This document shows positions 1 to 64,000 of a DNA stretch of 64,000 bases, in pieces. A model generated the notes under the pieces. The model made no database searches. It was given only the letters and a program-made list of their open reading frames with translations, and was not told where the DNA came from. Made by a program: the position numbers and the translations under genes. Each line of letters begins with the position of its first letter. Position 1 is the first letter of the stretch. The stretch is from Mobula hypostoma (lineage: Eukaryota): assembly GCF_963921235.1 (NCBI RefSeq), contig NC_086108.1:6448001-6512000 (forward strand). Direction: 5' to 3'.

Positions 1-786
1 AAGATATGTTTAGTGGTAGAGTCCCTTTGGAAATGTTCAAGTTGTGGAGGATAATTATCAGAAAGCAGTTTTTCAGCCCATTGAGTTCTGCTAGCTCCTC
101 TGTTAGTCATCCCATTACCTTCTATTTTCCTGTGACTCTGCAAGTAACACTAAACTACAGTGACCAATTAACCTACCAGCTCATCTTTGAGATATAAAAT
201 GAAGCCAAAACACTTGAAGAAAGCTATACAGTCATAGAAAGAATTGCAAACTCTGTACTGTTGGTACCGGAGATTGGTCTAGCTTCTACAGTTTTTTTTG
301 TTTACAGACTAGTTACCTTGTATTACCAGTACATTTCTAGTCACTGCCCATTAAGTAGTAACAGTAGCAGCTGGGTTTAGGGTGGTGAAATGTAGAAGAG
401 AAAGTTATTGGAGTTATAATGAAAATAATCTGGCTTTGTTTCTCCTTTTTTCCTGCTAAAGAGGTATGGGTTAATAAGGTTTTATGTGGGCCTGTTGATA
501 CCAGAAGCATGGTGTCACTTTCCCCAGCACGTTTTCAGAGTGTGTTGGATATTGATGCAAATGATGCATTCACTCTATATTTTGATGTACATGTGACGAA
601 TAAAGCTAATCTTTATAACGTCCTTATTATTGGTCTCCCTCCATAATGTGTGTATGTTTGGTGAGCTACTTAATGTGCTTTTGAAGGCAGAGAAGTTAGA
701 TGGTTTGCATGTGGTCATAAAATAAAATTTCCCTCGTCTACTGTGTCCGGTGGTCCTGATGCGGCCTCCTGTACACTGATGAGAAC

Positions 787-1651
787 CAATGTTCCCTCTA
801 AGGTGTGCACGCGCACACATCCTAGCATACTAGCATACAAAAGGTTGTCACCCTCTACCTAGTTGGCACTTTAAGTGTATTTCACAATCATACACAATCA
901 CACTTCCTTCTCTGGTTTCTGACATGGACAGTGTTTACAACGTAGAGTTTTCAATGATTTGTCTGCAGATTTTAGAACTGGCTTATTTATGCTGTTTTTA
1001 TTGAAGAAATTATTGATGTCCTATGTCGAATTCGAAAGCAGCAAAGGGCATGAAGTTCAGAAGAACTGCTAGTTCATTCAAAGCAGAATGTCTTAGTGAA
1101 ACAGTAGAAACTGTTACACTGTAAGCTCATGAGATCAGGAACGTGCAGCTACCAGAAATATTTATGTACAAAACAGAAACTGGTGTTACCTGTGTGTATT
1201 GTCATGGTGCAAAAGTTGCTGACAAATTTGCGAAGTGGAGTGATATTTGGAAACTTGACTTTTTAAAGCATCATTTATCAAGGAAATCATATAGATGGTG
1301 TGCAAAAGCTCTGACGAGAATATCTTTCATTGCCTGCTACCTATGTTTTGTGAGAGTGCAGATGAACGAGAGTGAAAATGATCAACCCCAGAGGACATCA
1401 AAGTTCTTATTGAGAGTTAAAATAGATACTTCTGTACACTCAGTTGGACATGTGGGAAAGTATGTGAGAAATAAAACTCATTGGTGTGTATTATTTTATT
1501 TCTTTTAAACAAGTTAGTAGTTTATTATCCTTAGAATGGCTGCAGATTTACTTCCACTTAAAATTTCAGTGTGCACATATCACTGGGCAAAAAATTGCAC
1601 GGCACAAAGATTTTTGCACACACTAGTCATTATAAATTAGAGGGAACATTG
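787..1651 (+). mobile_element. Non-autonomous hAT-like DNA transposon with a zinc-finger remnant
   Basis: 15-bp TIR caatgttccctctaa / ttagagggaacattg; imperfect 8-bp TSD atgagaac / gtgagacc; ORF 1143 remnant CVYC...LKHH resembles a transposase N-terminal zinc finger. Confidence 0.75.
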
Positions 1652-1689
1652 GTGAGACCCCATCATAAATGAGGGGACCACTTCATCGA

Positions 1690-2215
1690 GCACTTCCAGT
1701 CCACCCACCAGAAGCTAAATCCCTGGTGGCCAAACATTTTAGTTCCAATTCCCACTCGACATGTCGGTACATGTCCTCCTCTTGTGCCAAGGTGAGGCCA
1801 CCCTCAGGGTGGAGGAGCTTATATTTTGTCTGGGTGGCCTCCAACCTGATGGCATGAATAAAAATTTCTCCTGGTTAAAACACGATTTCCCTCCCCCTCC
1901 TCTCTTCTTCTATTCTCCATTTTGGCCTATTGCCTCTTCTCACCCGCCCATCAGCTCCCCCAGGTCCCCTCGTCTCCTAAGATCCACTCTCCTCTCCTGT
2001 CAGCTTCTTTCTTCAACCCTTTAACTTTCCCACCCACCTGGCTTAGCTATCATCTTCTAGCTAGCCTCTTTCCTCACCCCACTCACTTTTTTTTAATATT
2101 CTGGCATCTTCTCCCGTACTCTCCTGTCCTGATGAAGGGTCTCAGCCCAAAACACTGACTATATATTTCTCACCACAGATGCTGCCAGACTTACTGAGCT
2201 CCTCCAGCACTTTGT
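1690..2215 (+). mobile_element. Penelope-like element 3' fragment (end of GIY-YIG region plus pLTR)
   Basis: Similar to 48300-48890 (VAKHF..., LQPDGMN); decayed ctgatgaagggtctcagcccaaaac motif. Confidence 0.75.
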
Positions 2216-2606
2216 ATTGATTATAATTTCTGTCAGACCTCACCTCAGCAAACACACTGTCTGCCTCTGCTTGTCTGCTGTCTACAAACTTGAGCTAGCC
2301 ATCAATTCTTTTGGCCACATTTCACACTGAGTTTCTGTCTGGTATTGGCTCTTGCTTTAAACTTTTTTCTCTTGTTCGCGAATCACTTCATGGTTTCCTC
2401 TTGATGCCTCTTTACCTTGTACAGTTATGGATAATAAGACACATGAGCAGAATTAGGGTGATTGGCCCATCGAGACCGTTGTGCCAACTGAATGAAGGTT
2501 TGTCACAGAAGATATTTGGTTATTTGGCCGTGGTGTGGTATCTGTGGTCTCCAAGGGAGAATCATCTAGACTAATCTCACTTTCTGGCTCTGTCTAGAAC
2601 CTAGAT

Positions 2607-3345
2607 CAGGGGTCCCCAACCTTTTTTGTATCGCGGACCGGTTTAATATTGACAATATTCTTGCGGACCGGCCGACCGGGGTGGGTGTTCAAGTAGGGTT
2701 AAACTCACCTCAACATGTCTTTTACAGTTAGGGTTGCCAACTTTCTCACTCTCAAATAAGGGACAGAAGTAGCAGTCAAATCCCGGGACACTTTACCCTG
2801 GGAAAGACTACCATGACCATGAAGCTTTGAGCAGGCACCTGTCGCGTACGTGCTGATTTTCCCCCCACAAGTTGGTTTTGCCTTCATCTTCCCGACTATA
2901 CTGTACATATGTTATTTCTACTTTATATAGGCTGTGTATTTATCATATCATTCCTGTTCTTACTATATGTTAGTGTTATTTATTTTCAGTTTTATATGTT
3001 ATTTGGTATGATTTGTTAAGTTATTTTTTGGGTCTGGGAACACTTAAAAATTTTTCCCATATAAATTAATGGTAATTTCTTCTTCGCTTCACGCCATTTC
3101 AGCAGGAAAGGTTTCATAGGAACGCTCTACCTTAGCGGGGGAAATATGGGAGAATGGCGGTCCCGTATAGGACAAACCAATTTAGCCCAATATACAGGAT
3201 GTCCCAGCAAGTACGGGACAGTTGGCAACTCTACGTTCAAGTTCAACAGTGTGTGACAGGGAATGAGGAAAGGTGCAGCTGACTCATATCGTTTTCTCAC
3301 GGCCCGGTAGCACGTGCTCTGCGGCCCGGTGGTTGGGGACCGCTG
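2607..3345. mobile_element. hAT Charlie-like MITE carrying a nested second hAT element
   Basis: TIR caggggtccccaacc / ggttggggaccgctg; 8-bp TSD acctagat / acctaggt. Confidence 0.85.
2694..3233. mobile_element. Nested hAT MITE with TAGGGTTGCCAACT-type ends
   Basis: tagggtt(...)tagggttgccaact on the left, agttggcaactcta on the right; 8-bp TSD tgttcaag / cgttcaag. Confidence 0.7.
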
Positions 3346-4531
3346 ACCTAGGTAATGATGTCAGTTGCACCTGTAAGGATGACACTATCTTTGAACTTGG
3401 CTAATTGGTCATTGTAAATTGTCCCATGATTAGGCTTGGGTTAAATCAGTGAATTGTTGTGAGGCATGGCTCGAAGGGCCGGAAGGACCTTTTTCTGTGC
3501 TGCATCTCCATAAGTGAATAAATATATGGTATCTATAGTGTGTGCTTGTGTATGCTTTTCTGTTTTCATCTGTGTGCGCGTGCGTATCTGTCTACAGACA
3601 AGGCATGCGTATGTGCACGCACACTCACTCCCAAATGTAAATGCTCACCACCAGTAGTTTTGTCTTAAGGTGTCTAATCACAAGATTCTGGAACAACCTC
3701 CTCATTTCCCCTGACTCCTTTGAGGCTCCTTACCCCAGTTCCAAGTTCTGCAGTGCAAACTTCTGTTTTTAATATAATACTGAAGTTCTTCAGAATGTTA
3801 GCTAGTTTGAAAAATGCAAGTATTTTGTTTGTCAGAATCGGGTTTATTATCACTGGCATGTGTCTTGAAATTTGTTAACTTAGCCGCAGTACAATGCAAT
3901 GTACTGTAAGTATTGCCAGCTATAAAATGTAAATATTTGTTTTAGACTGTGGTGTTTTTATTGGGTGGCAGGGTCGAGACTCATCTCTACCAAAGGAGGT
4001 GTAAGCGCTCCTTCCCTACGCTAGCCTGAGCAAGGTGTAGCAGCTGCTTAAAGCCCCCAGATCAGGGTCACATGTGGCCATGGGAGAGGTGGTGGATGGT
4101 TGTACCTCCTGTTTACGCAACCACTGACACCAGGCAGAGTATTGATAACAGTGGGGGGGGGGGGTCACCCATCTTGTAAAGACACTGCCCAAAAGAAGGC
4201 AATGGCAAATCACTTTTGTAGAAAAATTTGCCTAGAACAATCATGGTCAAAGGATCACAATGGCCCATGTCATACAACACTGCACATAACGATGATGGTT
4301 GTATTTATGGATGGCTGGTAAACAGTTGGGGTGTATGCTTCACTCTGTATTTTGAGGCTGATATGCTAATTGGCTAAATTGTACCTGAAGTGTAGGTGAG
4401 AGGTAGAGTATGAGGAGGATTAGTGAGAGTTGGGAGACAATAATATGGTTGGGATAGACTCGGTGGGCTGAAGGGCCTGTTTCTCGCTCTCTGACAAATC
4501 TATACTCTTTTCTCTTTCCTTCCCCATCTAG

Positions 4532-4598
4532 CGCAATCTAGAAGAAAATGCTGAGCTAATTGACGGAATAACAAGTTTTGAAGATTCTGTGCGTAAAT
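4532..4598 (+). CDS. EIF3K: EIF3K coding exon (equivalent to human exon 5), RNLEENAELIDGITSFEDSVRK
   Basis: Polypyrimidine tract ending ...ccccatctag, 67-nt exon, donor gtgagt; peptide matches human eIF3k QALDENMDLLEGITGFEDSVRK. Confidence 0.93.
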
Positions 4599-5829
4599 GT
4601 GAGTGCAAGTCATGATTAATAAGCTCCTTAGATTTTATTCTGATAAATGGGAAGAGGGAGTGGGACTGTGCAAGGGAGGCAAACTGGCTGATATTGTAAT
4701 ACATCCCAGATACCACTAGAATTTAAAACCTCTGTACTTTGATCTCTCTCTCTTTCTCTCGATGGTGGGGCCGAGTTTGCTGCTGATGCTTGTGTCGGAG
4801 GATTTAGGTTGGGAGGGAGGGGAGCAACACGGCGGACTTTAACATTGCTAACAGTGAGTTGTTTTCTGTCTTTTTAATCTCCCCTTTCACTGTGTGACAC
4901 CTCTGTCCCTTGATTAGGGGGGAGGGAGAGAGAGAGCCTGTGGCATGCCGAATTTGTCGAGGTGAACGATTAATTTTTTGTCATACTGCAGATTATGGTC
5001 TCTCTTTGGGGGTTTTACTATTCCTTGCTTGGTGAGTGGTGGGTGCTGCTGCATTTTACTGAAATAAGTGGAGGGGGAGGTTGATGCTTTGCAGCTGCTT
5101 TTGCATGAGGAGGGTATGTGGGGGGGCTTTGGGGTTCCGATGTCTTTACTGTCACTCATTCTTTGGAATACTCTTCTGTTTTTCTTGGATGCCTGCAAAG
5201 AACAAGAATTTAGGTTGCATAATGTATACATTCTGATATTAAATGGAACCATTTGAAACCAGTAAACTGCCTGTGTTATCGAGGATATTGTGAAACAACA
5301 TATCTATGCAAGTGTAAAAAACAGCAGCAGACATTTGTATGGCTCCTTTAAGATCCCAATGTCCTTCACAGGAGCTTAACTCTTTATTGAAGAATTGTGA
5401 TCCACAGTCATCACTGGACTTGATTACTTAGGAAGTCACTATTTTTAATTGATGTCTGCTTTTTCAATACTAAAAATTGACTTAGAGCATTTTGGCCAAA
5501 TGGTGCAAGCTGAATCATCAGTAAGACAAAGGTGATGGACTTTGGGAGTAATTGAACCCTGGTCATGATTGTTAGTGTTGTAAAGTGTTATGGTAACTGC
5601 TACACCACAATGCTGCCCTGTTTTACAGCCAGTGAAGACCTCCTGAACTGTAGGCACTGGTATGATGTAGGGAACATGGAGTAGTAAGCTGTCACAAATT
5701 CCAATATAATTACCGCCAGATCTATTTTAATGATGAACAAAGATTACTCTGAGCTTCGATGCCTCGAGCTGTAATAGTGTAAAGACGTTGCTTGCATAGT
5801 GTCCTTTCTGAAGTTTTCAACTCCTAATT

Positions 5830-8320
5830 TGTGAACTGGTGGCACAAATTAGTACAAAGAGGTATGATTTAGTGGCCATTACAGAGATGTGCTTGCAGGG
5901 TGTGGAGGACTGGGAATTAAATATCCAAGGGTATCAGGTAATACGGAAGGATAGGCAGGAAGGTAAGGGAGGTGTGGTAGCGCTCTTTATTGAGGATGAG
6001 ATCAGGGCAATAGTGAGAGCCAATATAAGATCTAAGGAGCAGAATGTTGAATCCATCTGGATAGAGATTAGGAATAGTAAAGGGGGAAAAAACCACTGGC
6101 GGGAGTTGTCTATCGGCCATCGAATAATAACATTACAGGCAATAAACAGAAATATCTGAGGCATGTAAGAATGGAACAGCGGTTATCATGGGGGATTTCA
6201 ACTTTCACATAGATTGGATGAATCAAGTTGGTCGAGGTAGTCTTGAGGAGGACTTTATAAAATGAATTTATGATGGCTTTCTTGAATAGCATGTTGCTGA
6301 ACCTACAGGGGAATGTACTATCTGAGATCTGGTACTGTGCAATCAGACAGGTAAAGTTAATGATCTTGTCGTTAGGGATCCTCTTGGAAAGAGTGGTATG
6401 ACTGAATTTCTCATACAAATGGAGGGTGCATACAAAGTCCCCAAGAGTAGTGGGAAACTGAAAGATTAGGAAAACGTAAAAAAACATCCAAGTACCACTA
6501 AGTAAGCAATAAAGAAAGGTAAGCTAGATTATGGAAAATAACCTAGCTCAAAATATAAAAATGGATAGTAAAAGTTTCTGTAATTATATAAAGCAGAAAA
6601 GGGTGGCTAAAGTGAATGTAGGTTCCTTGGGGGACGAGAAAGGGGAATTGATATTGGGTAATGAGGAAATAGCTGAGGCTTCGAATGACTATTTTGCGTC
6701 TGTCTTCACGGTGCAGGACACATCTAACATGCCAAAGAGAGATGTTATAGATGCGATGGGAGGTGAGGACCTTGATACAATAGCTACCACTAAAGAGGTA
6801 GTGCTGAGCAAACTTGTGGGCTTGAAGATAGACAAGTCCCCTGGTCCTGATGGAATGCATCCCAGGGTACTGAAAGAAATGGCAGAAGTTATAGAGGCTT
6901 TGGTGATGATTTACCCAAATTCTCTGGACTCTGGGCAGGACCCGGCAGATTGGAAGACGGCAAGTGTCACACCACTGTTCAAAACAGGATGTAGGCAAAA
7001 GGCAGGTAACTATAGGCCAGTTAGTTTAATATCTGTAGTTGGGAAAATGCTTGGAGCTACCATAAAGAGGGAAATAGCGAGGCATCTGGAAAGAAATGGA
7101 TCCATCAGGCAGACAATCATGGATTCAGCAAAGGCAGGTCCTGTTCTTTGAGGATATAATGAGCGCAGTGGATAGAGGGGAACAGATGGATGTTATTTAC
7201 TTGGATTTCCAGAAGGCGTTTGATAAGGTGCCACACAGAAGACTTATCGATAAGATAAGGATGCATGGAGTTGGGGATGATGCATTAACATGGATAGATG
7301 ATTGGTTAACTAATAGAAAGCAGAGAGTTGGGCTACATGGGTGTTACTCAGGTTGGCAATCTGTGGTGAGTGATGTGCCGCAGGGGTAGGTGCTGGGCCT
7401 GCAACTGTTCACAATATACATCAATGATCCAGAAGAGGGGACAGTGTAGTGTATCTTAAGTTTGCCGATGATACTAAATCGATTGGAAAGTCTGCAGAGG
7501 GATATAGATAGGTTAAGTGAATGAGCAAGGGTCTGGCAGATGGAGTACAATTTGGCAAATGCAAAGTCATCAACTTTGGAAGGAAAAATGAAGAGAAGAT
7601 TATTTAAATGGTGAAAAAATGCAGCATGCTGCTGTGCAGAGAGACATGGGAGTGCTTGTGTATGAATCACAAAAGATTGGTTTGCAGGTACAGCAGGCTA
7701 TCAAGAAGGCAAATGGATGAATTTAAGAGCAGGGAGGTTATGTTGCAACTGTACAGGGTACTGGTGAGGCCACACCTGGAGTACTGCAGGCCGTTCTGGT
7801 CTCCTTACTTGTGGAAGGATAGACTGGCTTTGGAGGCGGTGCAGAGGAGGTTCACCTGGTTAATTCCAGAGATGAGGGGGTAGACTATGAGGAGAGATTG
7901 AGTGGCCTGGGACTGTACTCGCTGGAATTCAGAAGAATGAGAGCAGATCTTATAGAAACATACAAAATTATGAAAGGAATAGGTAAGATAGAGGCAGGAA
8001 AATTGTTTCCCTTGGTGGGTGAGACTAGAACTAGGGGACATAGCCTCAATATTTAGGACAGAGATAAGGAGGAACTGTTTTTCCCAGAGAGTGGTGAGTC
8101 TGGAGTTCTCTGCCCAAGCAGTGGAGGCACTACCTCAGTAAATATATTTAAGACAAGGTTGGATAGATTTTTGCATAATAGCAGAATTAGGGATTTTGAA
8201 GAAAAAGCAGGTAGGTGGAGATGAGTCCATGACCAAATAAGTGATGACCTTATTGAATAGCGAAGCAGGCTCAACAGGCCAGATGGCCTACTCCTGCTCC
8301 TATTTCTTATGTTCTAATTC
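5830..8320 (+). mobile_element. CR1-clade LINE, decayed (endonuclease and RT fragments, internal deletion)
   Basis: ORFs 5839, 6531, 7096 and 7608 with KSPGPDGMHPRVLKE, NYRPVSL, YLDFQKAFDKVPH and RPHLEYC; CR1 3' tail. Confidence 0.95.
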
Positions 8321-8604
8321 AATATGAGCTACATATATTGCTTTATCCCACTTCCATTAATACACAAATGTAAAGATACTTTTATAAATAAGTAAATTAT
8401 GTTTGGAGGTTGTTGAATAAAAATTCAATCTGTTGCTGACTATACTGTACAAGATCTAGGATGCCTAACACTGCAAAACAAATTCTAGAATTCTGATTAG
8501 CTCAGAGAAGTGAATAATTTAAGGGAGACAAACAGTCTACAAATACTGCTGGGCTAAATTTAACAGAATACATTTAAAGTTCCTAAGCACTGGATAATCT
8601 GTCT

Positions 8605-8820
8605 GTTTATTGAGATACAACGCATAATAATAGGCCCTTCCAGCCTTCTGAGCCAAGCTGCCCTATAACCCCCAATTTAACCCTAGCCTAATCACAGGAC
8701 AATTTACAATTATCTGTTCAATAACCTGCCAACCAGTACATCTTTGGAAACTGGAGCACCCAGAGAAAAGCCGTGTGGTCATGAGAAGAAGGTACAAAAT
8801 CCTTACAGACAGCAGTGGGG
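8605..8820 (-). mobile_element. V-SINE/HE1-like SINE fragment
   Basis: Reverse complement of the central and tail region of the SINE at 9940-10230. Confidence 0.6.
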
Positions 8821-8904
8821 AAATGTCTGAAACATAGTGTTAGCAGCCCAGAATTTTAAGTTTGTACCCTATTTAATTCCTTCAGTCTGAGAGTTATTGT
8901 ACAG

Positions 8905-9290
8905 AGTTACTGGAGTTTAGAAGACTCGGGGTGGCGGGGGGGAATCTCATGAAACCTGTTGAATGTTGAAAGAGTGAATGCGGAGAAGGTGTTTCCAATT
9001 GTGGGGAAGCCTAGGATCTCAGACTACAAGGACAGCCCTTTAGAACAGAGATGTGTAGGAATTTCTTTAGCCAGAGGGCAGTGAACCTGGAGAATTCGTT
9101 CCCACATATGGCTATAGAGGCCAGGTTATTGGGTATTTTTAAAGAGGAAGATGATAGATTGTTCATTTGTCAGGGCATCAAAGGCTATGGGAAGAAGGAA
9201 GGAGAGTGGGGTTTGAGAGGGATAATAAATTAGCCAATATTGAGTGGCACAGCTAAATGGCCTAATTCTACTCCTGTGTCTTGTGACCCC
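8905..9290 (+). mobile_element. CR1 LINE 3' fragment
   Basis: RNFFSQRAVNL motif and CR1 tail. Confidence 0.85.
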
Positions 9291-9939
9291 AAGAGAGGAA
9301 AATATGGCTGTGTCCTCTGCCCATTCTCAGCATCTGCTTTGTTAAAAGGGAGCCCTTGCCTTGTCTAATTTGATGAATTGGTGATTCCAATGCTCTGTAT
9401 ACTTGGCTCAATGCCCTGTGGTTCAGATTTAACAGCAATCTGCATTATCCAAATAATCACTTTGCTACCAGTTTCTTGGTAACTAGGAGGTGCCACGAAT
9501 GCTCGTCAGTTTTGTGTAACACACACAAAATGCTGGAGGAACTCAATAGGTCAGGCAGCATCTATGAAGAAGGAATAATCAGGCAGGTACTTTGGGCCCA
9601 CACTTTCCATTAGTTCTGTGTACTCGATCCTTTTTTGTTATGAGCCCTCTGTCGGTTGGGGTCGACCACGGATGTTGTGTCCTAGCTCTTTAGGTATGCA
9701 AGCCTGGGTAGTACAATATGGAGAGCCCATGTAGCAAGCTCCCCCTCTTCACGTGTCTGATGAGCCCAAAGGAATGGCAGAGACCGGTGCAGTTTGGCAC
9801 CAGCAGCAACATAGGAGTTGCCAGTCGGCACTGAACTCAATGTAGGGGCTCTAGCTCCAGATTTTTCCCTTGGTGTTTACTCCTGAAGCCTTCCCCATGA
9901 GCGGGTATAGCTGCAAGGCAGCGGAGGTTTGAGATCAGA

Positions 9940-10230
9940 GCAGCATAGAAGTGTGGTGGTTAGCACAGCGCTTCACAGTACAGGCGACCCAGATTCAATC
10001 CTCTCCACTGCCTGCAAGGAGTTTGAACGTTCTCCACGTGACCGCGTGAGTTTCCTCTGGTCATTCCGGTTTCCTCCCACAGTCCCAATATGTCCTGGTT
10101 GGTAGGTTAATTGGTCATTGTAAATTGTCCCGTGATTGGACCAAGATGAAATCAGGGCATCGTTAGGCGGTGTGGCTCAAAGGGCCTGAAGGGACTGTTC
10201 TGCACTGTGTCGCTAAATAAATAAAAATAA
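9940..10230 (+). mobile_element. tRNA-derived V-SINE/HE1-like SINE
   Basis: tRNA-like head gtggttagc...gattcaatcc; central ggagtttg...ggtttcctcccacagtcc...ggtaggttaattgg; (taaa)n tail. Confidence 0.75.
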
Positions 10231-10599
10231 AGACAGGATAACGCTGCTCTCGCCCACGAGCTCTGCAGTGCACCTTGAAAGGACCTGGATCGTGGAGGAT
10301 AATTATACAGTTTTTCTTAAAATTAAAGTGTGGCAAAAGAAGCGGATATCATCTGTAGTGATAAATGATTTTGTATTAAGTTGTTACATAAAGGAAACAT
10401 GGCCAAAATAACTGATGTTCCAATGTACTTCCTCTAGGACAAGAGTAGCCAAACTAGGGTCCACAGACCTATCAGTGAATGGTAGAGATCTATGGCATAA
10501 TAAAAGTTTGGAAGCCCTGTACTAAGACTTAAGTAGTCTGCCTGGGATGAAACTGTCCTGTCAGGGATATGCCCTAACGTATTGGAATTCTTTCCGCAG

Positions 10600-10677
10600 T
10601 TATCTGTCACGTGGTTGGAATCACATATCAAACAATAGATAAGTGGCTGCTGGCTGAAATGTTAGGAGACCTGACAG
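10600..10677 (+). CDS. EIF3K: EIF3K coding exon (exon 6), FICHVVGITYQTIDKWLLAEMLGDLT
   Basis: Acceptor tttccgcag, 78 nt, donor gtaaga; near-identical to human FICHVVGITYQHIDRWLLAEMLGDLS; phase-compatible with neighbouring exons. Confidence 0.96.
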
Positions 10678-12049
10678 GTAAGAATCAATGCAGACTTGGG
10701 GGGGTTGGGACGTAAACTGTCGTAACCCCAGCAGGTACAGTACTTTGCGTCTATTTCTAGGGTCCCCAGGACTTTTGCACAATATCATATTCAGGAACAG
10801 CTTCTTCCTCTCTGCCATCAGATTTCTAAATGGACATTGAACACATGAACACTAATTCTCTATTTCTATTTTTTCACTTTTCTATATTTATCACGTTTTG
10901 CATTGTACTGCAGCCACAAAGTCAACAAATTTCACAACATATATCGGTGATATTAACCTGATACTGATTTTGCACGTTAGAGTATTTGCCAACATGGAGC
11001 AGAGTCAGTTTGTATACCTGGTGGTTTACAATGGATGTTGGGAATGGCGAGAGTGGAACGCCGCGAGAGGATTGTGGGACAGGTGGCAGAGAAGGAGTGA
11101 CAGGGGCAGGGGGTGCAGATACCCCCAGCACTGAGACACTAAGCAAGGTCATTTGGTTCCAAACAATTGGTTTATTGATCATTACAGAACGTCTCTCAGG
11201 TGCTTCCCACTCCCTTCCCTCCACTGTGCTACAAAAGTCTTAGCGCCCTACCTATATATGTGCCCAAGACTTTTGCACTGTACTGTAAGTTCTTTAGCAC
11301 TAAATTTAAATATAAAGCAATATACTACAAATGTATCAGAACTGTCTCCATTTTTACTCCTCCCCTCAAAGTTTCAATCTAACATTGATGTCCTGAATTA
11401 ATTTATTCTTTCTAAGGAGCCCAGGATTGTCGACTGCTCATTCCTGTTCTACTCCTTGTGGTCTTTCAGTGCTCCTGAATCACTTTCCCACACCTTAACA
11501 GCTAGAGCGAAGAAATTTTAAGACTGTCTTCCAAGGTGAATCCGTGTTTTCTGGAAGACAAAAGGAAACAGTCTTTTTTCCCTCCCAGTTACTCTCGACT
11601 GACTTCTTGCTATTGATTCCATTTACCTTTCTCAGAGTGAGGAGGGAGCTGTGCTCTGCCTTTCCACTAAACCACATCCACAGGATGAATTTTAGGGACT
11701 GTTTAACATGGGACAGTCCTTCCATCTTAGTTGGATTGTATTTGTTCGCTTCAATTTTTTGCATGATTTGTGTTTTATTTGTTTCTCTTGTGTATTGTGT
11801 GTTGGTCTTTTATTTTTATTTTTATTTTTTTTCCCCTTTAATTGGGTTCTTTCTTGTTTGTGGCTACCTGTGAGCAAGCAAATCTTAAGGTGGTATAACT
11901 TATATGTTCTTTGATAATAAATGTACTTTGAATCTTTGAATATCTTCCCTTCCATCCAGGTGAGGCTGTTGGTTTGAGAACATAGAGCATTAAAGCATAG
12001 TACAGACCCTTCAGCCCACAATGTTGGGCCAACCGATTTACAACTGTAA

Positions 12050-12595
12050 GATGTAGGAGCAAAATTAGGCCATTCAGCTCATTGAATCTGCTCCACTATT
12101 CCATCATGGTTGATCCATTTCCCTCTCAGCCCCAATCTCCCTTCTCCCCTTCATACCCTGACTAATCGGAATCTATCGACCTCTGCCTTAAAGGTGTGGC
12201 AACAAATTACACAGATTCACCACCCTCTAGACGGAAATTCATCATTTCTGTTCTAAGTAGACATCTCTTTATTCAGAGGCTGTGGCCCCTGATCTTAGAC
12301 TCCCCCACTATAGGATATATCCTTTCTACATCCATTCTATCGTGGCCTTTCAACACTCAATAGGTTTCAATGAGATCCTTGTCATTCTTCAGAATTCCAG
12401 TGAATACAGGCCCAGAGTCATCAAGCACTCTGCATATGATAAGCCTTTTAATCCCAAAATAATTTTCTTTGAACTCCCTCCAATGTCAGCACATCCTTTC
12501 TTAGATAAGGAACCCAAAACTGCTCACAATACTCTGAGGCTTCACCAGTACTTTATAAAGTCTCAACATTACGTCCCTGCTTTTATATTCTAGTC
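12050..12595 (-). mobile_element. CR1 LINE 3' fragment
   Basis: Reverse-complement CR1 3' end, similar to 41870-42465. Confidence 0.8.
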
Positions 12596-12984
12596 AAGAC
12601 TATTCCAAAATAAATCTAGCCCTTTCCTCCTGTATATTAATTTGGCCTGTTATAATAATGTTGAGCTGTATAATAGTTTACCCCTGGATTTCCATTTAAG
12701 AACCCAGGTTACTGTATTCCTGTTGACCTGCTGTTACAGCTTATATTGTTCACACCAGAATTAGCCCATAGAGTGTGCTCCGCCATTCCATCATGGCTGG
12801 TTTATGTGCCCTCTCCTGACTTCAGAGTGTAACCCTTGATGCTCTAATTATCCTCCGCTTTAAATTTACCCAAAGACCCCAGCCGTCTGTTTCAATGAAT
12901 TCCACAGATTCAACCCCCTCTCCCAATCACCAATGGCTCAAGAAATTCCTCCTCGTCTCTGTTCTAAATGGACATCTACAAGTA

Positions 12985-13502
12985 CATGTTCTACGAGTCT
13001 GTGGTGGCTAGTGCTATCATGTTTGCTGTTGTGTGCTGGGGCAGCAGGCTGAGGGTGGCAGAAATCAACAGGGTCAACAAACTCATTCGTAAGGCCAGTG
13101 ATGTTGTGGGGATGGAACTGGATTCTCTGACGGTGGTGTCTGAAAAGAGGATGCTGTCTAAGTTGCATGGCATCTTGGTCAATGTCTCCCATCCACTACA
13201 TAATGTACTGGGTGGGCACAGGAGTACATTCAGCCAGAGACTCATTCCACCGAGATGCAGCAGAGAGTGTCATAGGAAGTCATTCCTGCCTGTGGCCATC
13301 AAACTTTACAACTCCTCCCTTGGAGGGTCAGACACCCTGAGCCAATAGGCTGGTCCTGGACTTATTTCATAATTTACTGGCATAATTTACATATTACTAT
13401 TTAACTATTTATGGTTCTATTACTATTTATTATTTATGGTGCAACTGTAACGAAAACCAATTTCCCCCAGGATTAATAAAGTATGACTATGACTATGACT
13501 AT
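12985..13502 (+). mobile_element. Rex/Babar-like LINE 3' end, inserted in a minus-strand CR1 fragment
   Basis: ORF FYESVVASAIMFAVVCWG...SFLPVAIKLYN; AATAAA and (gactat)n tail; near-identical to the copy at 55170-55640 on the opposite strand. Confidence 0.8.
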
Positions 13503-14115
13503 CTTTCTATTCTGAAGCTATGCCCTCTGGTCCTAGACTCCACTGCTATTGGAATCATCCTCTCCACTTCCACTCTATCTCCGAATCAGTTAGGTCTGAT
13601 ATCATTGGCTTATGTTGTGAAATTTGTTGTTATGTGGCAGCAGTACAAAGCAATACATAATAGAAACTAAATTACAGTAAGTATTTGTAAATGTATATTG
13701 AGGAGGGTGAATGAGTAGTGCAATGAGGGAGGGGAAAAACGTAGTGAGGTAGTGTTCATGGGTTCAGTGTCCATTTAGAAATAGGATGGCAGAGGGAAAA
13801 GAAGCTGTTCCTGAATTGCTGACTGTGTGTCTTCAGGCTTCTGTACTTCCTGATGGTAGCAATGGGAAGAGGGCATGTGTAACACTCACAACACGCTGGA
13901 GGAACTCAGCAGGTCGGGCAGCATCCGTGGAAACGATTGGTCGACGTTTTGGGCCCATGTCCTGGGTGATAGGGTTGCATCACTCCTTGAAGATGTCCTC
14001 AATGCTGGGGAGGCTAGTGTCCATAATGAAGACGACAGTTTACAGTTTTCTGCTGCTTATTTCAATCCCCTACCCTGCTCTCCCCACCCCCCATACTATC
14101 CTCCTTTATATTCTT

Positions 14116-14493
14116 GGCTAGCTTACCTTCGTACCTCATCTTTTCTCCCCGTATTGCCTTTTCAGTTATCTTCTGTTGCTCGTTAAAAGTTTCCCAATCC
14201 TCTGGCTTTCCGCTCATCTTTGCTATGTTATACCACTTCTCTTTTATTTTTATACTGTCCTTGACTTCCCTCGTCAGCCACGGTCACCCCTTACTCCCCT
14301 TAGAATCTTTCTTCCTCTTTGGAATGAACTGATCCTGCACCTTCTGTATTATTCCCAGAAATACCTGCCATTGTTGTTCCACTGTCATCCCTGATAGGGT
14401 ATCTTTCCAGTCAACTTTGGCCAGCTCCTCCCTCATGTGTCCATAGTCCCCTTTGTTCAACTGTAATACTGACACTTCCGATTTTCCCTTCTC
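14116..14493 (-). mobile_element. CR1 LINE internal fragment
   Basis: ORF 14284 MREELAKVDWKDTL...QQWQVFL. Confidence 0.85.
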
Positions 14494-15145
14494 CCATATC
14501 GGACCGCAAAGCACTCCAGCGTGTGGTGAAAACTGCCCAGCGGATTATCGGCACCCAATTGCCTATCATTGAGAACATCTACCATAAACACTGCCTGGGC
14601 AAAGCGAAAAGCATTATCAAGGACGAGGAATTCTGCAGATGCTGGAAATTCAAGCAACACACATCAAAGTTGCTGGTGAACGCAGCAGGCCAGGCAGCAT
14701 CTCTAGGAAGAGGTACAGTCGACGTTTCAGGCCTAAAGGGTCTCAGCCTGAAACGTCGACTGTACCTCTTCCTAGAGATGCTGCCTGGCCTGCAGCATTA
14801 CCAAGGATGCATCTCACCCTAACCATGGACTTTTTACTCTCCTCCCATCCAGTAGGCGCTACAGGAGCCTCCGCTCCCGCACCAGCAGGCACAGGAAGAG
14901 CTTCTTCCCTGAGGCTGTGACCCTGCTGAACCTCACATCACAGCGCTAAGCAGTATTGCACCCATATTGTACTGTCTCAGTACTTTTATATTTGTGTGCT
15001 GTAGCACTTACTTTTTATTCGCAGTTATTGTGTAAATAATACTATTCTTTGTATTTCTGGTCAGATGCTAACTGCATTTCATTGGCTTTGTATCTGTACT
15101 CGGCACAATGACAATAAAGTTGAATCTAATCTAATCTAATCTAAT
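14494..15145 (+). mobile_element. Rex/Babar-like LINE 3' end interrupted by a Penelope-derived hairpin
   Basis: VVKTAQRIIGTQLP...; AATAAA and (ctaat)n tail. Confidence 0.75.
14625..14793. mobile_element. Penelope pLTR-derived fold-back insertion
   Basis: Inverted repeat centred near 14735; about 15-bp TSD agcattatcaaggac / agcattaccaaggat. Confidence 0.8.
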
Positions 15146-15719
15146 TAAGCACTTGGACTTTTAGAGTACAGACTCCCTGTTCAATGTAGCAATTTGGAGT
15201 GGGGGTATTTTTCCTTTTGCCAAGCTCTTCAGGCAGAGCTTATCCACAACCCAACCTGAAATCATCTGAACTCAACACAGATAACGCCATTAATTCCCGG
15301 ACTTCGTAATGGTGATCCACCATCCTGCAGTTATATAATACAAAGTCTTCCGGTGCCATTTTAATAACTGATATCAAGATCTCAAGTAACACACACACAA
15401 AGCAGTCGACGTTTTGGGCCGAGACCCTTCAGCAGGATTCCTCTCCACGGATGCTGGCTGACCTGCTGACTTCTCCAGCACTTTGTGTTCCTATGGATTT
15501 ACAGCACCTGCAGAACCTCTTGTGTTCAGGATGTCAACATCTGTCTGTACTTGGGTCTCCACTAGTAGACATTTAAGAGACCATTTAGAGCTCTTTGCTG
15601 GGGACCTTTGTTGAGCCCCTCCCCTGGGTCATGGCTGTGTCAATGAGGAGTGAATCCTCATCATTAGTACAGCATCGTTGTACATTTCAGGAGAGTGAAA
15701 CCAGAGGTCCATGACCAAG

Positions 15720-16460
15720 TCCTCAGAGGATCAGAGGTGGAGAGGGTCACAGCTTTAAGTTCCTGAGTGTTACTATTTCAGAGAACCTGTCCTGGACCTA
15801 GCACAAAATTGCAATTGCAAAGAAAGCACGACAGTGCCTGTACTTCCTTAGAAGTATTCGGAGATTCAGCATGACATCCAAAACTTTGACAAACTTCTAT
15901 AGATGTGCCATGGAGAGTATATCGAAAGGCTGCATCACAGCCTGGTATAGAAACTGTCTTTGAATGGAAAATCCTTCAAAAGGTAGTGGATTTGGCCCAG
16001 CACATCACGGGTAAAGCCCTCCCAACTATCGAGCATATCTACATAAAGTGCTGTTGCAGGAAAGCAGCATCCATCATCAGAGATCGCCACCACCCAGGCC
16101 GTGCTCTCTTCTCACTGCTGCCATTAGGAAGAAGGTACAAGAGTCTCAGGACTCTCATCACCAGGTTCAAGAACAGTTACTGCCTTTCAACCATCAGGCT
16201 CTTGAGCAAAAGGAAATGTCTTCACTCACTTGCCCCATCATTGAAATGTTTCCACAACCAATGATCTCACTTTAAGGACTCTTTATCTTGTGTTCTGGTT
16301 AATTATTGCTATTTGTGTATATTTGTAGTTTGTTGTCTTCTGCCCTTTGGTTAATTTTTCATTGATCCTGTTATAGTTTGCTATTCTATAGATTGCTGAG
16401 TATGCCCATAAGAAAATTAGTCTCATGGTTGTATATGGTGACACATATACTTTGATAATA
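15720..16460 (+). mobile_element. Rex/Babar-like LINE 3' fragment
   Basis: ORF 15905 LQKVVDLAQHITG...HHPGRALFSLLPLGRRYKSL. Confidence 0.75.
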
Positions 16461-16562
16461 ACTGAAATTTTAGTGTGGATTGGAAAGAGAGCCCCAGACT
16501 TCATCATGAATAATCAGTGGTCCGTTTACAAGCTTCGTAATCTCTTTGAATATCTTCTTCAG

Positions 16563-16688
16563 ATTCCCAGTTGCAAGCTTGGATGAGCAAGTATGGGTGG
16601 ACAGAGTCAGAACCTGATAAAATCTTCATTTGCAACCAAGAAGAAAGTATCAAACCTAAAAATATTGTGGAGAAGATAGATTTTGACA
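16563..16688 (+). CDS. EIF3K: EIF3K coding exon (exon 7), DSQLQAWMSKYGWTESEPDKIFICNQEESIKPKNIVEKIDFD
   Basis: Acceptor tcttcttcag, 126 nt, donor gtgagt; carries the eIF3k C-terminal motif QEESIKPKNIVEKIDFD. Confidence 0.97.
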
Positions 16689-16806
16689 GTGAGTAAAACG
16701 TGGCCCACATTAAGGTGGCCGATAGTCTTTTAAAGGTGCATGTATTTTTTTTTCAAGTTCTAATTTGTAAACATGACATTGATGTATGCTATTCTTTGCA
16801 TTACAG

Positions 16807-16838
16807 GTGTGGCAAGTATCATGGCTTCATCACAGTGA
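16807..16838 (+). CDS. EIF3K: EIF3K last coding exon, (S)VASIMASSQ-stop
   Basis: Acceptor tgcattacag, 32 nt ending in TGA; human C-terminus is SVSSIMASSQ. Confidence 0.95.
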
Positions 16839-16901
16839 AATCCCAAAGTTCCTCAGTTTTGTTTTCAGACCAAATAATACTTTCTATAATACATTATTGA
16901 C

Positions 16902-16941
16902 AATAAAGTTGAAATCATTTACATTGTCTCCTTGGAATAAA
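16902..16941 (+). terminator. EIF3K polyadenylation signals (AATAAA at 16902 and 16936)
   Basis: Two AATAAA hexamers about 65 and 100 nt after the stop codon, followed by GT-rich sequence. Confidence 0.7.
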
Positions 16942-18042
16942 TTGCCAACTAAAGGTGTTCAGTGGTATGGAATATTCCGTCGTGTCTCCAGAATAACTTA
17001 CTGTGTTTATTGATTTGTTCTTGAAACACTATTTCTAGCCTCTTGCATCTCTCTCTCTCCCTCCCTCCCCTCCCCTCCCCCTCACACAAAAAGGATTAAC
17101 CACAAGCAAGAGAAAATCTGCAGATGCTGGAAATCTAAGCACAAACAAGAGAAAAATCACCCATTTTAATTTCACTTTCCATTCAGACATGTCCATCCTT
17201 GGCCTCCTGTACTGTTGTGATGAGGCCACACTCAGGTTGGAGGAGCAACACCTTGTATTCCACCAGGTTTGCCTCCAACCTGATGGCATAAGCATTGATT
17301 TCTCAAACTTCCAGTGATGCCCCTCCCCTCTTCTCTATCCCCCATCCCGTGAAAGCCCAGAGCTACAGAAGCTCCAAGGTCACTTCCTCTCCCGGGGATA
17401 AAATCTTTGAAAATGGGCTCCACCTGGGGACTGTTTGAAAGACAGGCCTGGTGCAGAGGAATCAGGTGAACTGCTATGGGCAGCCTATACCCCAGTTGGG
17501 GCGGTGGGCTTAACTAGCTGATCTCACAGCATTCATTCACGGGGATGAAGGAACGGGGCTCGTTTTGCTGCTGTGTTCTGCCTTCTGCTCAACATTGTGG
17601 TGGGTATGTGATGTTGGTACCAGAATGTGTAGAGACACTTGTAGCCTGCCCCCAGCACATCCTTACATTGTGTTGGTTGTTAACACAAACAATGCATTTC
17701 ACTGTATAAATCTAAATGCTGGAACTCTTCACAACGACACTGGGAGCAGTTGTATTCAACTGAGGAAGCTACCTGACAACTGCATTCTCAAGGTGAATTG
17801 CCAGCTTCATCATGGGAAATGACAGCCACTATGGGAATTAATTTTATGACTTCCAGTAGATATTAAGTACAGGTTCAGTAAAAATTGTTTAACAGCAGAA
17901 GAAACCAACCTTTGCCTAGTCTCAATGATATCAGAACAAGTAGTTTTTGCTTGGGAAGGGAATCATAAGCAAATAGTTTGCCCACCAACTACAACTGTAC
18001 AATCAATGTTATTTGCCTGCAGATTAACAGCAAAGGGGATTA

Positions 18043-18822
18043 CGCCGCACAACAAAGATTCTGTTTCCTGAATACTTTTGGGAGCATCTTACTGATTTTG
18101 GGCTATTGATCATGAAAATCTCCATGAAATTTCCCTATCCTGTGTACCATTTAAAAAAAATAATTGCCTACTTTGTTATTTCAATTCATAATTCAAGTCA
18201 GAGTAGTTGATGCCAGGACCAAGTAAGGCATTCTGTTGGTCCACAAATCAAACACGCCATCAATGTCAGGCAATTCAGAGAACTTCTAGAGGGACCAGAG
18301 AAAAATCGCAAGGAAGGCATTCAAGGATATTGAATATTTTCTTGGCATCTACAGAGCACCAAACTACATTCAGCTGGTTAACAACATGCTTCAAGCATAC
18401 AAAACTATAAAGTGCAACATATCACTGAAGACTCATTTTTGCATTCCCATTTAGACTTCTTCCCAGCAAACTTCAGCACTGTCAGTGACAAGCATGGTGA
18501 AAGGTTTCACCAGGACATTGCGGTAACTCAGGGCAACTGGAATCCATCAGTGCTAGCTGATTATTTAAGCAGAATGCCTCAGACACTGAGTACAAATGAA
18601 AGTCATCAACAAAATATTTTTAGCTTAGTTGAACCATTGCAAGGTGTTAGCATCATTATGCAATTAAATACATTATAGTCAATAAAAGTTATTTTCTTGT
18701 TTCTCCAAATTCCTATGTGATACAAGTAGTCTGAAATTATATTTTCATTCAGCTTCAAGCGGTCGATCATAAACAACAAAAATATCTGAGGAAGCAAGGC
18801 TTTTGGAAAAATGTGTCCAATA
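18043..18822 (+). mobile_element. Chapaev3 (CMC)-like DNA transposon remnant, internally deleted
   Basis: ORF 18412 motif FLHSHLDFFP...VSDKHGERFHQDI...QGNWNPSVLADY; decayed ends cgccgcacaac / tgtccaata, both flanked by TTA. Family assigned from recalled motif similarity. Confidence 0.6.
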
Positions 18823-20244
18823 TTATATATATCTCCATTGGAGACCTGGAGGAAAAGAATCATTTATCTCAGGGCTTCCCAACCTGAGGTCCACAGACCC
18901 TTCAGTTAATGGCACAAAAAAAGGATCAGAACGTAGTGTAAAGCTATTACGCCACCAACGACCGAAGATAGTTGTTCAATTCCTGCCACTGTTGACAAAG
19001 AGATAACTAATACAGCGGACATGCATTGAAGGTGAGAGTGGCTAGTTTTAAAAGGGCTGTGGGGGGGTTAAGGATTTTTACTCAGAGTGGCGGACACCTG
19101 GAATACACTGCCTGGTATGGGTGTAGAGGCAAATACATTAGAAACTTTTAAGAGACGTTTAGACATGGATATGAGGAAGATGAAAGGATATGGATATTGT
19201 GTAGGTAGGAATTTTTTAAACTTACTGTTTAGCTGGCCCAGCACAATATTGTGGGTCAAGAGCCTGTCCTGTGCTGTACTGTTCTCTGTATTCCACATGA
19301 CTGTGGGCTTCTTCCTGTGCTATACTATTCTATGTAATTCCACATGACTGTGTGGGCTTCTTACTGATGCTCCAGTTTCCTACCACACTCCAAAGATGTA
19401 CGGTTAGGGTTGGTAAGTTGGCGCCAGAAGCATAGGCTGCCCCCAGCACAATCCTTGCCAATTTGATGCAAACGACACATTTCAATGGTTCGGTCTAATA
19501 TCAGATACTGTATACAGCCTGAAATTCTTACTCTTCACAGACATCCACAAATGAGGAAGAAAAACCGTAAGCATTAATGACAGGTAATGGCAGAACTCCA
19601 CAGTCCTCCCCTCTCCCACAAACAAGCAGCAGCGAAAGCATCAACCCTCCTCTCCTCCCCCCCCCCCACCACTAGACAAGCAATAGCAAAGTCCCAGAGA
19701 CCTTGATCCTCGAGTCCATCAGAAAACACCAGTCCATAACTCAGTGCAGGGGCCTTCCGATAGCAGCACACACCGCCTGCTGTCCCGATGTTTCCATTTT
19801 CCGCCACACTTTGTTCGGTGGCAGCAGCGAAGAACCGGGTCGCCCACGGGACCCCACCCCGAAAGCACACCTGGAGATATTGAAACACCAGACCGCACAT
19901 TTTGAGGTAGGTGTGAACTATCATTACTATGGCTCGTACTTATTGCCCGTTACACTGCTGGCGTTTAGGGCAGCAATGAAGGTCCTCCTGTCTGTTCACA
20001 CCGTCACACTCAGGTTCTTCATTGCTGTTTCCGTAACAATTTTTTGACCAGTCAGGGTTGTTAGCCCTGAGCTGAACCCCCGAATTTGGATCACTGACCA
20101 CTCTTAGTCTGTTCTTTACCCTTTAACCTGTTTGGCTGGGTGACCCTACAAAGAGCCAAAGCACAAGGCGCAAACTCCAGCCAGCAGCTGTCTAGGTCAC
20201 TGAGGCACACAAGCCTCCAAACCCTAAAGCAAGCTTGTAGCCCT

Positions 20245-20500
20245 CTTTTTATTGAGATACAGTGCGGAATAGTTCCTTCTGGCCCTTGGAGCCGTGCTGC
20301 CCAGCAACCCACCGATTTAATCCTGGTCTGATCACGGGACAATTTACAATGACCATTTAACCTACTAACCGGTACGTCCTTGTACCATGGAACGAAACCA
20401 ACATGGTCTCGGGAGGTAACGTTCAAACAGCAGCAGGAATTGAATCTGTGTCACCTGTACTGTAAAGCGTTGTGCTAACCACTATGCCTCTGTGCCGCCC
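20245..20500 (-). mobile_element. V-SINE/HE1-like SINE
   Basis: Reverse-complement head gggcggcacagaggcatagtggttagcacaacgc. Confidence 0.75.
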
Positions 20501-20503
20501 CAG

Positions 20504-23102
20504 TAGGGCCGGATTAAGCTAGTGCGGGGCCTGTGGCATATGTTATAATGGGTCCCTAAATTTAAATAATGCACATGAGTGTTAAAACATAAATTATTTA
20601 CTTGCATAGTAAAGTAATTCAATTTGTTCATTTGCTGTACAGCCAGATAATACGACAAATATCTGACACTTCAGTAATAGTATTACTTACATGTAGATAT
20701 CAATTTCAAATGTCAAAAATAACAAAACTACAACTTAAAAGTTAAATTTTCTAGATTTAGCATGAGCAAATTTGTTGGTGATACTGGAAATGTCTATTTC
20801 ACGCAGAGGTTCATGTTCAATGCTCATTAGAGTGAGATTGTTCAATCTGTTTTGACCCATGGTGATCCTTAGTTCATTTTTAATCCTTTTCAATTTTGAA
20901 AATGAGCGTTCTCCACTGCAGATGGTAACCATGAGTGACAAATAGATGCGCAAGGCATCTTCTGCATTTGGAAAACATGACTCCAAAGAATTGTCAGTTA
21001 TCAAACGGTACAACTGTAACTCTACAAGGTCTTGTTTGGTGCCAATATGAGAAGCAAGATCAGTTTTCAACAGTTCAGTAAACTGCACAAATTCTTCATT
21101 AAGACTTTCTTCCAGATCTTCCGGATATGATTTAATAAGATTTGATGACCTCTTTATGATCTCTTCAGGTGTAAACGACTGTAACTGATGAAGGAATCCA
21201 AAAACACCATTCACCTTTAGATAAGCTTTCTGCCTTTTTGACAGGGCAGAAAGCAAGCTGTTAATAATGGCAAGAAATGTTCAGCTTTTAAACTTCTGAG
21301 AAGGTGTTTGAGATTCAACAAATGAATCAAGAGTGCTGGAACCACTGAAATCATCATACACGTGATTTTGCTTGTGTTTTCTTCGAGTTTACTATTGATA
21401 ATCTTCACACTTAGTCAGATCCTTGGTTTTTTGCTCAATGTCTGAAAAAGTAGACCGCATAGCTTGAATATATCCATGCAAGGATTCATAGAGTGCACAA
21501 GCTGTGTTCAAGTCTTGGCCAGAAGATTGCAAAGAAGCACTGGTCATTTGAAAACACTGTAATACTTGATCCCACATTATGACCATTATTCCTCGTTCCA
21601 ACCTCATCGTGGTTGAAAGCAGTCCACAAGCCTGTTGTCGACACTCTGCCTTCTGATCATTGTTATTTGAAATGTCATCCAAGACTGGTTTTATTGCAGA
21701 AAAGCTGTGTGAAAGTGCTTTTGTTGCATCTGCACAAGCTGACCACCTGGTATCTGACATTCTTTTCGCAATGGGCAAATGAGCACCACCATCAGATAAT
21801 GCAGCAGAAAGGAGACCCCACCTGTAAGTAGGAGCAGAAAAAAATGTGTACAGGCTTTCTACAAATTGAAAGAAAATTAATGCTTCTTGACAACATTCAG
21901 CAGCACATTTTCCAACCAAATTTAGTGAATGTGCAAAACATGGAATGTAATCCACAAACTCATTCAGCTCTTTAATTCCTGCTTGTAAACCACTATACTT
22001 GCCACTCGTGTTGCTGGCATTGTCATAACTTTGACCAACCATGGCAGTCTTTTATATCAATGTCATTTTCCTTTTAAAAAGTCAACTAAACTTTGAGTGA
22101 GCTGTTCAGCACTATGACCTTCCGTATCCAAAAACTTCACAAATCTTTCAACTGGTCCAGACGGCAAAACATGGTGCACAGTCAAAGTCACCTGGTCCAC
22201 ATTAAATATATCTGGAGTAGAATCCAATGAAACAGAATAATACTCGTATTTCTTCACTTCACCGATAATGTGATCCAGTATGCTGGATCCAATCAGATTG
22301 ATGAATTCCTCACATGTTGTTTTAGATAGGTATGATTTATGTCCCCTTCCTTGGTTTGCATGAGCATTTATACCATGACACAGCAAGGAGCCAACACACG
22401 CCTGCACACACATACTGTACCATGCAGCATGCAGCTCCCCCGACATGAAAACAACAGCGTTGCCGGATCGTTGTTGTTGTGGCGTGGATGAAATCACAGA
22501 GCGTTGCATTACCGGCAGTTTCTTTATTTGATAAAACAAGGTTACAGCAGGCAGAGACCCCGGCAGAACAGGTCTAACCACCTTGTGATTGAGGCTCGAT
22601 ATTTATTTGCTGAACACAAAGGACAGTTCATAGTTACAAGTAGAGATAGCTCTTTGAAGTTTTCACATCTTTTGATTAGATTCATTCTACTGGCGCCAGT
22701 ATGCCTAAACTGGAGTTCATGGCCTTTAGGGATCCATAATACATTATTTGGTATGTTACGTGCTAACATAGAGGACAATTCATATTCAAAAAGCATAGAT
22801 ATGGTGTCTTCATAACTACCTGTAAATTTAGCATTCTTGTCTCGGAGGTGCCAGAGATGCATTGTTACAAATGAAACTGGGTTCACAGCTTTTAGGAAAT
22901 GCATTGTTATGAACTCAATCCACAGTATTTTGTCGAAGAACAGACGACTGATGGCCGAAATCATTTATTTAAGTGTAAATGAATCGTCTACCCAAAACTC
23001 ACTCTAACAGTCGTGAGAATACCGATTTCACCAGACTGCAGTTTCCAAGCACCTAGTGCGGGCGGGGCCCGTAGCATATGCTACTTGGTTAATCCGGCCC
23101 TG
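20504..23102 (-). mobile_element. hAT DNA transposon with a frameshifted ZMYM1-like transposase
   Basis: TIR tagggccggattaa / ttaatccggccctg; 8-bp TSD cgccccag / cgccccaa; ORFs 22063, 21392 and 20735 with LDSTPD, YDNAS, CFAHSLNL, DTRW and SGERSFSKLKRIK (hAT dimerisation motif). Confidence 0.93.
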
Positions 23103-23269
23103 CGCCCCAACCGTCCACTTGGAGAATTATTGGAATTTGTTGACTTTTTAAACAATTTCTGTTGTAACTTTTTTTTTAAAAAATGGGTACACAGTTGTAA
23201 AAGAAATAATAACATGAGCAGAGACTGGGAGCAACAAGATATTTTCTATAAAGGGGTAACACAGGGGCG

Positions 23270-23726
23270 ATGGGCCGATTGACCAGCATCTTTGCATTCT
23301 CCCGATCTAAATTTCTGGCGGGTTGTAAATATCGGCGAGGCTTCAAGCCGGCAGTGTTTGCTCGTTCTGGTTTGGGACTGGGTGCCTTGGACAGGTTGCC
23401 CCACCCGCTCCATGACGTTGGACCTCTGTTGCTGGAGCCGCTCACTTCCCTGTTCCTGTATAAAGAAGGCAGCGGGTTTTTTTTACACCATGTACCCGTT
23501 GCCCTGGAGTGGTGGCGATCGGAGACCGGGCTTCTACGACAACAGCTCGGTGCTGTTGAGGAACGCCAATTTTCACCACAACCCCGCAGTCCCTAAACTT
23601 CCCCAGCCTCGTCCCGGCGCCGGGCTGTTCGAGGACCCGCACTTCCCCGCCGACAACTCGTCCCTGCACGGCCCGGGAGGAGCTTCTCGCTTCAACGTCG
23701 CTGTATCCAGCTGGAAGCGACCTCAG
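23270..23726 (+). promoter_or_regulatory. CpG-rich zone around the first calpain coding exon
   Basis: Visibly higher CpG and GC density than the flanking DNA. Confidence 0.5.
23490..23726 (+). CDS. Classical-type calpain, coding exon 1 (MYPLPWSGG...LFEDPHFPADNSSL...WKRPQ)
   Basis: accATG Kozak context; calpain motifs LFxDPxFPA and WKRP; donor CAG|gtaaag; 237 nt, phase 0; CpG-rich. The start codon is inferred because the frame stays open upstream. Confidence 0.88.
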
Positions 23727-23977
23727 GTAAAGACTGGGACAGGCTGGTGGGGGCTTGTCCATGAACGGAAGGGGGGATATCTTCGGGGGCATAATTTTAA
23801 TGTGATTGGGAGGAAAGTATGGGGGAGATGTCAGAGATAAGTTTTTTTTAACACAGTGAGGGTGGGCACTTTGAACGCACTGTACAGGTAGATACATTCG
23901 GGGCATTTCAGACTGCTCTAATGTTTTCTTTGTTGCATTGGGAACTGAGGGGAGATCTGATAAGTGTATAAATTAGA

Positions 23978-24430
23978 GTGGTACGGTGGTGTAGTGGTTA
24001 GCAAGACGCTTTACAGTACAAGCAACACACATCAAAGTTGCTGGTGAATGCAGCAGGCCAGGCAGCATCTCTAGGAAGAGGTGCAGTCGACGTTTCAGGC
24101 CGAGACCCTTCGTCAGGACGTCGACTGCACCTCTTCCTAGAGATGCTGCCTGGCCTGCTGCGTTCACCAGCAACTTTGATGTGTGTTGCTTGAATTTCCA
24201 GCATCTGCAGAATTCCTGTTGTTTGCTTTACAGTGCAGGTGACCTGGCTACCATTTGTACGTTCTCCCTGTGAGTTTCCTCCGAATGCTCCGGGTTTCCT
24301 CCGACAGTCCAAAGATGTACGGGTTAGTAGGTTAATTATAATATAACTAGGCTAGGATTAAGTTGGGGGCTGCCGGTTGGCACAGCTCAAAGGCCCGAAG
24401 GGACCTGTTACAAGCTGTATTTCCAAATAA
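23978..24430 (+). mobile_element. V-SINE/HE1-like SINE interrupted by a Penelope-derived hairpin
   Basis: Head gtggtacggtggtgtagtggttagc; SINE resumes at 24225. Confidence 0.75.
24021..24224. mobile_element. Penelope pLTR-derived fold-back insertion with a hammerhead motif in the loop
   Basis: About 70-bp near-perfect inverted arms; 13-bp TSD gctttacagtaca / gctttacagtgca; minus strand 24086-24119 reads gtc CTGACGA agggtctcggcct GAAA cgTC gac. Confidence 0.85.
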
Positions 24431-24639
24431 TGTTTTAAAATTAAAAATAATCTTGCACTTGCTTTTAGTACATATTTAATTGAAAGGAACAAGGTGAAGC
24501 CTCCGTTGGTCTGGGTCGACCATGAATGTTGCATCTAGCTGTCTGGACACACAGGCCTGGGCAGTACGATATGGAAAGCAAGCAGTGGCCCAAGCCCAAG
24601 CAGCAGGCGCCCCCTCTCCAGCATCTGATAAACCCAAAG

Positions 24640-27600
24640 CTAGACAAGGTGAGGAGGTCCTGAAGGAAGATTTTAGGGAGCTAGGTAGAAAGCTGAGAGA
24701 CAGGACCTGCAGGGTAGCAATCTCAGGATTGCTGCCTGTGCCACGTGCCAGTGAGGGTGATTTGGCAGGTGAATGCGCGGCTGAGGGACTGGTGCAAGGG
24801 AGCAGGGGTTCAGATTTATGGGTCATTAGGATCTCTTCTGGGGAAGGTATGACCTGTACAAAAGGAACGGGTAACACCTGAACCTGAGGGGGTCCAATAT
24901 CCTTGCAGGCAGGTTGGCCTGGGTTGTCTGGGTGCGTTTAAACTAATTCGGCTGGGGAAAGGGAACAGGAATGATAGTGCTGAGATGAGGTAGTTGGGTT
25001 ACAAACAGAGCCAATGTGTAGTGCGACTCCTAGCAAGGAGAGGCTGATAACAGGGCAAAATTGCAGTCAACAGGATGAGTTGCAGTGTAAAAGGTGGACA
25101 AAATCAGGACTGCAGATGTTATATTTGAATGCACGCCGTATACGGAATAAGGTAGATGAACTTGTAGCATAGTTACAGATCGGCATGTATGATATTGTAG
25201 GCATCACTGAATCATGGCTGAAAGATTATAGTCGGGAGCTTAATGTCGAAGAATTGTATTGAAAGGACAGACAGGAAGGCAGAAGGGGTGGTGTTGCTCT
25301 GTTGGTTAAAAAATGAAATCAAATCATTAGAAAGAGGTGACATATGGTCGGAAGGTGTTGAATAATTGTGGACGGAACTAAGGAACTGCAAGAGTAAAAA
25401 GACCCTGATGGGACTTGTATACAGATCCCCAAATAGTTGTGAGGATGTGGTCTACAAATTACAATAGCAGATAGAAAATGCACGCCAAAAGGGCAATGAT
25501 ACAATAGTCATGGGGGATTTCAATATGCAGGTAGATTGGGAGAATCAGGCTGGCGCTGGATTCCAGGAGGGGGAATTTCTAGAATGCCTACAAGACGGCT
25601 TTTTAGAGCAGCTTGTGGTCCAGTCCACCAGGGGATCTGCTATTCTGGATCAGGTGTTATGCAAGAATCTGGAATTGATAAGAGAGCTTAAGGTAAAAGA
25701 ACCCTTGGGGGGGGGGGGAGCAATCATATTATGATTAAATTTACCCTGAATTTTGAGAAGGAGCAGCTAAAGTCAGATATGCTACTATTACAGTGGAGTC
25801 AAGAGAATTATAGAGGCATGAGAGAGGTGTTGGCCAGAATTCATTGGAAAAGAACACTGGCAGGGATGACAGCAGAGCAGCAATGGCTGGAATTTCTGGA
25901 AACAATTGGGAAGGCACAGGATGTATACATCCCAAAGAGGAAGAAGTATTCTAAAGGAAGGATCACACAACTATAGTTAACAAGAGAAGTCAAAGCCAAC
26001 GTAAAAGCCAAAGAGAGGGCATTAAATAAGCAAAAATTAGTGGGAGTTTAGAGGATTGGGAAGTTTTCAAATGCCAACAGAAGGCAACTAAAAAAAAGTC
26101 ATTAAGAAGGTAAAGATGGAATATGAAAATAAGCTAACCAATAATATTAAAGAAGATTCCAAAAGTTTCTTCAGATACATAAAGTATAATGAGGAGGCGA
26201 GAGTGGATATTGGACCACTAGAAACTGATGGTAGAGAGATGCTAATGGGGGACAAGGAAACGGCAGACAAACTGAATATGTATTTTGCATCAGTCTTCAC
26301 TGTTGGAAGACACTAGGAGTATGGTGGAAGTTCCAAGTGTCGGAGGGCTTGATGTTTGTGAAGTTACCATAACTAGAGAGAAGGTTCTTGGCAAACAGAA
26401 AGGTCTGAAGGTAGATGAGTCACCTGGACCAGATGGTGTACACCCCAATGTTCTGAAAAAGGTGGCTGAAGAGATTGTGGAGGAATTAGTGATGATCCTT
26501 CAAGAATCACTAGATTCTGGAAGACTGGGAAACTGCAAATGTTCCTCCACTCTTCAAGAAGACAGAGAAATTATCGGCCAGTTAGTTTGACCTCAGTGGT
26601 TGGGAAGGTGTTGGAGTTGATTGTTAAGGATGTGGTTTCGGGGTACTTGGAGGCGCATGCTAAAATAGGCCTTAGTCAGCATGGTTTCCTCAAGGGAAAA
26701 TTTTGTCTGACAAATCTGTTGGAATTCTTTGAACTGACAGAAGAATCAGTTGATGTTGTGTGTCTGGATTTTCTGAAGGCCTTTGACAAGGTGCCACACA
26801 TGAAACTGCTTAACAATCTACGAGGCCATGATCTTACAGGGAAGATTCTAGCATGGATAAAGCAGTGACTGACTGGCAGGAGGTAGAGTGGGAATAAAGG
26901 GAGCCTTTTCTGGTTGGATACCAGTGACTAATGATGTTCCACAGAGGTCCGTGTTGGGACTGATCCTTTTTACATTATATATTAATGATTTGGATAATGG
27001 AATTACTGGCTTTGTTACAAAGTTTGTGGATGATACAAAGATAGGTGGAGAGGCAGGTAGTTTTGAGGAAGAAGAGATGCTACAGAAGGACTTGGAAAGA
27101 TTAGGAGAATGGCAAAGAAATGTCAGATGGAAAGCAGCGTCGGGAAGTGTATGGCCATGCACTTTGGTAGAAGAAATGAACAGGTTGACTATTTTCTACA
27201 TGGAGAGAAAATACAAAATCCGAGGCACAAAGGGACTTGAGAGTGCTTGTGGAGGATTCCCTAACGTTAATTTGCAGGTTGAGTCTGTTGTGAGGAAGGC
27301 AAATGCGATGTTAGTATTAATTTCAAGAGGACGAGAATATAAAAGCAAAGATGTAATGTTCAGACTCTATAAAGCACTGGTGAAGCCTCACTTGGACTAT
27401 TGAAAGCAGTTTTGGGCCCCTTATCTTAGAAGGGATGTGCTGAAACTGGAGAGGGTTCAAAGGAGGTTCACAAAAATGATTCCAGGTTTGAATGGCTTGT
27501 CATACGAGGAATGTCAGATAGCACTGGACCTGTATTCATTGGAATTCAGAAGAATGAGGGATGACCTCATTGAAACCTATTGAATGGTGAAAGGCTTTGA

Positions 27601-27860
27601 TGAAGTGGATGTGGAGAGGATGTTTCCTCTGGTGGGGAGAGTTTAGGGCCTGAAGGCACTGCCTCAGAATAGAGGAGTGTCCTTTTAGGACGGAGATGAG
27701 GAGGAATTTCTTTAACCAGAGAACGGTGAATCCGTGGAATCTTTGTCACGAGCATACATACAGACTTGGTATTTATATTTAAGGCAGAGACTGATAGATT
27801 CTTGATTGGTCAGGCACGAAGGGATGTGGGGAAAAGGCAAGATGTTGGGTCTGACAGCAG
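24640..27860 (+). mobile_element. CR1 LINE, long decayed copy (end of ORF1 plus ORF2)
   Basis: ORF1-like EDFRELGRKLRDRTCRVAISGLLPVP; ORF2 fragments MGDFN, SPGPDG, NYRPVSLTS, FVDDTK. Confidence 0.95.
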
Positions 27861-28409
27861 AAGTTTGAGATCACAGTTTTCCTTCTCCTAGATGAGCTGC
27901 CAACCATGGCCGACAAGCCCCATCTACCCGAAGCAACTGGTTTTAGGGTGCCAGTAACCCACCTTTGCCCCTTCTTCTGTCAGTAAAAATGGTTCCACTG
28001 GGTCTAGTAGCTGAACCACATGTGAAGGCCAGGAGCTGGACTCGGTTGTCAGAGGCTATTTGAGACATGCCATTGGGGACATTTAATAGGTAGTAGGAGC
28101 TTGTCGCAGTGACCATCAATGGGGAACTTATCCCAGTGACCATCCCTGGCCATGACAACCTAATGAACCAAGGTATAACTGCCAGCTTTTAGCAGTTTGG
28201 GAAGAGAAAGGAAGCTGTTGAACCTCTGGAACCTTAGCTGTTCTGTGATGTGTTTCATGTCCTCTGATACACTTGTTCATCAGATTCAGAATTACCAAAT
28301 GTTCCAGCATTAATTACTGTCTGCTGAGTGAAGACCACTCCAAGCTGCTGCCAAGTCAGTGTTCCCTGACTTCACTCTGTTTCACTTGTTGTGCCTGTGT
28401 GAGATATTA

Positions 28410-29410
28410 ACCATCAGACCATGAGAGATAGGAGCAGAAATGGGCCATTTGGCAAATTGAGTCTGATCCGCCATTCCAGCATGGCTGATTTATTATCCCT
28501 CTCAATCCCATTCTCCTGCCTCCTTTCCCAAAATCATTCTCATGAACATCCTCTGGACCCTCTCCAATGTCAGCACCATCCTTTCTCAGATAAGGAGCCT
28601 AAAACTGCTCACAGTACTCCAAGTGAGGACTCATCATTAAGTCCTTGCTTTTGTATTCTAGTCCTCCCGAAATGAATGCATTCACCTTTCTCACCATCAA
28701 CTCAACCTCCAAGTTAACCTTTAGGGAATCCTACACAAGGGCTTCCAAGTCCCTTTGCACCTCCGATTTTGAGTTTTCTGCCCATTTAGAAAATAGTCTG
28801 TGCTTTGCTTCCTCCCACCAAAGTGCATTGGCATACATTTCCCGTCACTGTTATCCAGCTGCCACTTCCCTGCAGTCTCCCCACTTCCTCAACACTACCT
28901 GCCCCTCCACCTATCTTCATATCATCTGAAAACTTGGTCACAAATCCATCAATTCCATCATCAAAATCATTGATATATAAAGTAAAAAGAAGCAGTCCAT
29001 ATCCCCAGTGGAACACCACTAGTCACCAGCACCAATCAGAGAAGGCTTCCTTTATTCCCCCTCTTTGCTCCCTGAAAACAGCTACTGCCCTATCCGTGCT
29101 AGAATCTTTCTTGTGATGCACTGGGCTCTTAGCTCATTCAGCAGCCTCATGTGTGGCACCTTGTCAGAGGCCTTCTGAAAGTCCAAGTACACAACATCAA
29201 CTAATTCTCCTTTGTCTATCCTGCTTGTTATTTTCTTAAAGGATTCCAACAGATTTTTCAGGCAAGGTTTTCAGTTAAGGAAACCATGCTGACTTTGGCT
29301 ATTTTATCATGTGCTTCCAAGTATCCTGAGACCTCATCCTTCACAATGAACTCCAACATCTTCCCAGCCACTGTCATGAGCTGACTGGTCTATCAATTCC
29401 TTTCTTCTGC
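28410..29410 (-). mobile_element. CR1 LINE fragments
   Basis: ORF 28786 YINDFDDGIDGFVTKFSDD and CR1 tail. Confidence 0.85.
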
Positions 29411-32400
29411 CCCTTGTTGGAATTCTTTGAGGAGATTACAAGTAGAATAGATAAAGGGTATGCAGTGGATGTTATATATTTGGATTTTCAGAAGGCTTTT
29501 GACAAGGAGGCTGCTTAAGACCCATGGTATTACAGGAAAGTTACTGGCATGGTTAGAGCATTGGCTGATTCGTAGGAGGCAGTGAGTGGGAAAAAAGGGA
29601 TCCTTTTCTGGTTGGCTACCAGTGACTAGTGGTGTTCTGCAGTGAAACATAGAAACAGAAAACCTACAGCATAATACAGGCCCTTCAGCCCACAATGCAG
29701 TGCCGAACATTTACTTACTTAAAAATTACCTAAGGATACCCATAGCCCTCTATTTTTCTAAGCTCCATGTACCTATCCAGGAGCCTCTTAAAAGACCCTA
29801 TTGTATCCGCCTCCACCACCATCGCTGGCAGTCCATTCCACGCATTCACCACTCTCTGCGTTTTTAAAAAAAACTTACCCCTAATATCTCCTCTGTACCT
29901 GCTTCCAAGCAGCTTAAAATTGTGCCCTCTCACGCTATTCACTTCAGCCCTGGGAAAAAGCCTCTGACTATCCACACAATCAGTGCCTCTCATCATCTTA
30001 TACACCTCGGTCAGGTCACCTCTCATCCTCCGCCACTCCGAGGAGAAAAGGCCGAGTTCACTCAACCTATTCTCATAAGGCATGCTCCCCAATCCAGGCA
30101 ATATCCTTGTAAATCTCCTCTGCACCCTTTCTATAGTTTCCACATCCTTCCTGTAGTGAGGTGACCAGAACTGAACACAGTATTCCCAGTGGGGCCTGAC
30201 CAGGGTCCTATACAGCTGTAACATTACCTCTTGGTGCTTAAACTCAATCCCATTGATGAAGGCCAATGCACCGTATGCCTTCTTAACCACAGATTCAACC
30301 AGTGCAGCAGCTTTGAGTGGCCAATGGACTCGGACCCCACGATCCCTCTGATCCTCCACACTGCCAAGAGTCTTACCATTAATACTATGTTCTGCCATCA
30401 TATTTGACCTACCAAAGTGAACCACCTCACAATTATCTGTGTTGAACTCCATCTGCCATTTCTCAGCTCAGTTTTGCATCCTATCAATGTCCCGCTGTAA
30501 TCTCTGACAGCCCTCCACACAATCCACACCTCCAACCTCTGTGTCATCAGCAAATGTACTAACCTATCCCTCCACTTCCTCATTCAGGTCATTTATAGAA
30601 ATCACAAAGAGTAGGGGTCCTAGAGAAGATCACTGAGGCACACCACTGGTCACCGACCTCCATGCAGAATATGACCCCTCTACAACCACACTTTGCCTTC
30701 TGTGGGCAAGCCAGTTCTGGATCCTCAAAGCAATGTCTCCTTGGATCCCATGCCTCCTTACTTTCTCAATAAGCCTTGCATGGGGTACCTTATCAAATGC
30801 CTTGCTGAAATCCATATACACTACATCTACTGCTCTTCTTTCAGCAATGTGTTTAGTCACATGCTCAAAAAATTCAATCAGGCTCGTAAGGCACGACCTG
30901 CCCTTGGCAAAGCCATGCTGACTATTCCTGATCAAATTATACCTCTCCAAATGTTCATAAATCCTGTCTCTCAGGATCTTCTCCATCAACTTACCAACCA
31001 CTGAGGTAAGACTCACTGGTCTATAATTTCCTGGGCTATCTCTACTCCCTTTCTTGAATAGGGGAACAACACCTGAAGCCCTCCAATCCTGCGGAACCTC
31101 TCCTGTCCTCATTGATGATGCAAAGATCATCGCCAGAGGCTCAGCAATCTCCTCCCTCGCCTCCCACAGTAGCCTGGGATACATCTTCTCCAGTTCCAGT
31201 GACTTATTCAATTTGGTGCTTTCCAAAAGCTCCAGCACATCCTCTTTCTTAATATCTATATGCTCAAGCTTTTCAATTGTCTGTAAGTCATCCTTGCAAT
31301 CGCCAAGATCCTTTTCCATAGTGAATACCGAAGCAAAGTATTCATTAAGTACCTCTGCTATCTCCTCCAGTTCCATACACACTTTCCCACTGTCACACTT
31401 GATTGGTCCTATTCTCTCACGTCTTATCCTCTTGCTCTTCACGTACTTGTAGAATGCCTTGGTGGTTTCCTTAATCCTGCTTGCCAAGTCCTTCTCATGG
31501 CTCCTTCTGACTCTTTTAATTTCATTCTTAAGCTTCTTCTGCTAGCTTTATGATCTTCTAGATCTCTATCATTATCTAGTTTTTTTGAACTTTTCGTAAG
31601 CTTTTCTTTTCTTTTCTTCTTGACTAGATTTTCAACAGCCTTTGTACACCACGGTTCCTGTACCCTACCATTCTTTCCCTGTCTCATTGGAAAGTATCTA
31701 TGCAGAACTCCATGCAAATATCCCCTGAACATTTGCCACATTTCTGCTGTATGTTACCCTGAGAACATCTGTCCGAATTTATGCTTCCATGTTTCTGCCT
31801 GATAACTTCATATTTTCCCTTACTTCAATTAAACACTTCCCTAACTTGTCTGTTCCTATCCCTCTCCAATGCTATGGTAAAGGAGAAAGAATTGTGATCA
31901 CTAACTCCAAAAGAGAGACCTGACACCTGACCAGGTTCATTTCCCAATACCAGACCAAGTACAGCCTCTCCTCTTATAGGCTTATCTGCATATTGTGTTA
32001 GGAATCTTCCCGAACACACTTAACAAACCCCTTGCTTTAGGGAGATGCAAATCAATATTTGGGAAATTAAAATCTCCCACCACGACAACCCTGTTATTAT
32101 TACACCTTTCCAGAATCTGTCTCCCTATCTGCTGCCCGATGTCCCTGTTACTATTGGGTGGTCTGTTAAAAAAACACCCTGTGGAGTTATTGACCCCTTC
32201 CTGTTTCTAACTTCCACCCACAGAGACTCAGCAGGCAACTCCTCCATGACTTCCTCCTTTTCTGTAGCCGTGACACTATCTCTGATCAGTAGTGCCACGC
32301 CCCCACCTCGGTGTTTGGTTGGTGTTGGGACCGCTTCTTTTTATGCTGTATGTCAATAATTTAGATGATGGAATAGATGGCTTTGTTGCCAAGTTTGCAG

Positions 32401-32790
32401 ATGATAGGAAGATTGGTGAAGGGGCAGGTAGTGTTGAGGAAACAGGAAGGCTGCAGAAGGACCTGGACAGGAGAATGGGCAAGAAAGTGGCAAATAAAAT
32501 ACAATGTTGGAAAATGCACGGTCATGCACTTTGGTAGTAGAAATAAACATGCAGACTGTTTTCTAAATGGGGAGAAAATCCAAAAATCTGAGATGCATAG
32601 GGACTTGGGAGTCCTTGTGCAGAACACCCTAAAGATTAACTTGCAGGTTGAGTTGGTGGTGAGGAAGGCAAATACAATGTTAGCATTCATTTCAAGGGGT
32701 CTAGAATACAAGAGTAAAGATGGGATGCTGAGGCTTTATAAGCCGCACCTTGATTATTGTGAACAGTTTTGGGCTTCTTATCTAAGAAAA
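29411..32790 (+). mobile_element. CR1 RT fragment (29411-29642 and about 32315-32790) split by an antisense CR1
   Basis: ...VTSGVLQ stops at 29642 and VLGPLLFMLYVNNLDDGIDGFVAKFADD resumes near 32320. Confidence 0.8.
29645..32308 (-). mobile_element. CR1 LINE (second subfamily), endonuclease through RT and tail
   Basis: ORFs 30630 (285 aa) and 29730 (240 aa); gaaacatagaaac tail. Confidence 0.95.
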
Positions 32791-35700
32791 ACATTGAAGG
32801 TTCAAGTATTTTAAAATCTGAAGTTTGTAGTGCAGTAAATAAGATGAAAGGCAGCAGGTCCTGATGAATTAGTAATAGAACAAATTATTGCCCTTGAAGA
32901 TTGTGGAATTGAAAAACTTACTGATTGAATCAATGACGTTTATGAGACTGGAATAATGCCAGAAGAGATGAAAAAATCAGTATTATCACTCTTCCTAAGA
33001 AAGCTGGAGCAATAGAATGTGAATTACATAGGACCATAAGTTTCATGAGTCATATCACCAAGATACTTCTAAGAATTTTGATGACAAGAGCTAAAAGTAA
33101 GATACAAGCTGAAATAGGCAAAGAACGATGTGGTTTTGTGAAAGACAAAGGTGCAAGAAATGCAATATTGATGTTAAGGATACTATCAGAACAAGCTATT
33201 CAAGTGCAAAAAGATGTGTTTGTTTTATCGACTACACAAAAGCATTTGATAAAGTGAAGCACAATAAGTTAAGGTGTTATACTTACATGCACGCAGCATA
33301 AGGAATAAGGTCGATGATCTTGTCATACAGCTACAGATAGGCAGGTATGATATTGTGGCCATCACTGAGACATGGCTAAAGGATGCATGTCTCTGGGAGC
33401 TGAAATCCAAGGAACATCCAAGGATACACGGTGTATCGGAAGGATAGGCAGGTAGGCAGAGGGGGTGGCGTGGCTTTATTGGTAAGAAATGATATTAAAT
33501 CTTTAGAAAGAGGTGACATAGGATCAGAAGGTGCGGAATCTTTATGGGTTGAGCTAAGAAATCGCAGGGGTAAAAGGACCCTGATGGCAGTTATATACAG
33601 GCCTCCAAACAGCTGCAGGGATGTAGACTACAAATTACAACAGGAAATAGAAAAGGCTTGTCAGAAGGACAGTGTTATAATAATTGTGGGGGATTTTAAC
33701 ATGCGAGTGGATTGGGAAAATCAGGTCGGCACTGGATCTCAAGAGAGAGAATTTGTAGAATGTCTGCGAGATGGCTTTTTAGAACAGCTTGTTGTTGAGC
33801 CCACTAGGGGATCGGCTGTACTGGATTGGGTATTGTGTAATGAACCAGAGGTGATTAGAGAGATTGAGGTGAAAGAACCCTTAGGAGGCAGTGATCATAA
33901 CATGTTTGAGTTCACTGTGAAATTTGAAAAAGAGAAGCCGAAATCTGATGTGTCGGTATTTCAGTGGAGTAAAGGAAATTACAGTGGCATGAGAGAGGAA
34001 CTGGCCAAAGTTGACTGGAAAGGGACACTGGCGGGAAAGATGGCAGAGCAGCAGTGGCTGGAGTTTATGCGAGAAATGAGGAAGGTGCAAGACAAGTATA
34101 TTCCAAAAAAGAAGAAATTTTCAAATGGAAAAAGGATGCAACCGTGACTGACAAGAGAAGTCAAAGCCAAAGTTAAAGCAAAGGAGAGGGCATACAAGGA
34201 AGCAAAAATTAGTGGGAAGACAGGATTGGGAAGTTTTTAAAAGCTTACAAAAGGAAACTAAGAAGGTCATTAAGAGGGAAAAGATGAACTATGAAAGGAA
34301 GCTAGCAAATAATATCAAAGAGGATGCTAAAAGCTTTTTCAAGTATATAAAGAGTAAAAGACAGGTAAGAGTAGATATAGGACCGATAGAAAATGATGCT
34401 GGAGAAATTGTAATGGGAGATAAGGAGATAGTGGAGGAACTGAACGAGTATTTTGCATCAGTCTTCACTGAGGAAGACATCAGCAGTATACCGGACACTC
34501 AAGGGTGTCAGGGAAGAGAAGTGTGCGCAGTTACAATTATGACAGAGAAAGTACTCAGGAAGCTGAATAGTCTAAGGGTAGATAAATCTCCCAGACCAGA
34601 TGGAATGCACCCTCGTGTTCTGAAGGAAGTAGCTGTGGAGATTGCGGCGGCATTAGCGATGATCTTTCAAAAGTCGCTAGATTCTGGCATGGTTCCGGAG
34701 GACTGGAAAATTGCAAATGTCATTCTGCTATTTAAGAAGGGGGCAAGGAAGCAAAAAGGAAATTATAGACCTGTTAGCTTGACATTGGTGTTTGGGAAGT
34801 TGTTGGAGTCGATTGTCAAGGATGAGGTTACTGAGGACCTGGAGGCATATGACAAGATAGGCAGAACTCAGCATGGTTTCCTTAAAGGAAAATTCTGCCT
34901 GACAAACCTATTACAATTTTTTGAGGAAATTACAAGTAGGCTAGGCAAGGGAGATGCAGTGGACGTTGTATATTTGGATTTTCAGAAGGCCTTTGACAAG
35001 GTGCCACACATGAGGCTACTTAACAAGATAAGAGCCCATGGAAATACGGGGAAGTTACATACATGGATAGAGCGTTGGCTGATTGGCGGGAAACAGAGAG
35101 TGGGAATAAAGGGATCCTATTCTGGTTGGCTGCCGGTTACCAGTGGTGTTCCACAGGGGTCCATTTTGGGGCCGCTTCTTTTTAACGTTGTACATCAACG
35201 ATTTGGATTATGGAATAGATAGCTTTGTGGCTAAGTTTGCTGCTGATACAAAGATAGGTGGAGGGATCTGTAGTGCTGAGGAAACAGAGAATCTGCAGAG
35301 AGACTTGGATAGATTGGAAGAATGGGCAAAGAAGTGGCAAATGTAATACAATGTTGGAAAGTGTATGGTTATGCACTTTGGCAGAAGAAATAAATGGGCA
35401 GACTATTATTTAAATGAGGAGAGAATTCAAAGTTCTGAGATGCAACGGGACTTGGGAGTCCTTGTACAGGATACCCTTAAGGTTAACCTCCAGGTTGAGT
35501 CAGTAGTGAAGAAGGCGAATGCAATGTTGGCATTCATTTCTAGAGGAATAGAGTATAGGAGCAGGGATGTGACGTTGAGGCTCTATAAGGTGCTGGTGAG
35601 ACCTCACTTGGAGTACTGTGGGCAGTTTTGGGCTCCTTATTGAAGAGTGGATGTGCTGACGTTGGAAAGGGTGCAGAGAAGGTTCACTAGAATGATTCCA

Positions 35701-37027
35701 GGAGTGAGAGGGTTAACATATGAGGAACATTTGTCTGCTCTTGGACTGTATTCCTTGGAGTTTAGAAGAATGAGGGGGGACCTCATAGAAACATTTTGAA
35801 TGTTGAAAGGCATGGACAGACTGGATGTGGCAAAGTTGTTTCCCATGATGGGGGAGTCTAGTACGAGAGGGCATGAATTAAGGATTGAAGGGCGCCCATT
35901 CAGAACAGAGATGCAAAGAAATTTTTTTAGCCAGAGGGTGGTGAATCTATGGAATTTGTTGCCACAGGCGGCAGTGGAGGCCAAGTCATTGGGTGTATTT
36001 AAGGCAGAGATTGATAGGTATCTGAGTAGCCAGGGCATCAAAGGTTATGGTGAGAAGGCGGGGGAGTGGGACTAAATGGGAGAATGGATCAGCTCATGAT
36101 AAAATGGTGAAACAGACTCGATGGGCCGAATGGCTGGCTTCTGCTCCTTTGTCTTATGGTCTTATGGTCTAAGTTATTTGAAATATTACAGGAAACTCTA
36201 GATCTAGATTCGAAAGACCTCTGCCTAATCAGAAATCTGTACCAGGAACAAACTGCCGCTGTAAGAATAGATGGAGAAGTGAGTCAGTTTACGAAAATCA
36301 AGAGAAGCGTTAGACAAGGGTGTGTTTTCTCCCCGATTTATTTAATGTGTATAGTGAAACAATATTACAAAAAATAAGGGACATCTTGGGAATTAAAGCT
36401 GGCAGTGAAAACATCAATAATTTCAGATATGCAGATGACACTGTGTTAATTGCAAGTACGGAGGAAGAACTATAAAACTTAAATTGATATAATTGTTGAA
36501 GAAAGTGCAAAAATAGGTCTATCTATCAATTGCAAAAAGACAGGATGTATGGTGATATCCAAAAAGAAGGAGAATCCTATCTGCAGGCTGAGAATAAAGG
36601 GGGAAGACATAAAACAAGTACAGAACTTTTGCTGCTTAGGAAGCTGGGTGACATCAGATGGCAGGTGCGACATGGACATCAAAAGAAGAATAAGGATGGC
36701 AAAAGACACCTTTACGAGAATGAAGAGTATACTGACCAATATTAAACTAGGCATGACAACCCGCCTCAGAGTACTGAACTGATATGTTTATCCAGTTATG
36801 TTATATGGCTCAGAATGTTGGACAATATTTAGTAATGTGAAGAAACGAATTGTAGCAGCAGAGATGTGGTTTTTGAGGAGGATGCAAAGAATATAATGGA
36901 CGAAACGAATATTTAATGAGGATGTCATGAACAGAGCAAACACAAAAAGAGAAATAATGTATGAGATCATGAAAAGGCAACGTAACTTCATTTGACATGT
37001 GATTAGGAAAGAGGAGTTAGAATGCAC
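32790..37027 (+). mobile_element. RTE-clade LINE RT fragment (32790-33271 and 36170-37027) split by a CR1
   Basis: KAAGPD, SHITKILLRIL, KAFDKVKHNK|LFEILQ, VRQGCVFSP, YADD, GSWVTSDGRC and YGSECW motifs; AT-rich. Confidence 0.85.
33272..36169 (+). mobile_element. CR1 LINE with nearly complete ORF2, relatively young
   Basis: ORFs 33431 (endonuclease), 34212 (RT) and 35143-36075; (gtcttatg)n tail; 7-bp TSD taagtta at 33265-33271 and 36170-36176. Confidence 0.95.
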
Positions 37028-37029
37028 CA

Positions 37030-37612
37030 TCCAATCTCTCTGCCTACCTGCCTGGCAATAATACAATGTGTATCCTTGGATGTTAAGCTCCCAGCTATAA
37101 TCTTCATTCAGCCACAATTCAGAGATAACCACAAGGTCATACGTGCCAGCTTCTAACTGTGTCACAAGATCATCTACCTTATTCTGTATACTGTGTGTAT
37201 TCGGATATAACGCCCTCAATCCTGTATTTGTCACCCTTTTTGATTTTGTCCTCGTGTTACACTGCAACTTATCCCACTGACTGCAATTTTGCCCTATCAT
37301 CTGCCTGTCCCTCCTCTCAGTCTCACTACACACTGCAACTAGTTGTATGCCAACTGCCCCATCCTCAACTCTATCTCTCAGATTCCCAGCCCCCTGCCAA
37401 TTTAGTTTAAACCCTTCCCAACAGCTCTAGCAAACCTGCCCACAAGGATATTGGCCCCCTCTGGCTTTCAATTGTAAACCTTCCCTTCCCAGAAGAGATC
37501 CCAATGATCGGGAAATCCGAACCCCTGCCCCTTGAGCCAGTGCCTCAGCTCTACGTTCACCTGCCAAATTATCCTGTCCTTGCCCTCACTGGTGTGTGGC
37601 ACAGGCAGCAAT
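37030..37612 (-). mobile_element. CR1 fragment (ORF1/ORF2 junction)
   Basis: GLRALYPNTHSIQNKVDDL...YDLVVISELWL. Confidence 0.85.
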
Positions 37613-38309
37613 CAGGTGCTACGGTTTCTTCCCACAGTCCAAAGACGCACTGCTTAGATGATTAGTTGGCCATTGCCAATACTCTTCAGAGATTGTCTGC
37701 CTGGCATCAGTGATCACATGACTAGGACTTGTGGGTATGCACCAACTGCTTGTACAACCACCCGCTCCCATGGCTTCACGTGACCCTGATCAGGGTGGGG
37801 GGTGTTGCCAAGGGTGCCCCGCAGGCTCGTGGAGGGAAGGAACTCTCTACTTCTCCTTTGGTATAGAATGTTTGAACGTTGGCAGTAGAGGAACACTGTT
37901 TTGTTCGGCTGCATTTATGTATGGTTGAATGGTAATTAAACTTGAGTTTGATTTGATTTGACTTAATTCCACCACCGCCACCCAACCTATGATTAGGCTA
38001 GGATTAAATAGGTGGGTTGCTGGGCTAGACCACTCCTTGGGCCGGAAGGGCCTGTAACACACTGTATTTCTAAATAAAATTTAAAAATAAATAAATAAGA
38101 GCAATTACGGCAATAACAGGTAGATTGTGCAAAGACCACACATGCACTGGCAGATTGTGCAAAGACCACACATTTCCTTTTCTAAAAGGAATGGGAGGAT
38201 TCCGATGGGATTAGAGGGTATGAGTTATACGGAGAGGTTGGACAACTTGGAATGTTTTCCCCGAAGCACTTGGGACTGAGGAGAGATCAGATAGGCTTAT
38301 AAAGTTATA

Positions 38310-40128
38310 TTAGAAACACAGAAAACCTACAGCACAATACTGGCCCTTTGGCCCACAAAGTTGTGCCAAACATATCCCTACCTTAGAAATTATAAGGCTT
38401 ACCTGTAACCCTCTATTTTTCTAAGCTCCATGTACCTATCTAAAGTCTCTTAAAAGACCCTATTGTATCCGCCTCCACCATCTTTGCTGGCAGCCCATTC
38501 CACGCATTCACCACTCTCTGAGTAAAAAACTTACCCCTAACATCTGCTCTGTGCCTGCTCCCTAGCACCTTAAACCCGTGTCCTCTTGTGGTAACCATTT
38601 CAGCCCTGGGAAAAAGCCTCTGACTATCCACACGATCAATGCCTCTCATCATCTTATACACCTCTATCAGGTCACCTCTCACCCTCTGTCGCTCCAAGGA
38701 GAAAAGGCCGAGTTCACTCAACCTGTTTTCATAAGGCATGCGCCCCAATCCAGGCAACATCCTTGTATATCTCCTCTGTACCGTTCCTATGGCTTCCACA
38801 TCCTTCCTATAGTGAAGCGACCAGAACTGAGCACAGTACTCCAAGTGGGGTCTGACCAGGGTCCTATATAGCTGCAACGTTACCTCTCGGCTCCTAAATT
38901 CAATTCCACGATGGATGAAGACCAATACACCATACGCCTTCTTAACCACAGAGTCAACCTGCGCAGGTACTTTGAGCGTCCTATGGACTCAGACCCCAAG
39001 ATCCCTCTGATCCTCCACACTGCCAAGCCTTACCATTAATACTACATTCTGCCATTATATTTGACCTACCAAAATGAACCACTTCACACTTATCTGGGTT
39101 GAACTCCATCTGCCACTTCTCAGCCCAGTTTTGCATTGTATCAATGTCCTGCTGTAACATCTGACAGCTCTCCACACTATCCACAACACCTCCAACCTTT
39201 GTGTCATCAGCAAACTTACTAACCCAGCCTTCCACTTCCTCATCGAAATCATTTATAAAAATCACGAAGAGTAAGGGTCCCAGAACAGATCCCTGAGGTA
39301 CACCACTGGTCACCGGTCTCCAATGCAGAATATGACCCGTCTACAACCACTGATTGCCTTCTGTGGGCAAGCCAGTTCTGGATCCACAAAGCAAAGTCCC
39401 CTTGGATCCCATGCCCCTTTACTTTCTCAATAAGCCTTGCATGGGGTACCTTATCAAATGCCTTGCTGAAATCCATATACACTACATCTACTGCTCTTCT
39501 TTCAGCAATGTGTTTAGTCACATGCTCAAAAAATTCAATCAGGCTCGTAAGGCACGACCTGCCCTTGGCAAAGCCATGCTGACTATTCCTGATCAAATTA
39601 TACCTCTCCAAATGTTCATAAATCCTGTCTCTCAGGATCTTCTCCATCAACTTACCAACCACTGAGGTAAGACTCACTGGTCTATAATTTCCTAGGCTAT
39701 CTCTACTCCCTTTCTTGAATAAAGGAACAACATCCGCAACCCTCCAATCCTCCGGAACCTCTCCTGTCCTCATTGATGATGCAAAGATCATCACCAGAGG
39801 CTCAGCAATCTCCTCCCTCGCTTCCCACAGTAGCCTGGGGTACATCTCATCTGGTCCCAGCGACTTATCCAACTTGATGCTTTCCAAAAACTCCAGCACA
39901 TCCCCTTTCTTAATATCTACATGCTCAAGCTTTTCAGTCTGCTGCAAGTCATCACTACAATCACCAAGATCCTTTTCCATAGTGAATACTGAAGTAAAGT
40001 ATTCATTAACTACCTCTGCTATTTCCTCCAGTTCCAAACACACTTGCCCACTGTCACACTTGATAGGTCCTATTTTTTGACGTCTTATCCTCTTGCTCTT
40101 CACATACTTGTAGAATGCCTTGGGGTTC
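38310..40128 (-). mobile_element. CR1 LINE, same subfamily as 29645-32308
   Basis: ORFs 39249, 38981 and 38440. Confidence 0.95.
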
Positions 40129-40912
40129 TTACAAAATCTTAATAATTATATGATAATCGATACATTATTTCAGATAGGACAATCCATAATAAACATCTGG
40201 ATATATTACAGGATAAACAAAGAGGAACAACTCCCTCAGTAGATATAACCATTCTCAAGACACACATGCCCCTTGACCAATGGAGACCCTTACAACATGC
40301 ATTCCTTATGTCATTAGTCCGACAACCGAATTACTTTCTCTGTCAATCAGCTTCTAAATGTTGCTACTCTGTCATTCGTTGCCATGCCCTGCTGCTGATT
40401 CCTTCTCCTCATCATACGTTCTTACCCCGACCATCGTCCAGAGCCCCAAACTCTGCCCTGTGCAGACCCGCCTCTGGTTTCTGACCCTGCTCTGTTGAAC
40501 ATCCAACTAATGGTTTCCCATTCTGCTTTCAGTCTTTAGAGGACAGTGGTGTTTTCTAACAACCCTTTAGAAGCTGGGAAAATGACCCATAATGTGGAAA
40601 TGAGCCCTGAATAAGGAGGTTAGCTACCAATGTCATTCTTCCTCAGCCCAGAGATTTGAGGGGCAAAGACTATGTCAGACAGAACGTCAGTCAGCTCATC
40701 TTCTTTAGTCTGCAGAAAATTCAAGGGAAACCTCCTCACCCACAGAGTGGCAGAGATAGGATAGATTGAGCCTCATTCCCATGGTGGAAACGCCAAATAC
40801 TGGAGGGCAGAGGTTTAAGGTGAATGTTCTTGCGCAGAGTGATGGTGGTGGGAGCAGGTACGGTGACGGGGTTTGAGTCATTTAGACCGGCATGTGAACG
40901 CGCAAGGCGATG

Positions 40913-41365
40913 CAGTACAGTGCAGAAGTCTATGGCACATATACCGTATACAGCTAGGGTGCCTGAGACTTTTGCACAATACCGTAGCAATTTTATGGAT
41001 TACACTATATAGCTGCCACAAAAAAAAAACAAATTTCATGATATGTGAGTGACGATAAATCTGATTCTGATATGGGTCTGTATTGTGGATTTAGAGTCGG
41101 AAGGGCACAGGGAGAGGGGAATCATGGTTGGGAAAGGGAGAAGGGAGAGGGGAGCGAGTGGGAAGCGCGGAGAGACATTCTGTAATGATCAATAAACCAA
41201 TTGTTTGGAATCAAATGACCTTGCCTGGCGTCTCAGGGCTGGGTGTGTCTACAGATTTACAAACTCACTCTCTGCTCCACATTGACAAATGCTGTACTGT
41301 GCAAAAGTCTTAGGCACCCTAGCTATAATATATACTGTATGCCTGACTTTTGCACAGTACTGTAC
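40913..41365. mobile_element. Composite non-autonomous repeat bounded by two small Tc1-like hairpins
   Basis: Ends cagtactgtgcaaaagtcttaggcac ... gacttttgcacagtactg; related copies at about 10990-11287 and 50707-51150. Confidence 0.6.
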
Positions 41366-41629
41366 ATGCCACCATGTTCTACACTGAGATTCATTTTCTT
41401 GAAGGCATTCACAGTAGAACAAAGAAATACAATAGAATCAGTGAAAAATTACAAATGAAGACTGATAATGTGCAGAAGAGACAATCTGTGCAAATACAAA
41501 AAGAAAATAATAATAAATAATAAATAAATCTGAGAAAATGAGTTGTAAATTCCTTGAAAGTGAATCCACTAGCACAATTGTCAAAAGTCTCAACATTTTC
41601 AAAGAATGCGCCTATCTTCCCTTCCACAG

Positions 41630-41699
41630 GAAATCTGTGCCAGGCCTCAGTTTGTGGTTGATGGGACCACCAGAGCTGACATCTGCCAGGGAGCCTTGG
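41630..41699 (+). CDS. Calpain coding exon 2 ([24 protein letters not shown])
   Basis: Acceptor cttccacag, 70 nt, donor gtgaga; DICQGALG motif; not in the ORF track in this frame. Confidence 0.95.
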
Positions 41700-41869
41700 G
41701 TGAGAACCGCTGATGTGGGGTAATGTTAACGTTAGAAATATTTCCTTGTGATGGTATGCACATAGTTTGGAAATAAACATCCAGGCAAGTTATTCAAAGT
41801 TTACGCCAAATAGCAAATATAAGATGTTGAGGTGAGACATTGAAATGGAAGGTGAATTTGACTCTGAGC

Positions 41870-42465
41870 TTAAGATCATAAAACATAGCAGCAGAATTGG
41901 GCCATTCGGCCCATCTAGTCTGCTCCATCATTCCATCATGGCTGATTTATTATCCCTCTCAATCCCATTCTCTTGCCTTCTCCTTGTAACCTTTGACACC
42001 CTGACTAATCAGGGACCTACCAACCTCTACTTCAAATATATCCAATGGTTTAGCCTCCATAGCCATTTGTGGCAATGAATTCCACTGATTCGCCACCCTC
42101 TGGCTAAAGGAATTCCTCCTCATCTCCATTCTAAATGGACAACCTTCTATTTTGAGACTGTGCCCTCTGGTCCTAGACTGTCCCTCCAAAAGAAGCACCC
42201 TCTTCATATCCACTCTATCTAGGCCTTTCAATATCAATAGTTTTCAATGAGACCCACCCCCCCCCGATTCTTCTAAGTTCCTTTGAGTAAAGGCTCAGAA
42301 CCATCAAACACTCATATGACAAGTCTTTCAATCCCAGAATCATTTTCGTGAACCTCTTCTGAATCCTCTCCAATATCAACGCATCATTTCTTAAATAAGG
42401 AGCCCAAAACTACTCATGATCCTCCAAGTGAGGCCTCAGCTCTGCCTTACAAAGCCTCAGCATTA
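41870..42465 (-). mobile_element. CR1 3' fragment
   Basis: ORF 41959 SRTRGHSLKIEG...SFSQRV. Confidence 0.9.
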
Positions 42466-42845
42466 CGTCTTAATAAGATTATTAAGGGATTGGACACGCT
42501 AGAGGCAGGAAACATGTTCCCGATGTTGGGGGAGTCCAGAACCAGAGGCCACACTTTAAGAATAAGGGGTAGACCATTTAGAACAGAGTTGAGGAAAAAA
42601 ATTTTCACACAGAGGGTTGTGGTTCTGTGGAATGCTCTGCCTCAGAAGGCAGTGGAGGCCAATTCTCTGGATTCTTTCAAGAAAGAGTTAGATAGAGCTC
42701 TTAAAGATAGCGGAGTCAAGGGGTATGGGGAGAAAGCAGGAAAAGGGCACTGATTGTGTATGATCAGCCATGATCACAGTGAATGGCGGTGCTGGCTCGA
42801 AGGGCTGAATGGCCTACTCCTGCACCTATGGTCTATCGTCTGTTG
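42466..42845 (+). mobile_element. CR1 3' fragment
   Basis: ORF 42490; close to the copy at 53955-54510. Confidence 0.9.
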
Positions 42846-43884
42846 TCTTTGCTTTTATATGAAAGGAATGCTAACATTGCATTTGCCTTCCTCACCAGTG
42901 ATTACCCTCTGCTTCCTGCCACTCAACCAGTCTTGAATACTGTGAATGGCAGGTAATTCATTGCCATTGGTGGCAGTGGAGGCCAAGTCATTGGTTATGC
43001 TTGGAGCGGAGAGGGCGGGTACAGGCCGGATCGAGGTGACGGGGTCTAGCCCCCAGAGCGTATCAGAGCAACTACTTGGCCAACGATTTAGAGGCCAGGA
43101 CAGATTGAAAAGGCCAGGGTGTCAGGGCCTGAGGTGAGGGCCAGGCCGGTTCAGCTCGCTGCTCCACAACGTTTACTCAGCTCTGCGCTGAAGTAAGGGT
43201 TTGCGGATGGACTTTCTTTGTGGTCTTCAGTTCAGAACACTATTAGCTTGCATTTATAGTTTGCACAATTTGTTTTATTTCTCTCTGCGCATTAGGTGTT
43301 AGTATTTTCTTAATGGGTTCTTTTGGGTTTCTTTGTTTCACGGCTGCCTGTGAGGAGACAAATCTCAAGGTTGCGTAACGTTTGATGATAAATGTACTTT
43401 GAGATTGACAGATACTTAAATACTCAAAATTTACAGGGAGAAGGCAGGAGAATGCGTTTGTGAGGGGAAATAGATCAGCCATGATGGAATGGCAGAGCAG
43501 ACTTGATGGGCCAAACAGCCTCACTTTGCTCCTACAGCCTTATGGAGTAGTTATTCATGTGGAAATTTCTCAAAAGTTTTTCTAAAATCTATGCAGACTA
43601 ATTGGACGTTAACCCTCTAAATTCTATGGAATGTACAGAGAACAAATACAGCTTATTGGCCTTGGCAGACACCAAAGCAGGTGCCTTGATATGAAAAAAA
43701 AAATGAAGATGTTGGAAATCTGAGTTAAAAATTGACTCCTCATATTAAAGATTAGCTTCATTCAGAACACCCAGTGAAATGTGTCGTTTGCAACTGAGCA
43801 AATCTGTGAGGATTGTGCTGGGCAGCCCGCAAGTGATGTCGTTCTTCTGGCGCCAACGTAGAACGCCCACGGCTTGCTGATCGT

Positions 43885-44420
43885 AAGCAACGCACACAGA
43901 ATGCTGGAGGAACATTTTAATTCTGATTCCCATTCCCGTTCCGACATTTCAATCCACGGCCGCCTCTTGTGCCAAGATGAGGCCACCCTTAGGGTAGAGA
44001 AGCAACACCTTATATTCTGCATGGATATTGATTTCTCCTTCTGGTGAACCAATTCTCCCCTCTTCTCCCCCTCTCCCCCCCCCCCGCCACCTCCGCTTTC
44101 TTCACTTTGACCTTTCACTTCTTATCTGCCTGTTACTTCACCCTAGGTCCCTTTCTATGGTCTGCTCTCCTCTCCTATCAGATTCTTTCTTTTCCAGCCC
44201 TTGACCTTTCCCACCCACCTGGCTTCACCTCTCAGCTCCTTCCCTTCTCCCCACCTTTTTATTCTGACAACTTCTCCTTTCCTTCTCCGTCCTGAAGAGG
44301 GTCTCAGCTCGCAAAGTTGATTATTTATTCTTTTCCGCACATGGTGCCTGACTTGCTGAGTTCCTCCAGCATTTTGTGTGGTTTGCTCTGGATCTCCAGC
44401 ATCTGCTGACTTTCTCATGT
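43885..44420 (+). mobile_element. Penelope-like element 3' fragment
   Basis: EATLRVEKQHLIF-type sequence followed by a pLTR with ctgaagagggtctcagctc. Confidence 0.7.
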
Positions 44421-44649
44421 AACCAGGAGAAGAACACTTGGTCACAGTGAGAATCCAAACCCGACCAATGATCGGGTGCTGTTCACCAACGTGCTGATCG
44501 CAATGCTATCGTGCCGCCCCAGACAGTGTCTGGTGAAGGGAAGCTGAGTATTCTGATGAAGGATCTTTGATTTGAAATAACTGTGCTCCCACAGATACTG
44601 CTTGACATGCTGAGTGTTTCAAACATTCAAATTACATTATTATCAAAGA

Positions 44650-45430
44650 AGCACACAACGTCCAGCCAAGCTGGTCACTCTACCCTACATCAAGAACGTA
44701 TCAGAAATGACCAACAGATTTCTACGACCATTTGCCATCACAGTAGCACACAAACCTGCAGCCACACTACGCCAATGTTTATCAAGAATAAAAGACCCCC
44801 TACCTACAATGTAAAGAACAAACACCATATACAAAATTCCATGCGCCAACTGCCGCAATATTTATATTGGACAGACTGGTAGGAAGCTATCAACAAGGGT
44901 ACATGAACACCAACTGGTTGTAAACTGTCATGATCAACTTTCCCTATATCTATATATTGTGACAGCGAAGCACATGAATTCGACTGGACCAATGTCACTA
45001 TCCTGGGCCAAGCCCGTCAACAACAAGCCCAAGAATTCTTAGAGGCTTTGTTCTGTACACAGAATTTTATCAACAAGCACGTTTACATCCCACTTCAGTG
45101 TCAAGTCATCAGTCCAGAGCCAAGAGCCGATTCACACCTGATTACACGCGTCAATCAATGAGGATGACGTTAGTCCTGAATAACGGTCGACTGACTCAGC
45201 CTGGACATCAATTATGACCTAATCCGATTTTAATGAACCAATCGCAGATTACATAATCTGTACCCAATAGAAATGGCAAGCATACCCACACCCCCCCCCC
45301 CACACACCACAGGACACATAAAAGACAAACAATATAGATCATCAACATTTCATTGGAAGTTGCACTGATGATGTTGCCTAGCTGGGTAATGAAACATCTG
45401 CAAGCTAACAAGCTAGCTGGGTGAGCCACT
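44650..45430 (+). mobile_element. Penelope/Poseidon-type element 3' part (GIY-YIG remnant plus hammerhead motif)
   Basis: LPYIKNVSE...VAHKP...IKDP...IYKIPCANCRNIYIGQTGRKLSTRVHEH; hammerhead-like motif at 45361-45402. Confidence 0.85.
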
Positions 45431-46260
45431 CAACAACAACATTATCGAAGCATGTATTCAGTATACAACCCTGAGATTCGTCTTCTCACAGACAGCCACA
45501 AAACAAAGAAAACCATGGAACCCATTCAAAAAAAACATCAAATTCCCAACGTGCAAAAAAAAAGAACAAATTGTGCAAACGACAAAAAAGAGTGAAACAC
45601 ACAGAGTATAAAACATCAAACCACATCGAAACAGTCTGGGATTGTTCAGTTCAGCTTAAGGTGGCGCATTTTCTATTTTTGTTAAAGCTGCTGCCTTTTT
45701 GGTCGAGGTAGTTCCGAATCACATGTCTAGAGACTGAGCTGAGCGAGGTATTTAGGTCACTGCTGTGTTTCTGTGCAGTGTGTTACGACATATTTTGGAA
45801 TGAGGGTATATAGCAAGTATTAATTTCACCAGCAACCAATCTTCAGACATGAACATGGATTGTAGATTAAATCTAAAGTGCAGCCCTGAACTATAATCTT
45901 CCTGGAGCTGTCGTCTGGAGTTGATTGCAAACCAGACAATGCTGATTAACAATCATTTTTGGTGTCTGGAGTGTGGGTGTGAAGACTATATGTGATTCAA
46001 AGGAAGCATTGTAGATAACGTTGTAACTCTAGAATTGTCTTGCTGTTAACTTTGAAGTTTAACATGTAAAATGTCATGTAATATTGGGTTGCGATATAAA
46101 ATGGTGTCTCAATATCATTTCTGCTGCTCTTTTTGTTGGATAAAGCACGTCTGTATCCACTAGCTTCAGTGTTTCTCCAGTGACTTTGTACCCGTCACAG
46201 CAGTGTGTACAAAGCTCTGTACATCTTCTGATCATTAACGCAAACCCATCTTGTTGCCAG

Positions 46261-46379
46261 GCGACTGCTGGCTCCTGTCTGTCATCACTTGCCTCAGTCT
46301 CAACAAGGATGTCATGAAACAGGTGATCCCACCAAACCAGGGATTCGGGACCGGTTACTCAGGGTGTTTCCGCTTTAAG
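46261..46379 (+). CDS. Calpain coding exon 3 with catalytic Cys (DCWLLSVITCLSLNKDVMKQVIPPNQGFGTGYSGCFRFK)
   Basis: Acceptor gttgccag, 119 nt, donor gtatgt; completes QGALGDCW. Confidence 0.95.
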
Positions 46380-46739
46380 GTATGTCCTGGTCGTCCATGT
46401 CCTTTTGCTATCTGTAAGGGGTTTGTACATTCGCCCTGCAATCATGTGGGTTTCCTTCAAGTACACCAATTGGTAGGTTAATTGGTCATTATAAATTGTC
46501 CTGTGATTCGGCCAGGGTTAACTTTGGGGGATCGCTGGGTGGTGTGGCTGGAATGGTCTCAATTTTTAAAAAAAGAGAAAGAAACAGTGGCCACCAGTGA
46601 TTCGTAATTGGCTTGTTTTTGTCATGTGTACCAAGGTACAGTGAAGAGTACTTTTTACATGCCGTCCAGGGTCAGATCATACCAAATACAAGTACTTTGT
46701 CAATACAAAAGTCAAAACTATAACAGAAAGAAGAAGCAT

Positions 46740-47190
46740 ACACACACAAAATGCTGGAGGAACTCAGCAGGTCAGGCAGCATCGATGGGAATGAATAACA
46801 GTGAACATTTCGGGCTGAGACCCTCCTTCAGCACTGAGAAGGAAGGGGGGGGGGGAGACGGCAGAATAAAAAGCTGGAGAGGGGAAGGAGGATAGCTGGA
46901 AGGTGATAGGTGAAGCCAGGTGGGTGGGAAAGGTAAAGGGTGGAGGAGGAGGAATCGGATAGGAGAGAAGAGTGGAGCATAGGGGAAAAGGAAGGAGGAG
47001 GTAACCTAGGGGGACGTGATGGGCAGGTGAGAAGAGGCAAGAGGGCAGAGTGGGGAACAGAGGAGGAGGGGAAGATGGTGGGGGGAGTAACTTGGTTCAC
47101 TGGAAGGAAAAATTGATATTCATGCCATCAGGTTGGAGGCTACCCAGATGGAATATAAAGTCTTGCTCCTCCACCCTGAGGGTGGCCTCA
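46740..47190 (-). mobile_element. Penelope-like element 3' fragment
   Basis: Reverse complement of LQPDGMNI plus a purine-rich pLTR. Confidence 0.75.
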
Positions 47191-47232
47191 CCCGATAATC
47201 TATTCTGTACCTGACAATAGTTAATTTATGCA

Positions 47233-48927
47233 ACACACATAAAAGTCGCTGGTGAACCAGGCCAGGCAGCATCTCTAGGAAGAGGTACTGTTGACGTTTT
47301 GGGCCGAGACCCTTCGTCAGGACTAACTGAAAGAAGAGCTAGTAAGAGATTTGAAAGTGGGAGGGGGAGGGGGAGATCCGAAATGATAGGAGAAGACAGG
47401 AGGGGGAGGGATGGAGCCAAGAGCTGGACAGGTGATTGGCAAAAGGGATATGAGAGGATCATGGGACAGGAGGCCTAGGGACAGGGTGAGAAGAGGAATA
47501 GTCCAGATAGCTGTAAGAGTCAGTAGGCTTATATTAGACATCAGTAGATAAGCTGTCTCCAGAGATAGAGACAGAAAGGGGAGGGAGGTGTCAGAAATGG
47601 ACCAGGTAAACTTGAGGGCAGGGTGAAAGTTGGAGGCAAAGTTAATGAAGTCAACGAGCTGTCTCTTATAAAAATGCCATCCCCTTCTTTCAATTCCTCC
47701 GTCTCCGCCACATCTGCTGTCAGGATGAGGCTTTTCATTCCAGGACGAGGGAGGTGTCTTCCTTTTTTGAAGAAAGCGGCTTCCCTTTCTCTACCATCAA
47801 CTCTGCTGTCAAACGCATCTCCCCCATTTCATGCACATCTGCTCTCACTCCACCCTCCCGCCACCCCACTAGGAATAGGGTTCCCCTTGTCCTCACCTAC
47901 CACCCCACCAGCCTCCGGGTCCAACATATAATTCTCCGTAACTTCCGCCACCTCCAACGGGATCCCACCGCTAAGCACATCTTTCCCTCCCCCCTCCTCT
48001 GCTTTCCGCAGGGATCGCTCCCTACGTGACTCCCTTGCCCAGTCATTCCCCCCCATCCCTCCCCACTGATCTCCCTCCTGGCGCTTATCCTTGTAAGCGG
48101 AACAAGTGCTACACATACCCTTACACTTCCTCCCTTACTACCATTCAGGGCCCCAAACAGTCCTTCCAGGTGAGGCGACACTTCACCTGTGAGTCGGCTG
48201 GGGTGATATACTGCATCCGGTGCTCCCGATGTGGCCTTTTATATATTGGCAAGACCCGACGCAGACTGGGAGATCATTTTGCTGAACACCTACGCTCTGT
48301 CCGCCAGAGAAAGCAGGATCTCCCAGTGGCCACACATTTTAATTCCACGTCCCATTCCCATTCTGATATGTCTATCCATGGCCTCCTCTACTGTAACGAT
48401 GAAGCCACACTCAGGTTGGAGGAACAACACCTTATATTCCGTCTGGATAGCCTCCAACCTGATGGCATGAACATTGACTTCTCAAACTTCTGCTAATGCC
48501 CCACCTCCCCCTCGTACCCCATCCGTTATTTATTTTTATACACACATTCTTTCTCTCACTCTCCTCTTTCTCCCTCTGTCCCTCTCACTATACCCCTTGC
48601 CCATCCTCTGGGTTCCTCCCCCACCTTTCTTTCTCCCTGAGCCTCCTGTCCCATGATCCTCTCATATCCCTTTTGCCCATCAACTGTCCAGCTCTTGGCT
48701 CCATCCCTCCCCCTCCTGTCTTCTCCTATCATTTTGGATCTCCCCCTCCCCCTCCAACTTTCAAACTCTTACTAACTCTTCTTTCAGTTAGTCCTGACGA
48801 AGGGTCTCGGCCCGAAACGTCGACTGTACCTCTTCCTAGAGATGCTGCCTGGCCTGCTGTGTTCACCAGCAATTTTTTATGTATGTTGCTTGAAATTCCA
48901 GCATCTGCAGAATTCCTGATGCTTGCA
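47233..48927 (+). mobile_element. Penelope-like (Neptune-type) element with inverted pLTR, GIY-YIG remnant and hammerhead motif
   Basis: ORF 48026 with Cys-rich linker PCKRNKC and GVIYCIRCSRCGLLYIGKTRRRL; 47233-47480 is the reverse complement of about 48640-48890; 14-bp TSD agttaatttatgca at 47219 and 48928. Confidence 0.9.
48790..48825 (+). ncRNA. Minimal hammerhead ribozyme motif
   Basis: agtc CTGACGA a ggg tctcgg ccc GAAA cg TC gact: stem I agtc/gact, stem II ggg/ccc, palindromic acgt stem III. Confidence 0.7.
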
Positions 48928-50326
48928 AGTTAATTTATGCACTTTACTTTGTTTATTTATGCATAATTCATCTGTAAATTTTTATCCTTGCTTTCCTAAC
49001 TTGCACTACACCTTGGTTTGGAGTGGTCTCGTTTGACGATATACATGTATATAGTTAAATGACGGTAAACTTGCCTTGATTTGAAAGGGGAAGAAAGTAA
49101 ACTTTTGAAACATCAGAGAATTGAGTTGAATTGGCAGAGAAGAGGAATTGTACTGTGTTGTAATATCAACTAGACTGTCAGCCAAACTCCATTCAAAAAT
49201 AACAGAGTCTGGGTACGGCCTCCTAGCTCCTTGGTTTGTTATCCCTCTCCACACCTTGTGGCACATCAGCTGGCCATCTTGCCGTTTCCTTAACGTTTTA
49301 TCTTTTTTTATGAAGCTGGGTTGTTAGCTCGACGCTGAACCTAGCCCGGATGGAAACTGTGCAAGGAGCCGGCCGGATTTGAACCCAGATCTACTTGCCT
49401 TGGAGTCTGGGGCTGATGCCACCACACCACCTTCCGGCTACAGTGAGCAGGGAGTGAAACTGCAAAACAACAAAATACAGTGTAATCACTGCGTTGTTCC
49501 TTTCACACAGATAAATGTACACAGATAAGTAATGACTTAGCCAAGTTTTCTGCAGGTGAATATTATAAGATTCTGACAAGTAAATACTGCAGGTAAATAC
49601 TTGTGTAAGTCATTTGCATCTAGGTGAGTGCCTAAAAGAACTCAAAATTAACATTCTATTTCAGCAAAATATTATTGATACCTTCTGATTTATTTCTAAA
49701 CAATATAACATCGACTTACAAGCAATGCTTTTGTTAGGGAAATAATAGGATGGCTTTAGATAGTAACTACTTTTGCTCCTAACATAAATCTCTGGCATTT
49801 TACCAGCCAATGTGCCTTCCTACTCACTACTTCCTGACTGCACCGGAAGTGACCTAATACAGATCTGAAACTGCTCATTTCAAAATAAAAGCTGAACGTG
49901 CTTAATTATATGATTTAAAAAAAAAACAAACTTAAATCAATCGCCTGAAGGACAGAACAGGAGGTGAGGCCTGGGGCAGATCATCTGTGATCACATTGAA
50001 TTGTGGGGTTGGTTTGAGGGGCCAAGTGGTCTATTCTTGTTGCTATCTTTTCCAGGAGGTTGTGGGTTGGAGTTCCGTCCCAGACACAAAAGTTTGGCTT
50101 ATGTCTCCCCACCCCCCCCCCAACTTCCTTTCCCGTCCCTACGAAGGCTCTCAGCCCAAAACGCGAGTTGTTTATTCCCCACCATAGATGCTGCCTGACC
50201 TGCTGAGTTCCTTCAGTATTTTGTGTGTATTGATTTAGGTTAACGCTGCTGAGTTGTTTGAAGAGAAAATTGCCCTGGTTTGCTGCTGATAATCTAACGT
50301 TTGATATTGCCTTTTATTTCCACAAG

Positions 50327-50460
50327 TTCTGGCAGTATGGGCAGTGGGTCGAAGTGATAGTTGATGACCGATTGCCCACCATTGACAACAAGCTGGCATT
50401 TCTCTACTCCAGGAACAACAATGAGTTCTGGAGCCCTCTCCTGGAGAAGGCCTATGCCAA
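50327..50460 (+). CDS. Calpain coding exon 4 ([18 protein letters not shown]...[14 protein letters not shown])
   Basis: Acceptor tttccacaag, 134 nt, donor gtaagg; hallmark motifs VDDRLP and [13 protein letters not shown]. Confidence 0.97.
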
Positions 50461-50672
50461 GTAAGGACCTGCTGAGTGTTTCACCGTGACTGAGCGTCCA
50501 CAGTAACGGTCTGTGAGTAGCTTGAGTTACCAGACATAAGACCCTTAGACATAGGAGTAGATTCAGGCCAATCAACCTATTGTGTCTATTTTGCCTTCTC
50601 CCCATAACCTTAGACATCCTAATTAAGAGCCAACCAACCTGTGTGTGTCTATATTAAATAAAACACGCGCGT

Positions 50673-50673
<1 letters not shown>

Positions 50674-50705
<32 letters not shown>
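50674..50705. repeat. (CA)16 microsatellite
   Basis: Direct reading. Confidence 0.95.
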
Positions 50706-50708
<3 letters not shown>

Positions 50709-51141
50709 CGCCTAAGACTTCTGCACAGTACTATATGTGTCAACGTGGGGAAGAGAGCGAGTTTATAAATCTAGCAGGAGCAAAGGGTGTTGGGAATGGC
50801 AAGGGTGGAGCACCACGGGGGTCGGGGGGGGGTGTGGTGGTGGTGTGGGTGCAGACACACCCAGCCCTGAGGCACCAGGCAAGGTCATTTACTTGCAAAC
50901 AATTGGTTTATTGATCATTACAGAATGTCTCTCTGGTGTTTCCTGCTCCCTCCCCTCTGCCCCCTTCCCACTCTCAGTCTATAATAGAGACCCATACAGA
51001 ATCAGGTTTGTCATCACTCACATATGTATGAATTTTACTTTTTCTTTTGCAACAGCAGCACACTGCAATAATTAAAATTACTACAGTACCGTGCAAAAGT
51101 CTTGGGCACCCGAGCGCTATATATCTATCTATCTATCTGTG

Positions 51142-51222
51142 CCTAAGAACACATATATATGCCTAAGACCACATATATAGATATATATATACCTAAGACC
51201 ACATATATAGATATATATATAT
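51142..51222. repeat. Short tandem duplication, 30-bp unit cctaagaccacatatatagatatatatata
   Basis: Two full copies plus a partial copy, derived from the end of the Tc1-like hairpin. Confidence 0.85.
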
Positions 51223-51394
51223 GGCCTCCACACCCATCTGTGACAATGAATTTCACAGATTCCCCCCCCCCCCCCGGTTTTGTTGGAGCTGGAGTGTTTG
51301 GCATAGCGGTGGGACCAAGGCAGTGGACGTTGGGTGGTTGGTGCTTTGGGCTGTGTCCCAGTTAACCAAGGCCTTCCATTCTCTCATTGCACAG

Positions 51395-51563
51395 GCTGAA
51401 GGGGTGCTATGAGTCGCTGTACATCGGTTACCCTCTGGAAGCCATGGTCGATCTCACTGGTGGAGCCCCTGAATCCCTTCAGATTGACGAGATGCCCAAG
51501 GACCTTTGGAAATTCTTGAAGAAACTCCTGGACAAAGGCTCCATAGTTTGCTGTGCAAAGCCG
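51395..51563 (+). CDS. Calpain coding exon 5 (LKGCYESLYIGYPLEAMVDLTGG...KGSIVCCAKP)
   Basis: Acceptor attgcacag, 169 nt, donor gtaaat; GxYExL and DLTGG motifs. Confidence 0.95.
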
Positions 51564-51689
51564 GTAAATAGAAACGGCATTCAGGAAATAATAGCCGTGT
51601 TTTCATCTGGAGGGTGCTGTTGGATCTCTGTTTATTTTCTGAGCCTTGGGGTCCTTCCGGGAGTCAGGAATAGTGAGCAGTGTTAATTC

Positions 51690-52000
51690 CAAGATTCCAG
51701 GGAGTCTTGCGAGACCATGGATCTGCACCTGAAAAGTCTTCACTCTCCAGGGCGCAGGCCTGGGCAAGGTTGTATGGAAGACCAGCAGTTGCCCATGCTG
51801 CAAATCTCCCCTCTCCATGACACCAATGTTGTCCAAGGGAAGGGCATTAGGACCCATACAGCTTGGCACCGGTGTCGTCGCAGAGCAATGTGTGATTAAG
51901 TGCCTTGCTCAAGGACACAACACGCTGCCTTGGCTGGGGTTCGAACTCACGACCTTCAGGTCGCTAGTCCAATGCCTTAACCACTTGGCCACATGCCCAC
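51690..52000 (-). mobile_element. tRNA-derived CORE-type SINE
   Basis: Minus strand: gtggccaagtggttaagg (A box), gagttcgaacc (B box), gtgtccttgagcaaggcactt (CORE-like). Confidence 0.7.
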
Positions 52001-52119
52001 ACAAGTACCGAGTAAACTAAATAAAGAGCTGAGAAACTATGCTCTGAGGGGACAAGGGAATAAAGAAACCAAGACGGTGCCTCTGAAAATCCGTCACTTT
52101 TATAGATAAGATATTCCTT

Positions 52120-52680
52120 AGATAGAGATAAACTAGATAGGCACTTTATTGATCCCAAAGGAAATTACAGTGTCACTGTAGCATTACAAGTGCACAGCTA
52201 TAAATATTAGAAGAGAACTAGAAAGAATAAAAAAAAGTTACCACAAACAGTCTAACAGGAGGGGTCATCACTTCCCCGGCTACAGGTTGACTCATTATAG
52301 ACCCTAATGGCTGAGGGTAAGAATGACCTCGTTTAGCACTCTTTGGAGCAGCACGGTTATCTTAGACTATTACTGGAATTGTTCATCAGCTCAGCCAAGG
52401 TGGCATACAGAGAGTGAGAAACATTGTCCAAAATTGTCAGGATTTTCCGTAGGGTCCTTTGTTCTACCACAGCCTCCAATGTGTCCAGTTTGGCTCCTAT
52501 AACAGAGCCAGCCTTTCTAATCAATTTATTGACCCTGTTGCTGTCACCCATATTGATGCCATTGCCCCAGCACACCACCGCTTAGAAGATTGTAGTGGCG
52601 ACAACAGACTGGTAGAACATGTGAAGGAGGGGCCTGCATACTCTAAAGGACCTCAGTCACCTCAGGAAGTAGAGGCGACT
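52120..52680 (-). mobile_element. Rex/Babar-like LINE 3' fragment
   Basis: ORF 52357 VCWG...VNKLIRKAGSVIG...DNVSHSL. Confidence 0.8.
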
Positions 52681-52764
52681 AGTGAATAGGCTGCATAATT
52701 AAAACAATTACATCACACGGGTACTGTGCTAATACTTAGCCAATAAGAAATGACAGAGTTGATA

Positions 52765-53145
52765 AGACCATAAGACATGGGAGCAGAATGAAGCCATTTG
52801 GCCCATTGAGTCTCCTCCATCATTTTTCCTCTCGGCTCCAATCTCTTGCCTTCTCCCCACATCCCTTCATGCCCTGACCAATCAAGAATCTGTCAACCGC
52901 TGCCTTAAGTATACATACAGACTTGGCCTCCACAGCTGTCTGTGCCAACGAATTCCACAGATTCACCACTCTCTGGCTAAAGAAATTCCTCCTCATCCCC
53001 TTTCTAAAAGGACAAGTCTCTACTCTGAGGCTGTGCCCTCTGGTCTTAGACTCTCCCACCACAGGAAACATCCTGTCCACATTCACTCTGTTTGTTGAGG
53101 CTTTTCACCATTCAGTAGGTTTCAATGAGGTCACCACTCATTCAT
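52765..53145 (-). mobile_element. CR1 3' fragment
   Basis: ORF 52820. Confidence 0.9.
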
Positions 53146-53954
53146 CTGACTTCCTGTGAGCCTGAAGACACACACTCAACATTTCAGAAACAGCTTCTAC
53201 CTCTTGTCCATCAGATTTCTGAACAGTTCATGAACCCATGAACACTACTTCACTATTTTTGTTGTCTTTTTGCATTACCTACTTATCAATAGCAACACAC
53301 ACAAAATGCTGGAGTAACTCAGCAGGTCAGGCATCATCTGTGGAAAAGAGTAAGCTGTCAGTGTTTCTGCTGAGACCCTTCTTCAGTCCTGAAACGACAA
53401 CTGTTTACTTCTTTCCGTAGCCGGTACTTGAGCTGCTGAGTTCCTCCAGCATTTTTTGTGTGTTGCTTTAGGTTTCCAGCGTCTCCGGGCTGCTTCTCGG
53501 GTAGAATATTGGCACAGTAGTCTGCGTTACCATTCATTCTTTGGAGTTTTATCTTCTATTTTGAGGATGTCTGTGAAGAGTAAGACTGTCAGGTTGTATA
53601 CTGTGTACATTCTCTGATATTAAATGGAACCATTGACCCATTGTCATTAGAAAGGATGACAATAATATTAATGGACAGGAGTGGACTCGATAGTGTGGGG
53701 GAGGAGGGAGTGCGAGAAAGATGGGGGGACAGATTGGCACCTAGAACTCACTACAAGGGTAAGTGTTATTTGCAAATTTGATAGCAACACTGGCAGTTAG
53801 CGTAATGCTTTACAGTACCAGTGACCCAGTTTCAATTCTCACTGCTGTTTGTGAGGAGTTTCTATGTTCTCCTGGTGACTGCATGGATTTCCCCTGGATG
53901 CTCTGGGTTCTTCCCACATTCCCGAGATGTACCGGTTAATAGGTTAATGGGTCA

Positions 53955-54510
53955 TCTGGAGTATGGTGTGCAGTTTTGGTCACCAAATTTGAGGAAGGAC
54001 ATTCTTGCTATGGAGGGAGTGCAGCGTAGGTTCACTGGGTTAATTCCAGGGATGGCGGGAATGTCATATATTGGAAGATTGGAGCGACTGGGCTTGTATA
54101 CACTGGAATTTAGAAGGATGAGAGAGGATCTCATTGAAACACACAAGATTATTAAGAGATTGGACACGCTAGAGGCAGGAAACATGTTCCCGATGTTGGG
54201 GGAGTCCAGAACCAGAGGCCACAGTTTAAGAATAAGGGGTAGACCGTTTAGAACGGAGTTGAGGAAAAACTTTTTCACACAGAGGGTTGTGGATCTGTGG
54301 AATGCTCTGCCTCAGAGGGCAGTGGAGGCCGATTCTCTGGATGCTTTCAAGAAAGAATTAGATAGAGCTCTTAAAGATAGCAGAGTCAAGGGATGTGGGG
54401 AGAAGGCGAGAACAGGGTACTGATTGTGGATGATCAGCCATGATCACAGTGAATGGCGGTGCTGGGTCGAAGGGCCGAATGGCCTACTCCTGCACCTATT
54501 GTCTATTGTC
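53955..54510 (+). mobile_element. CR1 3' fragment inserted into a V-SINE (about 53780-54590)
   Basis: HLEYGVQFWSP...NFFTQRVV; SINE halves on both sides. Confidence 0.9.
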
Positions 54511-54894
54511 ACATGGATGGAATTGGGTGACGTGAGCTCGTTGGGCCGGAGGGGCCTGTTCCATGCTGTATCTCTAAATAAATAAACTTAGGCCAAAAAA
54601 AACTGCAGATTTTCTTGTGTTTGTTATTTATTAATATTTCTTACTACATCTGATAGTGTAGTTTTTTTGTGATTGAACTGTAGTCCTGCCACAAAACAAT
54701 AAATTTTACAGTGTATTTTCAGTTGTTGTAAACCTATTCCTGATTTTGATTCTGGATTTGGTGAAATAGACAACTCTTCAGTGCCAGCAACCTCGGGATG
54801 AGCTTCGAGGAATACAAGTGTAAAGTATTTTAAAAATTTACAAGAGTATTATAATCCGATAAGTAACATGTAATCCTCCTTGTTCTCTGCACAG

Positions 54895-54966
54895 GGTCCA
54901 GTGGGAGTATTAGGTGAACAAGGCATTGTAACTGGACATGCGTACTCCGTGACTGGTGTTGACAAG
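54895..54966 (+). CDS. Calpain coding exon 6 with catalytic His (GPVGVLGEQGIVTGHAYSVTGVDK)
   Basis: Acceptor ctctgcacag, 72 nt, donor gtgagc; GHAYSVTG motif. Confidence 0.95.
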
Positions 54967-55169
54967 GTGAGCTATGGCTGTTATGTGAAGCAGTGGTGTG
55001 TGACCCCTCTCGGGTTTCTCTGCAGTTTGTACTGCTGGCTGATGGAATGATAGGTGACCTTCTCAGAGCCTCGGTAAACCTCCAGCTCAGCCAGACATCC
55101 TGTGAAATAACTCTTCCTCTCACTGTGCTTCCTTCAGGTTGTCATAGCCTTAGAAAGGGGCGTGGGTAA

Positions 55170-55875
55170 TAGTCATAGTCATACTTTATTGATCCCGGGG
55201 GAAATTGGTTTTCATTACAGTTGCACCATAAATAATTAAATACTAATATGTAAATTATGCCAGGAAATAAGTCCAGGACCAGCCTATTGGCTCAGGGTGT
55301 CTGACCCTCCAAGGGAGGAGTTGTAAGGTTTGATGGCCACAGGCAGGAATGACTTCCTATGACGCTCCGTGTTGCATCTCGGTGGAATGAGTCTCTGGCT
55401 GAATGTACTCCTGTGCCCAACCAGTACATTATGTAGTGGATGGGAGACATTGTCCAAGATGGCATGCAACTTGGACAGCATCCTCTTTTCAGACACCACC
55501 GTCAGAGAGTCCAGTTCCATCCTCACCACATCACTGGCCTTACGAAAGAGTTTGTTGATTCTGTTGATGTCTGCTACCCTCAGCCTGCTGCCCCAGCACA
55601 CAACAGCAAACATGATCGCACTGGCCACCACAGACTCATAGAACATCCTCAGCATCGTCCGGCAGATGTTAAAGGACCTCAGTCTCCTCAGGAAATAGAG
55701 TCGGCTCTGACCCTTCTTGTAGACAGCTTCAGTGTTCTTTGACCAGTCCAGTTTATTGTCAATTTGTATCCCCAGGTATTTGTGATCCTCCACCATGTCC
55801 ACACTGACCCCCTGGATGGAAACAGGGGTCACCGGTGCCTTAGCCCTCCTCAGGTTTACCACCAGCTCCTTAGTC
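55170..55875 (-). mobile_element. Rex/Babar-like LINE 3' part
   Basis: ORF 55284 KTKELVV...KYLG...QSRLYFLRRLRSF; (gactat)n tail. Confidence 0.85.
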
Positions 55876-56274
55876 TTAGTAATGGGGACAAACTCCCACT
55901 CCCAATGGCATTCATGTGAAATGGCCTCTGACAACCAAGTCCAGCTCCTGGCCTTCACGTGTAGTTTAGCTACAAAGTCTGGCACAACTGTTTCTACTGA
56001 CAGGAGAAGGGTAACACGCACAAAATGCTAGTGGAGCTCAGCAGGTCAGGCAGCATACGGGGAAAGGAATAAACAGTCGGCGTATGGGGCAGAGATGCTT
56101 CGCTTCCTCCCCACTGAATTTATCCCTCACCGAGGTCTCCCACGTGCTTCCTAAAGTGGAAGTGCCTGTTCTTTAGTCAGTGCCAATTTCGAGATTTGCC
56201 TGCTCTTGGCCTGTTGAAAGTGTGTGAGGTGTCCAGAGTCTTGGTGATCACTTTTATTTTTGTGGATTTCCCAG

Positions 56275-56360
56275 GTTCAACTCAAGACAAGCGGAGTGGA
56301 GTTGGTGCGAGTTCGCAACCCGTGGGGGAGAGGGGAGTGGAGCGGTGCCTGGAGCGATGG
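56275..56360 (+). CDS. Calpain coding exon 7 with catalytic Asn (VQLKTSGVELVRVRNPWGRGEWSGAWSDG)
   Basis: Acceptor atttcccag, 86 nt, donor gtaagg; RNPWG and EWxGAWSD motifs. Confidence 0.96.
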
Positions 56361-56489
56361 GTAAGGGGAGAGGGAGATCTGGTCAGAGGATTTCACCCCT
56401 AAATTCTTATTCCTCTGCATAGATGCTCTTTGACCTACTGAGTTCATCAGGCATGTTCAAGTTCAAATTTAATTGTCGTTCCACCATAC

Positions 56490-57220
56490 ATTTTTCCACT
56501 GAGGTTGGGTGGGACTGCAACCAGAGGGCATGGGTTAACGGTGAAAGATGAAAATGTTAAGGGGAAACTTCTTCACTCAGAGGGTGGTGAGAATGTGGAC
56601 CGAGCTGACAGCACAAGTGTGCCAGGTGAGCTTGAGCTCGATTTCAATGCTTAAGAGAAGTTTGGATAGGTACCTGGATTTGAGGGATATGTACTCCGCC
56701 TCCACACGCCGACTCCTGTTGTAGACGGCAATATGATCTGTAACAAATCACAGAAAAGTACAGCATAGAAACAGGCCATTTGGCCCATCTAGTCCATGCT
56801 GAACCGTTTAAAATGCCTAGTCCCATCAACCTGCACCGGGACCATAGCCTTCCATATCCCTCCCATCCATGTACCTATCCAAACTTCTCTTAAATGTTGA
56901 AATTGAGCTCGCATGGAGCACACTCTCACGGTCCTGTGAGTGAAGAAGTTGCCTCTCATGTTCCCCTTAAACTATTCACCTTTCACCCTTAACCCATGAC
57001 ACCTACTTGTAGTTCTACCCAACCTCAATGTAAAAAGCCTATCTATATCCCTCATAATTCTGTATACCTATATCAAATCTCCTCTCAGCCTTCCATGTGC
57101 TAAAGGATACAGTCCCAACCTATTCAAACTTCCCATATAACTCAAGTCCTCCAGACCTGGCAACATCCTTGTCAATTTTCTCTGTACTCTTTCAACCTTA
57201 TTTGTGTCTTTCCTGTAGTC
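56490..57220. mobile_element. Two opposed CR1 3' fragments
   Basis: ttcttcactcagagggtggtg on + at about 56570; reverse-complement CR1 3' end at 56745-57220. Confidence 0.75.
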
Positions 57221-57987
57221 CTGCTCCTCCCCTATTGATCAGCTTGCTAGTGGGGTAGACCAGATGTACTAATTTGCAGAAAAAAAGACGTCACGGACGA
57301 ACAATTATACCTACCTTTGGAGCCAGAGAGGCCACTGTCACCATGCGCATCGCCATCTTACCGGAAGTGGTAAGATCTTACCGTGCGTTACCCTGGATTT
57401 CCACGCCAAGGTTTTATGCGTTGTTTCAATCTCTGGGTGGGGAATATCTAGGTGCTAGTGTAGTGTGAGGTATACCATTCTCCTCCTCTCCACAACGCTT
57501 CCACTTCCCGTTTTCTAGTTGCCACACGGGATCACTGAGCGTTCCAGGTGGCGCTCCCTGCATTTTCAATGTGCTCGCAGGATCAGAATCAGGTTTAATA
57601 TCACCGGCATATCTCGTGAGATTTATTGTTATGCAGCAGAGTAATAAAAATTGTAAATTACAGTAAGAAGTATACATTTTAAAGTTAAATTAAGTAAGTA
57701 GCGCAAAAATAGAAATTTAAAAAGTAGTGAGGTAGTGTTCATGGATTCATTGTCCATTTAGAAATCAGATGGCATAGAGGAAGAAGCTGTTCCTGAATCA
57801 TTGAGTGTGTGCCTTCAGGCTTCCTGATGGTAGAAATGAGCAGAGGGCATGTCCTGGGTGATGGGGGTGCTTAATGATGGAAGCTGACATTTTTGAAGCA
57901 TCACTTCTTGAAGATATCCTGCATGCTGGGGCTCTCACCATTATATTCTGAGCGTGAAGATTTTAGATCACTTCTGTCTCTCTGCAG

Positions 57988-58059
57988 GTCTGCAGAGTGG
58001 AGCCAGGTCTCAGAACAACACCGTCCCCTGAAGGTACACTTGGAAGATGGAGAGTTTTG
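57988..58059 (+). CDS. Calpain coding exon 8 (SAEWSQVSEQHRPLKVHLEDGEFW); gene continues beyond the window
   Basis: Acceptor ctctctgcag, 72 nt, donor gtaaga; EDGEFW motif. Confidence 0.94.
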
Positions 58060-58569
58060 GTAAGAACCTCTGTTCATTTCCCACTAACTATCCAACAGTT
58101 CCTCCAACCCCGAGAAGAGATCTCTGAAGGGTCTGATTAAAAATGAAGTGATGGGGGCCAGGGAACTGAGAGTTGTTGAGATGGTGGTGCATGTGCCAGG
58201 CGTCCCTGATTCCCAGATGTAGGTGAGAAGGGACTAGGCCAGGCAGGACAAGATGGAGTCCAGATGAAGGCCCTCAACCTAGAGAGCATCAACGTCCAAT
58301 CCTTCCACAGATGCTGCCTGACCTGTTGAGTTCTTCCGGCGTATTCTGTGTTGTTTAATACCTTCCATCTCCACTGCCTCAATCTATAACAGTCATTAGA
58401 GACACCATCAAAACAGAATTAGAACCAGCTTTATTATCACTGACGTTTGTTGTGAAATTCATTATTGTGCTGCAGCAGAATCGTACAATACAGAAAACAC
58501 ACTATAATTACAATTATCATTAAGTGCCGTGTCGTATGATGTGGGCGATCTTGGTCTTTCCATGATCAT

Positions 58570-59215
58570 TAGATTAGATTATGAGGACACTCAGTCCTCG
58601 TTTATTGTCATTTAGTAATGCATGCATTAAAAAATGATACAATGTTCCTCCGGTGTGGTATCACAGAAACACAAGACAGACCAAGACTAAAACTGACAAA
58701 AACCACATAATTATAACATATAGTTACAACAGTGCAAAGCAATACCGTAATTTGATAACAGCAGACCATGGGCACGGTAAAAAAAAGTCTCAAAGTCCCG
58801 ATAGCCCCAACATTTCATGCAGATGGTAGAAGGAAGAAAGCTCCCCCTGCTGTGAGCCTCCAGCGCTGCAAACTTGCCGATGCAGCATCCTGGAAGCACC
58901 CGACCACAGTCCGACTCTGAGTCCGTCCGAAAACTTAGAGCCTCCGACTAGCCCTCGGATACCGAGCACAATCTCTGCCGAGCGCTTCGACCCCGGCCGC
59001 CAAGCAACAGGCAAAGCCGAGGATTCGGGGCCTTCCCCTCCGGAGATTTCGGATCACACAACAGCGGCGGCATTTCAGAAGTTTCACCAGATGTTCCTCT
59101 GTGCTCTCACATCTGTCTCCATCAAATCAGGATTGTGCACGGCACCCTACTTGACAGATTACAGATATTCATCACCGGAGAGGCCACCGCAAGCTGCGTC
59201 GCATCGCCATCTTCT
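58570..59215 (-). mobile_element. Non-coding retroposon with aagatggcg 5' end and AATAAA plus (taatc)n tail, nested in another repeat
   Basis: Minus strand begins aagatggcgatgcgacgc and ends aataaacgaggac...aatctaatcta; CpG-rich, therefore probably young. Confidence 0.6.
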
Positions 59216-60019
59216 CCTCCTCCCAACTCCATGATTGCTCTTGGGAAATTTTTCTACAGAAGTGGTTTGCCATTGCCGCCTTCTGGGCAGTGTCTTTACA
59301 AGATGGGTGACCCCAGCCATTATCAATACTCTTCAGGGGTTGTCTGCCTAGCGTCAGTGGTCACATAACCAGGAATTGTGACGTGCACCAGCAGCTCATA
59401 TGACCATCAGCCACCTGATCCCATGGCTTCATGTGATCCTGATCGGGGGGGCTAAGTAGGTGCTACACCTTGCCCAAGGTGACCTGCAGGCTAGCGGAGA
59501 GAAGGAGCGCCTTACAGCTCCTTTAGTGGAGATGTAGCTCCACCCTGCCACCCAAAATAAGTAAGTAATGCAAAGAGAGAGCAAAAATATTGAGGTGATG
59601 TTTAGTATTCATAGGTTGATGGACTCTTCAGAGATCTGATGGCAATGGGAGATAAAGCTGTTTCTAAAACACTGAGTCTCCCTAATGGTAGCAATGAGAA
59701 GAGGGCATGTCCTGGATCATGGGGATACGAGTGCCAAGATCATTCACATGGAGGTGTGGAAGCAGGTTTTCCAAATTATAGTATCTGATGACAAACGAGA
59801 GAAAATCTGCAGATGCAAATTGTATCTGATGTTTGGGTACACAAAGGTTACACTCACTGACCCTGGGGGGGCGAATGTGGTCTTTGTGCTGACTGACAAT
59901 GGAAGTTTTGTCTAGAACAGGATGTCCTAGTTGCTACACAACCAATGTTGGGCAGTTTGGCTTGTTCTGAAACATGGTTACTGTTGTGATATAGGAAACA
60001 TGACCACGTTGGACACGCG

Positions 60020-61010
60020 ACTGAAACTTGCCATGCAAGTTGACAAGTTGGCTAAGAAGGTGTATGGTCTGTTAGTCTTCATCAGTCAAGAGACTGAGTT
60101 GAAGAACCGCAAGGTAATGTTGCAGCTCCATCAAACCCTGGTTGGACCACACTTGGAATGTTGTGTTCAGTTCTGGACACCTCATGATAGGCAGGATGTG
60201 GAAGCTTTAGAGAGGGTGCAGAGGAGATTTACCGGGATGCTGTCCAGATTAGAGAACATGACTTATGAGGAAAGGTTGAGTGAACTGGGGCTCTTCTCTT
60301 TTTGGAGGCGACTTGATAGAAGTGTGCGAGATGATAAGTGGCGTAGATTGAATGGATAGCCAGAGTGGAAATGGGACATGATTTTAAGATGATTGGAGGA
60401 ACGTATGGGGTGGTGGGTAGTATCATGGGTAGGTTTTTTTTACACAGAGAATAGTGTGTGAAATACCCCACTGGGGTTAGTGGCAGAGACAGATACATTA
60501 AGGGCATTTAAAAAGGCACATGGATGATAGAAAAATGGAGGTCCATGTGGGAGGGAAGGGTTGGATTGGATTTAGAGTGGTTACAATGTCAGCACAAAAT
60601 TGTGGGCCGAAGGGCCTGTAAGGTACTGTAATGATCTTTGTTCTATGCTCTGGAATTCAGAAACATGAGGGGTGACCTCATTGAAACCTATCAAATGTTG
60701 AAAGGATGTGTAAAGGGAACCTAACACCAGAGGACATAGCCTCAGAATGGAGGGGCATCGTTGTAGAACGGAGATGAGGAGGAATTTCTTCATCCAGAGA
60801 GTGGTGAAGCTGTGGAATTCTTTGCCATAGATGGCTGTAAAGGCCGACTCATTGGCCTTCACAGCCGAGGTTGATAGACTCTTGATTAGTCAGGATATGA
60901 AGAGATACGGGGAGAAGGCAGGAGATTGGGCTGAGAAAGGAAAATGGATCAGCCATGATGAAGTGGCAGAGCCGACTCGATATTCTGCTCCTGTGTCTTA
61001 TGGTCTTTGT
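60020..61010 (+). mobile_element. Two CR1 3' fragments
   Basis: ORF 59931 GPHLECCVQFW...ALERVQRRFT; second fragment from about 60645. Confidence 0.85.
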
Positions 61011-62039
61011 GAACACCAGTTGTTGAGGGATGAATGTTGGCTGAGATCCTGGGGAGAACATCTTTGCAGTAGTAGTGTGTGGTCTTCCATGTCCGTCTGG
61101 CGGGGGGGGGGCGCGGTTGGTGAACACACAGATTGGTGAGAGTCTGGAAAGGTGTTGGGTGAGGGGAAAAGTAGCTGGAATTTTTCACCAGTATGCTCCT
61201 ACCACAAACATTTCATCTTCACCTCTCTCCAGGAGCATCAGCCTGTTTCATTTGCTGAAGGCTCCCTTCTTGAGAAAAGATAAGTTAATTTGTTATGTGG
61301 TCTGCTGAACAGTTTGGGCCTGCTGTGATGGGGCCGGAATGTGTAGCGACTCCTGTGACACCAGCGCTCTCTCACCATATGTTTTGATGCACATATGATC
61401 AGTAAACTTGAATCCTGAATTTTAATAAGCTGAACCTTCTTAACCTTCAAAGAATGTAAAAATATTGGACTGCCTTAAAGATTAAACCACTTTCATTCCT
61501 CAAGGCCCTGACCCAGGTACAAGGGTCTGGCAGATGGAGTACGTTGGTAAATGCAAGGTCATCCACTTTGAAGATCAGATTATTATCTAAAGGGTGAAAG
61601 ACTGTAGCGTGCTGTTATATCAAGGGACTTGAGAGCACTTCAGTACCAGAATCAGGTTTAATATCACTGGCGTATGCTGTGAAATTTGTTGTCTTTGTGC
61701 CAGCAGTACAATGCAATACATCATAATAGAATAAAACATGAATTACAGTAAATAGATATAATGGTTAAATTAAATCAGTAGTGCAAAATAAAAATTAAAA
61801 AATAGGGAGGTAGTGTTCATGGATTCAATGTCCATTCAGAAATCTGATGGCAAAGGAGAAGAAGCTGTTCCTGTACCTCCTCCCTGGGTTTTGGGGGTCC
61901 TTAATGATGGATCTCTCCTTGAGGATGTCCTGGATACTGTGAAAGCTAAGCATGATGGAGCTGACTAAGTTTACAACTCTCTGCGGATTATTTTAATCCT
62001 GTGCAGTAGCCCCTCCCCACCATCCCCACCGCCCCAGGC

Positions 62040-64000
62040 TTCTGTACCTCCTACCTGATGGTTACAGTGAGAAAAGGGCATGTCCTGGTGCTGGAGGTTT
62101 TTAATAATGGACACTGCCTTTCTGAGACACCGCTCCCTAAAGATGTCCTAGGTACTTTGTAGGCTAGTGTCCAAGATGGAGCTGACGAGATTTACTACCT
62201 TCTACAGCTTCTTTCAGTCCTGTGCAGTAGCCCCTCCATACCAGACAGTGATGCAGCCTGTCAGAATGCTCTCCACAGTAAAACTATACAAGTTTTTGAG
62301 TGTATTTGTTGACATGCCAAATCTCTTCAAACTCCTAATAAAGTATAGCCGCTGTCTTGCCTTCTTTATGACTACATCAATGTGTTGGGACCGGGTTAGA
62401 TCCTCAGAGATCTTGACACCCAGAAACTTGAAGCTGCTCACACTCTCCACTTCTGATCCCTCTATGAGGATTGGTATAGAAACATAGAAACATAGAAAAT
62501 AGGTGCAGGAGTAGGCCATTCGGCCCTTCGAGCCTGCACCGCCATTTATTATGATCATGGCTGATCCTCCAACTCAGAACCCCGCCCCAGCCTTCCCTCC
62601 ATACCCCCTGATCCCCGTAGCCACAAGGGCCATATCTAACTCCCTCTTAAATATAGCCAATGAACTGGCCTCAACTGTTTCCTGTGGCAGAGAATTCCAC
62701 AGATTCACCACTCTCTGTGTGAAGAAGTTTTTCCTAATCTCGGTCCTAAAAGGCTTCCCCTCTATCCTCAAACTGTGGCCCCTCGTTCTGGACTTCCCCA
62801 ACATCGGGAACAATCTTCCTGCATCTAGCCTGTCCAATCCCTTTAGGATTTTATACGTATGTGTTCCTTCGTCTTACCCTTCCTGAAGTCCACAATCAGC
62901 TCTTTCTTCTTACTGACATTGAGTGCCAGGTTGTTGCTGTGACACCACTCCACTAGTTGGCATATCTCACTCCTGTACGCCCTCTCGTCACCACCTGAGA
63001 TTCCACCAACAATGGTTGTATCATCAGCATATTTGTAGATGGTATTTGAGCTATGCCTAGCCACACAGTCATGTGTAGACAGAGAGTAGAGCGGTGGGCT
63101 AAGCACACACCCCTGAGGTGTGCCAGTGTTGATCGTCAGCGAGGAGGATATGTTATCACCAATCTGCACAGATTGTGGTCTTCCAGTTAGGAAGTTGAGG
63201 ATCCAATTGCAGAGGGAGGTACAGAGGCCCAGGTTCTGCAACTTCTCAATCAGGATAGTAGGAATGGTGATATTAAATGCTGGGCTATAGTCGATGAACG
63301 GCATCCTGATGTAGGTGTTTGTGTTGTCCAGGTGGTCTAAAGTCATGTGGAGAGCCACTGAGTTTGTCTCTGCCGTTGACCTATTGTGGCGATAGGCAAA
63401 TTGCAATGGGTCCAGGCCCTTGCTGAGGCAGGAGTTCCGTCTAGTCATGACCAACTTCTCAAAAGTATTTCATCACTGTCGATGTCAGTGCTACCGGGCG
63501 ATAGTCATTAAGGCAGCCCACAATATTCTCCTTTGGCACTGGTATAATTGTTGCCTTTTTGAAGCAAGTGGGAACTTCTGCTCGTAGCAATGAAAGGTTG
63601 AAAATGTCCTTGAATACTCCCACTAGTCGGTTGGCCAAGGATATGTTGGGCCCAGGATAGATCCTTCGAGATATTGACACCCCAGAACTTGAAATTGCTC
63701 ACTCCTTCCACTTCTGTTCCCTCTATGAGGACTGGTGTGTGTTCCCTCATCTTATCCTTTCTGAAGTCCACAATCAGCTCTTTGGTCTTGTTGACTTTGT
63801 TGTTCCTGCGACACCACTCAACTAGCTGATATATCTCACTTCTGTACACCCTCTGAATTTCTGCCAACAATAGTTGCATTATAAGCAAATTTCTTGATGG
63901 CATTTGAGCTGTGCCTAGCCACCCAGTCATGGGTGTTGAGAGAGTAGAGCACGTATCCCTGGTGTGTGTCAGTGCTGATCATGGAGGTTCAACTAAGCTA
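62040..64000 (-). mobile_element. Rex/Babar-like LINE RT fragments (at least two copies)
   Basis: [45 protein letters not shown]. Confidence 0.9.
62477..62856 (-). mobile_element. CR1 3' fragment nested in the Rex/Babar copy
   Basis: ORF 62574; (atagaaac)n tail; host sequence gaggattggtat|gtgttcctt is split. Confidence 0.88.

Follow-up and report, generated by a model that had tools for sequence, protein, structure and literature searches.

The calpain gene beside EIF3K in the ray Mobula hypostoma is very probably the elasmobranch orthologue of CAPN17

Which calpain is encoded downstream of EIF3K in Mobula hypostoma? The window analysed here is a stretch of 64,000 nt (positions 6,448,001 to 6,512,000 of the forward strand of contig NC_086108.1, assembly GCF_963921235.1). 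In the human genome the order is EIF3K-ACTN4-CAPN12. A preliminary description, made from the sequence without database searches, had recognised eight exons of a divergent calpain in the window, and proposed that the gene was not CAPN12 and might be either CAPN17 or an undescribed relative. CAPN17, known from fish and amphibians, has received little study. The accessible text of Macqueen and Wilcox 2014 (PMC4043111) defines it as a clade of lamprey, amphibian and ray-finned sequences that amniotes have lost, and reports sharks and chimaeras as having neither CAPN17 nor CAPN12 representation. We conclude, with a probability of about 0.93, that these exons make up the 5′ half of an intact elasmobranch CAPN17 orthologue, a classical calpain of about 700 aa; the figure covers jointly the intactness of a gene whose front half lies in the window and its orthology to CAPN17.

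EIF3K was expected upstream on the same strand and was found there, with four exons between 4532 and 16838 and its stop codon at 16836-16838; one of these exons matches eIF3K chains at E 8e-17. The features of the locus are as follows.

4532-4598, 10600-10677, 16563-16688 and 16807-16838, plus strand: last four exons of EIF3K, the neighbouring gene
22800..24200, no strand assigned: CpG-rich stretch spanning the likely promoter and exon 1
23490..23726 (237 nt from the ATG), plus strand: coding part of exon 1, aa 1-79, with the start Met, a Pro-rich N-terminal arm and the beginning of the protease core
41630..41699 (70 nt), plus strand: exon 2, with Arg94, Asp96 (putative Ca2+ site 1 position) and oxyanion Gln99
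46261..46379 (119 nt), plus strand: exon 3, with catalytic Cys105
50327..50460 (134 nt), plus strand: exon 4, with Glu175 (putative Ca2+ site 1 position) and the EKAYAK motif
51395..51563 (169 nt), plus strand: exon 5, with the CAPN17 signature Gly198-Tyr199-Pro200 and Ala203
54895..54966 (72 nt), plus strand: exon 6, with catalytic His258 and a loop that has 4 residues fewer than its chicken calpain-2 counterpart
56275..56360 (86 nt), plus strand: exon 7, with catalytic Asn282, Trp284, and Glu288 and Asp295 (putative Ca2+ site 2 positions)
57988..58059 (72 nt), plus strand: exon 8, the last in the window, with Asp316 and Glu318 (putative Ca2+ site 2 positions)

The eight calpain exons splice in frame as originally described, with GT-AG introns throughout, into 959 nt (319 codons) containing no stop; with corrected boundaries, all seven internal acceptors end in AG and all eight donors begin with GT. 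Introns inside the window range from 934 to 17,903 nt. In a six-frame motif search of the window the calpain motifs appeared in order on the plus strand, and seven short calpain motifs gave seven occurrences, against zero to one in each of 30 base shuffles. The spliced translation retains the catalytic residues Cys105, His258 and Asn282 and, together with the motif search, bears out the acidic calpain motifs reported earlier. The start motif at 23490 is common to all eight elasmobranch rows of the alignment. The RefSeq models of Hypanus and M. birostris begin further upstream, and the 73-residue N-terminal extension of the latter was rejected, as the eight aligned elasmobranch proteins have a start matching 23490.

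The surroundings are rich in repeats: sequence recurring elsewhere in the window accounts for at least 57% of the gene span and for none of the eight exons. Eight of 12 long open reading frames scanned had a Pfam match, seven of them to reverse transcriptase, endonuclease, GIY-YIG or hAT domains. At 22800..24200 the CpG observed/expected ratio is 0.73-0.83 in five successive 400-nt segments, and 0.34 over the whole window; this stretch is likely to contain the CAPN17 promoter, a role suggested by sequence. A TATAAA lies at 23459, 31 nt upstream of the conserved start codon, and if used it would leave next to no 5′ UTR. A hAT-type DNA transposon of 2.6 kb (20504-23102; 14-bp terminal inverted repeats, target-site duplication matching at 7/8), with its transposase on the minus strand and broken across several frames, stops 388 bp upstream of the CAPN17 start codon. 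Within an EIF3K intron, a short broken reading frame at about 1150-1320 of the plus strand presumably resembles a fragment of a hAT or ZNF862-type transposase. Intron 3 of the calpain gene carries a GIY-YIG endonuclease fragment (47975-48493; Pfam E 3.5e-4, below the cut-off), likely from a Penelope-type retroelement.

A tblastn search of the last 5.9 kb of the window (58060-64000) found no later calpain exon, and so the gene continues past the window end. The 319 residues are identical (319/319) to residues 1-319 of three RefSeq-predicted M. hypostoma calpain-9-like isoforms (XP_062919628-30), which have the same start and differ from our reading in name alone, since the gene is not CAPN9. 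The initial characterisation of the gene as hidden was therefore too strong, because RefSeq already predicts its protein. In the 700-aa RefSeq isoform, Peptidase_C2, Calpain_III and EF-hand_6 scored above the Pfam cut-offs; the CysPc protease core carries the Cys-His-Asn triad by which a classical calpain is recognised, and it is followed by C2-like and penta-EF-hand domains, whose exons fall outside the window. An AlphaFold model of this isoform (mean pLDDT 78; residues 1-43 of low confidence) had full-length m-calpain as its best structural match (E 2e-64), with TM scores of 0.65-0.79 among the top eight.

These data bear on the possibility that M. hypostoma has a mere pseudogene here, or a gene truncated to its core. 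No exon occurs within 5.9 kb after the eighth and no junction read was seen, the RNA result being swamped by repeats. Against this, the 959 nt contain no stop or frameshift, the splice sites are canonical and the 5′ end is CpG-rich; intron 1 alone measures 17.9 kb. Because a complete 700-aa model with an identical first 319 residues exists, decay or truncation of the gene is extremely improbable.

Orthologues of the intact gene are widespread in elasmobranchs. With exon 5 as query, 10 full-length elasmobranch proteins were retrieved among 18 candidates at 86-98% identity, and the exon 5 matches together with their cluster members gave orthologues in 21 named species of shark, ray and skate. 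The window protein is 73-99% identical to its orthologues, reaching 99.4% over 319 aa in M. birostris. All three catalytic motifs were present in 18 of 20 proteins checked, the remaining two being fragments without the core. A Logan contig of 1,501 nt encodes 380 continuous residues from the C-terminal half of an orthologue in the skate cluster, consistent with a spliced mRNA. When four of 24 listed RNA runs were compared with the window at 85% likeness, repeats swamped the result and every contig obtained derived from them; none of the 15 joints listed, with 6,542 more beyond these, coincided with an exon junction, an outcome that weighs neither way on expression.

To place the gene, the calpain phylogeny proposed in the preliminary description was carried out as three trees: 56 rows including the 319 aa of the window under LG+G4; the same 56 rows under a mixture model with a quick search; and a careful bootstrapped tree of 34 of the 56 rows, with M. 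birostris substituting for the window. The sampling was without CAPN11 and without shark CAPN1, 2, 9 or 13. In all three trees the elasmobranch clade was sister to bony-vertebrate CAPN17, with lamprey CAPN17 basal, and stood outside CAPN12, CAPN9 and CAPN3. The union of elasmobranch and bony CAPN17 received an SH-aLRT of 100 in the 56-row trees and 100/100 in the 34-row tree; the basal position of lamprey CAPN17 received 98 (LG+G4), 97 (mixture model) and 100/99 (34 rows). CAPN12, CAPN13 and CAPN17 formed one deep group (99/99, 34-row tree).

The order within the CAPN17 clade agrees with the species tree, including the lamprey, amphibian and ray-finned sequences of PMC4043111. As far as the accessible part of that paper goes, our gar sequence P0027 matches, by eye, the gar entry of its CAPN17 taxon list, and lamprey P0126 agrees with its lamprey sequence in cleft motif and species. 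With the signature masked, three lamprey sequences best match CAPN2 or CAPN9 anchors, so that their placement depends on the tree alone. Because the clade follows the species tree, an undescribed relative is superfluous, and of the two identities first proposed it is CAPN17 that stands.

The nearest alternative by position is that the gene is the elasmobranch orthologue of CAPN12, lying near EIF3K as human CAPN12 does. Human CAPN12 is a neighbour of EIF3K, and so is the window gene; furthermore, a frog member of CAPN17 is named calpain-12 at NCBI, and the accessible supplement of PMC4043111 gives CAPN17 genes as 'CAPN12' under Ensembl-derived labels. However, AU tests (LG+G4, 34 of the 56 rows, groups picked after the first tree had been seen) rejected a grouping of the CAPN17 elasmobranchs with tetrapod CAPN12 (p 5e-5) and with fish-type CAPN12 (p 9e-53), in line with the original view that this is not CAPN12. 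Moreover, a CAPN12-type gene distinct from CAPN17 is present in the same shark and ray species, the two being 33% identical in the bamboo shark. CAPN12 identity, rejected under LG+G4, is thus very unlikely.

Database names suggest instead that the gene is CAPN9 or CAPN3: NCBI calls the orthologues calpain-9(-like) or calpain-3(-like), and the best solved-structure matches of exon 5 are calpain-3 and calpain-9. Yet both identities were rejected by AU tests on the tree without shark CAPN9, at p 1e-66 for CAPN9 (two CAPN9 rows only) and p 1e-83 for CAPN3, and Mobula has its own, separate CAPN3, which matches the shark orthologue that served as query at 45% identity. These names are almost certainly not the identity of the gene, and the shark and ray gene is a further member of the known CAPN17 family, mislabelled calpain-9 or calpain-3 in databases.

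A subtler alternative is hidden paralogy, in which the gene would be an elasmobranch-specific paralogue of CAPN17 whose true orthologue was lost or unsampled. A long stem branch (0.30-0.33) and just 44-50% identity with bony CAPN17 are what hidden paralogy might predict. Nevertheless, the topology agrees with the species tree, and the best 120 of 6,801 matches included no second CAPN17-like gene from an elasmobranch. In 13 of 17 species compared, sharks and bony vertebrates alike, the record that carries CAPN17 is exactly as long as the one that carries fish-type CAPN12 (the exceptions being two Mobula species, Hemitrygon and Polypterus). Hidden paralogy is accordingly improbable, and direct orthology to CAPN17 is preferred. 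Chimaera, lungfish, coelacanth and amniote CAPN17 were likewise not seen among those best 120 matches, which is no proof of absence. In the literature searched, which left most subscription journals outside, we found no earlier report of elasmobranch CAPN17; searches there on shark or cartilaginous-fish calpains and CAPN12 gave nothing beyond PMC4043111, and none joined eif3k, actn4, capn12 and synteny in one paper. A further match for CAPN17 was PMC5650170, whose accessible part includes a species table.

Equal record length is taken here to indicate the same chromosome. All nine species of shark, skate and sawfish in the comparison have fish-type CAPN12 on the record of CAPN17, mostly one of 12-50 Mb; in the two Mobula species and Hemitrygon (P0411/P0307, P0001/P0449, P0414/P0306) the genes are on different large records. 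This pattern is suggestive of fission or fusion of a small chromosome among the relatives of stingrays.

The sequences called CAPN12 did not form one group. In all three trees salamander and caecilian sequences grouped with shark and ray-finned 'CAPN12', and the frog sequence, represented by aa 1-700 of a fused model of 1,040 aa, with amniote CAPN12. AU tests rejected forcing the amphibian 'CAPN12' sequences together (p 4e-53) or with amniote CAPN12 (p 3e-6). They did not reject the two CAPN12 types as sister groups (p 0.13), nor a grouping of CAPN17 with fish-type CAPN12 (p 0.43). The split involves proteins P0312, P0313, P0014, P0135, P0141, P0274 and P0321, and suggests that 'CAPN12' may comprise two paralogues, one of shark, ray-finned, salamander and caecilian type and one of frog and amniote type, so far with both in no single species. 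A matching three-group pattern is treated as a branching error in the accessible text of PMC4043111. Separately, hagfish P0129, named calpain-1-like, grouped with CAPN13/14 (100/98, 34-row tree); the accessible text of PMC4043111 has no lamprey CAPN13.

Comparison with known calpains was consistent in fold and divergent in detail. The modelled ray protein appears to share its fold and domain order with calpain-2 (m-calpain; PDB 3bow, 1kfu), and its numbering is the same to about residue 240. It is 40% identical to chicken calpain-2, with which it agrees at the triad, Gln99 and Arg94, at the Trp that follows Asn and at each of the six acidic positions of the core. These six, Asp96/Glu175 and Glu288/Asp295/Asp316/Glu318, we take to be the acidic positions of the two core Ca2+ sites. 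As aligned, EF-hands 1 and 3 appear intact, whereas loop positions 3 and 12 of EF-hand 2 are no longer acidic. Also unlike calpain-2, the ray protein has Gly-Tyr-Pro in place of Gly-Thr-Thr, a loop before His that is 4 residues shorter, and no N-terminal helix. This helix before the core is absent from all 16 jawed-vertebrate CAPN17 rows, and present in lamprey and in seven other paralogue rows.

With bony and lamprey CAPN17 the elasmobranch protein shares G-[FY]-P at 198-200, Ala203 and the same C-terminal motifs, and with bony CAPN17 the missing helix. It differs from bony CAPN17 in having Gly before the catalytic His, where eight bony rows have Lys, Arg, Gln or His, and from gar CAPN17 in a canonical EF-hand 3 that scores above the Pfam cut-off, the gar one falling below. 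CAPN12 of tetrapod and fish type, although in the same deep group and, for the fish type, often on the same chromosome record, shares 33-38% identity.

The G-[FY]-P cleft signature is a marker devised in this analysis, not taken from PMC4043111. It occurred in 85 of 365 calpain proteins with a readable motif (449 collected), and with the motif masked 82 of the 85 best matched CAPN17 anchors, the other three being lamprey; six further CAPN17-like proteins lack it. The S2 wall of papain is Gly-Tyr-Pro, to which the CAPN17 motif may be likened. In calpain-1, Gly208 and Thr210 correspond to residues of this motif, and a docking study lists both within the inhibitor pocket (PMC6272800, accessible part). 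For Ala203, the accessible text of PMC7610153 describes Gly203/Ala213 as governing core stability in rat calpains and links Ala203, with qualification, to the stable isolated core of rat calpain-1. According to the same text its pig calpain-1 and human calpain-2 differ although each carries Gly at 203/213, which weakens the prediction from Ala203.

How might the enzyme work? In classical calpains, Ca2+ at two core sites assembles the active site, and the protease makes limited cuts in cytosolic proteins. By analogy the window protein is most likely a Ca2+-activated cysteine protease that clips its substrates, and a Ca2+-switched cytosolic protease making limited cuts is the best reading because the triad, the acidic core positions and EF-hands 1 and 3 are kept. 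Ca2+ would bind the two core sites, whose acidic positions are all retained, as well as EF-hands 1 and 3, and would align Cys105-His258-Asn282 for limited cleavage of cytosolic proteins. The substrate cleft may be reshaped by Tyr199-Pro200, which replace small residues, by Ala241, which replaces Ser, and by the shortened loop ahead of His258, and the reshaped cleft could confer a cleavage preference unlike that of calpain-1/2. With Ala203 the core should stay active in isolation, and loss of the N-terminal helix may alter how the inactive state is held. We infer these effects of the cleft motif, short loop, Ala203 and missing helix from sequence comparison.

Taken together, the results alter no general principle, and the protein sequence was already public as calpain-9 or calpain-3. 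They fill a gap stated in the accessible text of PMC4043111, as CAPN17 and CAPN12 both occur in elasmobranchs and the database names are wrong. A broader interpretation, which we offer tentatively and hold somewhat short of even odds, is that CAPN17 has a specificity and a regulation of its own among calpains: the Gly-Tyr/Phe-Pro cleft wall, kept from lamprey to newts, would give a substrate preference unlike calpain-1/2, the helix would have been lost in jawed vertebrates, and the shark and ray enzyme would be the best-preserved form. Because 'CAPN12' would on this interpretation cover two ancient paralogues, the CAPN12/17 region would once have contained three calpains, a single one of which survives in amniotes. 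Elasmobranch CAPN17, slowly evolving and well conserved, is a candidate for the first biochemistry on a calpain that amniotes have lost.
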